A stretch of DNA of 62,750 bases from Candidatus Undinarchaeales archaeon (GTDB taxonomy: Archaea > SpSt-1190 > JASMDC01), in NCBI GenBank assembly GCA_030753015.1, contig JASMDC010000019.1, positions 1-62,750 of the forward strand. Reading direction: 5' to 3'. Positions 1 to 62,750 of the stretch are shown here, in pieces (positions within the stretch are counted from its first letter, which is position 1; each line of letters starts with the position of its first letter). Position numbers and translations under genes: made by a program. The notes under the pieces were generated by a model that had not been told where the DNA came from, ran no database searches, and saw only the letters and a list, made by a program, of their open reading frames with translations.

Positions 1-65
1 TAATACAATAGGGGGCTGGCGTGCCGGTACTCGTCCGGAAAGTACCTTTCGGCTCTATCCCCCCC

Positions 66-110
66 CTCACGGAAGGGGACTTCCCACCGAAACAAAAAAA
101 AGAGTTAAAA
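66..110 (+). promoter_or_regulatory. Conserved promoter-like element, copy 1: palindrome GGAAGGGGACTTCC, then CCGAAAC, an A-run and GAGTTAAA (TATA-like), ending about 25 nt before the GTG at 134
   Basis: A near-identical roughly 45-nt element is seen at three loci (66-110, 15036-15080, 36125-36167). The TTAAA sits 25-29 nt upstream of the start codon in the two leaderless cases. Confidence 0.55.
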
Positions 111-133
111 AGTACCACGGACTCTATTCCTTT

Positions 134-1930
134 GTGGGAAGATGTAACTTTCGTCCCCGGCTGCTCTCGTACAGCCGTGGCCAAGGGTTCATCGTGGAGT
201 ACTTCCTCTCCTTCGCACTCTTCCTGTTCGTTTTCGTGTCAGTTCTCGTGCTGCTGGTCCAGACGCTCCTCCCCCGAGTCGACGACTCCCGTTTCTACAC
301 AAACACCATGATGGCGCGACGCGCGGCCCTCCAGCTCCTCACGGAGGAGGCAGGGTACGTTCAGTGGTGGAACAAGGACCTGAACACGCGGGTTCTGTTG
401 AACATCACCGATCATGGTGGCGAGCGCTCGAGCCATCGCTGGGTGAACATCTCTGGTCAACGCTTGAACAACTCCGGTATCGACATCAGCGTCATCGACT
501 TCAGCACCCTCCATGTGTACGAGCGCAGCTACATGTCGAACGAGCTGATCAAGTTCAATCCGGGAAACGATGACGCCTTGAACCGCGCGGACGAGATCCA
601 TTTCAAGGTGTTCTTGGGGGACCTCCGGTCGGTGGTCGTACACCTCTACTTCGACCGGCTCAAGAATGTCGTCCCGGTGGAGAAGTATATCGTGAACACA
701 GAGAAGGACACCGCGAAGCGCGGGCTTGCGGACGACCTCGATATCACCGCCAGGGCCCCGACCGGTTCGAAGACCGGCAAGGGGCGGACGTTCGACTATG
801 CCCTCTCCACCATTGACGTGCAGATCGGTCAGATGTCCCAGATCATCTCCGTGACCTGGACAGCGGAGAACGCCACCGACTACCTCACCGTAGGGAGGAC
901 CGATATGGACTTAATGCTCAATACCCATCCTTATCTCGACCTCTACTACAAGGTGACCGGGACGGACAATCCGTTCAATATGGCCTACATATTCAGGTAC
1001 GACTCGAACCTATACCAGGACACGGTAGAGCTGTACCCACTCGATGCCAACGCTACGGGCGTATGGCGGCATGTGCACATGAACCTCGAGGACGCCGCGC
1101 ACGAACTGATCGGTATCTCGAGCGGACACCCGTCCATCCACCTCACGGCCTTGTTTATCAATCTCACCGACGCCGAGCGCGACCGGTGGGAGGGTTCCAC
1201 CTTCCTGTACTTCGACGACATCACCCTCAAGCCACCGGACGACACCAAGGCCCTCACCGGAGGGGAGGGGACTGAGGACAGGATCCATGCCGTGGTCATG
1301 GAGACGCTGGAGCAGGCCCACTGGCTGGCACGGAACGAGATCCCCGAGAGCTTCGGGTTCACCACCGACGAAGGCCGCACACTCAACCATACCTCTATCG
1401 TCCGGTTCAGAGAGCTCCAGTCCATCGAGAGCTACGAGGAGCTCAAGCATGTCCTGGGCATAGACGATAAGTACCACACCCGTATCAAAATCGTCCGTCC
1501 CGTGTCCCGAAACATCATCAACGTCACGACCGACGAGACCATCTACGATTATGGTACCAACCGCACCGTGCACATCAACATCATCATGCCTCCATACGTC
1601 ACCGATAAGTGGCCCGAGGAGTGCACGTTCCCATCCTACACGTCCGAGGATCCCTGTATCCTGCTCGTCCTTCTCAGGCCGGACGGTACGTCCACGACGC
1701 TTGTCGTCCCCCATCTGGAGACTATAACCGAGAGGGTGGAGACGCGGTTCTTCACCGACAAGGACACCGTAAAGACGGGCGAGGTCGTGTTCTCACGGCT
1801 TGCATACGCCACCGACTACAACCTCACCATCACCGATCCGGCCGGTACCTATGGCATCCAGGTGTACGCGCTAGCCGCGGAACCGCGCGGGCTCCTCCAC
1901 GGGTACGGCACATTCTCACTGAGCCGGTGA
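134..1930 (+). CDS. Cell-surface glycoprotein with a type IV pilin-like (class III) signal peptide (leader MGRCNFRPRLLSYSRG | QGFIVEYFLSFALFLF...). It is rich in N-x-S/T sequons and may be a pilin-like or S-layer-like structural protein.
   Basis: There is a GTG start 25-29 nt after the TATA-like TTAAA of the conserved element, which suggests a leaderless mRNA. The N-terminus matches the RG|Q...EY pattern (a DUF361-like pilin signature) followed by a hydrophobic stretch. There are more than 10 NxS/T sequons. The product is a 598-aa ORF. Confidence 0.5.
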   Translation: MGRCNFRPRLLSYSRGQGFIVEYFLSFALFLFVFVSVLVLLVQTLLPRVDDSRFYTNTMMARRAALQLLTEEAGYVQWWNKDLNTRVLLNITDHGGERSSHRWVNISGQRLNNSGIDISVIDFSTLHVYERSYMSNELIKFNPGNDDALNRADEIHFKVFLGDLRSVVVHLYFDRLKNVVPVEKYIVNTEKDTAKRGLADDLDITARAPTGSKTGKGRTFDYALSTIDVQIGQMSQIISVTWTAENATDYLTVGRTDMDLMLNTHPYLDLYYKVTGTDNPFNMAYIFRYDSNLYQDTVELYPLDANATGVWRHVHMNLEDAAHELIGISSGHPSIHLTALFINLTDAERDRWEGSTFLYFDDITLKPPDDTKALTGGEGTEDRIHAVVMETLEQAHWLARNEIPESFGFTTDEGRTLNHTSIVRFRELQSIESYEELKHVLGIDDKYHTRIKIVRPVSRNIINVTTDETIYDYGTNRTVHINIIMPPYVTDKWPEECTFPSYTSEDPCILLVLLRPDGTSTTLVVPHLETITERVETRFFTDKDTVKTGEVVFSRLAYATDYNLTITDPAGTYGIQVYALAAEPRGLLHGYGTFSLSR

Positions 1931-1932
1931 GC

Positions 1933-3288
1933 TCACACCTTGACGCCGACCGCGTTGCGGGCCTCGTCGCTCATGATGCCCTCGAGCTTGCGCTGGAGAC
2001 GGCGCATCCCTGCCTTCCAGAAGTTCTTACCGGACAAAGTGAGATGGCGACTGGGGATCACCCGGCTGGCGAGCTCCAGGAGCGGGCCTTGCATGGTCCA
2101 CCAACGCGGATTGAGCACCCGCGTGCCGAACCGTCGCTCGAACCGGGTCAGTTCCCTGTCCACGAGGCTCCCAGGAAAGAAGGCATAGGACTGGGCCGCG
2201 ATCCACCCGGCCGTTGCATCCTTCCCATCCACGAGCCGCTCCATGTAGGAGAGTGTCTCGGCCACCGTCTGTCGGGTCTCGCCGGGATGGTTGAAGAGGA
2301 GGTAGGTGGCGTGTGGTACGCCATTCTCGTCCAGCGCGGCGTCCGCTGCAGCGTACGTGTCCAGATAGGTGGCGGGATCGGCGCACTTGGCCATGATCTC
2401 TAGCATTTCAGGGGAGGCCGCGTCCAGACCTATATCGAGTCGCAGGTCGAGCTTCGCCATGAGAGCAGCGTCCGCTTCATCTATGAGGTCGGCACGCGTC
2501 TCGGCCCAGTACTCGGTGCCGGCGCCAAGGTCCACGAGCCCACGAAGAAAGTCGCGACGCCATGAGGGGGACGCGCCGAAGCACGCATCGGAGAACCGCA
2601 GCTGGGACGGTTCCACTACCTCCACAGTCCGGGCCACGAGGCGCAACGCCTCATCAACGGGGAGCGCACGATGGTCGCCCTTTACGCCTTCCATGCAAAA
2701 GGAGCACGAGAAGGGGCATCCCCTGGACAGGTACACACCCACGGGCCATCCCCGGACGAGATAAGGGTACCCTTCCCAGTCGAGCTCCGGGGCATACTCC
2801 ATCGGTGAGGGCCTGCCTGCCACCACGCGGGTGCTCGTTCCTCGTTTGGGCATGCTCTTGACCGCGTCCACCAGGGCAGACTCGCCCTCACCTGTGACGA
2901 CAATGTCGGCCAGCCCTTCGAAGTCATCGGGGCGGGCTGTTGCATGGTATCCCCCCACGATAGTGAGCGCCGCGGGCCGAACGATCGCCGCGGCCTCCAG
3001 AACACACTTGGTCGCCCGGTAAGAGAGACTCGTCCAGCAGGAGACGGCAAGCACGTCGAACGTGCGCTCGCCCAGCATTTGCCGTACCTCCAGGGCGAAC
3101 GCAGCCTCCTCGCGGATGTCAGCGGGACGGCCGATCTCCACCTCGAGGTCAAGGACATCGCACTCAGCAGCTTTGCTCACCGCCGTGTAGAGCGCCACCA
3201 TATGGGTCTTGGTGGGAAGGACGGCGCCCCCCCAACCCTCGGAACGGAAAGATGAGGGGTAGACCAGCAGGACCCGCGGTCGCGCCAT
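1933..3288 (-). CDS. B12-binding (class B) radical SAM protein
   Basis: The N-terminal half looks like a cobalamin-binding Rossmann domain. A CPFSCSFC (CxxxCxxC-type) radical SAM cluster motif is present. The ORF is 451 aa. Confidence 0.75.
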   Translation of the reverse strand: MARPRVLLVYPSSFRSEGWGGAVLPTKTHMVALYTAVSKAAECDVLDLEVEIGRPADIREEAAFALEVRQMLGERTFDVLAVSCWTSLSYRATKCVLEAAAIVRPAALTIVGGYHATARPDDFEGLADIVVTGEGESALVDAVKSMPKRGTSTRVVAGRPSPMEYAPELDWEGYPYLVRGWPVGVYLSRGCPFSCSFCMEGVKGDHRALPVDEALRLVARTVEVVEPSQLRFSDACFGASPSWRRDFLRGLVDLGAGTEYWAETRADLIDEADAALMAKLDLRLDIGLDAASPEMLEIMAKCADPATYLDTYAAADAALDENGVPHATYLLFNHPGETRQTVAETLSYMERLVDGKDATAGWIAAQSYAFFPGSLVDRELTRFERRFGTRVLNPRWWTMQGPLLELASRVIPSRHLTLSGKNFWKAGMRRLQRKLEGIMSDEARNAVGVKV

Positions 3289-3326
3289 GATGACATGCAG
3301 GGCGCTCTAGCAATAAAAATGCGACC

Positions 3327-4916
3327 CTACTCCTCGTCGAGCCAGGAATCGATGAGCTCCTCGTCCTCGTCGGTGGCGTCCTCCTTGGGCGCGGGCTTGA
3401 GACGACGCGCCGGGGGGTGCTCGCCCGCAGGACGCGGTGGCGGCCCACCCTCCTCAGGAGGGAGCCCGTCCCTGTCCTCGGGTGTCAGAGCGGCTTCTGG
3501 ACGCGTGAGCGCCTCGGGAGCCAGCCGCTCGATGATACGGAGCGCGTCCTCACGACGGTGAGCAACGGCCTGGTGGCGGTGCCATGACACATCCTCGGAC
3601 CAATCCTTGGGCACATCAGAGCGTAGCACCTCCACTCGGGGACGATCGATAGATGGCTCCAGAGCCGCACCGATGCGTCGATTGCGTTCGATCTGCTGGA
3701 CCGAGCCGAGCTCGTTCATGGTCTCCATCTCCGCTTCGGCCTCCCCCACGGGTATCTTTTGGACAGCTTCGCTGTAGGAAGGCGGCCGCATCGAGGAGAG
3801 GTAGACGTAGCTGGCGGCGAACACGACAAGAGCGAGGGCGAGCACGCTCGTCCATTCAGGGATCACCAATCCGGGCTCACGTTCACCGATGATATGGTAG
3901 GAGACGATGTTACCGGTCGCTGCTTCGATATCGCCCTCGATGATCACCTGCTCGCTCCCCTTCACAGCCAGGACCCTGAAGCGGTACCCGGTGAAGGGAC
4001 GAACGGTGTGGGGCCTTGTTATGCGGTAGCCCTGTGTCTCCAGCAGCGCCATCTCGTTGGTCACCTCGAGACGGCTTCGGAGGATGTTCTCGATGGACAT
4101 CTTGACGCTGCCGATGTTCGTGCAGGGTTCGCCGCCGCCGCAGGGACGGACCGCCGCCTTGTCGGTGGGCCTCATGCAGGTGCCGGCAAGGCAGACTAGA
4201 CCCTCGCTGCATCCGCAATCGCTGCAGCATGAAGTGCTGTTCTCCCCCTTCTCGCAGATGCGGTCACCGCACACGGGTCCCGTGTCGTCAGGCGGTACCG
4301 ACGGGACCTGCAGGGGCTCGGGGCTCGCACTCTCTGACGGTGTGGGCGAGACGGCTGAGGGGGACAGGCTCGTCTTCGGCGGCACGGGGGTGATGATGCC
4401 ACCCCTGTTTGGTGTCGGCTCGGGGGTCGGAGTAGGGGTGGGCTCGGGCGTGGGCTCGCCCTCGCGTACCTGGAACTGGACGTTCAGACGCTGGGAGAAG
4501 CTGCCCACCTCATTAGGGATGCAGTCGAGCCGGTACATCCCGGGGATCCAGTCATAGAACGAGCGGTCCAGGGTGATGCGCACGGAAAGGCCTGCTGCTG
4601 TCGTGGGCGGCTGTTCATCGCACACGGGGGGATCGGCATGGTCCCCCGGGCACAAAGCATAGGGCTCTCCCAGCGGATCGACGAGCCCGCACCGCAGGGT
4701 CCAGTTGCTCTCTGTCTCCACCACGTGGAAGTCCAGGACCACTTTCTCCAGCAGCGTGTGCTCGGGCGCCGGTTCGTACCCACGGTCAGTGAGCTCCACG
4801 AACATCCGCACCTCGTCCACAGCACAGGCCGCTGAAGCGACGACGAACATGGAGAGCAGGAGGAGGGCCGTCGTGCCCCCTCGTCCATCACCTTTCACGG
4901 CGCTGTAGCTGGCCAT
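3327..4916 (-). CDS. Secreted Cys-rich surface protein with a PT-rich linker, a C-terminal TM anchor and an acidic cytoplasmic tail
   Basis: An internal Met start (MASYSAV...) gives a Sec-type signal peptide. Other features are an EPTPEPTPTPTPEPTP linker, the Cys module CGDRICEKGENSTSCCSDCGCSEGLVC, a TM helix WTSVLALALVVFAASYVYL and an acidic tail ending IDSWLDEE. It is paralogous to the C-terminus of the 4966..8571 product. Confidence 0.55.
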   Translation of the reverse strand: MASYSAVKGDGRGGTTALLLLSMFVVASAACAVDEVRMFVELTDRGYEPAPEHTLLEKVVLDFHVVETESNWTLRCGLVDPLGEPYALCPGDHADPPVCDEQPPTTAAGLSVRITLDRSFYDWIPGMYRLDCIPNEVGSFSQRLNVQFQVREGEPTPEPTPTPTPEPTPNRGGIITPVPPKTSLSPSAVSPTPSESASPEPLQVPSVPPDDTGPVCGDRICEKGENSTSCCSDCGCSEGLVCLAGTCMRPTDKAAVRPCGGGEPCTNIGSVKMSIENILRSRLEVTNEMALLETQGYRITRPHTVRPFTGYRFRVLAVKGSEQVIIEGDIEAATGNIVSYHIIGEREPGLVIPEWTSVLALALVVFAASYVYLSSMRPPSYSEAVQKIPVGEAEAEMETMNELGSVQQIERNRRIGAALEPSIDRPRVEVLRSDVPKDWSEDVSWHRHQAVAHRREDALRIIERLAPEALTRPEAALTPEDRDGLPPEEGGPPPRPAGEHPPARRLKPAPKEDATDEDEELIDSWLDEE

Positions 4917-4965
4917 GGTTCGCGTCCTCCTCAGGAAGGGGGACCAAAGCATAAAAATGGACCCA

Positions 4966-7900
4966 TCACTGGAACCAGTCGGGAAGGTCCTCGTCCTCGC
5001 CCCCACCGCTGCCATAGTCGCCCGAGGGCGGTGCTGCCTGCTCGGGCGGTGCCTGGACCACCACGACCTGGGGCCTGCTCTGCATGACGTACATGGCACC
5101 TATGCCGATGATGGCGATCACGGCACCGATGAGAAGGGTCTGGACGGAGATGGGACCTTCGGACTTAGTCTCCGGGACGTGCCAAGAGACCAGTGTCTTG
5201 GTCTTGGTGTCCACCACTGCAGTGATGGCGATGCGCTCGTTTCCCTTTCGTGCGGTGATGACTACATCGTACTCGCCATCTGCGGTCTGTTGGAGTTCCG
5301 GCTTGCCGATCTTCCACCCATCGTTGCGGAGCTCGATGAGCCCGGCATCGGCGAAATCGTCTAACTTGATAGTGTCCATGACCTTCTGGACATCGACCTG
5401 ACTGTCCACGCACACTCCGTCCTTGCACTCCTTCTTGCCGGTGCAGCCGCAGTCCACGCAACAGGTGTTGTAGTTCTCGCCCGAGTCGCAGGAGTCGTCG
5501 CCGCACACGGCCTTGATGTCATCAATCTCCTTGACGCACTGGTTCTGCCTGCACCTGTAGCCGGGATCGCATCCACAGTCCGTGCAGCAGCTCTTGGACG
5601 TCTCGCCCTCACTGCACTGCAGGTCGCCGCACACCGTAGGGGGTGGCTTGGCGGGCGTGGCGACCGGTGTGGACGACGGCTGCGGCTGAGCACTGGTCGT
5701 GGGGCCCAAGGTGGTGACAGGTGTGGGTCCTCCTGAGACGACAGGTGTGGGCCCACCCGGTGGCATGGTGGAGAAGTCGCGGCAGAGGTGGGCGTTGGTA
5801 TCGCAGTACTGTCCACCGATGCAGTTGGCGTTCTCGCAGCAGTCGCCGCCCGCGAACCACGCTCCAGTACAGCACTTACCGCCGGTGCGCTCCACGCACT
5901 GGTGGTTCGATACCTCCTGGCATGTCGTGCAGGCGAGGGCCACGCACGTCTTGGACGTGTCACAGCTCTTGTCGCTGTCGCACCCGGAGTCATCGCAGCA
6001 CTTGCCGCCCGCGTACCACGTTCCCTGACAGCATTTCCCATCAGCTTCTGTATAGCATGTGGTGCCGCAGGGTACCTGGCCCACGTCACAGGCCAGGCTC
6101 GAGCACTGGTTGTTGGTCTGGCAGGTCTCGCCCGCTACCGTGCAGTCACCGTCGATGCAACAGGCGGCCCCGGCGATCCACGCGTCTGTGCAGCACTTAC
6201 CGCCATCGGTGCGGGCCACACAGGTGTGGTTGGAGGTCATCTGACATGACGTGCACACGAGGTCCTCGCACTTGTTGGCCTGGCAGGACTTGGCCGGATC
6301 GGTGCAGTCGTCGTTGCTGCAACAGACCGCTCCTTCCGTCCACACACCAGCGCAGCACTTACCGGTGGCGCCGACCTTGCACTCGCCTGCGCAAAGGTTA
6401 TAGCCCGCGATACACTGGGTGGTCGAGCAGGTCCCCTCGATGCAGGCGAACAGACCATCGCAGGCCGGGCCTGTGCATCCGGCAGGCGTGCCGGTGCCCC
6501 CTCCAGCGACGCACGCGTTGGCGGAGCAGGTCTCCCCGGTGCCCGTGCAGTCACCATCGGTGCAGCACTTGTCGCTACCCGCATGCCAGGTGGTATCGCA
6601 GCACTCCCCAGGGTTCTTGTTGCACGTGGTGCCGCACAGGGTGTAGCCGGTAACGCACGCATCCGTCGAGCACACATCCGAGACGCACGCGAAGTTGCCG
6701 GTGCAAAGGTTGGTGTCGGAGCACGCAGGAGGCGTGGTACACGTGTTGCTCGTGCACACCAGGTCGCCAGTGCAGTCATCCTTGATGCAGCACTTGTCGC
6801 TACCCGCATGCCAGGTCGTGGCGCAGCACTTCCCGGGATCCTGGTTGCACGTGGTGCCGCACAGGGTGTAGTCGGTAACGCATGCATCCGTCGAGCACAC
6901 GTCCGAGACGCACGCGAAGTTGCCGGTGCAGAGGTTGGTGTCGGAGCACGCCGCGGGCGCGGCGCACGTGTTGGCCGTGCACACCTGATCACCAGTGCAG
7001 TCCGCCTTCACGCAGCACTTGTCGCTGCCCGCATGCCAGGTCGAGTCGCAGCACTCCCCGGGATCGGCGTTGCACGTGGTGCCGCAGAACGTGTAATCCG
7101 TCACGCACGTGTCCGTCGAGCATGCGTCCGAGACGCATGCGAAGTTGCCGGTGCAGAGGTCGGTATCGGAGCATTCTGGGGGCGCGGTGCACGTGTTGTC
7201 GACGCACTCCTCCTCCCCGCAGTCATCATCGATGCAGCACTTGCCGCTACCCGCATGCCAGGTAGTGTCGCAGCACTCCCCGGGATCCTGGTTGCACGTC
7301 GAGCCGCACAGGGTGTAGCCGGTAACGCATGTGTCCGTCGAGCATGCGTCCGAGACGCACGCGAAGTTGCCGGTGCAGGGCTTGGTGTCAGAGCACCCGG
7401 CATCGTCAGTGCATAAGTGGGATACAGAATCGCAGGTCTTCTTCGCTACATTCTCACTACAATCGTCGCTGACGCAACACTCCCAGGCGGCCTGCCACAC
7501 GTTGTCGCAACACTCACCAAGGAGAGGATCCCCATCTATCTCATGGCACGTTCCGCCACAAGGAGGATTCTCGTACCCGTCAGCACAATCCGTTGGTGAA
7601 CACGTACACGTCTCAGTATCACAGGAGTCCCCCACACACATGAAGTTGTCACAATCGGCCGCAGTCACACATTTCTTCACGCATTTGAACTCTGCCGTAC
7701 ATCCCTCGGTCACTTCGCAATCACCATCAATACAGCACTCGGCCCCCTCACGCCACGTGCTATCGCCCTCACAGCACATCCCACTGCCCTTGACCTTGCA
7801 TGGACCCGGCGCCGGGCATTCCACAAAACCACTAGCGTCGCAACCGCATTTGGTACCGCCGTGTGCGCATTGTGTCAGCGAGTTACACTCGGACGCGTAA

Positions 7901-8571
7901 TCGTCGAACCGACTGCAGTAGCAGTCCGCGGTGTTCGTCGGATCCTCGCCCTTGCCCGTATCGCAGCAGTTCTCGGTGGGATTCTCGCACGCAGGATAAA
8001 GAAAGTCCGCTGGCACAGCGTCAGCCCCGCACGCCTCGTCGCAGCACTGGTAGTCATCACCACACCCGGTACGGGTGTCGAAGACCGACCCGCCGCACAC
8101 GGTGTTCCCCTCGGTGCAGCAATAGCCCACAGGGTCCCCTCCGGTGCAGGCCACCGGTGCGACCACGTCCACGCATGCCTCCTTGCAGCAGTCGTAGTCA
8201 CCTCCCCCCGGCTTCTGCCCGCAGCCGGAACCGAACTGGCTATTGCCGCCAGGGCATGTGGGCGTATCCACCGTGCAACAGGTACCGCCCAGGTCTGCTA
8301 CGCAGGCATCACCTCCGCCGCCACCACCGGTGACGGGTGAGCACATCCCCGGGGTCCCGGCTGTCCACTCGCATCCGTTGGAGGCCGTGCAGTCGCCTTC
8401 AACAGTGACACTGCTGCATTGCTGGCAAGCAGCTCCGGACCAATAGCATTTGCCAGCATCGCAAGCGCTCATATCTGCGCATCCGTCGCAGTTGAACGAG
8501 TCACACACGCCCATTCCGAGCGCGAGCGTGATGAACATAACTGTAAGGATAGTAAAGGTCTCCCTTCTCAT
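4966..8571 (-). CDS. Giant (about 1200 aa) extremely Cys-rich surface protein with tandem repeat modules and a C-terminal TM anchor
   Basis: It has a Sec signal (MRRETFTILTVMFITLALGMGVC). A CCxxxW(H/Q)AGxxCCxxDDC motif recurs about 10 times, and there are about 4.5 near-identical 75-aa repeats. A PT-rich linker is followed by two CGDxxCxxGExxxCCxDCGC modules, then a TM helix and an acidic tail ending LPDWFQ. Confidence 0.7.
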   Translation of the reverse strand: MRRETFTILTVMFITLALGMGVCDSFNCDGCADMSACDAGKCYWSGAACQQCSSVTVEGDCTASNGCEWTAGTPGMCSPVTGGGGGGDACVADLGGTCCTVDTPTCPGGNSQFGSGCGQKPGGGDYDCCKEACVDVVAPVACTGGDPVGYCCTEGNTVCGGSVFDTRTGCGDDYQCCDEACGADAVPADFLYPACENPTENCCDTGKGEDPTNTADCYCSRFDDYASECNSLTQCAHGGTKCGCDASGFVECPAPGPCKVKGSGMCCEGDSTWREGAECCIDGDCEVTEGCTAEFKCVKKCVTAADCDNFMCVGDSCDTETCTCSPTDCADGYENPPCGGTCHEIDGDPLLGECCDNVWQAAWECCVSDDCSENVAKKTCDSVSHLCTDDAGCSDTKPCTGNFACVSDACSTDTCVTGYTLCGSTCNQDPGECCDTTWHAGSGKCCIDDDCGEEECVDNTCTAPPECSDTDLCTGNFACVSDACSTDTCVTDYTFCGTTCNADPGECCDSTWHAGSDKCCVKADCTGDQVCTANTCAAPAACSDTNLCTGNFACVSDVCSTDACVTDYTLCGTTCNQDPGKCCATTWHAGSDKCCIKDDCTGDLVCTSNTCTTPPACSDTNLCTGNFACVSDVCSTDACVTGYTLCGTTCNKNPGECCDTTWHAGSDKCCTDGDCTGTGETCSANACVAGGGTGTPAGCTGPACDGLFACIEGTCSTTQCIAGYNLCAGECKVGATGKCCAGVWTEGAVCCSNDDCTDPAKSCQANKCEDLVCTSCQMTSNHTCVARTDGGKCCTDAWIAGAACCIDGDCTVAGETCQTNNQCSSLACDVGQVPCGTTCYTEADGKCCQGTWYAGGKCCDDSGCDSDKSCDTSKTCVALACTTCQEVSNHQCVERTGGKCCTGAWFAGGDCCENANCIGGQYCDTNAHLCRDFSTMPPGGPTPVVSGGPTPVTTLGPTTSAQPQPSSTPVATPAKPPPTVCGDLQCSEGETSKSCCTDCGCDPGYRCRQNQCVKEIDDIKAVCGDDSCDSGENYNTCCVDCGCTGKKECKDGVCVDSQVDVQKVMDTIKLDDFADAGLIELRNDGWKIGKPELQQTADGEYDVVITARKGNERIAITAVVDTKTKTLVSWHVPETKSEGPISVQTLLIGAVIAIIGIGAMYVMQSRPQVVVVQAPPEQAAPPSGDYGSGGGEDEDLPDWFQ
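6440..7440. repeat. Intragenic tandem repeat of about 4.5 copies, 225-nt period, roughly 90% identical
   Basis: The string gcgaagttgccggtgca(g/a)aggttggtgtcggagca recurs at 6689, 6914, 7139 and 7361. This produces look-alike ORFs in other frames (6583..7416, 6237..6992). Confidence 0.8.
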
Positions 8572-8683
8572 ACTAAGAAACGGGTCTGTATGCAATAAAT
8601 ACCTTTCCCCCCAAGCGCTGCGAAACGGGGCTCACGCTTATAAGCATGGACGGCCACCGAGGTGCCCGGCTCCCTGCCCACGG

Positions 8684-9832
8684 ATGGTGACCATGGCCCC
8701 GATCCCGCCCACCTCGCCCCTGGTGCTCGTCCCGCTGCTGGCACTGGGCGCCATCACCTCCCTCACCGACATCAGGGAGGGCAAGATCAGGAACAAGCAC
8801 GTCTTCCCTTTCATCCTTCTGGGTATCCTCAGGATGCTCATCCTGGACACCCACGGTTACCTAGGCCTGCTGAACACGGGTATCGCCCTGGCCGCGGGAT
8901 TCGGGCTCTGGCACCTCAACCTCTGGAGCGCGGGCGACGCCAAGCTCTTCCTCGCCTTCGCTGCCCTCGTCCCTCTCAACGATCTGACCATGCAGTTCAA
9001 TCAGGTCTACTGGTTTCCCTCCTTCATGGTGCTGGTGAACACCTTCGTGCCGATGTTCGCGCTCATGCTCTTCCGACTGCTGTTCTTCACACCCCTGGCC
9101 ATGAAGACGATGCTCCTGCGACGCGTCCTCAAACCGGTCCAGGTGGTGAGCGTCGGGATGGCGCTCTTCGTGTTCATCTGGCTGGGCCGGGTGCTCATGG
9201 ACGCCCTCGGGCTCCCCCAGGTGTTCATCATCAACCTGCTCATCATGTTCGCCTGCATCGAGGTCATCGACCGGGTGGCACCGACGGGTGCGATGCCCGT
9301 GTACGCAGTCCTTTCGGTCGTCCGGCTCGCCGTGGACCCTGGTGTGTGGGAACCGGGCTTCATCGCCGCGTTCGGGACCCTCCTCATATCCTTCCTCCTG
9401 CTGCGCTACTTCGTCATCTACATGGGCCACCACTTCTACAGCACTCCCTGCGCTATCGACGAGCTCAAGCCCGGGATGATGCCCTCGGAAGGCATCGTCG
9501 AGAAGGACGGGAGGTACCACAAGGTGGAGCTCATCACCATCAACATCCTCTCTGCCATGCGCCTCAAGAAGCTCAAGCTGGCCTTCGAGATGCGGTCGAA
9601 GGGTCTCAACGAGGAGGAGGTCGAGCGCATCAAGAAGCTGGCAGAGGACGATAAGCTCCAGTTCGATGAGATCCTCGTCCAGCAGACCACGCCCTTCGCC
9701 CCCTTCATCTTCCTCGGCGCTCTCCTCACACTATATACCGGGGGCGATCCCGTGACCTACGTCAAGGTGGTCCATCCCGATCTCGTGCGCAGCATATTGC
9801 CAGCGGTCCTGGCACCCTACATCGGCCTCTAG
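8684..9832 (+). CDS. A24-family prepilin/preflagellin peptidase homolog (long form with a C-terminal extension), PibD/EppA-like
   Basis: A catalytic Asp motif (SLTDIREGKIRN) lies near the N-terminus, and a second Asp motif (WSAGDAKLF, GxGDxK-like) is present. The protein is polytopic. It is divergent from the giant Cys-rich surface-protein gene. Confidence 0.6.
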   Translation: MVTMAPIPPTSPLVLVPLLALGAITSLTDIREGKIRNKHVFPFILLGILRMLILDTHGYLGLLNTGIALAAGFGLWHLNLWSAGDAKLFLAFAALVPLNDLTMQFNQVYWFPSFMVLVNTFVPMFALMLFRLLFFTPLAMKTMLLRRVLKPVQVVSVGMALFVFIWLGRVLMDALGLPQVFIINLLIMFACIEVIDRVAPTGAMPVYAVLSVVRLAVDPGVWEPGFIAAFGTLLISFLLLRYFVIYMGHHFYSTPCAIDELKPGMMPSEGIVEKDGRYHKVELITINILSAMRLKKLKLAFEMRSKGLNEEEVERIKKLAEDDKLQFDEILVQQTTPFAPFIFLGALLTLYTGGDPVTYVKVVHPDLVRSILPAVLAPYIGL

Positions 9833-9835
9833 GGA

Positions 9836-10771
9836 CTACGACCGGTCCCCGGGGAGCCGCACCTGCCGTCGTACAGGCCGCAGTTCGTCGGTGCCGTAGA
9901 GTCGGGCGTACTCATTCCAGACGCCCTCGCACCGTGGCTCGAGGGTGCACTCGCTACATCGTGGCCCTTTCACCTTCCCACTACGTCGCTCGGGGAGGAA
10001 GTCCCGCGACTCGTACCCGGGCTCGCGCAGCTCGACCTCGGCGGGCAGGTGGAGCTCGATGGCGTTGGCCTCCCTGCCGGGGACAGCGCAGAATGGGACC
10101 GCCTCGTAGTATGCCGTGCGACCGGCCCCTTCCACCACGTCAATAGCCTCGGCCAGGGGACGGGCCAGCTCGCTCAGGCGCGGTACCACGGCCTCGGCGT
10201 CGTCCAGAGCGTTGCCGTCGGGGTGGACGTTGGCGAACTGCACCTGATGGACACCCGCTGCGACCAGCACGCGAGCGATGGCCGACAGCCGGTCGGCGTT
10301 GAGGCGCGTGATGACTGTGTTGGTGAGCACGCGGGCTCCGGCCTCCACAAGGTTGCGGATGCCGCCCATGGTCTGCTCAAAGCCCCCGGGCGCGCAGGTT
10401 ATCGCATCATGGAGCGCTGCAGTATCACCATGTACGGCCACCTCCACCTCATCGACGAGCTCGGCCACGCTCTTGGCGAGGTCCGGGTAGGCGAGCATGC
10501 GCCCGTTGGTCTGGAGGAGCACGCTCAGGCCAAGGTCCTTGGCCGCACGTAGTACGTCGATGATGTCGTCGCGGATGGTGGGCTCGCCCCCAGTGATGAT
10601 GGCGAGCGTGGCGCCGTTGGCAGCGGCCTCGGCAAGCTCCTTGCGCAGCTCGGCCAAGGTGCGGTCAGGCACACCGCGCTGTCGGTGATGCGCGACCACG
10701 CAGTGTCGGCAGTTGTTGTTGCATGCGTAACCGACCTTTACGGCCGCGATGCGGAGGGGGGCGCTCGCCAC
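9836..10771 (-). CDS. Radical SAM protein with a C-terminal SPASM/twitch-like Cys cluster
   Basis: It has CNNNCRHC (Cx3Cx2C) near the N-terminus, GGEPT and QTNG core motifs, and a C-terminal CSECTLEPRC. It lies 4 nt downstream of the other radical SAM gene on the same strand. Confidence 0.7.
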   Translation of the reverse strand: MASAPLRIAAVKVGYACNNNCRHCVVAHHRQRGVPDRTLAELRKELAEAAANGATLAIITGGEPTIRDDIIDVLRAAKDLGLSVLLQTNGRMLAYPDLAKSVAELVDEVEVAVHGDTAALHDAITCAPGGFEQTMGGIRNLVEAGARVLTNTVITRLNADRLSAIARVLVAAGVHQVQFANVHPDGNALDDAEAVVPRLSELARPLAEAIDVVEGAGRTAYYEAVPFCAVPGREANAIELHLPAEVELREPGYESRDFLPERRSGKVKGPRCSECTLEPRCEGVWNEYARLYGTDELRPVRRQVRLPGDRS

Positions 10772-10775
10772 CTGC

Positions 10776-12152
10776 TCACTCCTCGGGATCCGGACTGCTC
10801 CCTTGCAGGGTGTCCCCTTCCTTGCGTGCCATGCTGCGTATCCGTCGCTCTCGGGCCATGTTTCCCAGGCACATACCGACGGTGCCCTTGGTGGTCAGCT
10901 GGTGCACCGAGCACCGCCGTGCCCTCTCATACTCGAAGTTGTCCGGGTTGCACAACGCCCCGATCTCGAGGAAGATAATGCGGGGGGAGAGGTGGAACGC
11001 GCGCAGTGGCCTGCGTAGGAGGATCCCCAGTGCGAGCGAGGCGACGTTGAGCAGGAGGCCAAGGGTTCGCGGGCGCAGGGAGTGTGCGATGGCACGTGTC
11101 AGGAAGTAGGGCGTGGCCAACCAGCTCCCTCGCTCCCGCATGTCCCTGAACCGCTCGAGGGCGGGCTCGAGCCCGTCCAGTTCGAGGACCTCGTTGATCG
11201 TGGAATATTTTCCGTCGCGGTCTCGCAGCAGGAAGAACAGGTACTCGTTGGAGCACCAGCGCTGGGAGATAATGTTGAACAGCGAGTAGAGGAGCTTGTG
11301 GAACTGGAGGATCGTGCCGTTGGAGATGCGCCCGTCGGTCTGCTCGGCGAATATGTCGAGCAGCTCGTCGCCGCGTAGGCTCTTGGAGTGATCCAGCCCG
11401 GCCGAGCCCATCTCCACATAGGACTTGATGGCGATGCCCCGGACGAACGGATGCTCCACGGCATAGTCGATAATGCGGGGGATCTCGTCCTCGTTCAGTC
11501 CACGGGCGATGGTGGCCTCCAGCACCGTCGGGATGCCCAGCTCGCACAGGTTCTCGAGCGTTCTGCGCTTGATCGTGGCCATGTCACACTCGCGCATCGT
11601 CCGGTACACATCGTCGTCGAAACCGTCGAACTGGAGGTGCACCTCATGGAGCCCCGCCTCGGTGAGGGACCGAAGGTACGACATCTCGGCGATAGCCTTC
11701 CCGTTCGTGAAGAGCACGGGCACGTTGCCCGTATCACGGATGACCCGCACGATCTCGGGCAGGTCGTCGCGCACCGTGGGCTCTCCCCCAAAGAGGCTGA
11801 TGCGCTTGCCCTGCATCCCGTCCATCTTCTCCTTGATGAACTTGAGCGACGGCTCATCCCACAATCCCGCCGATGCACGGGTGAAGCAGATGGGACAGGC
11901 CATGTTGCACTTTGGCGTTATGTAGAAAATGTAGCTATCGTGGCTGTGCTCGGGAAGGTCCCAGATGAGAGTGGTGAAGAAGCGGTAGAGCTCACGGTAC
12001 TCTTGCGGATGGCGCGAGAGCACGACGGAGAAGTCGCCGTGCTCGGGGCATGTCTTCTCCATGTACACGCCCTCGTCGTCCACCCTCACTACGGCGTCCA
12101 CGGGGTCGCAGCATACGGGGCAGACGCTCTGGACCTCACGGAGCGTGTCCAC
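10776..12152 (-). CDS. Radical SAM protein with an N-terminal Zn-ribbon/rubredoxin-like Cys motif
   Basis: A TTTTTAAA box at 12176-12184 lies about 25 nt before an in-frame GTG at 12152, which I take as the likely leaderless start (the ORF track extends to 12608). The N-terminus has CPVCC...CPEH, followed by a CNMACPIC cluster. The product is about 459 aa. Confidence 0.6.
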   Translation of the reverse strand: MDTLREVQSVCPVCCDPVDAVVRVDDEGVYMEKTCPEHGDFSVVLSRHPQEYRELYRFFTTLIWDLPEHSHDSYIFYITPKCNMACPICFTRASAGLWDEPSLKFIKEKMDGMQGKRISLFGGEPTVRDDLPEIVRVIRDTGNVPVLFTNGKAIAEMSYLRSLTEAGLHEVHLQFDGFDDDVYRTMRECDMATIKRRTLENLCELGIPTVLEATIARGLNEDEIPRIIDYAVEHPFVRGIAIKSYVEMGSAGLDHSKSLRGDELLDIFAEQTDGRISNGTILQFHKLLYSLFNIISQRWCSNEYLFFLLRDRDGKYSTINEVLELDGLEPALERFRDMRERGSWLATPYFLTRAIAHSLRPRTLGLLLNVASLALGILLRRPLRAFHLSPRIIFLEIGALCNPDNFEYERARRCSVHQLTTKGTVGMCLGNMARERRIRSMARKEGDTLQGSSPDPEE

Positions 12153-12284
12153 GGGCGCCGGTGAGCCTTCGATGTTTAAAAAGAGATTGGTTAACGGGCC
12201 CGCGGGCGCCAGTTTGTACCCTGCTGACGTGGCGCACGTTCTCTTCGGGAACGTAGATAAACCTATCGAAAGCCCCCCCAAGGT

Positions 12285-13430
12285 ATGAAGGTCAATCTCG
12301 CCAGGAAGATGAACGGCATCAAGCCTTCCGATATACGCCGTCTCTTCGACCTTGCACAGGGGATGCCAGGGGTCATCAGCCTCGGCATCGGCGAGCCCGA
12401 CTTCGGAACCCCGGACCACATCCGGGAGGCCGCAAAGCGCGCCATCGACGAGGAGCGGATCTGCTACACACCGAACGCAGGTATCGCTGCCCTGCGCGAG
12501 GCACTGGCGGACAAGTACGGCCGTGAGGGCATGGTGTACGACTCGTCCAGCGAGGTCCTCATCACAGCCGGTGCGACCGAGGCGGTGTCCACCGCCATCC
12601 TCGGCCACGTCAAGACCGGAGACGAGGTCATTGTCCCCGATCCCGCTTTCCTCATCTACACTCCCCTCGTCCAGCTCGCTGGTGGGACGCCGAAGTACCT
12701 TCCCCTCCTGGCCGAGGACGGTTACCGGTTCGACGCCGACCGTCTTGCCGAGCAGGTCAACAAGAAGACCCGGATGATCGTGGTGAACTACCCGTGCAAT
12801 CCCACGGGCATGACCATGGGCACCTCCGACCTGAGGGCTATCGCCGAGATCGCCGAGGACAATGGGACGATCCTGCTATCCGACGAGGTGTACGACCGCC
12901 TCACCTTCGACGGTAAGCGCCACGTGAGCATGGGCACTATCACCGACAACGCCATCGTCATCAACTCGTTCTCCAAGACGTACGCCATGACAGGGTTCAG
13001 AGTGGGCTACGCCCTGGGCCGACGTGAGCTCATCGGCCCCATGCTGCGTGTGCACCAGTTCAACGTCGCATCGCTCACCGTCCCCTCGCAGCACGCTGCC
13101 CTGGCAGCTGCGACCGGTCCCGATGACTGTGTCGAGCACATGTGTGCCGAGTACGAAGCGCGGCGCAACCTTCTGGTGCGCGAGCTAGATAACTTGCAAG
13201 GGGTCTCCTACCTCGTCCCCGAGGGTGCCTTCTACTTCTACCTGGACGTCAGCGATACGGGAATGACAGGACTGGAGTTCTCCGAGCGCATGCTCAAGGA
13301 GGCGCTGGTAGTCGTTGTCCCAGGAAATGCCTTCGGTGACGTAGGCCACCACCACGTCCGAATTTCTTACGCTGCGTCCAGCGAACGCCTCATGGAAGCG
13401 TGCGAGCGGATGCGCCACGTGCTGGAGTGA
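12285..13430 (+). CDS. Class I/II PLP-dependent aminotransferase (aspartate/aromatic aminotransferase-like)
   Basis: It has a typical AAT fold with conserved SFSKTYAMTGFRVGY (Lys-PLP region). A TATA-like AGATAAAC lies about 25 nt upstream of the ATG. Confidence 0.85.
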   Translation: MKVNLARKMNGIKPSDIRRLFDLAQGMPGVISLGIGEPDFGTPDHIREAAKRAIDEERICYTPNAGIAALREALADKYGREGMVYDSSSEVLITAGATEAVSTAILGHVKTGDEVIVPDPAFLIYTPLVQLAGGTPKYLPLLAEDGYRFDADRLAEQVNKKTRMIVVNYPCNPTGMTMGTSDLRAIAEIAEDNGTILLSDEVYDRLTFDGKRHVSMGTITDNAIVINSFSKTYAMTGFRVGYALGRRELIGPMLRVHQFNVASLTVPSQHAALAAATGPDDCVEHMCAEYEARRNLLVRELDNLQGVSYLVPEGAFYFYLDVSDTGMTGLEFSERMLKEALVVVVPGNAFGDVGHHHVRISYAASSERLMEACERMRHVLE

Positions 13431-13444
13431 GCGAGCGGCTGCCA

Positions 13445-14900
13445 AAAGTTGGTGAACTACCCCTCTCCAAGTAGAGATGCTATGAAAATTATTGAACCAC
13501 CGTGTTGCCTTACCTCAGCAAAAGAGGTGACGCAAGATGAAGCACGGACACCAAACAGCACAGAACCTACAGATCGAGTACGAACAACTAACAACCCAGG
13601 AGCTGCACAAGAGATACAGGTACTTCATTGCCAAGGACGTGCACAAGAGGAGCACCACATACAATGTGCGGGACAGGATGGGCACCATCCTGGACCATGG
13701 TGAGACGGCCACGGACTACCAGGACCTCCATGACCGGCTCGAGCCATATCTTGACTCGGCGCTGATCGTGATGGAGGCGAGCACGAGCTACTACAAGCTC
13801 TACCAGGCATTCCTGGAGAACGGCTACGACGTTGTCGTCGCGAACACCATCAAGATACGGTCGCTTTTCCCCAAGGATGACAATATCGACGCTAGGAGGC
13901 TGTCGGACATGCTGCGCTTGGGATCGGTCCCGATCTCGTTCATCCCCGGTCCTGAGACCCAGCACCTGCGGAAGCTGGTCCGGACCAGACACTCCCTGAT
14001 GCAGGAGAAGGTCCGATGGAACAACCGCATCCAGGCACTTATCGACCTAGAGGGACTTAGGATGCCGCCCTTCAATGCCTTCACCAAGACCTGGACCCGG
14101 GCACTCGTCACGTACCTTGAAAGACCGAATGCCAGCTACGAGCTCAAACACACGTTCACGCACTATACCCGGGTGGAGCGACACCTCGAAGAGATCTCAA
14201 AGGAGATGCTCAGGTACACCGTCGAGCACTGGCGAGAAGAGTACGAGTTCCTCCAAACGATCCCCGGGATGGGGCGCATCACTGGATGCTACGTGATCGC
14301 CGATGTCCTGCCCATCGAACGGTTCGCAGTGAAGAAGGGACAGAAGAGTCTGAGACGGTACGTTGGTGTCGTCCCTGCGTTCAGCTCGTCGGGCGATTCC
14401 GTTTCTCAGGGCAGGATCCCAAAAGGGTCGAGCCGGAAGCTGCTTCGCTGGGCACTCGTTGAGGCAGCTAATGCAATAACAAGGACGAAAACCAAACTTG
14501 CTCAGTTCTACAAGATGAAGAAGAAGCAGAAGAAGTGTTCCGGAAAGGCCAAGATCGCCTTGGCTCACAAACTCTCAGATATCATCTATCACGTTCTTAC
14601 GACCAAGAAGCCATACGTGGCATCATGAACTGGAGGTATGAATGAAAGACCGATGAAGGCATGGAGGTGGTAAGGCACGCTGCCCTTGAAGCCCGTGTGT
14701 ATAATACACTCAGTAGAGAGTGGGCAGCCAATGACTCCACATAGTGGGCCAACACGTTAGGAGCGTGCCAGTACCCTGATCGGAGAATGTCGTCAAAGGG
14801 CCTTACCACCAAAATGTCTAAATAGGAGGACGCATATAAATGTAACGAGGGACGCAACACGGGACCGGATGGGGAGAAAAAACAAATCTGATTCCCTCTC
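13445..14900 (+). mobile_element. IS110-family insertion sequence (boundaries approximate)
   Basis: GC content drops relative to the flanks. The element carries a DEDD-type transposase gene plus long noncoding ends, as is usual for IS110. I could not identify TIRs. Confidence 0.5.
13537..14628 (+). CDS. IS110-family transposase
   Basis: It has an N-terminal DEDD region (YFIAKDVHKRST resembles VGIDVHK) and a C-terminal domain typical of the IS110/IS1111 family. Codon usage is lower-GC than the surroundings. Confidence 0.75.
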   Translation: MKHGHQTAQNLQIEYEQLTTQELHKRYRYFIAKDVHKRSTTYNVRDRMGTILDHGETATDYQDLHDRLEPYLDSALIVMEASTSYYKLYQAFLENGYDVVVANTIKIRSLFPKDDNIDARRLSDMLRLGSVPISFIPGPETQHLRKLVRTRHSLMQEKVRWNNRIQALIDLEGLRMPPFNAFTKTWTRALVTYLERPNASYELKHTFTHYTRVERHLEEISKEMLRYTVEHWREEYEFLQTIPGMGRITGCYVIADVLPIERFAVKKGQKSLRRYVGVVPAFSSSGDSVSQGRIPKGSSRKLLRWALVEAANAITRTKTKLAQFYKMKKKQKKCSGKAKIALAHKLSDIIYHVLTTKKPYVAS

Positions 14901-14949
14901 TGGCCTAAATAATTTTCATAGGAGGGGCTTCCCGCTTCGACGCTGTTCC

Positions 14950-15035
14950 CAGCTTCACGGGCGCATCGGGTGGTCCCCACCCTGATCGATCCTGAATGTT
15001 GATCGCAGCGTTCAGGTCACGGTCGATGATAAGAC
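14950..15035 (-). pseudogene. Remnant of the 3' end of an IS200/IS605-family tnpB (OrfB)
   Basis: The minus-strand translation is ...LIIDRDLNAAINIQDRSGWGPP. DRDLNAAINI is the hallmark C-terminal TnpB motif. There is no upstream Zn-finger or RuvC part. Confidence 0.35.
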
Positions 15036-15080
15036 CTCTCGGAAGAGGACGTCCCGCCGAAACAAAAAAAGAGTTAAAGA
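15036..15080 (+). promoter_or_regulatory. Conserved promoter-like element, copy 2 (CGGAAGAGGACGTCCCGCCGAAACAAAAAAAGAGTTAAAG)
   Basis: The TTAAA at 15075-15079 is 24-28 nt before the ATG at 15103. Confidence 0.55.
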
Positions 15081-15102
15081 TTAGCGCCTTCGGTAGAAGG
15101 TA

Positions 15103-16158
15103 ATGGTGGCACGTGCCAGCGACGCCAAGGCGATCCTCGGCCGGCTGCGGCCCCCTGTGGAGGAGGAGCTCAGGACCGTCATCGGCCTCCGCCCCGAGGT
15201 CTCTAGCCTCTACCGCCTCATGCAGTACCACATGCGCTGGCTGGACTACGACAAGGATACGGGCGAGTTCACGGTGTCCACCGCCTCTGGTGGGAAGCGC
15301 TTCAGGCCGATCATGTGCCTGCTCACCACGTCGGCGCTTGGGGGCGACATGGACACGGCCATCCCCGCGGGTGCCTCACTCGAGCTCATCCATAACTTCT
15401 CGCTCATCTTCGACGATATCCAGGACAACGATGAGCTACGCCGGTTCCGACCGAGCATCTGGGCAGTGATCGGGAAGCCCCGTGCCCTCAACATCGGGGC
15501 TGGGATGCACAGCCTGGTGAACGTAGCCTCCCTGCGCCTCCGTGACAAGGGCGTGCCGGCCGACACAATACTGGACATCATGGACGTGCTCTCCCAGTCA
15601 ATCATCGAGCTCTTCGAGGGCCAGGAGATGGACCTGAGCTTCGAGGAACGGGATGATGTGGCTGTCGAGGAGTACATCACCATGGTGGGCAAGAAGACGG
15701 CTGCCTTGGTGGAGGCCTCGTGCGCTACCGGGGCCATACTCGCCACAAATGACAAGGGGAAGGTCGACCTGCTGGCCACCTTCGGCCGTTCCATCGGCAT
15801 CGCGTTCCAGATCCAGGACGACGTGCTCGGCATCTGGAAGGATCCCAAGAAGATGGGTACTCCCCTTGGGAGCGACATCCGCAACCACAAGAAGTCCTTG
15901 CCGATTATCTATGCGCTCAACAACGCTTCGAAGAAGGACCGCAAGCTCGTCCTCGTGGCCTACCACAAGGAGCAGATGAGCGACGAGGACGTCAAGGCCG
16001 TAATGGACGTGCTGGAGCGCTGCAGCGCCCGCGAGTACGCCGAGAGCGTGGCCGAGGAGTACGCGAAGAAGGGAATGGCCGCGCTGGACACGGCAGGGCT
16101 CTCCGATGACGCCGAGCTGCGCACCATCGCCCGGTTCCTCATCCACCGCGAGTTCTGA
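15103..16158 (+). CDS. idsA: Trans-polyprenyl diphosphate synthase (geranylgeranyl diphosphate synthase-like)
   Basis: There are two DDxxD motifs (FDDIQDND; IQDDVLGIWKD) within a polyprenyl synthetase fold. Confidence 0.85.
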   Translation: MVARASDAKAILGRLRPPVEEELRTVIGLRPEVSSLYRLMQYHMRWLDYDKDTGEFTVSTASGGKRFRPIMCLLTTSALGGDMDTAIPAGASLELIHNFSLIFDDIQDNDELRRFRPSIWAVIGKPRALNIGAGMHSLVNVASLRLRDKGVPADTILDIMDVLSQSIIELFEGQEMDLSFEERDDVAVEEYITMVGKKTAALVEASCATGAILATNDKGKVDLLATFGRSIGIAFQIQDDVLGIWKDPKKMGTPLGSDIRNHKKSLPIIYALNNASKKDRKLVLVAYHKEQMSDEDVKAVMDVLERCSAREYAESVAEEYAKKGMAALDTAGLSDDAELRTIARFLIHREF

Positions 16159-16201
16159 GCCCACCCAAATCCTTATCAAGCACGCTTTCCTAGCTTCGTC
16201 C

Positions 16202-16807
16202 ATGCCACGGGTCAAGGCGGTGCTCTTCGACATGGACGGGACACTGGTCGATTCGTCCGACGCCTGGTTCGCCCTCTTCAACCGCGCCAGGGAGCGCTTC
16301 GGGAAGGCGCCCGTGTCCCGCGAGGTGTTCGACCGCGATGTGTGGGGCTGTCCGTTCGAGGAGGAGCTCTGGATGTTCTTCCCCGACGTGGACGGGAAGG
16401 AGGTGCTAGAGTTCTACGAGGGGCATTATCTCGATGCTGCGGACCATCTTCGCCTCATCGAGGGTGTGGAGGAGGTGCTCGCAGCGCTCGCGGACCGGGA
16501 CATCCCGGCGGCCGTGGTCACGAACACCCATCGGCCGCTCGCCCTGAAGGTGCTCGGTCGGCTCGGGATTGCGCGATGGTTCAAGGACGTTGTAGGTGGC
16601 GACGAGGTCGAGCACGGGAAGCCCGCTCCGGACATGGTGCTGCTCGGTTGCGAACGCGTGGGCGTGGGGCCCGACGAGGCCCTGTTCGTGGGCGATACCG
16701 AAGCGGACGTGCAGGCCGGACAGGCCGCAGGGGTGATAACCCTGTGTCTCGGACCCCATGGCGAGAACAGGATCTCCTGCCCTAGGGACGCGCTGGATCA
16801 TCTATAA
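16202..16807 (+). CDS. HAD-superfamily hydrolase (phosphoglycolate/sugar phosphatase-like)
   Basis: Motif I is FDMDGTL, with GKPAPD and VGDTEADVQAG also present. The start is moved to the Met preceding motif I. A TATA-like TTATCAAG lies about 27 nt upstream. Confidence 0.75.
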   Translation: MPRVKAVLFDMDGTLVDSSDAWFALFNRARERFGKAPVSREVFDRDVWGCPFEEELWMFFPDVDGKEVLEFYEGHYLDAADHLRLIEGVEEVLAALADRDIPAAVVTNTHRPLALKVLGRLGIARWFKDVVGGDEVEHGKPAPDMVLLGCERVGVGPDEALFVGDTEADVQAGQAAGVITLCLGPHGENRISCPRDALDHL

Positions 16808-16893
16808 GCATGAATAAGGATTATCGCCCCTTTGAGAAATGGGACCCGTCCGGGACAAACGTTCTTCCTCATTATGGGTGGGCCCGTAGTGCT

Positions 16894-17634
16894 CTAAACT
16901 CCCTCGATCTCCGCATCGATGCGCTGCATGTCCTTGATGAGGTCGCGGCGCACCTGGCGAGCGTACCGGTTGTGACGGTGGATGTCCAGCATCAGCTCGT
17001 GGGAGTCGTTCCTGACGATCGCAACGAGCTTGAGGAACATGTCATGGGTCGGGGTCTTGAGCTCGACGCACTCCACGTCGATGTCCTCCAACGACTTGCC
17101 CAGGAAGTGGACGAGAGTGAGTGAGTGGGCCATCTGGCGGTCGTGCTCCGCGGGCTCCACCACCATGGGAACTATACCGAAGGCACGCAGGAAGTCGATG
17201 AACCGCTCGAGCTCGCCAGGCCGGGTGCGGACCGGGCAGATGGCCATGAGCCGTCCCTCGAGCGAGGTAGAGGCGCTGTCGGGGCCGAAGAGGGGATGGG
17301 TGCCGATGCACGAGCAGTGTTCGGGCACGAACCGTTCCATGGCCGCTATGGGCCCCTCCTTCACCGAGCACACTTCGATGATGATGGCGCCCTCTGTGAA
17401 GTGCGGTGCCAGCGCGGTCAGGCTCCCCTCGAACTTGGAGATGGGAACGGCGAACACCACGGCGTCACAGGCCGCGCACTCCTCCGCAGTTGCCCACTTC
17501 ACCCCCTGTTCCCGGGCCTTCGCGCTGCGGTCCTCGATATCGTACACCAGGATGTCCAGTATGCCCCGAAGATAATGGGCGACTAGTTGGCCGAAACGGC
17601 CGAATCCGATGATGCCCAGGTGCTGGGGCCTCAC
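16894..17634 (-). CDS. tyrA: Prephenate dehydrogenase
   Basis: It has an IIGFGRFGQ NAD-binding motif and the PDH fold. A GTG start is chosen just before the Rossmann motif. Confidence 0.7.
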   Translation of the reverse strand: MRPQHLGIIGFGRFGQLVAHYLRGILDILVYDIEDRSAKAREQGVKWATAEECAACDAVVFAVPISKFEGSLTALAPHFTEGAIIIEVCSVKEGPIAAMERFVPEHCSCIGTHPLFGPDSASTSLEGRLMAICPVRTRPGELERFIDFLRAFGIVPMVVEPAEHDRQMAHSLTLVHFLGKSLEDIDVECVELKTPTHDMFLKLVAIVRNDSHELMLDIHRHNRYARQVRRDLIKDMQRIDAEIEGV

Positions 17635-17888
17635 TGGCAGACACCACGCCGGGTCGACGCAGTCGACGGGTCCAGCTCCTCCACGAACTCCCAGAAGGTC
17701 ACACAGGGGCAGAGCTCTGAGGTGAAGAGGGAGCACTCCTCCAGGCAGGCCGCCCGGGCCTCGGTGCCATCGATATCACGCACGGCGATCACTCGCCGGC
17801 CGTCGTCGCACGTTGTCTTGAGCACCGTGGGGCATGTGGGTGAGCCTAGGACAAGGGAGAAAAGGTCGTCGAGCACGTCGATGATCAT
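17631..17888 (-). CDS. Small Cys-containing hypothetical protein (85 aa) overlapping the tyrA start
   Basis: A TTATTAAG box lies 25 nt upstream of the ATG at 17888, suggesting a leaderless start. There are 4-nt overlaps with tyrA. Confidence 0.35.
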   Translation of the reverse strand: MIIDVLDDLFSLVLGSPTCPTVLKTTCDDGRRVIAVRDIDGTEARAACLEECSLFTSELCPCVTFWEFVEELDPSTASTRRGVCQ

Positions 17889-17969
17889 CTCAACTGGATA
17901 GTGTGCGTTCTCGCTTAATAAGCGTTTGTCCCGCGTCCGGGACCGCTACAAGGCGCTATGATCGTGCTA

Positions 17970-18884
17970 TCAGGCCCCGTGAACCTTCTCCAGGTCCTTG
18001 AAAAGGTCGCTGACCTCGTCGTATACAATGTCGGGGCGCTGCTCGGGAGCCCACTCGGAGACTATCTCCTTGTAGAAGTCCTCGTGGCGGCCCTTGTAGT
18101 CGGGGAAGTTGGTGAGGACGAAGATCTTCGTGGTGTCCTTGTCTCCCACGAGCATGTCGGTTGAGGGCGTGTCACCGACCATGGCGACCTTCTCGACACC
18201 GTCGCCGAGCTTGGCCTTGGCGTGCTCGAAGAAGTAATTTCCGGGCTTGAGGATGACCTCCTCGTTGTACTCGGTCGAGGTGGCCTTGAGCATGTCGCGG
18301 ATCCCGTTGGCGATGAGACCGCTGCTGGCTGTGTAGGCGTCGTTGACGCGGTACGCCGTGTCCTCGCCGCACACGAGCAGATCGGCGCCGTAATCGATGA
18401 CGGCGTTGGCCCCTGCCTCGATGTCCCGGCTGGACCACTCGCGCTTGTAGCCGGTGAGCACGGCATCGACCTTGGGGAGAGTGGCACGCTGGTCGCTGTC
18501 GGGGTGAATGTCCTCGGTCGTAAGGACGTTGTAGCCCGCATCGCGCATCTTCTCCATGATCATGTCGTCCTTCTCGTAGATCGCGAATACGGTCTTGTAA
18601 CCCTTCTCACTTAGGTAGTTCAGCGTGGCCTCGGCACCGGTGTAAACCTTGCTCTCGGGCACATCGAACTGTTGAGCATAATCTGAAGCCATCTTGGATG
18701 TATTGTTGGAAGCAATGGCGAAAGGTACGTTCTTGTCCTGGAGGTACTGGAGGCCTTCTTTGACGCCACCGAAGATCTCGGTCCGTTCATCGACGAGCTC
18801 GGTGAGAACTCCGTCCTTGTCGATAAGATATCCATCGACACCCTTCAACAGGGCCAGTCTCTCACTTTCAGGAATCTCATACAC
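17970..18884 (-). CDS. HAD-IIA family hydrolase (NagD/p-nitrophenylphosphatase-like)
   Basis: It has YLIDKDGVL and MVGDTPSTDM motifs. The start is ambiguous: a GTG at 18884 or 18902 lies downstream of CTATATAAAC/TTAATAAC boxes. The ORF-track start at 18980 would overlap the neighbouring gene. Confidence 0.65.
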   Translation of the reverse strand: MYEIPESERLALLKGVDGYLIDKDGVLTELVDERTEIFGGVKEGLQYLQDKNVPFAIASNNTSKMASDYAQQFDVPESKVYTGAEATLNYLSEKGYKTVFAIYEKDDMIMEKMRDAGYNVLTTEDIHPDSDQRATLPKVDAVLTGYKREWSSRDIEAGANAVIDYGADLLVCGEDTAYRVNDAYTASSGLIANGIRDMLKATSTEYNEEVILKPGNYFFEHAKAKLGDGVEKVAMVGDTPSTDMLVGDKDTTKIFVLTNFPDYKGRHEDFYKEIVSEWAPEQRPDIVYDEVSDLFKDLEKVHGA

Positions 18885-18948
18885 GATAGTGTACCCCCGC
18901 ACTCTATTACATGTTATTAATGTCGTTTGATGTTTATATAGTTTACTA

Positions 18949-19683
18949 CTATTCAGGGGTAACATTGGTGCTCGAGGCACTAACCACCGCCGATTTCAGG
19001 CACTGCGCCCTGTAGTAGGAGTGCTCGCTCATCTCCTCGCATAGCGCGGGATCCTTTCGGGAAGTCGCCACGTTGAAGAGGCACACGTCACGGGGCCCAA
19101 TGTCCGTGATGGCACGGCACACCGCGGGATCGCTCGCCCCCGCGACGAGGTTGGTGATGCACAGGTCACGTTTTGCCGCACGCTCGATAGAAGAGCACAT
19201 GGACAGGTCCCTGGTGACGAAGGCCCTGCACTCCACACGGTCGTCCTGGTTCTCCATCTTATCGCATGTCGTGAGATCGCCGGTCCGGTTGGCGACACGC
19301 CTGATGCATGCGGTGCGCTCGTGGAGGATGTCCAGCCCCAGACATTCTGAAATGTCCCCCTCGCCGAGCAAGGGAGCCGCTGTGGCCGAGGCTTCGGTAC
19401 CGTTCCCTTCATCGAAGGCCCAGTCATCGTCAGGGAGCGGGGCATCGGATCCTGGGGCCTCCCCCCCGCCAGGGAAGAAGAACCAGGTGGCCAGGAATCC
19501 CACGGCGATGATCCAGACCATCACCACCATAGCGGCCTTCAGGGACGTATCGGATGAGCCACCACCCAGAGCCACCTCGATCTCGGCGGGATCGTATCCC
19601 TGGGATGTGAGGTTCTCGCGAAGGTTGTCATCGGTATATCCCTGCTCGCGCCAGTACCGGACATAATCCTCCAGTTGACCCAT
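18949..19683 (-). CDS. Hypothetical membrane protein with an extracytoplasmic Cys-rich domain
   Basis: A single TM (AAMVVMVWIIAVGFLATWFFF) is followed by a domain containing about 12 Cys. Confidence 0.45.
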   Translation of the reverse strand: MGQLEDYVRYWREQGYTDDNLRENLTSQGYDPAEIEVALGGGSSDTSLKAAMVVMVWIIAVGFLATWFFFPGGGEAPGSDAPLPDDDWAFDEGNGTEASATAAPLLGEGDISECLGLDILHERTACIRRVANRTGDLTTCDKMENQDDRVECRAFVTRDLSMCSSIERAAKRDLCITNLVAGASDPAVCRAITDIGPRDVCLFNVATSRKDPALCEEMSEHSYYRAQCLKSAVVSASSTNVTPE

Positions 19684-19716
19684 CCGAATGGTAGATAGCG
19701 CCCAAAATAGATAAGA

Positions 19717-21276
19717 TTACTCTTCACGGCCGAGGCGCTCGATGGCCGCCGTCACAAGTGCTGCACTGTCCCGGACGTCACGCACGTCACCGGTCTCGGG
19801 GATGCTGTGCATGTTCTCGATGGGGATGGAGAGCACGGCCGTGTCCACATCGGCATCGAAGTAGGGCAGGCCGTCGGTGGTCCTGATATCGAACCGGTAC
19901 GAGTAGGGCGATACCTGGGTGGCCATACCGAGCTCCTCACCAGCGGCGAACAGGGCATCGGTCGCCTCGTGCGCAACGGATTTAGGAGCCTTCGTGATGA
20001 CGGGCCCGCCGCCCATCTCAACACGGTCGAGATACGTCACGTCCACAGCGATAGCATAGTCGGGGTGGATCTTCTCGGCGATGTGACCTGCACCGACCTG
20101 TCCGATCTCCTCCATGGAGGCGCCAACGATGTACACCGTCGGGCCGTCGTTGCCGCGTTCCCCGAGGGTGCGGGCCACGTCCATGAGCACCGCCACGCCG
20201 GCCCGGTCATCCAGGGCCTTGGTTGTGATGCGGGTCCCGTCGAGCTGCGGCTCATAGTCATGGTTCCAGTGGGGCACCTCGTCGATGTGTGCGTCCACGA
20301 GCACCGATGGACCGGTGCCGTGCTTCACGCCAACGAAGTTGTTGTGCTCGTCGATGTAGCACTCGTCGAGGTACGAGGTGAGGTTCTCCACGAGGTACTC
20401 GGCCACGGGGCGTTCGCGCCGGCTGGGCGCGTACATGCTCGTGAGCTCGATCAGGTCCTGAGTGACCTGGTCAGTGGGCTGTGGGGGGAGCATCTCCGGC
20501 CAAGTGGCCGTAGGGGTCCGTCCGAGCTGCTCGAGCGCGCCCTTCACGACCTCGGCGGTGGCCCGGACATCGCGCACATCACCAACCTCAGGGACACGGT
20601 GCATGTTGGCGATGGGGATGCACACTACTGCCGTGTCCATGCCCAGCTCCCTGTAGGGGAGGGCGTCGGTTGTCTCCACATCGAAATCGTAATCGTAGGG
20701 AGATACCTGTGTTGGGATGCTGTACTCCTTGCCAGCAGCGAATAGGGCGTCAGTGGCCTTGTGCGGTACGGTGTCTGGTGCCTTCGTGATGACGGGTCCG
20801 TCGCCACGTCGCACACCGTGCATGTAGGTGACGTCAACGGAGAAGGCGTAGTCTGCCAGCACCTCGGCCGCGACCTCACCAGCGCCGATCTGGCCAATCT
20901 CCTCCTTGGTGGCCCCCACAAGGTACACCGTGGGACCGTCCTTGCCCTGCTCGTTAAGATAACGGGCGAGGTCCAGGAGCACCGCCACGCCGGTCCGGTC
21001 GTCCAGGCCCTTCGCACGGATGGTGGTCCCGTCCAGCTGAGGCTCATACTCACGATACTCCGGATTCCGTCGGGATATCTCGTCGATGTGGGCGTCCACG
21101 ATCACCGTGGGCCCCGTACCGTACTTCACACCGACGACGTTGTCGTTCTCGTCGATGTAGACATCGTCGAGTAGGGGTTCGAAACGATCGAATAGGTACT
21201 CGGCCATCTCCTCCTCATGACCGCTTGGTGCATACATCCCCGTAAGTTCGAGGAGATCTTCGACGATCTCGTCCAT
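19717..21276 (-). CDS. Tandem-duplicated M42-like (TET/FrvX-type) metallopeptidase, two fused catalytic units
   Basis: Each half of roughly 260 aa starts with an FrvX-like N-terminus. Each half carries the HxDE, DDRxG, EEIG, VDVT and MH metal-ligand motifs. Halves are about 50% identical. Only about 25 aa separate HIDE and DDR, whereas TET peptidases have a dimerization domain of about 110 aa there. Confidence 0.65.
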   Translation of the reverse strand: MDEIVEDLLELTGMYAPSGHEEEMAEYLFDRFEPLLDDVYIDENDNVVGVKYGTGPTVIVDAHIDEISRRNPEYREYEPQLDGTTIRAKGLDDRTGVAVLLDLARYLNEQGKDGPTVYLVGATKEEIGQIGAGEVAAEVLADYAFSVDVTYMHGVRRGDGPVITKAPDTVPHKATDALFAAGKEYSIPTQVSPYDYDFDVETTDALPYRELGMDTAVVCIPIANMHRVPEVGDVRDVRATAEVVKGALEQLGRTPTATWPEMLPPQPTDQVTQDLIELTSMYAPSRRERPVAEYLVENLTSYLDECYIDEHNNFVGVKHGTGPSVLVDAHIDEVPHWNHDYEPQLDGTRITTKALDDRAGVAVLMDVARTLGERGNDGPTVYIVGASMEEIGQVGAGHIAEKIHPDYAIAVDVTYLDRVEMGGGPVITKAPKSVAHEATDALFAAGEELGMATQVSPYSYRFDIRTTDGLPYFDADVDTAVLSIPIENMHSIPETGDVRDVRDSAALVTAAIERLGREE

Positions 21277-21659
21277 TCCTATGTACCCCTGGCAGCGGTT
21301 AGCAGGGTCCGGTGCTTAAAAACATTTCGCTTACGGCCGGAAGTAGGAGAGTATAATGCAGGCGCTCATGTCGTTCGGGGGGGACGATAATATCCGGAAA
21401 CGTGAATCGTCCACTCAATCTTTATAACCCATGAAGGGGAATATAATGACATGCTCGACCAGGGCATGCCCGCGTTCGATGGGCGGCTCTCCCACTATCA
21501 GGAGACAGGGGAGTGCCCAACCTCGTTGAACGCCCGTAACGAGGATTCTGACGACCTCTCCGGACTGCTCTGGGAGGACCTTTTCGCCATGCCATAGTGC
21601 CGCATGAGCCATTAAAATTTAAGCAATGACTCAGTTCTCTGTTGGTAGCAGGTAGACCC

Positions 21660-24600
21660 ATGGCCACAAAGCCACCGATCGCCGGCCCTCGTCGCGCCCA
21701 GCGACTACGCCAGCGGGACGAGCATATCAGCTCTGCCCAGGACCACGAGGACGCCGAACGGTGGTTCGAGGCCGCGCGGGATTGGCTACATGCCGGTCTC
21801 CCCCTCCGGGCAGCAGCTGCGTTCGCGAGAGCTGAGCTGTGGAGCGATGCCGCAGAGGCCTATGAGGAGGGCGAAGAGTGGGCCGACGCCGCCCGGGCCT
21901 GGTCGAAGGCTGGAGAGGCGATGGAGGCCGACGGCCTGTGGTACGAGGCATCACAAGCCCTCGACCGCGAGAGCGTCTGCCGCGAACATGTCCGAGAAGA
22001 GACCGAGATCCGTCGCAAGCTCCATAAGGCAACCTCTCTAGAGGCGAAGGGCGAACCGGCCGAGGCCGCCAAGGCCTTCGAGGAGGCCGGAGAGCTCGTG
22101 CGCGCCGCGGAGAACTGGGAGGAGGCCGGACGCGAGCCTGAAGCAGCACGATGCCTTGAGCGGGCCGGTGATAACGCCCGGGCCGCGGTTCTCTATGAGC
22201 ATGCCGGGATGTGGCGTGAGGCCGCCGAGTGTCATCTCAGGGACGAGCGCTGGACCTCCGCTGCCGAGGTCTTCGAGAGGGCAAAGGACCACCCTGCCGC
22301 CGCGACCTACTTCGAGCGCAGCGGGAACCTAGAGCAAGCCGCTGAGAACCGGGAACGTGGAGGTGACTGGGACAGTGCCGCCGCCCTCTGGGAGCAGGTC
22401 GGGGAGCGTACCCGGGAGGTCAAGGCCCTTGAGAAAGCCGGCCGTTGGGCAAAGGCAGCCAGCATCCATGAGGAGCTCGGTGACCAGCGGAAGGCATCTG
22501 CTGCTTGGCGCAAGGGCATGCGCCCCGACCGGAGCGGCAGGAGCCGGGGTCTGGCCATGGAGGAGGCGGAGCGCTGGGCGGACGCCGCCGAGGCCTGGGC
22601 CGAGATCGGCGAGGCGGAGCGGGCCGCCCAGGATTGGGAGAAGGCCGAACGGTGGGAACGGGCCGCGGAGGCGTGGCTCGTCGCCCGGTCGTACGCCCGG
22701 GCAGCTCGGGCTTTCGAGAAGGACCGGGACTGGTTCAATGCCGCCCTCAACTTCGGTGAGGCGGAGGCCTGGGACGACGCAGGAAGGAACTGGGAGAAGG
22801 TTGATGAATGGAGCCGGGCCGCACGTGCATGGTCGAACGCCGGTGACCGGGCCGCTGCCGCACGCTGCTGGGGTCGGGCTGGTGAGTGGGAACGGGCCGC
22901 AGGTCACTACGAGGCCGCTGGCGACCACGCCTCTTCCGGTGAAGCCTGGCGTCGCGCGTCCCGATGGGCCGATGCCGCACGCGAACTGGAGGCAGCCCAG
23001 CAATGGAAGGACGCCGCCGAGGCCTATCGGAAAGCGGAACGTTGGTGGAAGGCCGCTATGCTGTTCGAGCGGGTCCGCGAATGGCCTACTGCCGCCGAGT
23101 GCTTCGAGCAGGCCCGGGACCTTCCCAAGGCCGCACTGTACTACGAGCGGGCCGAACGATGGGCGGACGCGGGCCGCTGCCAGCTGGCCGTGAAGCGTTA
23201 CCCGGAGGCGGCCGCCGCGCTCGAGCGTGCTGGCGACATAGAGAAAGCGGCTGCTGCCTGGGAAAAGGCCAACGACTTCGCCAAGGCCGGTCGAGCATGG
23301 GAGCGCCTCAAGCGATGGCGCCGGGCCGCCGCCGCGTTCCAGCGCGCGGGGATGCTCGCTGATTCCGCCTCTTCATGGGAGCGCGCCGAGGAGTTCGACA
23401 AGGCGGCGAAGCTGTACGAGGGGAACGAGGACTGGCCCGCCGCCGCGCGCATGCTCAAGGCGGCCGGGAAACCAGCGGCTGCTGTGTTCGAGAAGGCTAA
23501 GGACCTAGAAGCAGCGGCCAGCTGCTATGAGGATGAGGAGAACACCCTCCGGGCCGCGGAGCTGTGGCAAGAGCTAGGGAACCTCCAACGCGCAGGCACC
23601 CTGTTCCTTGAGTCTGGACGGCCCGAGGACGCCGCCGTCGCCTTCGAGGAGAAGCTCCTGTGGAGTGATGCGGGTGACGCGTGGCGCTCCGCAGGACGGC
23701 TCGAGGAGGCCGCACGGGCTTACCAGAAGGCCGAGCGTCAGGATGACGCTGCGACCTGCCTGGAAGAGGCAGGCAAGTACACCAAGGCCGGGCGGCTCCG
23801 AGAGGAACTGAAGGCCTACGTCACCGCCGCAGAGGACTTCGAACGGGATGCTAAGTGGGACCGCGCAGCTGCCGACTGGGAGCGCGCCGGACGATGGGAG
23901 GAGGCAGGGCTGGCCTGGGAACGGGCCAAGGATTCCGGCCGAGCTGCCGAAGCGTTCTCCCGGGCCGGCGATCCCGCAAGGGCTGCGTCCCTGTTCGCCA
24001 ATGCAGCCCTCCACGAGCAGGCCGCCAAGGCCTATGAGAAGGCAGGCGACTGGGAGCATGCGGCCCTCTCCTGGGAGCATGTGGGCGAACATGCCAAGGC
24101 CGCCCAAGCCCTGGAGCGAGCGACCGCCTGGGACCGTGCAGCCCGTCGCTGGGAGGCCGCTGGTGAGCCCGCTCGTGCTGCTGCTGCTGCCGAACGGGCC
24201 GGGCTCTTCGACGACGCGGCCCGCCTTTGGGAAGAGGCCGAGGAACTGGAGCGAGCAGCCGAAGCTAGCCAGCGCACCGACGATGCGGCTCGCACCGCTC
24301 GCCTCTGGGATGCGGTCGGGAAGGGCGAGCACGCAGCACGTTTCCACCTCGCTGCGGGCGATCCCGAGAAAGCGGCTCCGTTGCTAGAGCTTGCAGGGCG
24401 TATCGAGGAGGCCGCAGCCGCTTACGAGGACGCCCGCGACATCGCCAAGGCGGCACGGCTCTACGAGTCCGCCGGGGACGTCACCAAGGCAGCCAGCCTC
24501 TACGAGCGACTGGGCGAGCACGCCAAGGCCGCCAAGCTCCATGCGAGCCAGGCCAACGCCCCTGAAGCTGCCCGTCTCTACGAGTCCATAGGCGAGTTCG

Positions 24601-25565
24601 GGGACGCTGCCAAGTACTTCGAGGCCAGCGGTGACTTCTCCCGGGCAGGGGATAGCTACGAGAAGGGTGGTAAGTTCACCGACGCGGCCATGAACTTCGC
24701 TCGCTCCGGGGATATGGCCCGAGCAGGAGCGAGCTTCGCTGCCGCGGACGACTTCGCCCGTGCTGCAGAGGCATTCACCGAGAACGGCGACCACGTCCTG
24801 GCGGCCGAGCAATGGGAGAAGGCCGAGGAACCTGCCAAAGCGGCCGAGGCCTACGAGCGGGCCGAGGCGTTCGACAAGGCCGCCGAGGCCTATGAACATG
24901 CTAACGAACTGGAGAAGGCCGCGCGTCTATTCACCCTGGTCCGCTCCTTTGAGCACGCGGCAGAGCTCTTCACCAAGCTCGGTCAGCATCGGGAGGCAGG
25001 CGTGTGTCTCGAGCGGGCGGAGCATTGGAGCGATGCGGCGGAGTCCATGGAACTGGCCGAGGACTGGGAGCAGGCCTTGGAGGACCACAAGCGGGCCGGT
25101 CATTGGGAGCGGGCCGCCAGTGTATGCTTCAAACAGAACCGGCTCATGGACGGCGTGGACCTCTTGCTCAAGGCCGGGAAGAACGAGGGCGCCGCCCGCC
25201 ACCTCTTCGAGAAGGCCTCACATACCATCATGGACCTGGACGACACCTGCACGCTCCTGGAACGCGCACAACGGATACACCGCACCGGCTCCATCGACGG
25301 CGCCCACCGCATCATCGCTGGCGCACTCAAGGGCCGGCTCGAGGACCTCCATAAAGGCACGTCCATGATGACCGATGACGCTGAGTTCGCCTTCCACGCT
25401 TCCAAGCGCTTCCTCCAGTTCGCGCGAGAAGAGGAGCGCAAGCTCGCTGCGAAAGCGCCTCGCAAGGTCCAGCACGCTGTGCGCATCTGCCCGGAATGCG
25501 GTGAGGAGATACGGCTCGCTAAGGTGCCGAAGTTCTGTCCTTTCTGCTCCAAACCGCTCGCGTGA
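21660..25565 (+). CDS. Giant alpha-helical repeat protein, with about 95 copies of a 13-residue AAxx(Y/W/F)ExAG(D/E)(W/F)xx repeat and a C-terminal CxxC...CxxC zinc ribbon
   Basis: The 13-residue periodicity is visible along nearly the entire 1300 aa. The C-terminus reads CPECGEEIRLAKVPKFCPFCSKPL. An ATTAAAATTT box lies upstream. Confidence 0.7.
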   Translation: MATKPPIAGPRRAQRLRQRDEHISSAQDHEDAERWFEAARDWLHAGLPLRAAAAFARAELWSDAAEAYEEGEEWADAARAWSKAGEAMEADGLWYEASQALDRESVCREHVREETEIRRKLHKATSLEAKGEPAEAAKAFEEAGELVRAAENWEEAGREPEAARCLERAGDNARAAVLYEHAGMWREAAECHLRDERWTSAAEVFERAKDHPAAATYFERSGNLEQAAENRERGGDWDSAAALWEQVGERTREVKALEKAGRWAKAASIHEELGDQRKASAAWRKGMRPDRSGRSRGLAMEEAERWADAAEAWAEIGEAERAAQDWEKAERWERAAEAWLVARSYARAARAFEKDRDWFNAALNFGEAEAWDDAGRNWEKVDEWSRAARAWSNAGDRAAAARCWGRAGEWERAAGHYEAAGDHASSGEAWRRASRWADAARELEAAQQWKDAAEAYRKAERWWKAAMLFERVREWPTAAECFEQARDLPKAALYYERAERWADAGRCQLAVKRYPEAAAALERAGDIEKAAAAWEKANDFAKAGRAWERLKRWRRAAAAFQRAGMLADSASSWERAEEFDKAAKLYEGNEDWPAAARMLKAAGKPAAAVFEKAKDLEAAASCYEDEENTLRAAELWQELGNLQRAGTLFLESGRPEDAAVAFEEKLLWSDAGDAWRSAGRLEEAARAYQKAERQDDAATCLEEAGKYTKAGRLREELKAYVTAAEDFERDAKWDRAAADWERAGRWEEAGLAWERAKDSGRAAEAFSRAGDPARAASLFANAALHEQAAKAYEKAGDWEHAALSWEHVGEHAKAAQALERATAWDRAARRWEAAGEPARAAAAAERAGLFDDAARLWEEAEELERAAEASQRTDDAARTARLWDAVGKGEHAARFHLAAGDPEKAAPLLELAGRIEEAAAAYEDARDIAKAARLYESAGDVTKAASLYERLGEHAKAAKLHASQANAPEAARLYESIGEFGDAAKYFEASGDFSRAGDSYEKGGKFTDAAMNFARSGDMARAGASFAAADDFARAAEAFTENGDHVLAAEQWEKAEEPAKAAEAYERAEAFDKAAEAYEHANELEKAARLFTLVRSFEHAAELFTKLGQHREAGVCLERAEHWSDAAESMELAEDWEQALEDHKRAGHWERAASVCFKQNRLMDGVDLLLKAGKNEGAARHLFEKASHTIMDLDDTCTLLERAQRIHRTGSIDGAHRIIAGALKGRLEDLHKGTSMMTDDAEFAFHASKRFLQFAREEERKLAAKAPRKVQHAVRICPECGEEIRLAKVPKFCPFCSKPLA

Positions 25566-25571
25566 GCAGCA

Positions 25572-26201
25572 TTACTGACCCGGCTGAAGGTTCATCGCTC
25601 CGCAGCGCTTGCAGCACCGGTATTCCGTGGGGCCTCGGTACACGATGGTGAAATCGGTGAGCTCCCGCTCGCAGTGACCACATTTCAGAGCACTCGAATC
25701 CTCGAGCTGCTGTGCGTACACGATGATGCCGCTCTTGCCGGGGGGCATGGACGCCGTACCAGCGTGGGGTTCTGTCAGCTCCTTCCGCGGCTCTCGTCGC
25801 CCCTCGTCCCGTGTCCTACGACGGGGCTGCCGTGACCGCGATCGGTCGACCTCGGTGGGTGTCGGAGCGGGAGCGCGCTCGGGGCCATCCTTGGGTGCCG
25901 GATCAGTCTTCCTTCCCTTTCGTCGCCGACGCCGCTTCGGATGCTCACCGGCCCGCTCGAAGTACACCTTTCGTCCCTCGAGATCGACCTCGGCCACCTT
26001 CCAGCTGGCGGTGAGCCAGGCGTTTGCCGGGGACCGGGGCCCTGTTGCCTCGTTGGTCCACCACTCGGCCTGCTCCAGAGCACGTGCTGGGAGGTCTACG
26101 CCGAGGATGCGTCGTTCGATGGTGGAGAACTTCAAGCACAGTTTCCGGCGGCCTTCCTTGGCCAGGAAATCAGTCAGCGGCTGGTATTTGTTGCCAGTCA
26201 A
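25572..26201 (-). CDS. Hypothetical protein with a conserved N-terminal domain (KYQPLTDFL...WW...AWLTASWKV), a basic linker and a C-terminal zinc ribbon
   Basis: It is a 209-aa ORF with a CGHCERE...CCKRCG motif. It is convergent with the giant repeat protein. Confidence 0.45.
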   Translation of the reverse strand: MTGNKYQPLTDFLAKEGRRKLCLKFSTIERRILGVDLPARALEQAEWWTNEATGPRSPANAWLTASWKVAEVDLEGRKVYFERAGEHPKRRRRRKGRKTDPAPKDGPERAPAPTPTEVDRSRSRQPRRRTRDEGRREPRKELTEPHAGTASMPPGKSGIIVYAQQLEDSSALKCGHCERELTDFTIVYRGPTEYRCCKRCGAMNLQPGQ

Positions 26202-26252
26202 CGGGAAGTTGATAGAGGGACATATTTATCAAGTCTTCCCCCGGGCGGCGTC

Positions 26253-27170
26253 CTATCGACCCTCGAACTCGCGGCGCGAGGTCGCGATCGCACCTGCAGC
26301 GGACGCGAGCACCATCACTCCCCCCAGACCCTGGAGCGGTACGACCGCCTGGGCAAAGAAGAGGGCGGCCCACAACGTCGTGAGCACGGAATCGAGCAGG
26401 AGAACGATACCCTCCTCCGTGGGATCGACCTCGTCCGTGTCCACCATGGTCAGGAGGGTGTAGGGTCCCGTGGTGGCCACCAGTGCGAACAGGACACCGA
26501 TGATAACCACGCGCCCAGTGGGCCAGGCGAGCCCGACGACCTCGATCGGGAGCGATGAGGACGAGAGCGCCAGGGCGAGCACGGCCAGGGACGGTAGGCT
26601 GAGCAGGAACACGGCCAGCTGGGCCCGGAGAGGGGGGTAGTCCCGGCGGGAGAGGGTGCGCTTGCCCCTGAGATAGAGCGCGTACAGGAGGCCGGAAGCA
26701 GCAGCAAGTATGACGCCGGAGCGGGTGGAGGGATCGCCGGCGGGCTCGCCGGCGACCAGCACGACACCCACCATCGCCACGAGGACCAAGCCCAGTCGGG
26801 ATGGCTTGAACTCCTCCTCACCGGCGGCCATGGCCATGATCATTGTCCAGAGTGGCTGTGTGTAGAGGAGGGCGACGGCGACGAGGGCCGAGGCACCCAG
26901 GGCGAGGCAGGAGAGGAAGTCCAGGAGGAACACAGTGAACAGGGTGCCCAGGCCCAGGAACAGCGGTAGGTCCTCGCGGCGGACCAGCGGTCCCTCGAGA
27001 CCACGAAGTGCGGGAAGGAGCAGCATCACCGAGAAGCTCGAACGGAACGCCACCTGCATCAGCGAGGAGACGCCCTCTGCTTCCAGCAACTTGGCGAACA
27101 CGAAGATGAACGAGAAACCTAAGGCCGCGGCCAGCACAAGAACATGACTCCGGGAGATGTGGTGCCTCAC
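26253..27170 (-). CDS. DMT-superfamily (EamA-like) transporter
   Basis: It has about 10 TM helices in two internally repeated halves. Confidence 0.6.
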   Translation of the reverse strand: MRHHISRSHVLVLAAALGFSFIFVFAKLLEAEGVSSLMQVAFRSSFSVMLLLPALRGLEGPLVRREDLPLFLGLGTLFTVFLLDFLSCLALGASALVAVALLYTQPLWTMIMAMAAGEEEFKPSRLGLVLVAMVGVVLVAGEPAGDPSTRSGVILAAASGLLYALYLRGKRTLSRRDYPPLRAQLAVFLLSLPSLAVLALALSSSSLPIEVVGLAWPTGRVVIIGVLFALVATTGPYTLLTMVDTDEVDPTEEGIVLLLDSVLTTLWAALFFAQAVVPLQGLGGVMVLASAAGAIATSRREFEGR

Positions 27171-27289
27171 GTCCTTCCACCCCCTGCTTCCAGTACTACG
27201 TTAACGCCTTCTGTCACCGTGCGATCGATTGGCGGCGTCGGAGACAGCTTTTTATACTTTTCCGTCCGCTGAATTTCTCGGGGTACGAC

Positions 27290-28348
27290 ATGGACGTCGA
27301 ATATGTAGATACCATTATCCTTCTTGAGGACGAGCGCCCGGAGGACTACCTTGGGGTCTTTGCCAACTACGGTGGCGAGGTCACCCGTGAGTTCCACCTG
27401 ATCAACGCGGTAGCTGTCAGAATGCCCGAGGACCAGCTCTACAAGCTGGAGGGCTACGACTTCATACGCAAGGTCGAGATGGACGGTGAGGTCCACGCGC
27501 TGAAGACCGAGACGGCCAATGCCTATGCGGGCTTCGGCTCCGGCCAGTGGGACATGGACAACATCAACGCCCCGCAGGCCTGGGAGGCCGGATTCACCGG
27601 CAAGGACGTCAAGGTCGCCGTCATCGACACCGGTATCAACTACAAGCACTCAGATCTCGCTCCCAACTACAAGGGCGGGTACGACTTCGTCAACGACGAC
27701 GACGATCCCCTGGACGATAACGGTCACGGCACCCACTGTGCCGGATCCATCGCCGCCAACGGCAAGATCAAGGGCGTCGCCTACGAGGCCGACCTCTACG
27801 GCGTGAAGGTGCTCAACTCCTGGGGCTCCGGGTCCTACTCGGGCGTCATCGCGGGCATCGAATGGGCCGTGGACAATGGTATGGATATCGCCTCTATGAG
27901 CCTCGGCGGTTCCTCCGGGACTGACGCCCTCCTTGAGGCGTGCGACGCCGCTCGTGCCAACGGCACCATCATCGTGGCCGCAGCGGGCAACTCCGGCGGC
28001 TCCGTCGGGTACCCTGCTGCGTACGATTCGGCCATCACCGTGGGTGCGGTGGACAAGCGCAACAAGCTTGCGTCCTTCTCATCCCGCGGTCCTGAGCTTG
28101 ACGTCGTGGCCCCCGGTGTCAATGTTTACTCGACCTACAAGAACGGCTACAAGAAGCTCTCGGGCACCTCCATGGCAACTCCCCACGTGGCCGGCTTCGT
28201 GGCCCTGCTCAAGCAGCAGGACATGTCCCGCGGGTTCGACGACATCCGCACCATCCTCCATGAGAACTCGACGGACATGGGCGAGCCTGGCTTCAATGAG
28301 GAGTATGGCTACGGCCTCATCGACGCCATCAAGGCCCTGGGGATCTAA
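27290..28348 (+). CDS. Subtilisin-like serine protease (S8) with an N-terminal I9 inhibitor/propeptide and no signal peptide
   Basis: The catalytic triad motifs are VIDTGI (Asp), HGTHCAGSIAA (His) and GTSMATPHVAG (Ser). Confidence 0.85.
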   Translation: MDVEYVDTIILLEDERPEDYLGVFANYGGEVTREFHLINAVAVRMPEDQLYKLEGYDFIRKVEMDGEVHALKTETANAYAGFGSGQWDMDNINAPQAWEAGFTGKDVKVAVIDTGINYKHSDLAPNYKGGYDFVNDDDDPLDDNGHGTHCAGSIAANGKIKGVAYEADLYGVKVLNSWGSGSYSGVIAGIEWAVDNGMDIASMSLGGSSGTDALLEACDAARANGTIIVAAAGNSGGSVGYPAAYDSAITVGAVDKRNKLASFSSRGPELDVVAPGVNVYSTYKNGYKKLSGTSMATPHVAGFVALLKQQDMSRGFDDIRTILHENSTDMGEPGFNEEYGYGLIDAIKALGI

Positions 28349-28363
28349 TAGGACGTCCCTCCC

Positions 28364-28933
28364 ATGTGGGAGGTCGAGCTGAAGGCGTGGGCAGACCCTG
28401 ATCTTGAGAGCAGACTGGAGGCGATCGGCGCCACACTGCTCAGGCGTGAGGTCATCGAGGATCTCTACTTCCAGCACCCGGGCCGATCATTCGCCGAGAC
28501 CGACGAGGAGCTGCGGGTGCGGACCGTGGACGGTAGGGCTGGTTTCATCACCTACAAGGGCCCGAGCACCGACGCGACCCGCCAGACCAAGGAGGAACTT
28601 GAGACCCCCGTCCCGGATCCGAATGCCGTGAAGGCGGTGCTGCGGCGGCTCGGATTCGTCGATGCTATCTACAAGTGCAAACGCTGCTCCCACTGGCGTC
28701 TCGATGACGCCATCCTCACAGTGGGCGAGGTGGAGGGCCTGGGCCTCTTCGTGGAGGTCGAGATCCCCACCGAGCGGGAGGAGGACGTGGCGACCAACCG
28801 CGCGCGCCTGCCCGACTTCCTCGACCGGATCGGCATCCCCCGGGAAAAGGTCGAGATCCGGTACTTCACCGAGATGCTCGTAGAGAAGGGGCTGGGGCGT
28901 CCGCCAAATCTTAAAAATAGGAAACACCCTTAA
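28364..28933 (+). CDS. CYTH-domain protein (class IV adenylyl cyclase / triphosphate tunnel metalloenzyme family)
   Basis: It has the EVELKAW N-terminal signature and paired acidic/basic beta-strand pattern typical of CYTH. Confidence 0.65.
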   Translation: MWEVELKAWADPDLESRLEAIGATLLRREVIEDLYFQHPGRSFAETDEELRVRTVDGRAGFITYKGPSTDATRQTKEELETPVPDPNAVKAVLRRLGFVDAIYKCKRCSHWRLDDAILTVGEVEGLGLFVEVEIPTEREEDVATNRARLPDFLDRIGIPREKVEIRYFTEMLVEKGLGRPPNLKNRKHP

Positions 28934-28938
28934 CGGCG

Positions 28939-29907
28939 TTGATGGCCGGACCCGTCGACGAGCTCCTCCCCGTGGCTGCAGGTGGGCTCGGCATCGCCGT
29001 CCTCAGCGTCCTGGGGACGCATACCATGAAGGGCCGGTTCGGCACCGACCGGCGTGGGTGTGGCATAGAGGGCGCGGTGTTCGGCATCTGGACCAACCTG
29101 CTCCTCAGTGCGTTCAAGGTCTGGGCCGGACTCGTCAGCGGCAGCTTCGCTGTGCTCGCCGATGCGATACACTCGCTCTCGGACGTCCTCACCAGCGCTG
29201 TCGTGGTCGCCGGGATCCACGTCAGCGGCAGGGAGCCCGACCGCGACCATCCGCTCGGTCACGGGGACGCCGAGCCCATCGCCGGGCTCATCGTGTCCAT
29301 CCTGCTCGTGGTCGTCGGTGTGGAGTTCGCCCGAACGGCTGTCGAGCGTCTGCTCAAGCCCGATATCCCGCAGGTCACGGTCGTGGCCATCGCCGCCACG
29401 CTTGTGGCCCTCGCCTACAAGTGGTGGGTCACCTTGTGGGTGAAGGATGTCGTGGAGAAGGTGCACAGCCCTGCACTCAAGGCCGACGCCGAGCACCATG
29501 CCAGCGATGTTCTCTCCTCGGTTGTCGTGCTCGTGGGTGTCACCGGTTCGTACATCGGTTATCCGCGCCTGGACTGGGCGGCCGGCCTGATCGTGTCCGC
29601 GTGGGTGTGCTGGGTGGGATTCTCCGTGGGCCGTTCCAACATCCGGATGCTCATGGGCACGGTGGAGGACCCGACGGTGCGCCAGCGCATCAAGGACCTC
29701 GCCCTGGCGGAGGATGACGTGAAGAACGTGCACAGGGTCCTCATCCATTACACGGGTTTAGAGTTCTCAGTGACCCTTCACCTGCGGTTCAAGCGGGACA
29801 TGCTCCTCAGCGAGGCCCACGAGATCGCCCGTCGCATCGAGGATACCATCCTTGACGATTGCGCCGAGTGCAAGTACGTGACCGTCCACATGGACCCTGC
29901 CCGCTAA
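28939..29907 (+). CDS. Cation diffusion facilitator (CDF) family divalent metal efflux transporter
   Basis: It has six TM helices with HSLSD and HxxD metal-binding motifs and a C-terminal cytoplasmic domain. Confidence 0.8.
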   Translation: MMAGPVDELLPVAAGGLGIAVLSVLGTHTMKGRFGTDRRGCGIEGAVFGIWTNLLLSAFKVWAGLVSGSFAVLADAIHSLSDVLTSAVVVAGIHVSGREPDRDHPLGHGDAEPIAGLIVSILLVVVGVEFARTAVERLLKPDIPQVTVVAIAATLVALAYKWWVTLWVKDVVEKVHSPALKADAEHHASDVLSSVVVLVGVTGSYIGYPRLDWAAGLIVSAWVCWVGFSVGRSNIRMLMGTVEDPTVRQRIKDLALAEDDVKNVHRVLIHYTGLEFSVTLHLRFKRDMLLSEAHEIARRIEDTILDDCAECKYVTVHMDPAR

Positions 29908-29911
29908 GGGG

Positions 29912-30277
29912 CTAGAGAAGGGCCTTGATCTTTTCCGTGGCCCGGTTCATCTCGACCAGGATGAGCCCGAGCGCGAAGGTGGGGCCAGTCATCGCAACTA
30001 GGATGGCCATGGGACCCGCGCCCATGGCTACGATGTTCCCATCCTTGGCCTCGACGATGATCCGGGCATGTTTACCGCGATGAAGTTCGTGGACCACTAT
30101 CTCCGAGGAACCGACCATGGTGGCGGCGACCGCAGCGAATGTCTCGGCCTGGACCGATGGGGGGATGTCGCTGGCCATGAGCAGGCCATCACGGGAGACC
30201 ACCGCTGATGCCTCCACGCCGCCATGGTGGCGCAGTTCGTGGAGTACCTCTTCCAACCGCTCGCGTATGGACGACAT
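29912..30277 (-). CDS. Roadblock/LC7 (MglB-like) domain protein
   Basis: It has GVEASAVVSRDGLLMAS...IVAMGAGP. The start is set at Met13 (ATG at 30277). Confidence 0.6.
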   Translation of the reverse strand: MSSIRERLEEVLHELRHHGGVEASAVVSRDGLLMASDIPPSVQAETFAAVAATMVGSSEIVVHELHRGKHARIIVEAKDGNIVAMGAGPMAILVAMTGPTFALGLILVEMNRATEKIKALL

Positions 30278-30287
30278 GGCCGCACCC

Positions 30288-31220
30288 TCACGCTGCCGGG
30301 ATCCGCGCTTCAAGGACGTTGACGACCAAGAATAGTATGTAGACTATCACCAACGCCATGCTCTCCCGCCGCGTCAGGCGATGCTCAGTGTGGAAGTAAC
30401 AGATGGCAAGGACATAGGCGAGGAGGGTGAGCGGGATGTTGAACTCGAGGATGCCGTGCTCGACGGTCAGATCCCTTATCGCCGCACCCGATCCCAGGGA
30501 TAGGAGCGGATCGGTGATGTTAGAGCCGATGAGGTTGCCCACGGAGAGAGCGGTAGCGCCACGGCGAAGCGCCATCACGGACACTGTAAGCTCGGGGAGC
30601 GATGTGCCAACCGATACGAGGGTGAGGCCGATGAGCGTCTCCGACACGCTGAAGTACTGGGCGATTGCCATGGCGCTCTTCACGAAGAGGTTGGCACCGA
30701 TGGGAACGGCCACGAGCCCGGGGACCAGCCACCACGTGGAAGCGAGTTCCTCGTCCTCCTCCTCCTTATCGGGTGTCCTCCCCCACAGGAAGAGGCCAAG
30801 AAGGTAGCCCACGTAAATTAGCACGAGGACGATCCCTTCCATCCGGCTCACCACACGGTCCGCCATTGTGACCGCCAGGATGAGCATGGCGAGGATCATG
30901 AAGGGACCATCGCGATGCACAGCTGTCCGCTCCACGTCCATCTCCCGCACAAGGCCAACGACGCCCAGGATGAGGGTGATCTGGACGAAGCAGGAGCCTA
31001 CAATGTTACCGATCGCGATCCCGGACGCCCCGTTCCACGCCGCGAACATTGAGGTGGCGATCTCGGGGATGGATGTGCCCACGGACGTGATGGTGAGCCC
31101 GACGAACATCTGGGGTAGAGAGAAGCGGCGCGCCAAAGCCTTGGCCCCGTCAACGATCCAGTCGCTCCCCTTGATGAGGATCGCCACTCCGATGATGAAG
31201 TACGCTACGTTCTCGAGCAT
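30288..31220 (-). CDS. Ca2+/cation antiporter (CaCA family, YrbG-like Na+/Ca2+ exchanger)
   Basis: It has two alpha-repeat GTSxPE motifs (GTSIPEIATS; GTSLPELTVS). Confidence 0.85.
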   Translation of the reverse strand: MLENVAYFIIGVAILIKGSDWIVDGAKALARRFSLPQMFVGLTITSVGTSIPEIATSMFAAWNGASGIAIGNIVGSCFVQITLILGVVGLVREMDVERTAVHRDGPFMILAMLILAVTMADRVVSRMEGIVLVLIYVGYLLGLFLWGRTPDKEEEDEELASTWWLVPGLVAVPIGANLFVKSAMAIAQYFSVSETLIGLTLVSVGTSLPELTVSVMALRRGATALSVGNLIGSNITDPLLSLGSGAAIRDLTVEHGILEFNIPLTLLAYVLAICYFHTEHRLTRRESMALVIVYILFLVVNVLEARIPAA

Positions 31221-31235
31221 GGCCTTCCCGTCCGG

Positions 31236-32219
31236 TCACTCCTGGTCGAAGCCGACCTCTGAGTTGTCCTTCTGTCGCGCGTGCAATAAAAAGGTTTTCA
31301 CGCCCTCCAGCGTGGGGAAGGCCGTGATAGCGCCGCGTCTGGTGGTCACCAGTGCGCCCACTGCGCACGCGAACCGCCCGGCCTCTACCAGTGATGAGCC
31401 ACGCGCGAGCGAGGACATCAGACCTGCAGCAAAACCGTCCCCGGCACCAGTGGCGTCCTTTGGCTCCACCTCGAAGGCCGGGATGAACGTCGTCCGCTGT
31501 TCCTCGCAGAGCAACGCCCCCTTCGAGCCCAGGGTCACCACCGCCTTCTTGGGCCCGCGTCGGGTGATGAGGCGCGCAGCCATGGCCGGATCGTCCTGGC
31601 CTGAGAGCATCTGGGCCTCCTCATCGCTCGCTAGTATAAAGTCTACGTACGGGAGGAACTTCTCGTACACCTTCAATGCCTCGAGCTTTGTCCATGCGTC
31701 CGAGCGGTAGTTCACCGCGAACGAGACAGTGAGCCCGTGCTTTCTGGCAATCCTCACGGCACGGTACACGGCCCGCATGGGCTTCTTCGCCGAGAGGGTG
31801 AATCCTGAGAAGTGGAGGAATCGCGCGTTTGCGATATAGGGCTCGGAAATGTCCTTCTCGTTGAGCTCCACGTCCGCTCCGCGGTAGAAAAGGTAATCGG
31901 GCTCGGCCGTGACGAAGGCGAGCGATGTGCGCTCCTTGCACATGGTCACCTGCGAGACATCCACCCCTTCCCTCTCCAGTGTGTGCTTGAGGAATTGGCC
32001 GAAAGGATCGGCGCCCACCTTGGCGATGACCCCTGCCTTACATCCGAGGCGCTGCACGCCCACAGCGAAGTTGCCCGGAGCACCACCGAAGCACTTCTTG
32101 AAACCACTTACTCGGTCGAGGCCCGAGGCCTCGTCCACGACCATGTCGATGAGGATATCGCCGATGGCAAGGAAGTCCACGGACGGTGGCATCAGACCCC
32201 ACCCCCCGTGGTACGGCAC
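31236..32219 (-). CDS. PfkB-family carbohydrate kinase (ribokinase-like)
   Basis: It has an N-terminal GG motif region and a C-terminal DATGAGDGFAAG anion-hole motif. Confidence 0.8.
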   Translation of the reverse strand: MPYHGGWGLMPPSVDFLAIGDILIDMVVDEASGLDRVSGFKKCFGGAPGNFAVGVQRLGCKAGVIAKVGADPFGQFLKHTLEREGVDVSQVTMCKERTSLAFVTAEPDYLFYRGADVELNEKDISEPYIANARFLHFSGFTLSAKKPMRAVYRAVRIARKHGLTVSFAVNYRSDAWTKLEALKVYEKFLPYVDFILASDEEAQMLSGQDDPAMAARLITRRGPKKAVVTLGSKGALLCEEQRTTFIPAFEVEPKDATGAGDGFAAGLMSSLARGSSLVEAGRFACAVGALVTTRRGAITAFPTLEGVKTFLLHARQKDNSEVGFDQE

Positions 32220-32319
32220 CCGGGGGTGGAGAAGGATAGATGGAGAACCATCGAAGGAGTGTTTCCGCCGTTTGATTTATCAAGGTATGGTCTTCCCACA
32301 AGAGCACAAGGTGCCGAAC

Positions 32320-33009
32320 ATGGATCCCTCCGACGCGAGCAGTCCCGCCGGCCAGCGACTTGCCGAACCCCCCTACCTCCAGGTGGCCCTGGATTTGGTG
32401 GACGACAAAGTGCTTCGACGTGTTGTCGAGGCTATTCCCGCCGACAAACGGATCATCCTGGAGGCGGGCACGCCCCTGATCAAGCGCTTCGGCGTTGGCG
32501 TGATGCGCGATATCAGTGCCATCCGGCCCGATGCTTTCATCATCGCAGACCTCAAGACCCTCGACGTGGGCAAGCTCGAGGTTGCCATCGCTGCTGAGCA
32601 GGGAGCTCACGCCGCGGCGGTATCCGCCCTTGCGCCGGTCGAGACCGTGGAGGCCTTCATCGACGAGTGCAAAGAGCGCGGACTCCGCTCGTATGTGGAC
32701 ATGATGAACGTGTCCGATCCGGCCGCTCTTGTGAGCGGGCTCTCTGTAAAGCCCGACGTCGTGCTCCTTCACAGGGGCATCGACGCCGAGCTCGGAGGGA
32801 CCACTGTAACGGGATGGGGAGCCATCCCCGCGATAAAGCGCGCAGGCGGCGAGGGTATGCTCGTGGCCGTGGCCGGGGGCATCACCCCCGAGACCGCGCC
32901 CGACGCTCTCGCAGCTGGTGCCGACGTCCTCGTCATCGGACGGGCCATAACGGCCGCAGATGACGTCAACGATGCCGCGCAGGGATTCCTGCGCATTCTA
33001 GGAGTGTGA
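32320..33009 (+). CDS. 3-hexulose-6-phosphate synthase-like (OMP decarboxylase/KGPDC superfamily)
   Basis: It has the PYLQVALDL N-terminal signature and a (beta/alpha)8 fold. The start is trimmed to ATG 32320 (or in-frame GTG 32311), about 25 nt after a TATA-like ATTTATCA. Confidence 0.65.
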   Translation: MDPSDASSPAGQRLAEPPYLQVALDLVDDKVLRRVVEAIPADKRIILEAGTPLIKRFGVGVMRDISAIRPDAFIIADLKTLDVGKLEVAIAAEQGAHAAAVSALAPVETVEAFIDECKERGLRSYVDMMNVSDPAALVSGLSVKPDVVLLHRGIDAELGGTTVTGWGAIPAIKRAGGEGMLVAVAGGITPETAPDALAAGADVLVIGRAITAADDVNDAAQGFLRILGV

Positions 33010-33015
33010 GATGAG

Positions 33016-34014
33016 ATGACCGCAAAGAAGAAGACCGATGATCTTGATGAGGAGATACTCGAACGCCTCGAAGGAGGAGGAGGAGGAGGGGGAATCGTGA
33101 CCAGCAACAGCGGACCCGGTGCTGGTGTGCTCGCTCTCGCGGGCCTGCTCCCGCTCCTTGCCATGGGGGCGGTGTTCGTGTTCCTGTTCTGCATCGCCCG
33201 GATCCCCGCTGGCCACGTGGGCGTGGCCTACAGCGTGTTCGGGGGAGTGCTGCCTGTCGAGTACGAGATGGGTTGGCACCTCAAGTGGCCCTGGATCGAC
33301 ATCACCCTCTACTCCATCCAGACCCAGGACTACACCATGTCCATCCTGCAGGGCGAGGGCAAGCGTACGGGCGACGACCGCATCACTGCCCTCACCTCCG
33401 AGGGGCTGAACGTGGACCTGGACCTCACCGTGCTGTACAAGATCGAGCCCGACAAGGCCGACGTGATCCACACCACCCTGGGCGCGACGTATGACGAGAA
33501 GGTCATCCGCACCAATATCCGCTCGACCATCCGCAAGGTCGCCGCCACTCACACCGCCAAGGAGATCTACTCCGATATGCGCAAGCAGGTGGAGCAGGAG
33601 ATCAGTGACGATATCACGGCCATCCTTGCGCCCTACAACATCCTGGTGACGGACCTGCTGCTGCGCAACGTGGAGCTCCCGCCCCAGCTCAAGTCCTCCA
33701 TCGAGGAGAAGCAGGTCGCTGAGCAGCGTGCGCTGAGGATGGAGTACGTGCTGAACGAGGAGACCAAGAAGGCCAAGCAGCGGATGATCGAGGCAGAAGG
33801 TATCGCCAACGCCACGGTGATCAAGGCCGCCGGTGAGGCACTGGCCATCCAGCGCATCCAGGAGCAGTTCGGTACCACGGACCCGAAGTCGGTGCTCGGG
33901 TACTACTACATCAAGACCCTGGACCGCACCGACCTCCAGACGGTCATCGTGCCCACGGACTCGGGCGTACCGATCTTCCTGCCGGCCGGGGCCGTAGGGA
34001 AGGGTGCGGCCTGA
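33016..34014 (+). CDS. SPFH/band-7 (stomatin/prohibitin-like) membrane protein
   Basis: An N-terminal TM is followed by an SPFH domain and a coiled-coil C-terminus. Confidence 0.85.
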   Translation: MTAKKKTDDLDEEILERLEGGGGGGGIVTSNSGPGAGVLALAGLLPLLAMGAVFVFLFCIARIPAGHVGVAYSVFGGVLPVEYEMGWHLKWPWIDITLYSIQTQDYTMSILQGEGKRTGDDRITALTSEGLNVDLDLTVLYKIEPDKADVIHTTLGATYDEKVIRTNIRSTIRKVAATHTAKEIYSDMRKQVEQEISDDITAILAPYNILVTDLLLRNVELPPQLKSSIEEKQVAEQRALRMEYVLNEETKKAKQRMIEAEGIANATVIKAAGEALAIQRIQEQFGTTDPKSVLGYYYIKTLDRTDLQTVIVPTDSGVPIFLPAGAVGKGAA

Positions 34015-34039
34015 GCGTCGTAGATCCCCTGTGGTAACG

Positions 34040-34828
34040 ATGATGAGACGCGCTCTGGCCGTCCTTGCGGTCCTCGCTCTCTTAGCGGGGTGCACCGGTC
34101 CCGGTAGCGGGGGCGCTGCCACCCCTCCTGCCACCGGCCCCCCCCAGCAGCTCCTGCCCGACGGGACGATTTGCTCCTCGTCCTCGGAGTGTGCCGGGGG
34201 CAACTGCCGTTACGGCGTTTGCTGCCTGGCCGGCGAGCGCTGCTGCACCACGGGCGAGCACTGCCCGCCCTCCCAGGAGTGCGGTACCGGGTCCTACTGT
34301 GTCCCGGGAAGTGCCATGGCTGACATCCCCATCGGACCCACCGACATACCAGCAGATCCCGGTGCGCTGAAGGTCCAGGAGGGTGATGAGGTGATGGTGG
34401 ACTACGTGGGCTGGACCACCGACGACCGAGTGGTGTTCGACGCGTCCATCGAGGAGGAAGCGCGGAAATCCGGGCTCCCGCCCAGGGACCGGTACGAGCC
34501 GCTCGCAGTCAAGGTCGGCGCGGGCCAGGTGATCCAGGGATTCGATCGCGGGCTCGTGGGGATGGCCAAGGACGAGACTAAGAAGATCATCATCCCGCCC
34601 GAGGAGGGATACGGGCCCAAGGATCCTGGCCTGTTCAGGCCCATCCCGGTCGACTCACTGCGCGCCCAGGGCTTCGAGCCCGAGGAGGGGGGCCAGCTCA
34701 TCACTGCGGGCGGTGCGTTCCCCATCCTCAACGTCAGTAACGGCATGGCGTGGGTGGACATGAACCACATGCTCGCCGGTCGCGAGATCGCGTTCAGGGT
34801 GACGATCAGGACCATCGACAGGACATGA
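34040..34828 (+). CDS. FKBP-type peptidyl-prolyl cis-trans isomerase lipoprotein with a Cys-rich segment
   Basis: It has a lipobox (LLAGC), a Cys-rich stretch of 12 Cys, and an FKBP domain (GDEVMVDYVGWTTDDRVVFDAS...IQGFDRGLVGM) with an IF-like insertion. Confidence 0.75.
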   Translation: MMRRALAVLAVLALLAGCTGPGSGGAATPPATGPPQQLLPDGTICSSSSECAGGNCRYGVCCLAGERCCTTGEHCPPSQECGTGSYCVPGSAMADIPIGPTDIPADPGALKVQEGDEVMVDYVGWTTDDRVVFDASIEEEARKSGLPPRDRYEPLAVKVGAGQVIQGFDRGLVGMAKDETKKIIIPPEEGYGPKDPGLFRPIPVDSLRAQGFEPEEGGQLITAGGAFPILNVSNGMAWVDMNHMLAGREIAFRVTIRTIDRT

Positions 34829-34883
34829 TCGTGCGCCCACCCCACCCAAAGGTTTAACTAGCGAGAGAGTCCGAGCCCCGCCT

Positions 34884-35243
34884 ATGCTCGTGTACGCATC
34901 ATACATCGCCCTTGGACTGACCGCTGGTGTGCTCAGCGGCCTCCTGGGGGTCGGGGGAGGTATCCTTCTCGTCCCCGTCATGGTGTACGCGTTCGGCCTC
35001 TCCCAGCACGAAGCCCAGGGCACGACCCTCGCTCTGATGGTGCCCCCGATCGGGCTTCTGGGCGCCTACAAGTACTACATCGAGGATAACGTGGATGTAA
35101 CCATGGCAGCCTTCATCTGCATCGGGTTCTTCTTCGGCGGGTACCTCGGTGCTGTTTTCGCAAACGACATCGAGCCCGCCATGCTCAGGCGCGTGTTCGG
35201 TGTGGCGCTGATGGTGACCTCGCTGAAGATGGTCTTCAGCTGA
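34884..35243 (+). CDS. TauE/SafE (DUF81) family small membrane protein
   Basis: It has four TM helices with Gly-rich motifs (LLGVGGGILLVP). Confidence 0.55.
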   Translation: MLVYASYIALGLTAGVLSGLLGVGGGILLVPVMVYAFGLSQHEAQGTTLALMVPPIGLLGAYKYYIEDNVDVTMAAFICIGFFFGGYLGAVFANDIEPAMLRRVFGVALMVTSLKMVFS

Positions 35244-35302
35244 CCGAGGGGCCGCTGTATCCAAACCCCATATAAAGCTATACGTGCACAAGGTAGTTCG
35301 CC

Positions 35303-35842
35303 ATGAGCGGAGGGCTGGAGCAGTTCCATATCTGGTTCGCTGTGTGCCTTGCCAGTTTTACCGCCTACTCCTACATCCGCGTGGTCGAGAGCTGGGGGAA
35401 GGTCAGCCCCCAGAAGCGCATCATGGAGCCCTCCACTGCCTTCGCCGGTCTCCTGGGATATATCAACATGATCGCCAACGATCTCATGTACGGTGATTTC
35501 GGTCTCGGCGCCATGATCGGCCTGATCGCGGCTTGCCTGGGCATCATCCTCATCGTCATGGCCGTGTTCCATGTCCCGCCGAAGCGCGGTGATGTCGGTC
35601 CGGAGCACAAGAAGATCAGCTTCCCCACTTCGGGGGTCTACGCGTACCTGCGTCATCCGCTATACGACGGTCTCGTCCTTTCCTTTATCGGGTTCCCCTT
35701 GGCCGCGGGTGCAGTGTACTCTCTCTTCGCCGCTGTGCTGTGGGCCCTGTTCGTGGTATTCTGGGGCATGCTTGAGGACCAGATGCTCGCCGATGAGCAC
35801 GGCTCCAAGTTCATCGATTACCAGGCACGCACGTTCTTCTAG
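35303..35842 (+). CDS. Isoprenylcysteine carboxyl methyltransferase / phospholipid methyltransferase family membrane protein
   Basis: It has the RHPLY motif and a C-terminal EDxxLxxxxGxxxxxY signature. Confidence 0.7.
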   Translation: MSGGLEQFHIWFAVCLASFTAYSYIRVVESWGKVSPQKRIMEPSTAFAGLLGYINMIANDLMYGDFGLGAMIGLIAACLGIILIVMAVFHVPPKRGDVGPEHKKISFPTSGVYAYLRHPLYDGLVLSFIGFPLAAGAVYSLFAAVLWALFVVFWGMLEDQMLADEHGSKFIDYQARTFF

Positions 35843-36124
35843 GACGCGATCACTGTCGACATTATTCAGTGATCGTTCTTGACATCCACCCCCAATAAAT
35901 AGTAGGTCGTTCATCATTATATATGCCCCGGGGGTGGCGTGCCAGTATTCCACATTTTACTGAAATATTAATAAGAATTTAATACTATTTTAGTACTAGA
36001 TTTGGGGTCGCCTGTTTATTGTATGCATGTTCGCCCACCTTCACCGGTACGCGATCCGTCCCATGGTTGAAAACGCATGGGATTTCTCGAACACGTTCAA
36101 TATTACTAAGGATTCATCCCTTCC

Positions 36125-36167
36125 CTCTCGGAAGGGGACTTCCCGCCGAAATAAAAAAGAGTTAAAA
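36125..36167 (+). promoter_or_regulatory. Conserved promoter-like element, copy 3 (CTCGGAAGGGGACTTCCCGCCGAAATAAAAAAGAGTTAAAAC)
   Basis: The TTAAA at 36162-36166 is about 32 nt upstream of the alaS ATG at 36198. Confidence 0.55.
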
Positions 36168-36197
36168 CCTTGTCGGCTGTCCCCGTTCAGGATCGTC

Positions 36198-38759
36198 ATG
36201 CTCTCTGACAAGGAGATCAAGAAACAGTACAGACCGAAGTTCTGGGCCGAGCCCGAGAAATTCTACGCCAGCGAGGCCCTGCGCGAGGAGGGCTATTCCC
36301 GCGGCATCTGTACCAAGTGCGGCAAGCCCTTCTGGGCCACGGACGCTGACCGGCCGGTATGCGGTGATCCCGCCTGCAGTCCCGGGGAGAGCTTCGCATT
36401 CATCGGGAACACTCCTGCGGGCCGCTCCATGGACTACATCGAGATCTGGACGCGCTTTGCCAAGATGTTCGAGGGCTTTGGCTACACGCCCATCGCCCGC
36501 TATCCCGCTGTGGCCCGATGGAACCCCACCATGGAGTACACCAACGCCTCCATCGCCGCATTCCAGCCCTTCGTCATCGCCGGGGAGATGGACCCCCCGG
36601 CCAATCCCCTGGTCATCCCCCAGTTCTGCCTCCGCTTCTCCGACATCGACAACGTGGGCATCACCATGTCCCACAACACCGGGTTCGTGATGATCGGCCA
36701 GCACATGTTCGTCCCGCCCGAACAGTGGGACCAGAACGCCGTGTTCCGCCACATCCAGACCTGGCTCAAGGACGGGCTCAAGCTCCCCAACGAAGAGGTC
36801 GTGTTCGCCGAGGACGCCTGGGCGGGCGGCGGTAACTTCGGTTGCTGCATGGAGTTCTTCTCTCGCGGCTGCGAGCTTGGGAACCAGGTGTACATGCTCA
36901 ACGAGCAGACGCCTGCCGGTGTCCGCGAGCTCAAGCTAAAGGTGTTGGACATGGGCATGGGCATGGAGCGCAACGCTTGGTTCTCCCAGGGCTGCAACAC
37001 CATGTACGACGCCCAGTTCCCATCGGTCATGAAGAAGCTCCTGAAGCGGACCGGTGTGGAGTACGACGACGGCCTGCTGCGTCGGTACGTGCCGTATGCT
37101 GGCCTGCTGAACCTGGACGAGGTGGACGACATCCAAGCCGCCTGGCGCACCGTGGCCGAGAAGGTCGGCTCCGACGTCGATGAGCTGCGCAACAATATCA
37201 TCCCGCTCTCGGGTGTGTACTCCATCGCCGAGCATACACGCTCGCTACTGGTCACGCTCAGCGACGGGGCGCTGCCATCCAACGTGGGCGGCGGTTACAA
37301 CCTGCGTATTCTCGCTCGACGGGCGTTGGGATTCATCATCCAGCAGGGCTGGGACCTGCACCTCTCCGAGGTGTGCGCCTGGCACGCCGACTACCTCAAG
37401 CCCATCTTCCCCGAGCTTTCCGAGAACCTCGATGAGGTGGAGAAGATACTCGAAGTGGAGCGGACAAAGTACGAGGCGATGCGTCGCAAGACCACATCGC
37501 AGGTCGCCCGCATCGTCAAGGAGGATGTCACCACCGAGCGGCTGCTGGAGCTGTACGACTCCAACGGTATCCCGCCCGACCTGGTGGCCGCAGAAGCCAA
37601 GAAGCTGGACAGGACCATCGTTGTTCCCGAGGACTTCTACACTCGTGTGGCCGAGCTCCACGAGACCCGCGAGCAGGTCCACGCCACCAAGAAGGAGGAG
37701 GTCCCGGGTCTGGACGGTCTTCCCGACACGCGTGCCGACTACTTCGGCGACTGGAAGGAGCTGGACTTCACTGCAAAGGTGCTGCGTGTCAAGGACGCCT
37801 TCGTCGTCCTGGACACAACCCGGTTCTATCCTACCTCGGGCGGACAGATACACGACATCGGCACCATCGGCGGTGAAGAGGTCGTCGGCGTGCAGAAGCA
37901 GGGCGGTCTCATCGTCCACGTCATGAAGGCCTCGCCGTCCTTCTCGGAGGGCGACTCCGTCGAAGGCCACGTGGACGAGGCGAGGCGTCGACAGCTGGCG
38001 CAGCACCACACCGCGGCCCACATCATCAACGCTGCCGCACGCCGTGTTCTCGGGCGACATATCAACCAGGCCGGTGCCAAGAAGACCCTGGAGCGCGCTC
38101 ATCTGGACGTCACCCACTTCCAGGCCATCACAGACGAAGAGCTCGTGCGCATCGAGGAGGAGGCCAACAGCATCGTGGGCGAGGATATCGTCGTCAAGAA
38201 AGGCTTCTACGCCCGCGACCAGGCAGAGAAGAAGTACGGCATGGCCATCTACCAGGGCGGTGCGGTACCCGGTAAGAGCGTGCGTGTCGTCGAGGTGCCC
38301 AGTGTGGATATCGAGGCCTGTGGCGGGACACACCTCAACTCCACCAGCGAAGTGGGCCCCATCCACATCCTCAAGACCAAGAAGATCCAGGACGGGGTCG
38401 TGCGCATCCTGTTCACCGCTGGCGGTGCCGCCAGTCACACGGCCTCTCAGGAGGAGACAATGCTGGCCGAGACCGCAGAGATACTTGACGTCGATGGCGA
38501 CCAGGTACCGGCTCGCGCGGACGAACTGTTCCGCAAGTGGAAGAAGGTACGCAAATCCATGAAGAAGCGCAGGCCAGTGGCAGAGGAGCAGTTCATGCTC
38601 ACCGCAGATGACCGCTTCGACGGTGACGCTCTGGCACGGACTGCCGAGATCTTCCGGGTCCAGCCCGAGTACGTGGTCAAGACCGCCAAGCGGTTCCTCG
38701 ATGAGCTGACGTCCATGCGCGACAAGGTCGAGATAGCTCCTCCGGACGAAGAAGAGTGA
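36198..38759 (+). CDS. alaS: Alanine--tRNA ligase (archaeal type)
   Basis: It has an archaeal N-terminal module (GICTKCGKPFWATDADRPVCGDPACSPGESFAFIGN), a class II core, HxxxH editing motifs and a C-Ala domain. The start is trimmed to the first ATG after the promoter element. Confidence 0.95.
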   Translation: MLSDKEIKKQYRPKFWAEPEKFYASEALREEGYSRGICTKCGKPFWATDADRPVCGDPACSPGESFAFIGNTPAGRSMDYIEIWTRFAKMFEGFGYTPIARYPAVARWNPTMEYTNASIAAFQPFVIAGEMDPPANPLVIPQFCLRFSDIDNVGITMSHNTGFVMIGQHMFVPPEQWDQNAVFRHIQTWLKDGLKLPNEEVVFAEDAWAGGGNFGCCMEFFSRGCELGNQVYMLNEQTPAGVRELKLKVLDMGMGMERNAWFSQGCNTMYDAQFPSVMKKLLKRTGVEYDDGLLRRYVPYAGLLNLDEVDDIQAAWRTVAEKVGSDVDELRNNIIPLSGVYSIAEHTRSLLVTLSDGALPSNVGGGYNLRILARRALGFIIQQGWDLHLSEVCAWHADYLKPIFPELSENLDEVEKILEVERTKYEAMRRKTTSQVARIVKEDVTTERLLELYDSNGIPPDLVAAEAKKLDRTIVVPEDFYTRVAELHETREQVHATKKEEVPGLDGLPDTRADYFGDWKELDFTAKVLRVKDAFVVLDTTRFYPTSGGQIHDIGTIGGEEVVGVQKQGGLIVHVMKASPSFSEGDSVEGHVDEARRRQLAQHHTAAHIINAAARRVLGRHINQAGAKKTLERAHLDVTHFQAITDEELVRIEEEANSIVGEDIVVKKGFYARDQAEKKYGMAIYQGGAVPGKSVRVVEVPSVDIEACGGTHLNSTSEVGPIHILKTKKIQDGVVRILFTAGGAASHTASQEETMLAETAEILDVDGDQVPARADELFRKWKKVRKSMKKRRPVAEEQFMLTADDRFDGDALARTAEIFRVQPEYVVKTAKRFLDELTSMRDKVEIAPPDEEE

Positions 38760-38766
38760 GCTGACC

Positions 38767-39705
38767 ATGACAAGCGACGTCGCCATCGAGACGAAGGAGC
38801 TCACCAAGCGATACGGCACGCTCACGGCCCTTGACGGGCTCTCGCTCTCGGTGAAGGAGGGCGAAGTGTACGGGATCCTCGGCCCCAACGGTGCGGGGAA
38901 GTCGACACTCATCCGCATAACCTGTGGCCTGCTCAATCCCTCAGGTGGGACGGTGCTCGTGCGGGGCATCGACGTACGCGAGCGTCCCGAGGAAGTGAAG
39001 GCCCTCATCGGCTACCTCCCGGAAGAGACATCGCTCTACGAGCACATGACCGTTCTCGAGTATCTAACGTTCTTTGCTGACCTCTACGGCCTGGGACGGG
39101 AGGAGGGAGGCAAGCGGGCCCACAAGCTCGTCGAGCGTCTTGACCTGGGCGACAAGCGAACGGAGCGCATCGGCACCCTGTCCAAGGGGCTCAAGCGCCG
39201 AGTCGCCATAGCCCGTGCACTGATCCACGACCCGTCCATCCTCATACTGGACGAACCCACCAGCGGTCTCGATCCTGTGGCGTCCCTCGATATCAGGGAG
39301 CTCATCGCATCCCTTGCCACAGAGGAGGGGAAGACCGTGCTCCTGTCGACCCACCTTGTATGGATGGCGGAACAGCTGTGCCATCGCATCGGGATCCTCA
39401 GCAAGGGCAAACTACTTCTCTCCGGGACCACTGACGAGGTATGCGGCAGGCTCGATGCCCGCCAGACCTCCGTGGAGGTCGTCGTGGAGTCCCATCCCGG
39501 TACAAAGATGCCCCATGCCACCGACGCCAAGGTCGAGCGAAAGGGCAGGGTGTGCGTCCTCACCTTCCCTGGCGTGGAGCTCGCGGTCAAGGCCCTTGAG
39601 AAGCTTCGGCTCTCACATCCGGTGGTCTCGATCACCACGGCCCAGCGCTCTCTGGAGGACGTGTTCCTCGAACGCTTCTCGCGGAGCGAGGAGGGCCGGG
39701 ACTGA
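38767..39705 (+). CDS. ABC transporter ATP-binding protein (ABC-2 type)
   Basis: It has Walker A (GPNGAGKST), the LSKGLKRRV signature and Walker B (ILILDEPTSGLD). Confidence 0.9.
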   Translation: MTSDVAIETKELTKRYGTLTALDGLSLSVKEGEVYGILGPNGAGKSTLIRITCGLLNPSGGTVLVRGIDVRERPEEVKALIGYLPEETSLYEHMTVLEYLTFFADLYGLGREEGGKRAHKLVERLDLGDKRTERIGTLSKGLKRRVAIARALIHDPSILILDEPTSGLDPVASLDIRELIASLATEEGKTVLLSTHLVWMAEQLCHRIGILSKGKLLLSGTTDEVCGRLDARQTSVEVVVESHPGTKMPHATDAKVERKGRVCVLTFPGVELAVKALEKLRLSHPVVSITTAQRSLEDVFLERFSRSEEGRD

Positions 39706-39707
39706 CC

Positions 39708-40787
39708 ATGCACCGGACCATCGTGCTCGCTTGGCGATGGCTGCGCGAGCTGGTGCTCCGTCCGTCGTTCGCTTTCATGTTCACGTTCATGGTGGCCGCG
39801 GTCATCATCGTGCTCGCTTTCCTCGGCCCGTTCTCCCCCTTCCTGGACGCGAGAGTCTACTCCAAGGCTACCGACGTTTCGCTATCGATCGTGCTGGTGG
39901 GAGATGAGGCTGCGCTCCGCGACTCCCTCCTTGCCCGCGCCTTGAGCACTCGCAAGGAAGTGCGGTCCGTGAGCTATGCAACCACCCTGGACGAGGCCTT
40001 GGCGTCCCCCGACCGGATGGACGCCATCGTGGTCATCCCACCGGGCGTGGGAGGGACCATCCGCCTCCTGGTCGCCCAGGAGGGATTGCGTGGACCGCTC
40101 GCCGTGTCCATGGTGCAGACGGTACTGGCCGAGAGCGATCCCCCGCAACGCCGACGGGCCCTGGCCGAGGAGCGGAAGCTGGTTGTTGGGAGCCTCCAGG
40201 TGGCGGACGACTACGGTTCGTGGGATGATCCGCCGCTCCTGATCGACGCCGTGCAGCTCTTCCTCGTCCCTTTCCTCGTGCTCTTCCCCGCCTTTGCTGT
40301 CGCTATGTTCACCACGAACCTCGTTCGCGAGGAGTTCACGACACGGACCATGGACTCCCTTCTCATGGCCTGCCCACGACCACGCATCCTGGCCGGTGGT
40401 CTGGCGGCACCTACGGTGCTCCTCACTGCGGTCGCATCGGGGACTGTCCTCCTTCTGAGCAGACGTTTGTTCCCCGTGCTCGGCGTGGCCCCGCTCGTGG
40501 CCATCTCCGGTGTCACCTCGCTCTTTCTGTGCGGTGTCGGTGCCGCTGCTGCGGTGCGCACACGGGGCGCCGAGACCTCCCAGTCTGCCGTATGGGTGGC
40601 CACCGCCCTGGTCGGTGCGACGGTGATGCTCCCCCGCCCGCTCTCCCCGCCGAGGCTGGCGGTCGCGCTGGGTACTGGGCCCGTGCCCTTCTGGGAGGTA
40701 GGGACGTGCATCGTCGGCCTCATCATGGTCGCGACGCTCGCCTGGGGTATGTTCGAGCGGTCGTTCGCAGGATTGGCGGAAGGATAG
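39708..40787 (+). CDS. ABC-2 family transporter permease
   Basis: It is a polytopic membrane protein translationally coupled (3-nt gap) to the ABC ATPase. Confidence 0.65.
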   Translation: MHRTIVLAWRWLRELVLRPSFAFMFTFMVAAVIIVLAFLGPFSPFLDARVYSKATDVSLSIVLVGDEAALRDSLLARALSTRKEVRSVSYATTLDEALASPDRMDAIVVIPPGVGGTIRLLVAQEGLRGPLAVSMVQTVLAESDPPQRRRALAEERKLVVGSLQVADDYGSWDDPPLLIDAVQLFLVPFLVLFPAFAVAMFTTNLVREEFTTRTMDSLLMACPRPRILAGGLAAPTVLLTAVASGTVLLLSRRLFPVLGVAPLVAISGVTSLFLCGVGAAAAVRTRGAETSQSAVWVATALVGATVMLPRPLSPPRLAVALGTGPVPFWEVGTCIVGLIMVATLAWGMFERSFAGLAEG

Positions 40788-40799
40788 TCCGATCCCGTA

Positions 40800-41582
40800 T
40801 CAAGGATGCGGACCTGTCCTTGCGGCCGAGCGGGGCGTCTGTGCCAGGCGCTGTGAACGTCGGTGGAGAGAAAGGTACTCCCCCAAAAGCTCGCTCACGA
40901 CATCCCGGGAACCCAGACCAATGGCGAGCCCCATTCCCAGGGAGAGGCCAAGGCCTAGGGAGCACAGGGCGACGATGAGCGGTAGTGCGAGCACTAAAGT
41001 GACGATGCTCCGCTCGACACCCATGACCAGCAGCGGCAGTGCCAGGACCACGGCGACGTACACGATCAGGATATTGGTCAGCACACCGACTATCTTCGCC
41101 TGGGGCAGTTCGATGGTGCCCAGCCGACGCGCCACGTACTCGCCGACGACAACGCCGAGGAGCACGATGAGGGCGGATTGGACGATACGTGGTGAGTACT
41201 CGACCAGGACCATGCGCATCAGCGCGTCGACCGTCGGCACCCCGAAAGTGCCCACGGCCACGGTGATGAAGATCAGGTAGACGTACCAGCGGATGGCGAT
41301 GGACACGATCTCGGCGAGCCCGAGGCCCTGGAACTCCACCCTGACATCTGCTCGTTCGAGCATGTGCTCCAGCTGGATGAGCCGGAAGATCCGCACCGCA
41401 ACAGCAGAGATCGCCCGCCCGAGCACGTACCCCGCAGCGACCACGAGGGCCGCTACGAAGAACCGGGGCACGAAGAAGTGGGCCTTTCCATAGGCCTGGG
41501 TAACGCTCTCCTGGAAGATGTCACCCACAACACCGGTGGTGTTCAGCACCCCTGCCATCGCCGTGTGGGGGTTGTGCATCAT
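40800..41582 (-). CDS. Hypothetical polytopic membrane protein
   Basis: It is a 260-aa ORF with 5-6 hydrophobic helices. Confidence 0.4.
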   Translation of the reverse strand: MMHNPHTAMAGVLNTTGVVGDIFQESVTQAYGKAHFFVPRFFVAALVVAAGYVLGRAISAVAVRIFRLIQLEHMLERADVRVEFQGLGLAEIVSIAIRWYVYLIFITVAVGTFGVPTVDALMRMVLVEYSPRIVQSALIVLLGVVVGEYVARRLGTIELPQAKIVGVLTNILIVYVAVVLALPLLVMGVERSIVTLVLALPLIVALCSLGLGLSLGMGLAIGLGSRDVVSELLGEYLSLHRRSQRLAQTPRSAARTGPHP

Positions 41583-41613
41583 TTAAATATCGTTCGCGTA
41601 TCAATGTAAAGCG

Positions 41614-41799
41614 ATGGAGTGGCTGGAACGGGGCACGCTCGAGGGCCTGGCATTGGCAGCCTTGGTGCTCGTTATCACCTTCCATGGCTACTTCGTGTTC
41701 TTCTGGGGGACCGTGGGTCTGGTGAACGTCGTCGTTTTCGTCGTGGTGGCGGGATTGCTGGCCCAGGAGCTCGTCCCCTGGATCGAGGAGGATGACTGA
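41614..41799 (+). CDS. Small hypothetical membrane protein (61 aa)
   Basis: It has two hydrophobic helices and overlaps the next ORF by 8 nt. Confidence 0.3.
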   Translation: MEWLERGTLEGLALAALVLVITFHGYFVFFWGTVGLVNVVVFVVVAGLLAQELVPWIEEDD

Positions 41800-42139
41800 G
41801 ATGCTCCGCACCGAACTCGAGAGCTCGCTCGCCCACTACTTGGCCGCGGACGGCTGGCAGGCCCGTGAGGCCGTGCCCTTTGGCGTCCCGTCGGTGCTGC
41901 GTCTCCTGGCCGCCCAGCGTAAGGGGAAGATGGCGCTGTTCCACTCACTGGAGGCGGGGAAGCAGAAGAAGCTCAAGCTCGACGCCGATCAGCTCGCCGA
42001 CCTCAAGGGCTGGTCCGAGCGCAACGACCTCAGAACGTACATCGCTGTGCTCTTCGGGGACCGCTGGGTCATCAAGAACGTTGGCAGACTCCGCTCCACC
42101 TGGATCGAGCGCCTGAGTATAAGCGACGACGGCCTCTGA
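41792..42139 (+). CDS. Hypothetical protein (115 aa)
   Basis: The ORF has GC3-rich codon usage and no recognisable motif. Confidence 0.4.
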   Translation: MTEMLRTELESSLAHYLAADGWQAREAVPFGVPSVLRLLAAQRKGKMALFHSLEAGKQKKLKLDADQLADLKGWSERNDLRTYIAVLFGDRWVIKNVGRLRSTWIERLSISDDGL

Positions 42140-42189
42140 CACCCTGCTGAGAGGGAGGGTTTTTAATATTTCCCGGCCATCATCGTCCC

Positions 42190-43824
42190 ATGCGGTCGCT
42201 GGGTGCCCTGTTGCTCGTCTTCCTTCTCCTCGCCATGGTGGAGGCCGCCGAGCCCGTTGTGAAGTACAGCGGGGCTTCCTTCGATGACAGCCTTTATACG
42301 GGAGAGACGAGCGTGATGCAGGTAAAGGTCACCTCCACTTACGACACCGGTAACGCGCCCAATGTTAACGTCATCCTGGACGCCGCCGAGTCCGGTGGCA
42401 AGCTCAAGCTCTACCGCATCACGTCGCGCGCTTTCACCAAGCGCACCATCCCCTGCTCGGACGCCGCGTACAACCGTCACGAGAACATGAACGTTGCGCT
42501 CACAAAGGGCGTCAACATGTTCCTCTACGCCATCCAGCCATGCGAGAACGTGTTGCCGGGCACCTATGCCCTGGAGTTCAAGGTGGACGGTACAGCCGTC
42601 GTGGAAGAGATAACGGCCAAGGTGCAGTCCCCTATACGGATCTCGGTATCGGCCGGCACCGTCAGGTTGGGCGCTGCTAAGACAATGACCGTCACTATCA
42701 TCAATCGCGGGAACGAGCTTCTGGAGAACGTAGCGATCGAGTTCGCAAGCCCGTTGCCCGGTAAGATCACCATCAAACCCACACGTATCCGGCTGGACGA
42801 GAACCTGCCCCTCAAGGCATCGACGAAGTTCGAGGTGACGGTGAACTCCACACTGGACACCCCTGCCATCGAGTATCCTCTGAACGTGTACGCGTCCTAC
42901 CGGACATTCGAGACCGTGACCACGGTGCGCGAGCCCATCCCGGACAAGGTCATCAAGGTGATCCAGGGTGACAATCCCAAGCTTGACCTGGCCGTACGGG
43001 ACCCGGCCGACATCAACGTGGAGGAGCCCAAGTTCGCCTCCGTTCTTGGTAAGGAGTTCTCCGTGGCGTTCCCCCTCAAGAACATCGGGAAGGGGCAAGC
43101 AGAGAAGTGCACTGTGGAGCTCACCATGCCCCACGGTGTGTTCGTACCCACCAACGTCTCCCGTCCGTACGAGTTCCGTGAGCTTGTCACCGAGGACATG
43201 CTCGTCATCGACATGGGGACACTGGAAGGGGGCGACGAGGGAGATGTCCAGGTCATCTTCCTACCCCTCCTGGTCGAGACCACTCCTCAGGGCACCACTG
43301 AGGTCGACGTCCTGGCCCGGTGCCTGAACATGGCAGAAAAGGAGATGAAGAGCAGGGGTATGACCCTGAAGGTCGGCCTCAAGTTCCCGGAGCCCGAGTT
43401 CGATCTGGGTGCGGACGTACCCGACACAGTGGTCGAGCCTGAGAGCTTCATCACCGCCAAGGTGGCCCTGAAGACACTGGAGTCCCAGAAGTGCACTCTC
43501 CGTGTGAAGTGGCCCATCTACCTCCATTACATGGACACGCTGGGCAGGTTCCAGTGGAGCGCCAATCCCGAGGTGAACGGGACCTACGAGAAGACGCTGC
43601 GGCTCAAGAGCTCCGCGGAGCACCGTTCGACCTCGGACCACGACATCCAAGTCACCGCCACCTGCAAGAACAGCCTTAATGTGACCGCGTCCCAGGAACG
43701 ACGGATCGCTCTACACTACGTCTCGCCCGGTGGACAGCAGGACCTGATCGTTTACGGTATCGTGGGGCTGGGCGCCGTACTGGTCGTGCTTATCGTGCTC
43801 TTCCAGCTAACCAAGAATAGCTAG
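42190..43824 (+). CDS. Secreted cell-surface protein with a C-terminal TM anchor
   Basis: It has a Sec signal (MRSLGALLLVFLLLAMVEA), Ig/CARDB-like beta-rich repeats, and a C-terminal TM (LIVYGIVGLGAVLVVLIVLF). A TATA-like TTTTTAATATTT lies about 21 nt before the ATG. The 3' end overlaps convergently with the prepilin peptidase gene. Confidence 0.55.
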   Translation: MRSLGALLLVFLLLAMVEAAEPVVKYSGASFDDSLYTGETSVMQVKVTSTYDTGNAPNVNVILDAAESGGKLKLYRITSRAFTKRTIPCSDAAYNRHENMNVALTKGVNMFLYAIQPCENVLPGTYALEFKVDGTAVVEEITAKVQSPIRISVSAGTVRLGAAKTMTVTIINRGNELLENVAIEFASPLPGKITIKPTRIRLDENLPLKASTKFEVTVNSTLDTPAIEYPLNVYASYRTFETVTTVREPIPDKVIKVIQGDNPKLDLAVRDPADINVEEPKFASVLGKEFSVAFPLKNIGKGQAEKCTVELTMPHGVFVPTNVSRPYEFRELVTEDMLVIDMGTLEGGDEGDVQVIFLPLLVETTPQGTTEVDVLARCLNMAEKEMKSRGMTLKVGLKFPEPEFDLGADVPDTVVEPESFITAKVALKTLESQKCTLRVKWPIYLHYMDTLGRFQWSANPEVNGTYEKTLRLKSSAEHRSTSDHDIQVTATCKNSLNVTASQERRIALHYVSPGGQQDLIVYGIVGLGAVLVVLIVLFQLTKNS

Positions 43825-44457
43825 GCGAAAGGGATCCCCGAGCAGCAGGTTCGCTAATACCGAAACGAGGAGGAACGGCGCCATCGGGATCCGCAGTTCC
43901 TGTCCCTCGAGCCTGAAGAGCATGAGCAGCGCCGTGGCAGCTGCGAAGAGCACCGGGACCAGAGCTGTCGTGACATCGCCGTGCAGGAGGAGGAATAGCG
44001 TCGCGCCGATGAGCATGCCCAGGGGCGCGTCTCGTCTGCGGAAGGCCGGTCGGTTTCCTTCGCGCACGACCTGCCAGACGTACCACGCCAGGCCGACGAC
44101 CTGGGCGAGTAGGACGGCGAGCACCAGCACTGCTACGGGGAAGGGGAGGATGGCAGGAAGACGGATCACTACACCGTCGTGGACGAAGCCCTGGACCCTA
44201 AGGGGCGAGAGTAGGCAGAGGGCGCACACCAGCTTCACATCAGCGCCCCCGATGCACCGGGCCCGGTACCACAGGAACACGAGACCGAGCATCAGGAGGT
44301 TTACGGAGAACTGGTCGGGATCATGTCCGATGATTAGATAGGCCACCGCGCCTATCGCTAGGAGCGCATCGGTGATGAGCGGGCGGACCTCGCCCGTGCG
44401 CAGGTCGTCGAGGGAGGCCGCGGCCAGGCCGGCCACGAGCGCGTACAGGCGCCACAC
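43807..44457 (-). CDS. A24-family prepilin peptidase (FlaK/PibD/EppA-like), short form, the last gene of the class III signal-peptide operon
   Basis: The first catalytic Asp motif is SLDDLRTGEVRP and the second is IGGADVKLV (GGxDxK). It has 5-6 TM helices. The GTG start is 1 nt after the upstream gene's stop. Confidence 0.75.
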   Translation of the reverse strand: MWRLYALVAGLAAASLDDLRTGEVRPLITDALLAIGAVAYLIIGHDPDQFSVNLLMLGLVFLWYRARCIGGADVKLVCALCLLSPLRVQGFVHDGVVIRLPAILPFPVAVLVLAVLLAQVVGLAWYVWQVVREGNRPAFRRRDAPLGMLIGATLFLLLHGDVTTALVPVLFAAATALLMLFRLEGQELRIPMAPFLLVSVLANLLLGDPFRLAILG

Positions 44458-44458
44458 G

Positions 44459-46708
44459 CTACTTCCACACCTCGAGGTTGAGCACGCCCGCGCCCCTACC
44501 GCCCCGGGGCGCTACGACTCGGTTGACTGACACCACACCGTACTTTGCCTGAGTGGACGGGATGCAGCCGAAGTCCGGGTTCTGACAGTTCGCCATCCCC
44601 TCGGGCTGCTCGCCCACCTCTTGAGCAGGATCTGGATCGGTCATGAAGGGCTCGGCTTGGTATTGTGGATCGTAGCAGAATGTCTCACAGCTCCCCTTAT
44701 CCTCGATACCGCGGACCACGCACACGGCCGGATCGACCTCCGGGTCCCACTCACCGCCGACATCCTCCCCCTCACAGAACGCCGGGTTCATCCCCACGGA
44801 CGTAACTGTGCACCGGCCACCCGGCCCTTCGCCGGGATCGTTCCACGCCCACGCGGTCGTAAGGTGCTCACATGCTTGGAGGGAATCGGCGGCGAGCAAA
44901 CACTCGTCGTTCACCCAGGAACCTCCGACGTCGGGATCGAGGCAGTCAACATCGTTCTCGATCTTCACGGCCACGCATCGCGGATCGGGCAGGTCCTCGG
45001 TCCATTCCGTGTTGCCCGCGGCCTCGCAGGTCTGCTCGTCAGAGATGAGCCAGATAAAACAGGCCGGATCGTTCCAGACGCCGTTGATACCCTCACACGT
45101 TGCCTGGTCAGGCGCTTCTGCGGGAAGTGTCCTGCAGTACTCGGTAGGGAGCCATTCGGCCTCAGCCAACGCGCCCTCGCACGTTGTCTGGTCGGGAACG
45201 GTCGGGAGGAGGCAATCGCCCCGCTCATCATCCCAGAACGTAAGGTACTGCCCGGGATCATCGCCCCAGAACGTGGCCTCCCCATCGAAGGTGGAAGTCG
45301 CCTCCAAGGCTACACCATACGTGCGAGTGGGCACGTCTCCGGTAAAAGTATCACTGTGCTGTATAGCGAACCGGCAGTTGTTGGTTTGCGTGAAGGTGCC
45401 CACGATAGTGGCGCCAGCGAAAGTCTCATCCCCCTGTCTGAAGGTGGTGTACGTGATGGTGGCGGTCACACCGCTAGCGTCCGACACGATCGTGATGGTC
45501 GGTTCCTCACCGGGATCGCATACATTCGGCGAATAGCAGATCGATGTTCCGGCCTGGCACGCGACCACGAGATCATGCTTGAACACAGGACGCCATGAAG
45601 GGGATCCGGGGGTCGCGGGATCCGTGTCGGCGTCGCCATCTGAAGCGACATAATAATCAATGAAGCTGACAAGGCTCCCGTCACACGCCGCCCCGACATG
45701 GACACGGAACCTCGACTCCACGATACCACAGTCGACCGTGTAGACCTCTGACGCACCGTCCATGGTCTGCTGGATAGTCCCCGCGGGGTGCTGTCCGGCC
45801 CCTACAGGGAACCCGCGGTTGGACGTCAGGTACGCATCGGCCGCTGCCCCGAGCGTACCGGAGGATATGTCGCTCTCATCGGGGATGATATCGAAGACGA
45901 CGGTCCCACTATCGTAGCTGTCCGGACAGTTCCCCGCTTTGCAGGCAACGATCGCCACTTGGAGATAGTCCCCGTTAGCATCGACTTTCAACTGGGTGAG
46001 ACCAACATCCCCTGGTGTGTAATCATCTGCCGTCGTCAAATGGAGACACATACCTCCGGGATTCTCCCGGTTGCATGTACCGGTCGAATGACCGGCCTCA
46101 TTGATCTGGAAGACCGCTGCGTTCCTGAGGATGATTCTTGTCAGTTCATTGTCTCCGTATAAGAAACTGCCGTCCATCTCGCGATACCCTGCGGATAAGA
46201 TGCGGCAGTTATTGGCATTTTCCGTCACCGGATCAGTGACAACGCACCGGGGTACTGACGGATCCTCGAACCACTGAGTGTCGACGGGTAACGTGATATC
46301 CCGGTCCACGCCCATGTCCTCGTCCTTGCATACATACATGCTCAGACGCCAGCCATAACCTAGGGAGCCTTCCGTGGTCATCAGAGGTGAGAAGAAGGTT
46401 GGCCCCACCAAGAAGGGATCTAATCCAGTTAGGGCCTCGTCGTCGATAACGTTCAGCCGGTCGATGCCCATCCCCTCGTCATAGTACGAGACACCGTACT
46501 GATAGCTGTTCGGTGAGGAGTCCACCATGGCGGTCATGAAGTCATCGGAGACCATCTTGAGGTCGTACACAGTCTCCCACTCGACCCGATCTTTATTCAC
46601 CTCGGTCTGTATCCGCTCCATGGCGGTGAAGAGAAGAACGAATATCCCTAGTGCGATGAGGATGTCGATGGAGAAGGTCTGCCCTCGTCGACGTCGTCCT
46701 AGCCTCAC
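44459..46708 (-). CDS. Giant class III signal-peptide (pilin-like N-terminus) protein, about 750 aa
   Basis: The GTG start at 46708 overlaps the upstream stop (GTGA). The N-terminus is MRLGRRRRG|QTFSIDILIALGIFVLLF. The protein has a large Cys-containing extracellular domain. Confidence 0.6.
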   Translation of the reverse strand: MRLGRRRRGQTFSIDILIALGIFVLLFTAMERIQTEVNKDRVEWETVYDLKMVSDDFMTAMVDSSPNSYQYGVSYYDEGMGIDRLNVIDDEALTGLDPFLVGPTFFSPLMTTEGSLGYGWRLSMYVCKDEDMGVDRDITLPVDTQWFEDPSVPRCVVTDPVTENANNCRILSAGYREMDGSFLYGDNELTRIILRNAAVFQINEAGHSTGTCNRENPGGMCLHLTTADDYTPGDVGLTQLKVDANGDYLQVAIVACKAGNCPDSYDSGTVVFDIIPDESDISSGTLGAAADAYLTSNRGFPVGAGQHPAGTIQQTMDGASEVYTVDCGIVESRFRVHVGAACDGSLVSFIDYYVASDGDADTDPATPGSPSWRPVFKHDLVVACQAGTSICYSPNVCDPGEEPTITIVSDASGVTATITYTTFRQGDETFAGATIVGTFTQTNNCRFAIQHSDTFTGDVPTRTYGVALEATSTFDGEATFWGDDPGQYLTFWDDERGDCLLPTVPDQTTCEGALAEAEWLPTEYCRTLPAEAPDQATCEGINGVWNDPACFIWLISDEQTCEAAGNTEWTEDLPDPRCVAVKIENDVDCLDPDVGGSWVNDECLLAADSLQACEHLTTAWAWNDPGEGPGGRCTVTSVGMNPAFCEGEDVGGEWDPEVDPAVCVVRGIEDKGSCETFCYDPQYQAEPFMTDPDPAQEVGEQPEGMANCQNPDFGCIPSTQAKYGVVSVNRVVAPRGGRGAGVLNLEVWK

Positions 46709-47181
46709 GGTCCGCACCTCCAGTCCTGAGTATCGATGCACAGGTACATAGTCTTCCCATCGCACTCCATCCTGATAGAGCGCTCGTACACGATGGGATT
46801 CGATGACGGGCTGAACTGGAGCGGGGCATAGGCCTCGTAAGGACCGAAGTACTGCATCTTCGTGTCGTAGACCACGTGTACATAGAACCGCACCGGCCCG
46901 ATCTCCGCCTCCCTGAGGGAATAGGTGAACATGGACGCGTCGCAGGTAATCGTCTTGTTGAGGCGACCTACGGCGAAGTACGGATTCATGGCGGCGGCCA
47001 CCCGCTCAGCCTCGTCGACAGTTCGCTGCTTGAGGGTCTCCTCACGACGATCGTTCCGATGGCCCATGAACTGAGACGCTAGTGCGCTGATGACCACCAT
47101 GTAGATCGCCAGAATGGTCATGAGCTCCAGCGCCAGCTGGCCTCGGTCCGACCGGAGGTGATTTCCCCTACTCATCCTCAT
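46705..47181 (-). CDS. Pilin-like class III signal-peptide protein (about 158 aa)
   Basis: The N-terminus is MRMSRGNHLRSDRG|QLALELMTILAIYMVVISALA (Gln+1, Glu+5). The start lies 2-8 nt after the upstream stop. Confidence 0.55.
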   Translation of the reverse strand: MRMSRGNHLRSDRGQLALELMTILAIYMVVISALASQFMGHRNDRREETLKQRTVDEAERVAAAMNPYFAVGRLNKTITCDASMFTYSLREAEIGPVRFYVHVVYDTKMQYFGPYEAYAPLQFSPSSNPIVYERSIRMECDGKTMYLCIDTQDWRCGP

Positions 47182-47710
47182 CCTCCTTGGGGACGCCCCC
47201 TTCGGCGAACAGGCGCACGCGTCCGTGCCGGCACTGTATCTTGAGCTTGACCGAACCGCAGATGAGGTTACCACAGGTGACCTCAAGCCTGTAGCGCTCT
47301 TCAGGCTCGTCTTTCCACTCACCGATGGAGAATGTGCCGAAGTGTCGCCCGTTCACGTAAGCGGATCCTGTCGGTGGTGCCTGATCGAACTGGGAACGCG
47401 GGACCTCCACCTCGATACCCTGCACCGCACCGCTAGCGAATTCCTCTTCACGGTGACGGACGTTGATATGACGTGACCATGTGAAGACCTGGAGGTGCTC
47501 GGTGTTGTGCGATCCACCGTCACAAGCGTGTTCCAGTGCTAAAGCGAGCTTCTTTGCTATGATCTCCGCACGCTTCGCGGAGTTACGGTCGGCGAGCCGC
47601 TGATTCTCCATCTGGGCCGTGAACAGGAGCATCGCGAAAAGCATGAGCACTGCGGACATGAGCGCCAGTGTTTCTAGTGGCACCTGTCCCCGTTGTGCCC
47701 GAACCATCAT
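47168..47710 (-). CDS. Pilin-like class III signal-peptide protein (180 aa)
   Basis: The N-terminus is MMVRAQRG|QVPLETLALMSAVLMLFAMLLF (Gln+1, Glu+5). There is an ATGA overlap with the upstream gene. Confidence 0.6.
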   Translation of the reverse strand: MMVRAQRGQVPLETLALMSAVLMLFAMLLFTAQMENQRLADRNSAKRAEIIAKKLALALEHACDGGSHNTEHLQVFTWSRHINVRHREEEFASGAVQGIEVEVPRSQFDQAPPTGSAYVNGRHFGTFSIGEWKDEPEERYRLEVTCGNLICGSVKLKIQCRHGRVRLFAEGGVPKEDEDE

Positions 47711-50601
47711 GTCGCACCCCCCATGACCTTGTCCACGACGACCATACCTTCGCCCGCCTGCCCGGACGTTTCGGGAAGGATCTGACAGCTCACTCCGATG
47801 GTCCCAATCCCTTTGAACACGATGTCGAAGGGTTCGGTCCGAGTCGTGAAGGTGACAGGTACCACTGAATCGGCCAATGGATCGTAAGCAGCGAACCGCT
47901 TGAACCCCTGCTCGCGCCGCACTTCGACCAGCGAGTCCTGGCCCACATCGAGGTCAAGAATCTCGAAGATCTCCTCACCGATGTAGAACTCGATCTCGGA
48001 TGCCGTACCCCACTCGGTCTGTGGGAACTGGACGCCTTTCACGTCGTCGGGATTGATCGTGGCCTTGAAACGCGCCGTCCAGACATTCGTGATTCCGCCA
48101 TTTTCACATGTTACGTCGGTGAGCCTGGTGAGGATGTAGCAGAAACCTGCGCCACCATTGGCATCCTGGTCCCAGAAACCATCGGCCTTGGTGCACAGTC
48201 GCTCGCTGTTCAGTGAGGCGTAAACGCAGCGTAGAGGTAGAGGATCGTCCTGCCAGACCCCGTTGGCCGTGCAGGCCCAATTGGATCGGTCGCCCGTGAG
48301 CACGTCGGCGGGCGTCTTGCATGTGCCGTCATCGGACACGACGGTGAGCGCTTGATTGTCCTTGTTGACGAAGGTCGCTCGCCGGAGTTCCCGGGGACTG
48401 TTGAGCTGTTCGGCACCGAGCATAACCTGGCGCAGGACGGTGGTCACAGCAAGGATTGCGGTCTCGTCGTCGGCCAGATGGAACCGGAACGTCCCCAACC
48501 GCGGGAACACTACCTCGACCGTCTCGTCAGGATCGAGGTCAAGTGATACCTTCGGGCCCCACATGACGGCCTCGTCTTCCTCGATGACACACAGGTCCTG
48601 AGTGACCCTGAGGTTATCGATACAGCCCAGCTCGTCGTGCCAGTGATAGCCCCCGCCGTGAAGCCAAGTCCCACCGGCCGGTTCACACGCCACCTGTGCG
48701 AAATCGCAGCTATCGGTGAAGCTCGACCATGTCCCGGCGGCGTCATCGCACGTCGTTGGGGTGAGCACGCACCCGAGCAGTTCCTCCCACTTACCACCAA
48801 GGTCCTTGCAGGATTCCTCGATGAAGTTGCATGAGCCCGGGCCCACTTCGCACTCCTCCGGTGAGGCCACGTCGGCTAGGGTACAGGACTCGATAGGGAC
48901 GCCCAAGTCGGCCCGAGGTTCGTTCCACTCGCCATTGATGGTACAGAGGCTCTCTGCCGTGTCGACACCGTTCGAGCATCCTAGCTCCTCGGACACTATG
49001 GATACGGACACCGTGTCGGGATTCCTGAAGACGACAACTCCTTCCAGAGGGATAGATACCATGCCAGGATCGATCATCAGCGGATGGACCTCGACCTCGC
49101 GAGTGTCCACGAACACCTCAAGGATGTCATCGGGTACTACGTCGGGATCGCCCGCGATACGGAACCGGTGAACTCCCGAGCGGGTGAAGGTCACCGTGTC
49201 GCTGTCAAGACCGCACGTGAGCACATTCTCGTTCCACACGCCCCCCGCAGTCTGGCAGTCCTCGACGGTGAGAAAGGCAGCAAGGGTGGGGTTCTTGAGA
49301 ATGTAGATACGGTCGTATTTGGGAACCCAGCCCCCGTCATCGCGCTCGCATGCTTCACGGGAGACGGCTCGTTCGGCGATATGACAACCTGCACCGGCGA
49401 CCATATCGCCTCCATTGTCCGTGCAGAGATCGACCACATCACAGATGAATGTGCCAACGTCCCACGAACCAACTGTACCAATGAGTGCATTGCAGGCATC
49501 CTCGGTGCCGATGTCAGCGAAGAACACGCACAGGTCCACGCCATCGGCCCCTGCGCCAGGTCTGAACCGTCCTGCCCGGTCCCGAGTGAGCGCGGGATCA
49601 CCCGCCCTGCAACGGTCCTGGCTCACTGAACGAGAGGGCATGTTGCACACAGTCCCCTCGTCACCGAGGTCCACGATCTCCCCGCCCGCAGCCTCGCACG
49701 GAACTCGGACGTCGCACAGGGGCTCATCGCCTTCGATCCACTCCCCTCCCTCGGCATTGCACGACTCCTGCGTGGCGAGCCCGTCGTAGAACTCGCACAG
49801 GTTGCCAGCATCGTCCGCTTGCTGATACGTCCCCTGCAGTCCGCACATGATCTCGGTGTCGCCGTAGTCGCTGGAGCACCACCCGTTCGCGGACACGAGC
49901 CTGATGCCACAGGATCCGCTCCCCTCGTGCCAAGCACCACCCGCATCATGACATGCCACCGGTGTCATGTCGCAGCCACCAAGGTCATTGTTCCAGACAC
50001 CGCCCGCATTCCCGCAGCCGGTCATGGCGAGCTCGCAGGTCGTGTCGCCCTCGTTCCAGATACCGCTCGCAGCACGACACTCGTCCTCTGCGAGGGTGCA
50101 GACGTCGGGACCTCCAACCCAGGTACCGCCCGCGATCCGGCATGCACGCTCGGCGAGCTCGCAGATGCTGTCTGCACCATCCCACGTACCCCCGGCGCCA
50201 TCCTCGCATGCAGTCTCGGCGTCCAGGTCGGGGAAGCTGTCATGGTTCTCGATGATAATGCGGTCGTTCACGGTAAGATCCGTGATCCGTGCAGGCCATA
50301 ACCCTTCACGTAGCAACTGGACGTTCCGTATCCTTGATGTCGCGTGCACACGCGTGTAAGGCGCGGCAGGGACCTTCACCAAGGCCATGTCGGGGGTCGC
50401 TGGCTCGCACACGGTCTCGATCGCCGTGGCGAGCTCGAACCCCATGGCCCCCAGATGCTTCTCGTCAGCAAGTTGTTCGAACGATATGTACTTCAGCTGC
50501 GCTTGGTAGAGCACGTAGCCGAACATCATGAATATGGCCGTGGCAAGGACCATGAACTCGAGGGCCACCTGACCACGGAAGCGCCTTCTCACGGACAGCA
50601 C
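47707..50601 (-). CDS. Giant class III signal-peptide protein (964 aa) with Cys/Trp/Gly repeats
   Basis: The N-terminus is MLSVRRRFRG|QVALEFMVLATAIFMMF (Gln+1, Glu+5). It has repeated CxxxxGGxWxxGxxxCxLA units of about 22 aa and is an acidic, Cys-rich extracellular protein. Confidence 0.65.
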   Translation of the reverse strand: MLSVRRRFRGQVALEFMVLATAIFMMFGYVLYQAQLKYISFEQLADEKHLGAMGFELATAIETVCEPATPDMALVKVPAAPYTRVHATSRIRNVQLLREGLWPARITDLTVNDRIIIENHDSFPDLDAETACEDGAGGTWDGADSICELAERACRIAGGTWVGGPDVCTLAEDECRAASGIWNEGDTTCELAMTGCGNAGGVWNNDLGGCDMTPVACHDAGGAWHEGSGSCGIRLVSANGWCSSDYGDTEIMCGLQGTYQQADDAGNLCEFYDGLATQESCNAEGGEWIEGDEPLCDVRVPCEAAGGEIVDLGDEGTVCNMPSRSVSQDRCRAGDPALTRDRAGRFRPGAGADGVDLCVFFADIGTEDACNALIGTVGSWDVGTFICDVVDLCTDNGGDMVAGAGCHIAERAVSREACERDDGGWVPKYDRIYILKNPTLAAFLTVEDCQTAGGVWNENVLTCGLDSDTVTFTRSGVHRFRIAGDPDVVPDDILEVFVDTREVEVHPLMIDPGMVSIPLEGVVVFRNPDTVSVSIVSEELGCSNGVDTAESLCTINGEWNEPRADLGVPIESCTLADVASPEECEVGPGSCNFIEESCKDLGGKWEELLGCVLTPTTCDDAAGTWSSFTDSCDFAQVACEPAGGTWLHGGGYHWHDELGCIDNLRVTQDLCVIEEDEAVMWGPKVSLDLDPDETVEVVFPRLGTFRFHLADDETAILAVTTVLRQVMLGAEQLNSPRELRRATFVNKDNQALTVVSDDGTCKTPADVLTGDRSNWACTANGVWQDDPLPLRCVYASLNSERLCTKADGFWDQDANGGAGFCYILTRLTDVTCENGGITNVWTARFKATINPDDVKGVQFPQTEWGTASEIEFYIGEEIFEILDLDVGQDSLVEVRREQGFKRFAAYDPLADSVVPVTFTTRTEPFDIVFKGIGTIGVSCQILPETSGQAGEGMVVVDKVMGGAT

Positions 50602-52301
50602 CTCTTACCGTTGCACGTGCGCATGGCATGCCTGATGAGCGGGTACACGCGCAGTACACGCAGGAAACATTCGTCGTCGACGGGACACCTTGTGAGTGTG
50701 TGATACCCGGCGTCGGTGTACGCATCGTCCGTGGCCCACTTATGCATGATTGTCGTGAAATTGTGGATGCCGCGCTGGTCCGGAAGGTCCTCAGCCAGTA
50801 TCTCCGCGAGAGATATTGTACTGCCGTCAGCCAGGTTGACCTGGTGGTAGTCCGTGGGGTAGAAATCGTTTGCTTCCATACGGCAGGCGATATTGTAGAA
50901 GGCCCATACGTCGAAATCAGCGAGATGATAATCGCATACGGTATCGCCCGATGACAGGTACTCATCTCCCACTCCCAGATGGACGGGGAGCTTCGTCACC
51001 ATGCTACCGTCCTCGCCAAGGAGCTCTATCTCTCCGTCGTACATGGTCGTGGGAAGCAGGCTGCTCAATCCGTTCTCCACGATTGTCTGGAACCTGCACC
51101 GGGAGCGCATAACGACGCCCTCTGCTGCTCCGAACGTATCAGGATCGTTGCCGTCTATCGCCAGTGAGTAAGCGCATGGATAGCATGTATCCACGGGATA
51201 CAGGTCGTCGTAATCGGTCTCACCGTGCGAGCACGCGCCGCATGGCGTGGCTTCCGCCTCCTCTGGCTCCTGAACCCCGCTGTAGAGACCGTACCAACTC
51301 TGTGGGTAGGTAAGGCCCGTGTCCTCGTCCACAGCAAAGAAACCCTCGATGAACTCATCATTTTCCGGATCAGTGTACCGCGAGCAGGTGTTGCTGATAT
51401 GGATTCCGAACGCCCGACGAAGGATGTCCCGCGGGTCCGGCGGTTCCGCACCTTCTTCGCCGCCTTCACCACCGCCTCCGCCGTCAATTTCACAGAACTC
51501 CTCGAAGGCGTGGCCCCGGGGGATACCGTAGGGCCCGAGGGTTAAATGGTCGCTGAGAATGCACATCCCAAGCTCTACCGCAGCGCAGAGCGACCGGGCA
51601 GGACCGCAGGCCTTCCCCGCCTCGCGTGCGTACGTTGCAAGTTTTGACATGTTCACCGCATAGTCGACGTTGACGTCCGGCAGCTCCATCTCGCAGCATC
51701 CTATGTTGTACCCCACTGGGGGTGCGTATGAGTTGTACTGTCCGATATCAATCTCTTCCAGGGTGAGCACTGGTTCGGGATCCCCCTCGACCTCAGGTGC
51801 AGGTTCGTCAGGATCGGCGGCGGGGGCGTTATCAGAGGGCTCGAACCGCAACCGTAGCCGGGGCATGCTCCTGAGCCGAGCGGCCACCTCACCCTTCCAG
51901 TCGTCGTCACCCGGACCATCGATCAACGGTGGGTATTGCTCGCGAGCAGCATCGACGATGGACTGGAAGTCATTGGGACAGTTCGTCCCGAGGTTCATGG
52001 TATCGTAACGATTGTTGAGCATGAGTGGCAGGTCCACGACGCTGTGGCCGAATAGCTCCCCGGGAACCCCGCTCCATGCACCAATAGCAGCGAATCCTCC
52101 ATCCACGACCCCTATCTCGAGAGCTGTCTTGTGATAACGAAGGAGATTGATAGCAGCGCGTTCCTCGAGGTCGATTGTGGCCCGTGCCGAGCGTGCCTGG
52201 TTGATCGTGGCCACTTCCAGCACTCCGTACGCGATGACGATGAAGATCGCCAGAGAGATGAATCCCTGCCGCTCGCGTCGGTCTACTCCCGCCATACGCA
52301 C
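50589..52301 (-). CDS. Class III signal-peptide protein (570 aa)
   Basis: The N-terminus is MRMAGVDRRERQG|FISLAIFIVIAYGVL. It overlaps the upstream gene by 18 nt. Confidence 0.6.
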   Translation of the reverse strand: MRMAGVDRRERQGFISLAIFIVIAYGVLEVATINQARSARATIDLEERAAINLLRYHKTALEIGVVDGGFAAIGAWSGVPGELFGHSVVDLPLMLNNRYDTMNLGTNCPNDFQSIVDAAREQYPPLIDGPGDDDWKGEVAARLRSMPRLRLRFEPSDNAPAADPDEPAPEVEGDPEPVLTLEEIDIGQYNSYAPPVGYNIGCCEMELPDVNVDYAVNMSKLATYAREAGKACGPARSLCAAVELGMCILSDHLTLGPYGIPRGHAFEEFCEIDGGGGGEGGEEGAEPPDPRDILRRAFGIHISNTCSRYTDPENDEFIEGFFAVDEDTGLTYPQSWYGLYSGVQEPEEAEATPCGACSHGETDYDDLYPVDTCYPCAYSLAIDGNDPDTFGAAEGVVMRSRCRFQTIVENGLSSLLPTTMYDGEIELLGEDGSMVTKLPVHLGVGDEYLSSGDTVCDYHLADFDVWAFYNIACRMEANDFYPTDYHQVNLADGSTISLAEILAEDLPDQRGIHNFTTIMHKWATDDAYTDAGYHTLTRCPVDDECFLRVLRVYPLIRHAMRTCNGKRCCP

Positions 52302-53536
52302 ACCTTCACCGTGACTACCTGCGGACAGGCCAGGGGCTGGACAAGCGGGGGATCTAGGTCATCACCGCAACTGTTCCGGCCCAGGTTGAGCCCACACAGG
52401 GTCACCTCGCGCTCCACGCAATACACGGTCCGCGGAGGTGGATCCGTGGGGATGTGACAGGGGCAGAAGAATCCAAAGGGATTGTCGCAGTCGTTACTGG
52501 GATCGTCATCGTACCGACTGTTGTCGAAGCATCGTCGGAACTTAATGAATCGGGCCGGATCGTCATCGGCCACTATATCCGGTAAGTCGGGCACGACAGA
52601 TATAATCCTATTCGCTGCTCCCGCGATGCCCTCTGCTCCTTCCAGCGCCTCCCTTACAGTGCGCGCTGCATAGGTCCGGGGTGTAGGCGGATTCGCCTCG
52701 GGAGGATCCTTCTCGGGGGGGAAAACCTTGGGGAAAAGCTTCGGAATCAACCGATCAAGCTCGCGGTCCTCGGCCATCTGGTCGGCCGTCGCCAGTTCAG
52801 GATTAGTCGCGAAGAAGTTGATACCATAAGTGCTCACGTACCTGACCGTGGGATCCTCGGCGTCCTCGTTGATCCTCTGGGCGAACCGACCGAGGCCTGG
52901 CGGGTCCATGCGCCATTCACCATCATCTACTACAGTGCAATCCTCTGCGGTCGTCACATCCGCTCGTACACACTCACCGACACCACCGTCCCAGGTCCCA
53001 CCGGCCGTCGTGCAGTCCGGATCATTGTCGATAGTGGTCACAACGCACCGTGGATTAGGATCCTCTACCTCCACGATTTCCCGTTTTGCGTATTCGGTAA
53101 GATAGATACGGTACGCGCCTGCGAGCTCGTTATCGATATCCCCCGCGTCGATAGCTACACGATTGGCCTCGTACCACGCAGCATAGCTCATTCCACCCGC
53201 TCCGTCGTCCACCGCTCCCGGTAATAATCCCAAAAGCCACGGGTCCTCGTACTGTATGAAGAACCGGTACACGGGGTACATCCCGGCGATGGTCTCCAGA
53301 CCCATGCTTCCGCAGCTGCGCTCGGGCGGGAACGCGAAGGGGCAGCTCTGGACATGCTCGGCCGACTGGCTGCACGCGTTGATGATGTCATGGGCCAGAC
53401 GCTGGGCATTGAGCGCCTCTGCGTTGGGATAAGGGAAGTGGTGGACGGCCACCGATGAGAGGATGAGCACCGACAGCGTCATGGTGAGGAGGGCGTCCAT
53501 GGTGAAGATGAAGCCCGCCCGCTCACGTCGCTCCAT
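52283..53536 (-). CDS. Class III signal-peptide protein (about 418 aa)
   Basis: An internal Met start 2 nt after the upstream stop gives MERRERAG|FIFTMDALLTMTLSVLIL. Confidence 0.6.
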   Translation of the reverse strand: MERRERAGFIFTMDALLTMTLSVLILSSVAVHHFPYPNAEALNAQRLAHDIINACSQSAEHVQSCPFAFPPERSCGSMGLETIAGMYPVYRFFIQYEDPWLLGLLPGAVDDGAGGMSYAAWYEANRVAIDAGDIDNELAGAYRIYLTEYAKREIVEVEDPNPRCVVTTIDNDPDCTTAGGTWDGGVGECVRADVTTAEDCTVVDDGEWRMDPPGLGRFAQRINEDAEDPTVRYVSTYGINFFATNPELATADQMAEDRELDRLIPKLFPKVFPPEKDPPEANPPTPRTYAARTVREALEGAEGIAGAANRIISVVPDLPDIVADDDPARFIKFRRCFDNSRYDDDPSNDCDNPFGFFCPCHIPTDPPPRTVYCVEREVTLCGLNLGRNSCGDDLDPPLVQPLACPQVVTVKVCVWRE

Positions 53537-53538
53537 GT

Positions 53539-56500
53539 TCACTCTTCCTCCTCTCCTTCCTCTTCGGGGAGAGGTACGATCAAAGCGCTGTCCAGTTCCT
53601 CCAGTGTGGGCACCGGGTCCACCGGTACGAGGCAGGAGGTGAACCCGATGGAGTTGAAGAAGTTGTTGCACAGCGAAGTGGATATGGGCTCGCGGACGGT
53701 GCAGTACTGTACCATGTTCTCCCGCATGGAGATCGCCAGGTCCGCCAGCGGTGCAAAGCTGTTCTCTTCGCCCTCGTACGAGCACTCGAGCTCTGCCGGC
53801 GTCATAGGTGGGTAGAGAGCACGAAGGAGGTAGTTATCCTGATCGAGACCACACTGGGCGAGGTTCTCTGTGATCTCGCACTGGTCGTCCTCATCAGGTG
53901 CCGGGTAGGTGATAAGGTCGTCGAAGAACACGTCCAGGTCGCGTCCGAGACAGACGTTCTCCTCGCAGTCGCCGTGGCCGGGCAGGGTAGCGAACGTGGC
54001 GCACTCCTTAACGTCGTCGCATTCGCTCCCGGCCCGTTTCCCGAGGGCGCACCAGTGCGTGTGGACGCCACCGACGGGATCGGGTTCTTCGGGATTCAGG
54101 CAATAGTAGGGCGTGGGGAATGATCCGTCGTTGATGGCGGTCGCGTACTGGTCGGCCAGCCATTCACAGCAGTCCACGTCGCTGTTACAGCAGGGGAGGG
54201 GCGCTGGTTGGACCAAGTGCGCAGCGCAGATCGCGGCTTCGTCACAGTCAGCAGCTGGAAGGAACAGGGCATGAGTACATCCCTGTTCACAATTATCCGC
54301 GAGATCGTCAAGGTCCTGGCACTGTGTGAATTCGCACGTGTCACCAGGGCAATCAGGATCGAAGCAGTCTGTCGCCACACAGTTGGCGTTCGGATCGTCC
54401 AGGTCGTCTGTGAGACTGAACACGCGGCAGAACTTGCAGTGGTCCGTCTCCATGTCCGGGCAGCACATCCCCAGGTCGAGGTCGATGCACATCCCGGATC
54501 CCTCGCACAGATGCGTCCGGTTCCCCTCGTCCCCCCACCGCTCAGCAAGTTCCTGCTGGAACGGACTGTCGTCTATTGCGTCTGGTGCCCAGGGATCGTT
54601 CATCGGATCGGGCGCCAGGGCGTTCATCTCGTCAGAATAAGGAGCGCGAATGACATAGGGTATATCCATCTCTAGGCACGTGTAAACACGGGGAAGTTCG
54701 TCCTCATCGGTTCCAAGTATCGTCCGCGTCACCACATCCAGGCTCTCAAGGGATTCCGGAGCGCAACATTGGCCGTCCTCGCCCGGAAGCCCGGCATCGA
54801 TCTCCTCGGCAATGAGCGTAGCCTTGAGATTTGCGTAGTACGACTCTTTCTGAGCCCGGTAAGTCGAGTTCAGTATGTCCCCCCCGGCGTTAGCTAGGGT
54901 TTGGAGGGTAACATCCTCGAACTCCTGGGGATGGACGCATGAATACCACTGTCCGCCCATGCAGTAGTGGTCGCGGTAGTCACTGTCAGCGTTCCAACCG
55001 ACACCGAACACGTCCTCAAGGTTCTGGGTGAGCGCCGGATCCGGGAGGCACATGGGCAGCGGATCGCCGAACCACTCCACACCGTAGGCGAATCCAGTGC
55101 AGGTATCCTCGGTCACGATGAGGGGGACCACGCAGTGTAGAAAGCCCGCGTCCCACTGGCCGTTGTAGGGTGCGCTCTCGCAGGTCTCCCGGTCCCACTC
55201 CGCCTCCTCGTCTTCGGCCACGATACAACGGGGATCGGGATCCGCGCACGTGAACTGGAGCAGGCGGAGATGGTCGGGATCGGTATAGGCGTCCAGAGTG
55301 CTGTTCCATGAGCAGCGGGAGAAGTCCTTGCACCCCACATCGTACCTCTCGCATGTCGCAGTATGAGCACCTGCATCGTAATTGCATCGCTGGACGCGCC
55401 ACTGGCTGTTCCCTTCCGCGTCAACGTGGCACCGGTCGCAGTTCTTGCTAAAGGTGTCCGTGTCAGCCGCGTCAAGCATTACGCGACAATCATCGAGGTC
55501 GTCGGGATCATTGTCAGGATCGTTACAGGCATAATGCCATTGAGCGTCCTCCAAACACTCCTCCGTGACCTCTATTTCTCCGGGGGGTGGGAGGGGTTCG
55601 TCCGAGCACACCACGGCACCGTTGCCCATATCAACATCACACCGGGCGTCTCTGGCCACGCCGCTTGTAGAGCAGTACTTGCACGTGATACCGTCCGGGT
55701 TCGGATCATCACCATCGGGCTCGATACACGCATCCTCGATGGGCGGTGCGCCGGGAGGCGGCCCGAGGGTCAGCGGATCGCCGGACTCGACATAGTAGCA
55801 CTGGATCGGTAGCACATCTTCGGTCGGCAGGGGATCGCAGGTTATGGGATCGAGGAGATCTCCGTACACGGCGGGCATCACGCACCGACGCGTCTCGCCG
55901 ATAGCGAATCGGGCGTTGTCGACATCGTTGATGCAGCGCGAGCACTGTACGGTCCCGCCCTCCTGTGAACCGCACTGGAACGTCCTCTCCCCATCGGCGA
56001 GGACGGGGAGGCAGTCGTCCTCCTCATTGGATTCGTCACACTCCGCCAGACCATCCACTCGAGAACAGCCCGAGGTCACGATACTGCCGTCACTCTCGCA
56101 GAATTTACAATCGATGTCATCGAGGTTCTCTGCATCACATGCGGCTTCCAGCGGAGCGTTCCCCGAGTAGCACGAGTCGGTGGACTGCTGGCACTTGTGC
56201 AGGTTGCCGTTGCACCGTACCTGCTGCGCCACGACCCCTTCGTCGACAAGACACTTGTCACAGTACACAATATTGTTCTCAGCGTCCACCTGACAGGGAT
56301 TCTCGTTGGGATTGCAGTCCTTCTGCAGTTCCCCGACCGCCAAGAAGGCCCTGCCGGTGACATCCGATATCAGACATGTATCAGCCATCAGCTTGCCAGT
56401 CAGGTCGCAGTAGAAGCACAGCCTCTTGTCCTCGTCCCCGCCGCTGCAGGCCACCGCTGCGGTAACGGGACCGGTGTAGTACGGGACCTCCGTCTCGATG

Positions 56501-56901
56501 CACCCACTGCCTCCGGCCAATTTGTCCATCACGTCACACCTGCGCTGCTGGACAGCGCCGGTATCCAGGCATGCCTCCTCGCAGTAGGCGCTCCCCGTGC
56601 CCGAGTCCCGCTTGCACGATTCTGCGAAACCGCAGTCGGTCGCCACGGGCGGTGAACAGGTGCAGGTGCCATCGCCCTCGTTGATGACGCAATCCCATTC
56701 ATTGAGGACGGCGTCAAGTGTACATCCAGCGCAGCTGAAGGGAGGACCTGTGTCGTAGTCGCAGGTGACAGGATTACTATCGACCAGCTGGATAGTGTTC
56801 CCCGGTCCAAGAACGCATGCAGCGCTGACCGGTGTGAAGAGAATCAGAAATAGTAGAAGGAGGGTGATGACTGGCGAATCTCGCACGCCATCACCCTTCA
56901 T
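53539..56901 (-). CDS. Giant (about 1120 aa) Sec-secreted, highly acidic, Cys-rich protein embedded in the class III operon
   Basis: It has a Sec signal (MKGDGVRDSPVITLLLLFLILFTPVSAA) and well over 100 Cys. It has no TM. The C-terminus is PLPEEEGEEEE. Confidence 0.6.
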   Translation of the reverse strand: MKGDGVRDSPVITLLLLFLILFTPVSAACVLGPGNTIQLVDSNPVTCDYDTGPPFSCAGCTLDAVLNEWDCVINEGDGTCTCSPPVATDCGFAESCKRDSGTGSAYCEEACLDTGAVQQRRCDVMDKLAGGSGCIETEVPYYTGPVTAAVACSGGDEDKRLCFYCDLTGKLMADTCLISDVTGRAFLAVGELQKDCNPNENPCQVDAENNIVYCDKCLVDEGVVAQQVRCNGNLHKCQQSTDSCYSGNAPLEAACDAENLDDIDCKFCESDGSIVTSGCSRVDGLAECDESNEEDDCLPVLADGERTFQCGSQEGGTVQCSRCINDVDNARFAIGETRRCVMPAVYGDLLDPITCDPLPTEDVLPIQCYYVESGDPLTLGPPPGAPPIEDACIEPDGDDPNPDGITCKYCSTSGVARDARCDVDMGNGAVVCSDEPLPPPGEIEVTEECLEDAQWHYACNDPDNDPDDLDDCRVMLDAADTDTFSKNCDRCHVDAEGNSQWRVQRCNYDAGAHTATCERYDVGCKDFSRCSWNSTLDAYTDPDHLRLLQFTCADPDPRCIVAEDEEAEWDRETCESAPYNGQWDAGFLHCVVPLIVTEDTCTGFAYGVEWFGDPLPMCLPDPALTQNLEDVFGVGWNADSDYRDHYCMGGQWYSCVHPQEFEDVTLQTLANAGGDILNSTYRAQKESYYANLKATLIAEEIDAGLPGEDGQCCAPESLESLDVVTRTILGTDEDELPRVYTCLEMDIPYVIRAPYSDEMNALAPDPMNDPWAPDAIDDSPFQQELAERWGDEGNRTHLCEGSGMCIDLDLGMCCPDMETDHCKFCRVFSLTDDLDDPNANCVATDCFDPDCPGDTCEFTQCQDLDDLADNCEQGCTHALFLPAADCDEAAICAAHLVQPAPLPCCNSDVDCCEWLADQYATAINDGSFPTPYYCLNPEEPDPVGGVHTHWCALGKRAGSECDDVKECATFATLPGHGDCEENVCLGRDLDVFFDDLITYPAPDEDDQCEITENLAQCGLDQDNYLLRALYPPMTPAELECSYEGEENSFAPLADLAISMRENMVQYCTVREPISTSLCNNFFNSIGFTSCLVPVDPVPTLEELDSALIVPLPEEEGEEEE

Positions 56902-56914
56902 ACCTGCGGCCCGT

Positions 56915-57505
56915 TTAACACGACGGCATACGCTGAGCGGCAGCGTTACCCATGATGATGTTCGGCCTGCCTCCCGTGTAGTCGAAGGAGATATACAACG
57001 TGGTACACTGGGGACCCATAGTGCCGCCGGCGTCAAAAGCGTGGCACTCTCCGTCCTGGAGGTTAGTGTAGTCGTCGGCAATGTTATCCGGCTCCGTCTG
57101 GGTCTGGATCTGGAATCCCAGAGTCTCGGCACCATCGGTAGCTATCTTACCGGCCATGCCGTTGGGCGGGTCACCGCCACCCTGGTCGAACAGGTCATCG
57201 TCGCATGATGTAGGCATAGGGATCGTGAAGCATGTGAAATCCCTGCCCAGGCCCTTGCCGCGTGCCACACATTGTCTTATGGCCCTATCGATGTCGTCCG
57301 CGCACCCGAAGGCCGGGTCCACTGCGTACTGCTCGGACTGGGGCAGCGAACGGAGACAGAGCCACCGCTTCATCTGGAACGCGACGAAGGCCGCGATCGC
57401 CAGACCCGCCGTGGCGATGATTAGATATTCGAGCGGGATGGCACCGCGCTCATCGCTGGCCATCCTCCTGAGAAGCATCTTCTTGCTCAGCTTGTACTTT
57501 CTCAT
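56915..57505 (-). CDS. Pilin-like class III signal-peptide protein (196 aa), the first gene of the operon
   Basis: A CAGATAAAAAG box about 25 nt upstream suggests a leaderless ATG. The N-terminus is ...RRMASDERG|AIPLEYLIIATAGLAIAAFVAF (Glu+5). The C-terminal domain has paired Cys. Confidence 0.65.
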   Translation of the reverse strand: MRKYKLSKKMLLRRMASDERGAIPLEYLIIATAGLAIAAFVAFQMKRWLCLRSLPQSEQYAVDPAFGCADDIDRAIRQCVARGKGLGRDFTCFTIPMPTSCDDDLFDQGGGDPPNGMAGKIATDGAETLGFQIQTQTEPDNIADDYTNLQDGECHAFDAGGTMGPQCTTLYISFDYTGGRPNIIMGNAAAQRMPSC

Positions 57506-57720
57506 ACTATTATGGAGACACGTATGCTTTTTATCTGTTACGCAAGGCGCCGCGCACCGACCAATCGAAGGTAGGAGAGCATACGCTGATGTGAAGGTCC
57601 GTGCCCAGCGCAGGATAGAGCCCCGGTGATGCGCTCAAGGGTCCTTGTCCTGACTGGGCGAGGGGGGATAGTCCCCCGACTGGTCGGGAGGGGCGTTCGC
57701 CGACGGATCGGTCCGGACGC

Positions 57721-58113
57721 TCAGCTCTGGACGATGCTCTGCAGGGCTTCCATCATGTCCAGAGGCGAAACGTAACCCAGCACGTCTCCGGATGCGGAGT
57801 CGCAGACGACGACGGCCGAGGGCCGCACGCGGCGGATGTCATGGTCCACGTTCTTGATGTCGGTCTCAGGATTGACCTTGACGACGTTCTCGTCCATGAT
57901 GTCCTTGGCGCAGGCGACGGTCGGGTCCTTTGCCTCGACTACAGTCTTGGCGACGATGATGTCCATCGTGATGGCACCCACGATCTCTTTCCCGGCCCTC
58001 ACGAGGGCGGTACCGTAGTAGCCCTGGAGCAGCCGCTTGGCCACCTGCTGCACGGTCTCGTCGGGTCCGACGATGATATATTCGTCATCCACCTTAAGGT
58101 CAGATACTAACAT
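57721..58113 (-). CDS. CBS-domain pair protein
   Basis: It has two CBS motifs (130 aa). Confidence 0.8.
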   Translation of the reverse strand: MLVSDLKVDDEYIIVGPDETVQQVAKRLLQGYYGTALVRAGKEIVGAITMDIIVAKTVVEAKDPTVACAKDIMDENVVKVNPETDIKNVDHDIRRVRPSAVVVCDSASGDVLGYVSPLDMMEALQSIVQS

Positions 58114-58183
58114 AGCGCATCACTTACCTGCCGCAGATACACACTGAGTTTTAAAAAAGTTTAGCATGAGGCGCGGCCTCGCC

Positions 58184-58645
58184 TCAGATCGTCTGATGTC
58201 GTCGCACCTCATAGAGGATGATGGCCGCCAGCCCTATCTCGGACAGCCCCTTGATCTCCGGAAGGTGGACGGACACGCCGGTCTCCACCTGTCCCTTGAG
58301 GCCGGGCGGATTGACGCCGCTGAACACCAGCATGACCTCGCCCTCGCCCTTGAGCTCGCCGCCAATGGCCTCGGTATCGATCTCGGTGCTCTCCTTCGTG
58401 TGCTCGATGAGATAGGCCTTGTCGGGACCGAAGAGGTTAACTGCCTCGAAGAGATCGTCGACGGCCATCACCGTGCGCCCCTCCGTCCATGCCAGATGCT
58501 GGACCTCCTTCACCCCGCGTGTCTTTGCGTCGGTCATGGGGCGTGAGAGGACGAGGATGTCCACGTTGAAGGCGAAGACCGTCTTAGCGAACTCCTCCAG
58601 CTTGCGGGCGTTGGCCACGTCATGGTAGACGACAATGAGGGTCAA
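58184..58645 (-). CDS. Hypothetical protein, possibly a SPOUT-like alpha/beta knot fold
   Basis: The 153-aa ORF has C-terminal MLVFSGVNPPGLKG...IGLAAIILYEV, reminiscent of SPOUT methyltransferase cores. This is a weak call. Confidence 0.3.
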   Translation of the reverse strand: MTLIVVYHDVANARKLEEFAKTVFAFNVDILVLSRPMTDAKTRGVKEVQHLAWTEGRTVMAVDDLFEAVNLFGPDKAYLIEHTKESTEIDTEAIGGELKGEGEVMLVFSGVNPPGLKGQVETGVSVHLPEIKGLSEIGLAAIILYEVRRHQTI

Positions 58646-58696
58646 TGCCCTGCGATGTGCTGCCCAATGTATAAATCTTCATCAGTGCACGGCGGG

Positions 58697-59599
58697 ATGT
58701 GTATGGCAGGGGACGCGGGGAGGGGCTCGATCAAGCTCATTGCTGCGGGCGAGACCGCCCTGCGCGCCGTGAACGGGCTCAGGGGCTCTGGTCGCGTGGT
58801 GGCCGTGTTCCGCCGGGCCGTGCACCTTGAGCTACCCCCTGCGGGTATGGCCGCGGTGTGCGTGCGCGATGTGGCCCCCGCCCCGCTCAACCTCGTGGCG
58901 GAGCTCTCACAAACAATGGACCTCGGTACTCTCTTTGCTCGGGACGATAGTGTGCGTCGGGAAGGGACATCGCTTGTGGTCGGTGAGCTGGCGTTCGATC
59001 TTGTGAGCGCTCCCGTATGGCATCCCCCTCCCCCGCCTGTCGCTATCGACTGGTCGGGCCTGTCGGACCGCGCGCACATCTGTGCAGCGACGGCCGCGGG
59101 CGTGCGGGAAGGGCTCGGCCCACTGGCGGCGGCAACGCTGGACGGGGAGAGGCCTGACGAGCTGGGTGCGCTCGCCCGGACGGCCCATGGACCTGTCCTG
59201 CTCCTTAGGGAAGGGGTGCAGATCAAGGATATCACGCTCGTATGTCGGGGTGCCCGCCAACTGGTAGGCCTCGGACCGGGCCTCACACCATCGGGTGACG
59301 ACGTGCTGGTGGGGATGCTGGCGGTGCTCTCACTGGCTGGTGAGACGTGGGTGGGTGAGGCCGTGGCGCCGGCGGTGCGTGATACGCCCGATTTCTCCCA
59401 GGCCGTGCTGCTGGAAGCGTGCAGGGGCGGGTTCGCAGCGGACGTGGACGCGCTGGCACGTGCGCTCCTCGCGGGCAACGCTGATGCCGTCGATGCCGCG
59501 TCGCGAGAGCTTCTTGATCACGGGGCCACTTCAGGCTCCGACATCTGTGCAGGTGTCGCCCTCGGGGCCTCGCTCGTGACCGACCTGCATAACACATAA
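58697..59599 (+). CDS. DUF2877-like protein (YlbF/AllH-like component)
   Basis: It has a GLGPGLTPSGDDVLVGML motif. A TGTATAAATC box lies about 25 nt before the ATG. It lies next to FdrA and DUF1116-like genes. Confidence 0.45.
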   Translation: MCMAGDAGRGSIKLIAAGETALRAVNGLRGSGRVVAVFRRAVHLELPPAGMAAVCVRDVAPAPLNLVAELSQTMDLGTLFARDDSVRREGTSLVVGELAFDLVSAPVWHPPPPPVAIDWSGLSDRAHICAATAAGVREGLGPLAAATLDGERPDELGALARTAHGPVLLLREGVQIKDITLVCRGARQLVGLGPGLTPSGDDVLVGMLAVLSLAGETWVGEAVAPAVRDTPDFSQAVLLEACRGGFAADVDALARALLAGNADAVDAASRELLDHGATSGSDICAGVALGASLVTDLHNT

Positions 59600-59628
59600 A
59601 TCATTTCGGCAGCTTCCCCTGACGTTCC

Positions 59629-61215
59629 GTGATCACCATGGTCGTGCGCGCTATCATCCAGAAGAACGCCTACCGTGACTCCGTATTCCTCATGAACCTC
59701 TCCCGCCGTCTTGGAGAGATGGACGGTGTCGGTAAGGCACACGCCCTCATGGGCACACCGACGAACATCAGACTGCTGAAGGAGGACGGCCTCCTCGTGC
59801 CCGAGCTGGAGGGCGCAGGGCCCAACGACCTCCTCGTTGTTGTCGAGGCGGCGAGCGACGACGTTGCGGACGCTGCCGTGAAGGCCGCGACCAGTACAGC
59901 CACAGCGCTTCGAGATGCAGGTGAACGGGCGTTCCCGTCCACCGCTGCCGCCCTGGAAGGATCGCCGGGCGCGAACCTCGCGCTCATCTCCATCCCCGGC
60001 CCCTTCGTACGCCGCGAGGCCATGCGTGTCCTGGACGAAGGGCTGAACGTGTTCCTCTTCTCAGACAATGTCTCCCTGGAGGACGAGGTCGCTCTAAAGC
60101 AACGGGCGAAGGAGAAGGGGCTCATCGTCATTGGCCCCGGTGCTGGGACCGCGATCGTCGGTGGGACCGCGATCGCCTTCGCCAACAGTATCCGGCCCGG
60201 ACCCGTGGGGATCGTAGGTGCGTCCGGCACCGGTATACAGGAGATCACCGTCCAGCTTCATCGCAGGGGCGGTGGCATCACCCACGCCATCGGGACGGGA
60301 GGCAGGGACCTCTACCGCGACGTAGGGGGTATCTCCTTCCTGACCGGTATGGACGCCCTTATCGCGGACAAGGACACCAAGGTGCTCGTGCTCGTGTCCA
60401 AGCCCGCCCATCCTGAAGTGGAGGCACTGGTGCTCGAACGGGCGAGGGCCGCCAAGGCGGCCGGAAAGCCGGTCATTGTCCATTTCATCGGCGGGGATCC
60501 CGTCGCCGTGGAGGCTGCCGGGCTCGTACCAGCGGCCACTCTGGAGGACGCTGCGGCCGCCGCCCTGGCCCTCCTCCATGGTAAGGAGCACTCACCGATC
60601 ATCTTCTCCGCTCCGCGGGATGAGGTCATGGCCATGGCTCGACAGGCCCAAGATGGCCTCATCGATGGCCAGACCGATATACGTGGCCTCTTCTCCGGCG
60701 GGACGTTGTGCGGCGAGGCGCTCCTGGTGCTGGGACCGGTCCTCGGTCCGGTCCGCTCTAACGCCACCAAGAACCCTGCGCTCAAGCTGGCCGATCCCAA
60801 TGTCAGCGAGGGCAACACCTGCGTGGACCTGGGCGAGGAGGAGTTCACCCAGGGACGCCCCCATCCCATGATCGACCATACGCTCCGCTGCCAACGCCTG
60901 GTGCAGGAGGCCCGCGATCCGGCCACTGCGGTCATACTCCTCGATGTGGTACTGGGGTACGGTTCCTCGGAGGATCCCGCCGGCTCCCTCATCCCCGCGA
61001 TCCAGGAAGCGAAAGCGATCGCCGCTGCAGAGGGCAGGTCGCTGGTCGTCGTAGCCTCGGTATGTGGTACCGACCTCGATCCCCAGGACCTGGCCAGCCA
61101 GGAGGCCGCCCTCCGGGAGGCGGGGGTCGTAGTACTTCCATCCAACGCACAGGCTGCGCGCATGGCGGCACTTATCGCCACTCGCGGAGATGCTGAGAAG
61201 ATAATCTTCGGGTGA
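59629..61215 (+). CDS. fdrA: FdrA-family protein (CoA-ligase-like, succinyl-CoA synthetase alpha/beta fold)
   Basis: The N-terminus AIIQKNAYRDSVFLMNLSRRLGEMDGVGKAHALMGTPTNIRLL is highly similar to bacterial FdrA (IKKGCFQDSVSLM...MGTPAN). It has CoA-binding and ligase-CoA domains. Confidence 0.8.
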   Translation: MITMVVRAIIQKNAYRDSVFLMNLSRRLGEMDGVGKAHALMGTPTNIRLLKEDGLLVPELEGAGPNDLLVVVEAASDDVADAAVKAATSTATALRDAGERAFPSTAAALEGSPGANLALISIPGPFVRREAMRVLDEGLNVFLFSDNVSLEDEVALKQRAKEKGLIVIGPGAGTAIVGGTAIAFANSIRPGPVGIVGASGTGIQEITVQLHRRGGGITHAIGTGGRDLYRDVGGISFLTGMDALIADKDTKVLVLVSKPAHPEVEALVLERARAAKAAGKPVIVHFIGGDPVAVEAAGLVPAATLEDAAAAALALLHGKEHSPIIFSAPRDEVMAMARQAQDGLIDGQTDIRGLFSGGTLCGEALLVLGPVLGPVRSNATKNPALKLADPNVSEGNTCVDLGEEEFTQGRPHPMIDHTLRCQRLVQEARDPATAVILLDVVLGYGSSEDPAGSLIPAIQEAKAIAAAEGRSLVVVASVCGTDLDPQDLASQEAALREAGVVVLPSNAQAARMAALIATRGDAEKIIFG

Positions 61216-62621
61216 TGCTCATGGACCTTCTGAACAATGACCTATCTGTGCTCAACATCGGCCTCAAGGGGTTCGCTTCGGACCTGAACGCTCAAGGGAC
61301 CGCGGTCTCCCACGTGGACTGGCGCCCCCCTGCCGGGGGCGATCCTGCCCTCATGGACGCGCTCGATGCGCTCAGGGGCGAACGGCTCGATAAAGCGAAC
61401 CGCACGGCCGTGGAACACCTCATGGCGGCACGACCCACGCTCGTCGGGGTTGGGATCGCTCGCGACATCATCCCCGGGATGACGGACACAAGCATCCTTC
61501 ACGCGGGACCCCCGATCACCTGGGATCGCATGTGCGGCCCGACCCGCGGCGCCATAATGGGAGCGCTCGTGTACGAGGGGCTTGCCCAGGACTATGATGA
61601 GGCTGCAAGTATCGGTGCTTCGGAGGAGATCACCTTCGATCCCTGTCACCATCACAGTACTGTCGGACCCATGACCGGTGTAGTGTCGCCCTCCATGCCC
61701 GTGTGGATCGTGGAGAACCATGCCGAGGGCACGGGGAACCGGGCGTTCTGTACCCTCAACGAAGGTCTGGGAAAAGTGCTCCGGTTCGGCGCCTACGGCG
61801 ATGATATCATCGCTCACCTCAAGTGGATGGAAGAGGTGCTGGGCCCCGGACTGACGGCTACCATGGAGCTGGCGGGACCCCTCGACCTGGGCACCATCAT
61901 CTCCCAGGCGCTCCAGATGGGCGACGAGTGCCACAATCGCAACAAGGCCGCGACATCTCTGCTGGTCCGCGCGCTCGCACCGTCCCTTGCGGAGACGGAC
62001 CTGCCCAAGTCCGACATTGTGCGCATCTTGCGGTTCATCGACTCGAACGACCATTTCTTCCTCAATATCTCCATGCCGGCGTGCAAGTGCGCCACGGACG
62101 CGGCCCATGGTATCAAGAGATCGTCCATGGTAACGTCTATGTCGAGGAACGGTACGGACTTCGGCGTGCGTGTGTCCGGATGCGATGACGCCTGGTTCGT
62201 GGCCCCTGCCCCCGAGGTCAAGGGACTGTACTTCCCCGGCTACTCGGCCAAGGACGCCAACCCGGACCTGGGTGACTCCACCATCACGGAGAGCGCCGGT
62301 ATCGGAGGATTCGCCATGGCCGCTGCCCCCGCCATCGTCCAGTTCGTGGGCGGGGTCGCCGAGGACTCGTTGAGGTACACCCGGGAGATGCTCACCATCA
62401 CCCTGGCCCAGAACCCTGACCACGCCATCCCGTCGCTGGATTTCGCCGGGAGCCCCACGGGCATCGACGTGTGCAAGGTCGTGGAGTCGGGTGTGGCGCC
62501 CTTTATCAATACGGGCATCGCCCACAAGGAGCCGGGTATCGGCCAGGTGGGTGCTGGCATCGTCCGGGCCCCCATGGAGTGCTTCCATCAGGCCCTCAGA
62601 CATCTCGCAGGACGCGCGTAG
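61212..62621 (+). CDS. DUF1116-like protein (YlbE/AllG-like), translationally coupled to fdrA
   Basis: It has an ATGA overlap with fdrA. The 469-aa assignment rests mainly on conserved synteny. Confidence 0.45.
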   Translation: MMLMDLLNNDLSVLNIGLKGFASDLNAQGTAVSHVDWRPPAGGDPALMDALDALRGERLDKANRTAVEHLMAARPTLVGVGIARDIIPGMTDTSILHAGPPITWDRMCGPTRGAIMGALVYEGLAQDYDEAASIGASEEITFDPCHHHSTVGPMTGVVSPSMPVWIVENHAEGTGNRAFCTLNEGLGKVLRFGAYGDDIIAHLKWMEEVLGPGLTATMELAGPLDLGTIISQALQMGDECHNRNKAATSLLVRALAPSLAETDLPKSDIVRILRFIDSNDHFFLNISMPACKCATDAAHGIKRSSMVTSMSRNGTDFGVRVSGCDDAWFVAPAPEVKGLYFPGYSAKDANPDLGDSTITESAGIGGFAMAAAPAIVQFVGGVAEDSLRYTREMLTITLAQNPDHAIPSLDFAGSPTGIDVCKVVESGVAPFINTGIAHKEPGIGQVGAGIVRAPMECFHQALRHLAGRA

Positions 62622-62637
62622 GCCATGGGCACGCTCC

Positions 62638-62750
62638 GGGACCTGCGCGCGCTGGTGGCACTCGAGCATCTGCACAACCGCGGCGAGCGTTCGTTGGCGT
62701 CCTTGTTTGCCGTCCTCCTGGTGCTTGCTGCGCTCGCTGCTCTCCCGATG
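62638..62750 (+). CDS. 5' end of a downstream ORF that is truncated by the window end
   Basis: ATG at 62638 opens an ORF running off the window. The product is hydrophobic. Confidence 0.2.

Follow-up and report, generated by a model that had tools for sequence, protein, structure and literature searches.

What a set of prepilin-like proteins encoded beside a prepilin-type peptidase would build at the cell surface is the question raised by a locus in an uncultivated archaeon labelled Undinarchaeales, a group of suspected symbionts. The locus comprises nine closely packed, co-directional minus-strand genes at positions 43807-57505 of the window, as we term the whole 62.75-kb stretch of DNA analysed. 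On balance, we interpret the operon as supplying the structural and adhesive components of an archaeal type IV filament (an Epd- or Tad-like pilus) along with its own prepilin peptidase. Its products are best read as pilins, most of them minor and modular, accompanied by a secreted partner resembling PilY1 and by a prepilin peptidase dedicated to the set. The genes and two adjoining features are as follows, with slashes marking predicted cleavage sites.

Upstream block: 57516-57539, minus strand, 24 nt, AACAGATAAAAAGCATACGTGTCT, lying 11-34 nt upstream of the g1 ATG
g1: 56915-57505, minus strand, 196 aa, prepilin-like; 21-aa leader, site MRKYKLSKKMLLRRMASDERG/AIPLEYLIIATAGLAIAAFVAF of the Flp-like G/xxxxEY kind, 8 Cys
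g2: 53539-56901, minus strand, 1120 aa, proposed secreted partner
g3: 52283-53542, minus strand, 419 aa, class III-like N-terminus RERAG/FIFTMDALLTMTLSVLILSSVAV, non-canonical at -2; one Cys-GGxW repeat
g4: 50589-52301, minus strand, 570 aa, class III-like N-terminus RERQG/FISLAIFIVIAYGVL; alternative start, the ATG at 52295
g5: 47707-50601, minus strand, 964 aa, modular pilin-like, RFRG/QVALEFMVLATAIFMMF; pilin-type N-terminal module, 13 repeats, strand-rich regions
g6: 47168-47710, minus strand, 180 aa, prepilin-like, MMVRAQRG/QVPLETLALMSAVLMLF, 4 Cys
g7: 46705-47181, minus strand, 158 aa, prepilin-like, LRSDRG/QLALELMTILAIYMVVISAL, 4 Cys
g8: 44459-46708, minus strand, 749 aa, modular pilin-like, RRRRG/QTFSIDILIALGIFVLLF; six Cys-GGxW repeats near the C-terminus; ORF open up to 46765
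g9: 43807-44457, minus strand, 216 aa, A24 peptidase
Convergent gene: 42190-43824, plus strand, 544-aa surface protein

Neighbouring genes are separated by +13 nt (g1/g2) and +1 nt (g8/g9), or overlap by 4 nt at g2/g3 (the g3 start and g2 stop forming GTGA), 19 or 13 nt at g3/g4, 13 or 4 nt at g4/g5, 4 nt at g5/g6 (ATGA), 14 nt at g6/g7 and 4 nt at g7/g8, where a GTG at 46708, at which orthologue gene calls for g8 also begin, makes a GTGA with the g7 stop. The tight nine-gene unit described in the earlier note is thus borne out by coordinates, junctions and synteny in relatives, except that the 18-nt overlap it places inside the operon lies instead where g9 and the convergent gene run into each other at their 3' ends. 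Only some four related metagenomic lineages have loci with these nine genes in the same order; protein identities to the window are 46-97% (38-97% at the widest), and the conserved arrangement indicates that the genes are real coding sequences. Among the structural genes g1 is the most conserved, retaining 71% identity in the most distant orthologue versus 46-62% for g2-g8. The upstream block AACAGATAAAAAGCATACGTGTCT is invariant in all five related loci, including the distant L001, and is kept even in L006 and L007, where an IS605-family (TnpB-like OrfB) insertion replaces all sequence beyond it; it probably serves as a TATA/BRE promoter element, the operon transcript then being leaderless or short-leader. 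On the opposite side, the convergent gene, whose product combines a Sec signal with a C-terminal TM anchor and gives a weak CARDB/NPCBM_assoc-like match, always adjoins the operon in relatives, at constant length and 69-89% identity. Since synteny in those relatives extends over the whole neighbourhood, this adjacency proves nothing, and an association with the operon is a possibility.

Seven products (g1 and g3-g8) each possess exactly one hydrophobic segment, located N-terminally behind a basic leader ending in Gly. A strict motif, defined as a basic residue, Gly or Ala, Q/A/F, an acidic residue at +5/+6 and then 16 hydrophobic residues, has seven matches in the six frames of the window, five of which are the starts of g1, g5, g6, g7 and g8. 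Together, these features uphold the class III-like N-termini first noted on the seven products. Gln at +1 and Glu at +5, previously credited to four proteins, occur jointly in g5, g6 and g7 only; g1 has Ala at +1, and g8 combines Gln at +1 with an acidic residue, Asp, at +6. Across orthologues, position -1 is Gly or Ala, and Gln+1/Glu+5 is conserved. Less canonical are g3 (RERAG/FIFTMD) and g4 (RERQG/FISLAI), which lack a charged residue at -2, a position occupied by Arg in the distant g4 orthologue. In searches with pilin models, no operon product reached the Pfam cut-offs of Class_IIIsignal (the former DUF361), TadE or Flp, the best Class_IIIsignal score being 16.7 bits for g5 against a cut-off of 23.7, and the DUF361-like signature suggested for these proteins is therefore not sustained. 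For g1, DUF4244 scored 13.9 bits against a cut-off of 27, and no pilin family model matched g3, g4, g6, g7 or g8. Indeed, no operon product except g9 reaches any Pfam or NCBIfam cut-off.

The pilin-sized g1, g6 and g7 have in common RG, Leu at +4, Glu at +5, a Cys-Asp following a long helix, and a C-terminal Cys. In the AF2 model of g6, a helix of 51 residues leads into a beta sheet; the model of g1, listed at NCBI as a hypothetical protein (MDP7080022.1), is poor (pLDDT 45). In L001, the g7 prepilin motif was found upstream of a truncated gene call.

The four giant proteins (g3, g4, g5 and g8), with pI values of ~4, are best conserved at their N-termini and possess variable middles with insertions and deletions. 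For example, 70-78% of the N-terminal 100 aa of g3 are invariant across orthologues, and the middle of g8 is absent from the L001 orthologue (397 aa). For g4, searches of Pfam and NCBIfam gave no match, and orthologue lengths run from 562 to 727 aa. The g5 repeat unit spans ~21 residues (C-x3-GG-x-W-x6-C) and is present in 13 copies, while residues 4-77 of the same protein are homologous to residues 2-75 of g6 (hhalign probability 96%). Relatives of g5 are rare, numbering four among 5.8e9 proteins, and an exhaustive search of 1.84e9 representatives returned only two of full length. The repeat itself also turns up in bacterial proteins whose prepilin N-termini read GFTLIE and which have TIGR02532 cleavage/methylation domains. 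A role of the giants as adhesins or minor pilins, which had been put forward earlier, is strengthened by the homology of the N-terminal ~75 residues of g5 to a pilin-sized protein, by the contrast between conserved N-termini and variable middles, and by the recurrence of the g5/g8 Cys repeat alongside bacterial prepilin cleavage/methylation domains. All eight window proteins have an even number of Cys once mature, as do 30 of 32 orthologues, which, like the low pI of the giants, accords with an extracellular, modular character.

The remaining large product, g2, carries a Sec-type signal, no other TM segment, an EEEGEEEE tail and 92 Cys (pI 4.05); the secreted, TM-free character claimed for it therefore holds, and its count of more than 100 Cys does not. 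Orthologues are 1120-1972 aa long, single insertions reaching as many as 241 columns, and the C-terminal ~170 aa form the most conserved part. The protein falls in no Pfam or NCBIfam family, and similarity to PilY1, PilC or DUF2341 could not be detected. We propose that g2 is a PilY1-like partner or adhesin.

Always last in the operon in relatives, g9 encodes an A24 aspartic (prepilin-type) peptidase that passes Pfam PF01478 narrowly (28.2 bits against a cut-off of 26.5), and six orthologues all retain its catalytic residues D18 (DLRTG) and D73 (GGADVKL), in agreement with its first assignment from both Asp motifs. It scored only 17.5 bits with NCBIfam FlaK and had no PDB sequence match; a homologue is named 'Flp pilus assembly protein protease CpaA' by JGI. 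Architecturally, g9 departs from the EppA type: its 216 aa contain about 5-6 hydrophobic segments, versus the 9 TM segments of EppA (PMC4858521). A second A24 peptidase, of the FlaK/PibD type with an Arc_PepC domain, is encoded at 8681-9832, and the presence of two enzymes matches the division of labour between FlaK and EppA in M. maripaludis (PMC3875500). As reported for the locus itself, neither a pilus ATPase nor a platform protein was found, here in the entire 62.75-kb window or ~10 kb beyond its left end. The want of an ATPase had led to the view that this is not a canonical pilus locus; however, the Epd operon of M. maripaludis, comprising EppA, EpdA-C and other genes, is likewise devoid of both, its ATPase and platform being encoded at another locus (PMC3875500), and an operon without an ATPase is thus not thereby non-canonical for archaea.

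In comparison with known systems, the operon shares no homology in sequence with the Epd components so far described. Nevertheless, like the 11-gene Epd locus of M. maripaludis (EppA, EpdA, EpdB, EpdC and accessory or adhesin-like genes), it unites class III proteins with a dedicated peptidase, includes neither ATPase nor platform, and lies in a genome with a separate FlaK-type peptidase (PMC3875500), and Epd substrates likewise have Gly at -1, Gln at +1 and Glu at +5 (PMC3875500; bioRxiv 10.64898/2026.04.22.720090). Unlike Epd, the operon encodes a peptidase with fewer TM segments than EppA and four pilin-like proteins of about 418-964 aa with Cys repeats, its products stay below the Class_IIIsignal/DUF361 cut-off, and all its proteins are Cys-rich with few N-glycosylation sequons. 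Type IVa operons (fimU-pilVWXY1E of Pseudomonas; PilHIJK and PilC of Neisseria) similarly combine minor pilins with one very large Sec-secreted non-pilin, which is displayed at the pilus tip via its C-terminus (bioRxiv 10.64898/2026.09.18.752573), a counterpart to g2 with its conserved C-terminal region. They differ from our operon, which has an archaeal host, an internal peptidase, giant 'minor pilins' and a g2 in which no resemblance to PilY1, PilC or DUF2341 was detected. In Streptococcus sanguinis, PilB and PilC also carry extra modules grafted onto a pilin module for adhesion, although the graft here is an uncurated disulfide repeat rather than a vWA or lectin domain, and four modular pilin-like proteins occur in one operon. 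Our literature search found no paper describing modular pilins in archaea. Shared with Tad/Flp loci (Flp, TadE, TadF, TadG, TadV/CpaA) are a short A24 peptidase without a methyltransferase domain, the Flp processing motif of g1, and N-termini of g5, g6 and g7 that we read as TadE-like (RGQxALEF). In contrast to these loci, mature g1 is 175 aa with a globular part rather than a Flp-sized helix, there is no Flp_Fap or TadE Pfam match, and no TadA, TadB, TadC or TadZ gene lies nearby.

Set against the filament reading are the lack of any pilin model at cut-off, the uncharged -2 position of g3 and g4, the want of detectable PilY1 similarity in g2, and the missing ATPase and platform in the window or ~10 kb past its left end. 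This last observation bears on an alternative that we consider possible but doubtful, namely display at the surface without an ATPase, as in a bindosome or pseudopilus, whereby the g9-processed proteins keep their N-terminal helices in the membrane as anchors or form no more than a short stub, and the seven proteins and g2 make up an adhesive coat rich in disulfides instead of an extended pilus. Neither ATPase nor platform genes were found in the flanks of related loci, and most subunits (about 418-964 aa) are far too bulky for a homopolymer. Furthermore, class III binding proteins occur in the absence of a TFF locus in ~1355 archaeal genomes, of which 1019 still encode a class III signal peptidase (bioRxiv 10.64898/2026.04.22.720090). 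The Sulfolobus bindosome, consisting of class III signal-peptide sugar-binding proteins, resembles the products predicted here in size (~500 aa or more), A24 processing and surface display. Unlike it, the operon includes pilin-sized paralogues and lacks transporter genes, and since no substrate-binding domain was found with Pfam or NCBIfam, the bindosome-like assembly suggested in the earlier note has no positive support. The three pilin-sized paralogues, with their common helix and Cys architecture, have no obvious role in a simple coat, and the Sulfolobus bindosome, the only studied example, is itself listed among archaeal T4P systems, which are grouped by secretion ATPase, as subclade 4I (PMC4858521). 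All Undinarchaeota MAGs have, moreover, been reported with pili (PMC7414124).

It is very improbable that the seven proteins are ordinary N-terminally anchored or Sec-secreted surface proteins uncleaved by an A24 peptidase, with g9 as an adjacent membrane protease for another substrate and a class III resemblance arising from signal-anchor composition. The sub-threshold pilin and class III HMMs, a loose motif that also picks Sec signals elsewhere in the window, and the 1.7-bit margin of g9 above its Pfam cut-off are consistent with this explanation; however, RG/QxxLE in three paralogues, G/xxxxEY in g1, the -1 Gly or Ala and acidic +5 kept in orthologues, the near confinement of the strict motif to operon gene starts, and the invariant Asp pair and terminal position of g9 argue otherwise. 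Finally, a type II secretion-like pseudopilus of pseudopilins g1 and g3-g8, exporting or pushing g2 through the envelope, would fit the Sec-dependence of g2 and its place in the operon, but appears very unlikely, as to our knowledge no such system has been described in archaea, and the variable repeat-rich modules resemble exposed adhesins rather than a piston.

In the type IV filament reading that we prefer, one promoter upstream of g1 would drive a single, largely translationally coupled mRNA. The products of g1 and g3-g8 would each insert in the membrane by one N-terminal hydrophobic helix, and g9, acting at the cytoplasmic face, would cut off the short basic leaders behind their Gly, a residue replaced by Ala in some orthologues. 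Drawing the mature N-terminal helices out of the membrane and packing them into the core of a filament would fall to an ATPase and platform encoded at another site, with g6, g7 and perhaps g1 as possible core or priming pilins. The major subunit may be g1; alternatively, a small major pilin may be encoded elsewhere, as is EpdE in M. maripaludis, where the Epd operon is also without a major pilin (PMC3875500). Large adhesin-like proteins are known from archaeal T4P loci (PMC4858521), and g3, g4, g5 and g8 would be modular pilins whose conserved N-terminal modules are built into the filament, probably close to or at its tip. The secreted g2, devoid of a pilin module, may dock on the complex via its conserved C-terminal region, comparable to PilY1/PilC on bacterial minor pilins, where the C-terminal plug binds a minor pilin (bioRxiv 10.64898/2026.09.18.752573). 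The variable, acidic, disulfide-stapled modules of the giants, including the C-x3-GG-x-W-x6-C repeats, would be exposed for binding.

On the minus strand, an unbroken series of nine genes (g1 to g9 in order of transcription) extends over 43807-57505, an operon length of 13.7 kb.

Operon genes with predicted leader/mature junctions (the bar marks the predicted cleavage site), and the conserved block upstream
57516-57539, minus strand: conserved upstream block AACAGATAAAAAGCATACGTGTCT, 24 nt, 11-34 nt upstream of the g1 ATG
56915-57505, minus strand: g1, pilin-sized protein, 196 aa, DERG|AIPLEY
53539-56901, minus strand: g2, Sec-secreted protein, 1120 aa
52283-53542, minus strand: g3, giant pilin-like protein, 419 aa, RERAG|FIFTMD
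50589-52301, minus strand: g4, giant pilin-like protein, 570 aa, RERQG|FISLAI
47707-50601, minus strand: g5, giant pilin-like protein, 964 aa, RFRG|QVALEF
47168-47710, minus strand: g6, pilin-sized protein, 180 aa, AQRG|QVPLET
46705-47181, minus strand: g7, pilin-sized protein, 158 aa, SDRG|QLALEL
44459-46708, minus strand: g8, giant pilin-like protein, 749 aa, RRRG|QTFSID
43807-44457, minus strand: g9, A24 peptidase, 216 aa

Junctions from g1 to g9 measure +13, -4 (GTGA), -19/-13, -13/-4, -4 (ATGA), -14, -4 (GTGA) and +1 nt. These coordinates and junctions bear out the tightly packed nine-gene set described in the earlier note, while the 18-nt overlap it had placed inside the operon is in fact that between the 3' ends of g9 and a convergent gene (42190-43824). 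The gene set and its order are identical in the related loci L001/L002, L003-L005, L006 and L007/L008, whose proteins are 46-97% identical to those encoded here, which argues that the operon reading frames are real genes. The 24-nt upstream block was invariant across all five loci compared, including two with an IS insertion further upstream, and we infer that it may represent the TATA/BRE region of a promoter producing a leaderless or short-leader operon mRNA. The insertion, found in one lineage, comprises an IS605-family OrfB/TnpB (Cas12f-like) gene directly upstream of the block (926-2230 in L007, and at the same position in L006), and has replaced all sequence beyond the block, leaving the block itself intact. 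A horizontally transferred or mobile-element origin of the operon was considered and rejected: its GC content (57-63% in 2-kb windows) falls only a little short of the flanking values, and relatives share the gene order of the neighbourhood. Overall, GC content in the window is ~62%, and scans of the window for Rfam families and tRNAs yielded no matches.

Each of the products g1 and g3-g8 possesses one hydrophobic segment, located at the N-terminus, and no other; g2 carries a Sec-type signal (…FTPVSA|ACV…) and is otherwise without transmembrane (TM) segments. At the level of motifs, g1 and g5-g8 display a basic leader, Gly/Ala at -1 and a hydrophobic alpha-1 of ~20 residues, as in class III signals, with g3 and g4 being less canonical owing to an uncharged residue at -2. 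These N-terminal motifs are kept in orthologues, in which position -1 is occasionally Ala and, for g4 of a distant relative, position -2 is Arg. A loose class III regular expression was discarded as unspecific, since it matched Sec signals as well, and a stricter motif was used instead; searched in six frames across the whole window, this gave seven matches, five of which correspond to the starts of g1, g5, g6, g7 and g8, one to the start of a large protein at 134-1930, and one of which is spurious. The protein at 134-1930 (plus strand, 598 aa), situated 55 kb from the operon, begins with a class III-like N-terminus (SRG|QGFIVEYFLSFALFLFVFVSVL) and belongs to no Pfam family; unlike the operon proteins, it contains only 3 Cys and is rich in sequons (10 N-x-S/T vs 4.3 expected).

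The earlier note had also assigned these N-termini an EppA-type, DUF361-like signature, of which the residue pattern stands and the family membership does not. Gly at -1, Gln at +1 and Glu at +5 occur together in g5, g6 and g7; g1 has Ala at +1, and in g8 Gln at +1 is paired with Asp at +6. The HMM check proposed for DUF361 and TadE/Flp placed no product above threshold, as neither full-length sequences nor N-terminal fragments reached the curated cut-offs of Class_IIIsignal (PF04021, the former DUF361; gathering cut-off 23.7 bits), TadE, Flp or N_methyl. Against Class_IIIsignal, g5 scored 11.4 bits at full length and 16.7 bits as an N-terminal fragment, with no match for the others, and g1 scored 13.9 bits against DUF4244 (cut-off 27). 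In total, Pfam and NCBIfam searches with the nine products, their orthologues and N-terminal fragments recovered the A24 match and two sub-threshold N-terminal ones only. The predicted class III assignment is therefore one of motif, position and conservation rather than of family membership.

The A24 identity of g9 was confirmed, with a narrow pass against Pfam Peptidase_A24 (PF01478; 28.2 bits, cut-off 26.5) and two Asp residues, D18 (DLRTG) and D73 (GGADVKL), that are invariant in six orthologues. It thus has the two catalytic Asp expected of an A24 peptidase in the type IV filament superfamily, and these align with their counterparts in a second peptidase of the window:

8681-9832, plus strand: second A24 peptidase, FlaK/PibD type, with an archaeal Arc_PepC C-terminal domain

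The genome therefore encodes a pair of class III signal peptidases located within 36 kb of each other. As for an EppA-type enzyme, g9, which closes the operon at every locus, is encoded together with putative substrates and alongside a separate FlaK/PibD-type peptidase. A Kyte-Doolittle scan of g9 revealed ~5-6 hydrophobic segments, which sets it apart from the 9-TM form of EppA (PMC4858521). The g9 sequence scored only 17.5 bits against NCBIfam FlaK, found nothing in a PDB sequence search, and has a homologue labelled 'Flp pilus assembly protein protease CpaA' at JGI. Adjoining the second peptidase are two genes for giant surface proteins, neither with a Pfam family: one of ~1200 aa (4966-8595, minus strand), which contains 176 Cys as well as long tandem Cys-rich modules and has both a Sec signal and a TM anchor at the C-terminus, and one of 529-590 aa (3327-5099, minus strand) that resembles it in C-terminal layout.

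Alignment of the three pilin-sized proteins (g1, g6 and g7) identified a common R-G, Leu at +4, Glu at +5, Cys-Asp directly following the long helix, and a Cys close to the C-terminus, a pattern reminiscent of the disulfide-bounded region in bacterial pilins. Residues 4-77 of g5 match residues 2-75 of g6 with an hhalign probability of 96%, such that at least one giant shares its opening module with a pilin-sized protein. Conservation in g3, g4, g5 and g8 is highest in the first ~100 residues (58-78% invariant columns), and their middle parts vary and contain large indels (g8, 397 aa in L001 vs ~750 aa elsewhere; g4, 562-727 aa). The length of g2 varies between 1120 and 1972 aa among orthologues, and conservation of this protein peaks in the last ~170 residues. 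All eight window proteins (g1-g8) and 30 of 32 orthologues have an even number of Cys in the mature form; the giants have a pI of ~4, and N-x-S/T sequons are depleted across g1-g8 (6 observed vs 17.1 expected from shuffles), with none at all in g1, g3, g5, g6 and g8, which is unusual for archaeal surface proteins. Together, this pattern of conserved and variable regions, even Cys counts, acidity and sequon depletion indicates that g1-g8 are extracellular, disulfide-stabilised proteins. Of the AlphaFold2 (AF2) models, that of g1 was unusable (pLDDT 45), and one of five for g6 reached pLDDT 71 and pTM 0.62, a model in which seven strands follow an N-terminal helix of 51 residues. Foldseek returned no significant match for the g6 model in the PDB, and a PDB sequence search with the g1/g6/g7 profile found nothing. 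Eleven of the 50 top-ranked, non-significant Foldseek chains were type IV pilins or pseudopilins (EpsI, GspI, XcpV, GspK, S. sanguinis PilA and PilB, Thermus PilA4 and PilA5, a Thermus competence pilin, PilX and the CFA/III pilin), a share suggestive of a pilin fold, short of proof.

A repeat unit of ~21 residues, C-x3-GG-x-W-x6-C, is present in 13 copies in g5, six in g8, three in g2 and one in g3, and hhalign connected the part of g2 that carries the repeats with the corresponding parts of g3 and g8. An exhaustive HMMER search of 1.84 billion cluster representatives with the g5-family profile produced only 20 matches at E ≤ 0.001, comprising two full-length relatives, one fragment, and others confined to repeat regions. 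Ten of these repeat-only matches were scanned against Pfam and NCBIfam; half of them (388-726 aa) open with a bacterial prepilin site (e.g. QHG|FTLVEM), with P0019, P0022, P0023 and P0031 passing the TIGR02532 prepilin cleavage/methylation model and P0035 being borderline. In these five bacterial proteins, a conserved GspG/GspH-like N-terminal module (…NGQPDISGFVADMGRLP…) is coupled to many copies of the repeat. Lipoproteins and other secreted proteins are among the remaining repeat-only matches, scanned or not. The repeat itself matched nothing in Pfam or NCBIfam, and no PDB sequence was found with the g5 profile. From its distribution, the repeat is a generic extracellular module, also joined to pilin N-termini in Bacteria, and its occurrence on bacterial prepilin-type proteins lends support to reading g5 and g8 as modular pilins.

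Consistent with the earlier note, annotation of the window and all locus flanks identified neither an assembly ATPase (FlaI/PilB/TadA) nor a platform protein (FlaJ/PilC/TadC), a survey covering the 62.75-kb window, ~10 kb beyond its left end and the flanks of related loci; the window is also devoid of a small Flp/EpdE-like pilin gene. An 11-gene operon of M. maripaludis (EppA, EpdA-C), a species possessing both FlaK and EppA, likewise lacks the ATPase, two platform genes and the major pilin, which are encoded elsewhere (PMC3875500), so that a locus lacking its motor is nothing exceptional in archaea. Archaeal type IV pilus loci have also been described with large adhesin-like proteins and with Cys-rich components (PMC4858521). 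In comparison to bacterial Tad systems, no product matched Pfam Flp_Fap or TadE, and only the G|xxxxEY motif of g1 is Flp-like. Mature Flp is a protein of ~50-70 aa; the smallest product here has a mature length of 144 aa. No Pfam or NCBIfam match was obtained for g2 or its 1386-aa and 1972-aa orthologues, with neither the Neisseria_PilC/PilY1 propeller nor DUF2341 detected, and its likeness to PilY1/PilC is confined to context and architecture. In bindosome proteins, the class III signal precedes a solute-binding protein domain; no such family was detected by Pfam or NCBIfam in any operon product. Judged by the sequence and architecture criteria applied, the operon cannot be placed under DUF361/EppA, Flp/TadE, PilY1 or the bindosome; by analogy, it would work like known type IV filament pilin modules.

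Taken together, we consider it moderately probable that the operon encodes an Epd/Tad-like set in which pilins, mostly minor and modular, are combined with their own prepilin peptidase and a secreted protein in the manner of PilY1; a motor encoded away from the operon would assemble it. Anchored surface display independent of any ATPase would also accord with a locus devoid of motor genes, and we regard this alternative as unlikely. A secretion pseudopilus serving g2 is highly doubtful, and unprocessed signal anchors merit equally little credence beside conserved N-terminal motifs and a co-encoded peptidase.

Public records of the lineage annotate all operon genes as 'hypothetical protein', and exact matches to proteins of the window have been deposited under the name 'MAG: hypothetical protein [Candidatus Undinarchaeales archaeon]'. 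Candidatus Undinarchaeota is the title of the GTDB representative locus, and one relative is labelled 'Methanopyri archaeon'; these labels are discordant with each other and at odds with base composition. As described marine Undinarchaeales have a GC content of ~40-42% vs 62% in the window, the placement is to be treated with caution. Relatives are rare, numbering four to eight each for g5, g9 and the small pilins among 5.8 billion proteins; scans of metagenome contigs gave none for g9 and a single 1.6-kb contig for g1. Elsewhere in the window, an IS110-family transposase (13537-14628, plus strand) contains DEDD_Tnp_IS110 and Transposase_20 domains, and a 1307-aa protein (21642-25565, plus strand), matching only eukaryote-centred solenoid families (SNAP, 66.9 bits; Clathrin repeat, 48 bits; IFT140/172 TPR, 30.7 bits), is probably a TPR-like repeat protein. 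Some 3 kb past the window's left end, an NCBI contig (L009, 14561-16987) encodes an 808-aa Sec-signal protein with a DUF2341 domain, which follows an IS605-family (TnpB-like OrfB) gene and is missing from an alternative arrangement (L010). Makarova et al. tied DUF2341 to PilY-like adhesins of archaeal clade 1 type IV pilus loci.

A bolder and rather improbable proposal is that the operon specifies a host-attachment organelle of this high-GC lineage labelled Undinarchaeales, either a pilus or an ATPase-independent stub, with a tip composed of the four giant modular pilins and the PilY1-like partner, all stapled by a Cys-GGxW repeat that bacteria have also grafted onto pilins. The 13.7-kb operon is carried by a genome that is probably small. 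Undinarchaeales are a DPANN group (PMC7414124) and, should the label be right, the operon would constitute a concrete candidate for a cell-cell adhesion apparatus in this group. If true, the idea of modular pilins and of a tip complex of minor pilins with a giant non-pilin protein would reach Archaea from Bacteria. These findings also point to an extracellular disulfide repeat, hitherto uncurated, which both domains have joined to pilin N-termini, and a single small A24 peptidase with seven co-encoded putative substrates may prove useful for studies of class III signal recognition.
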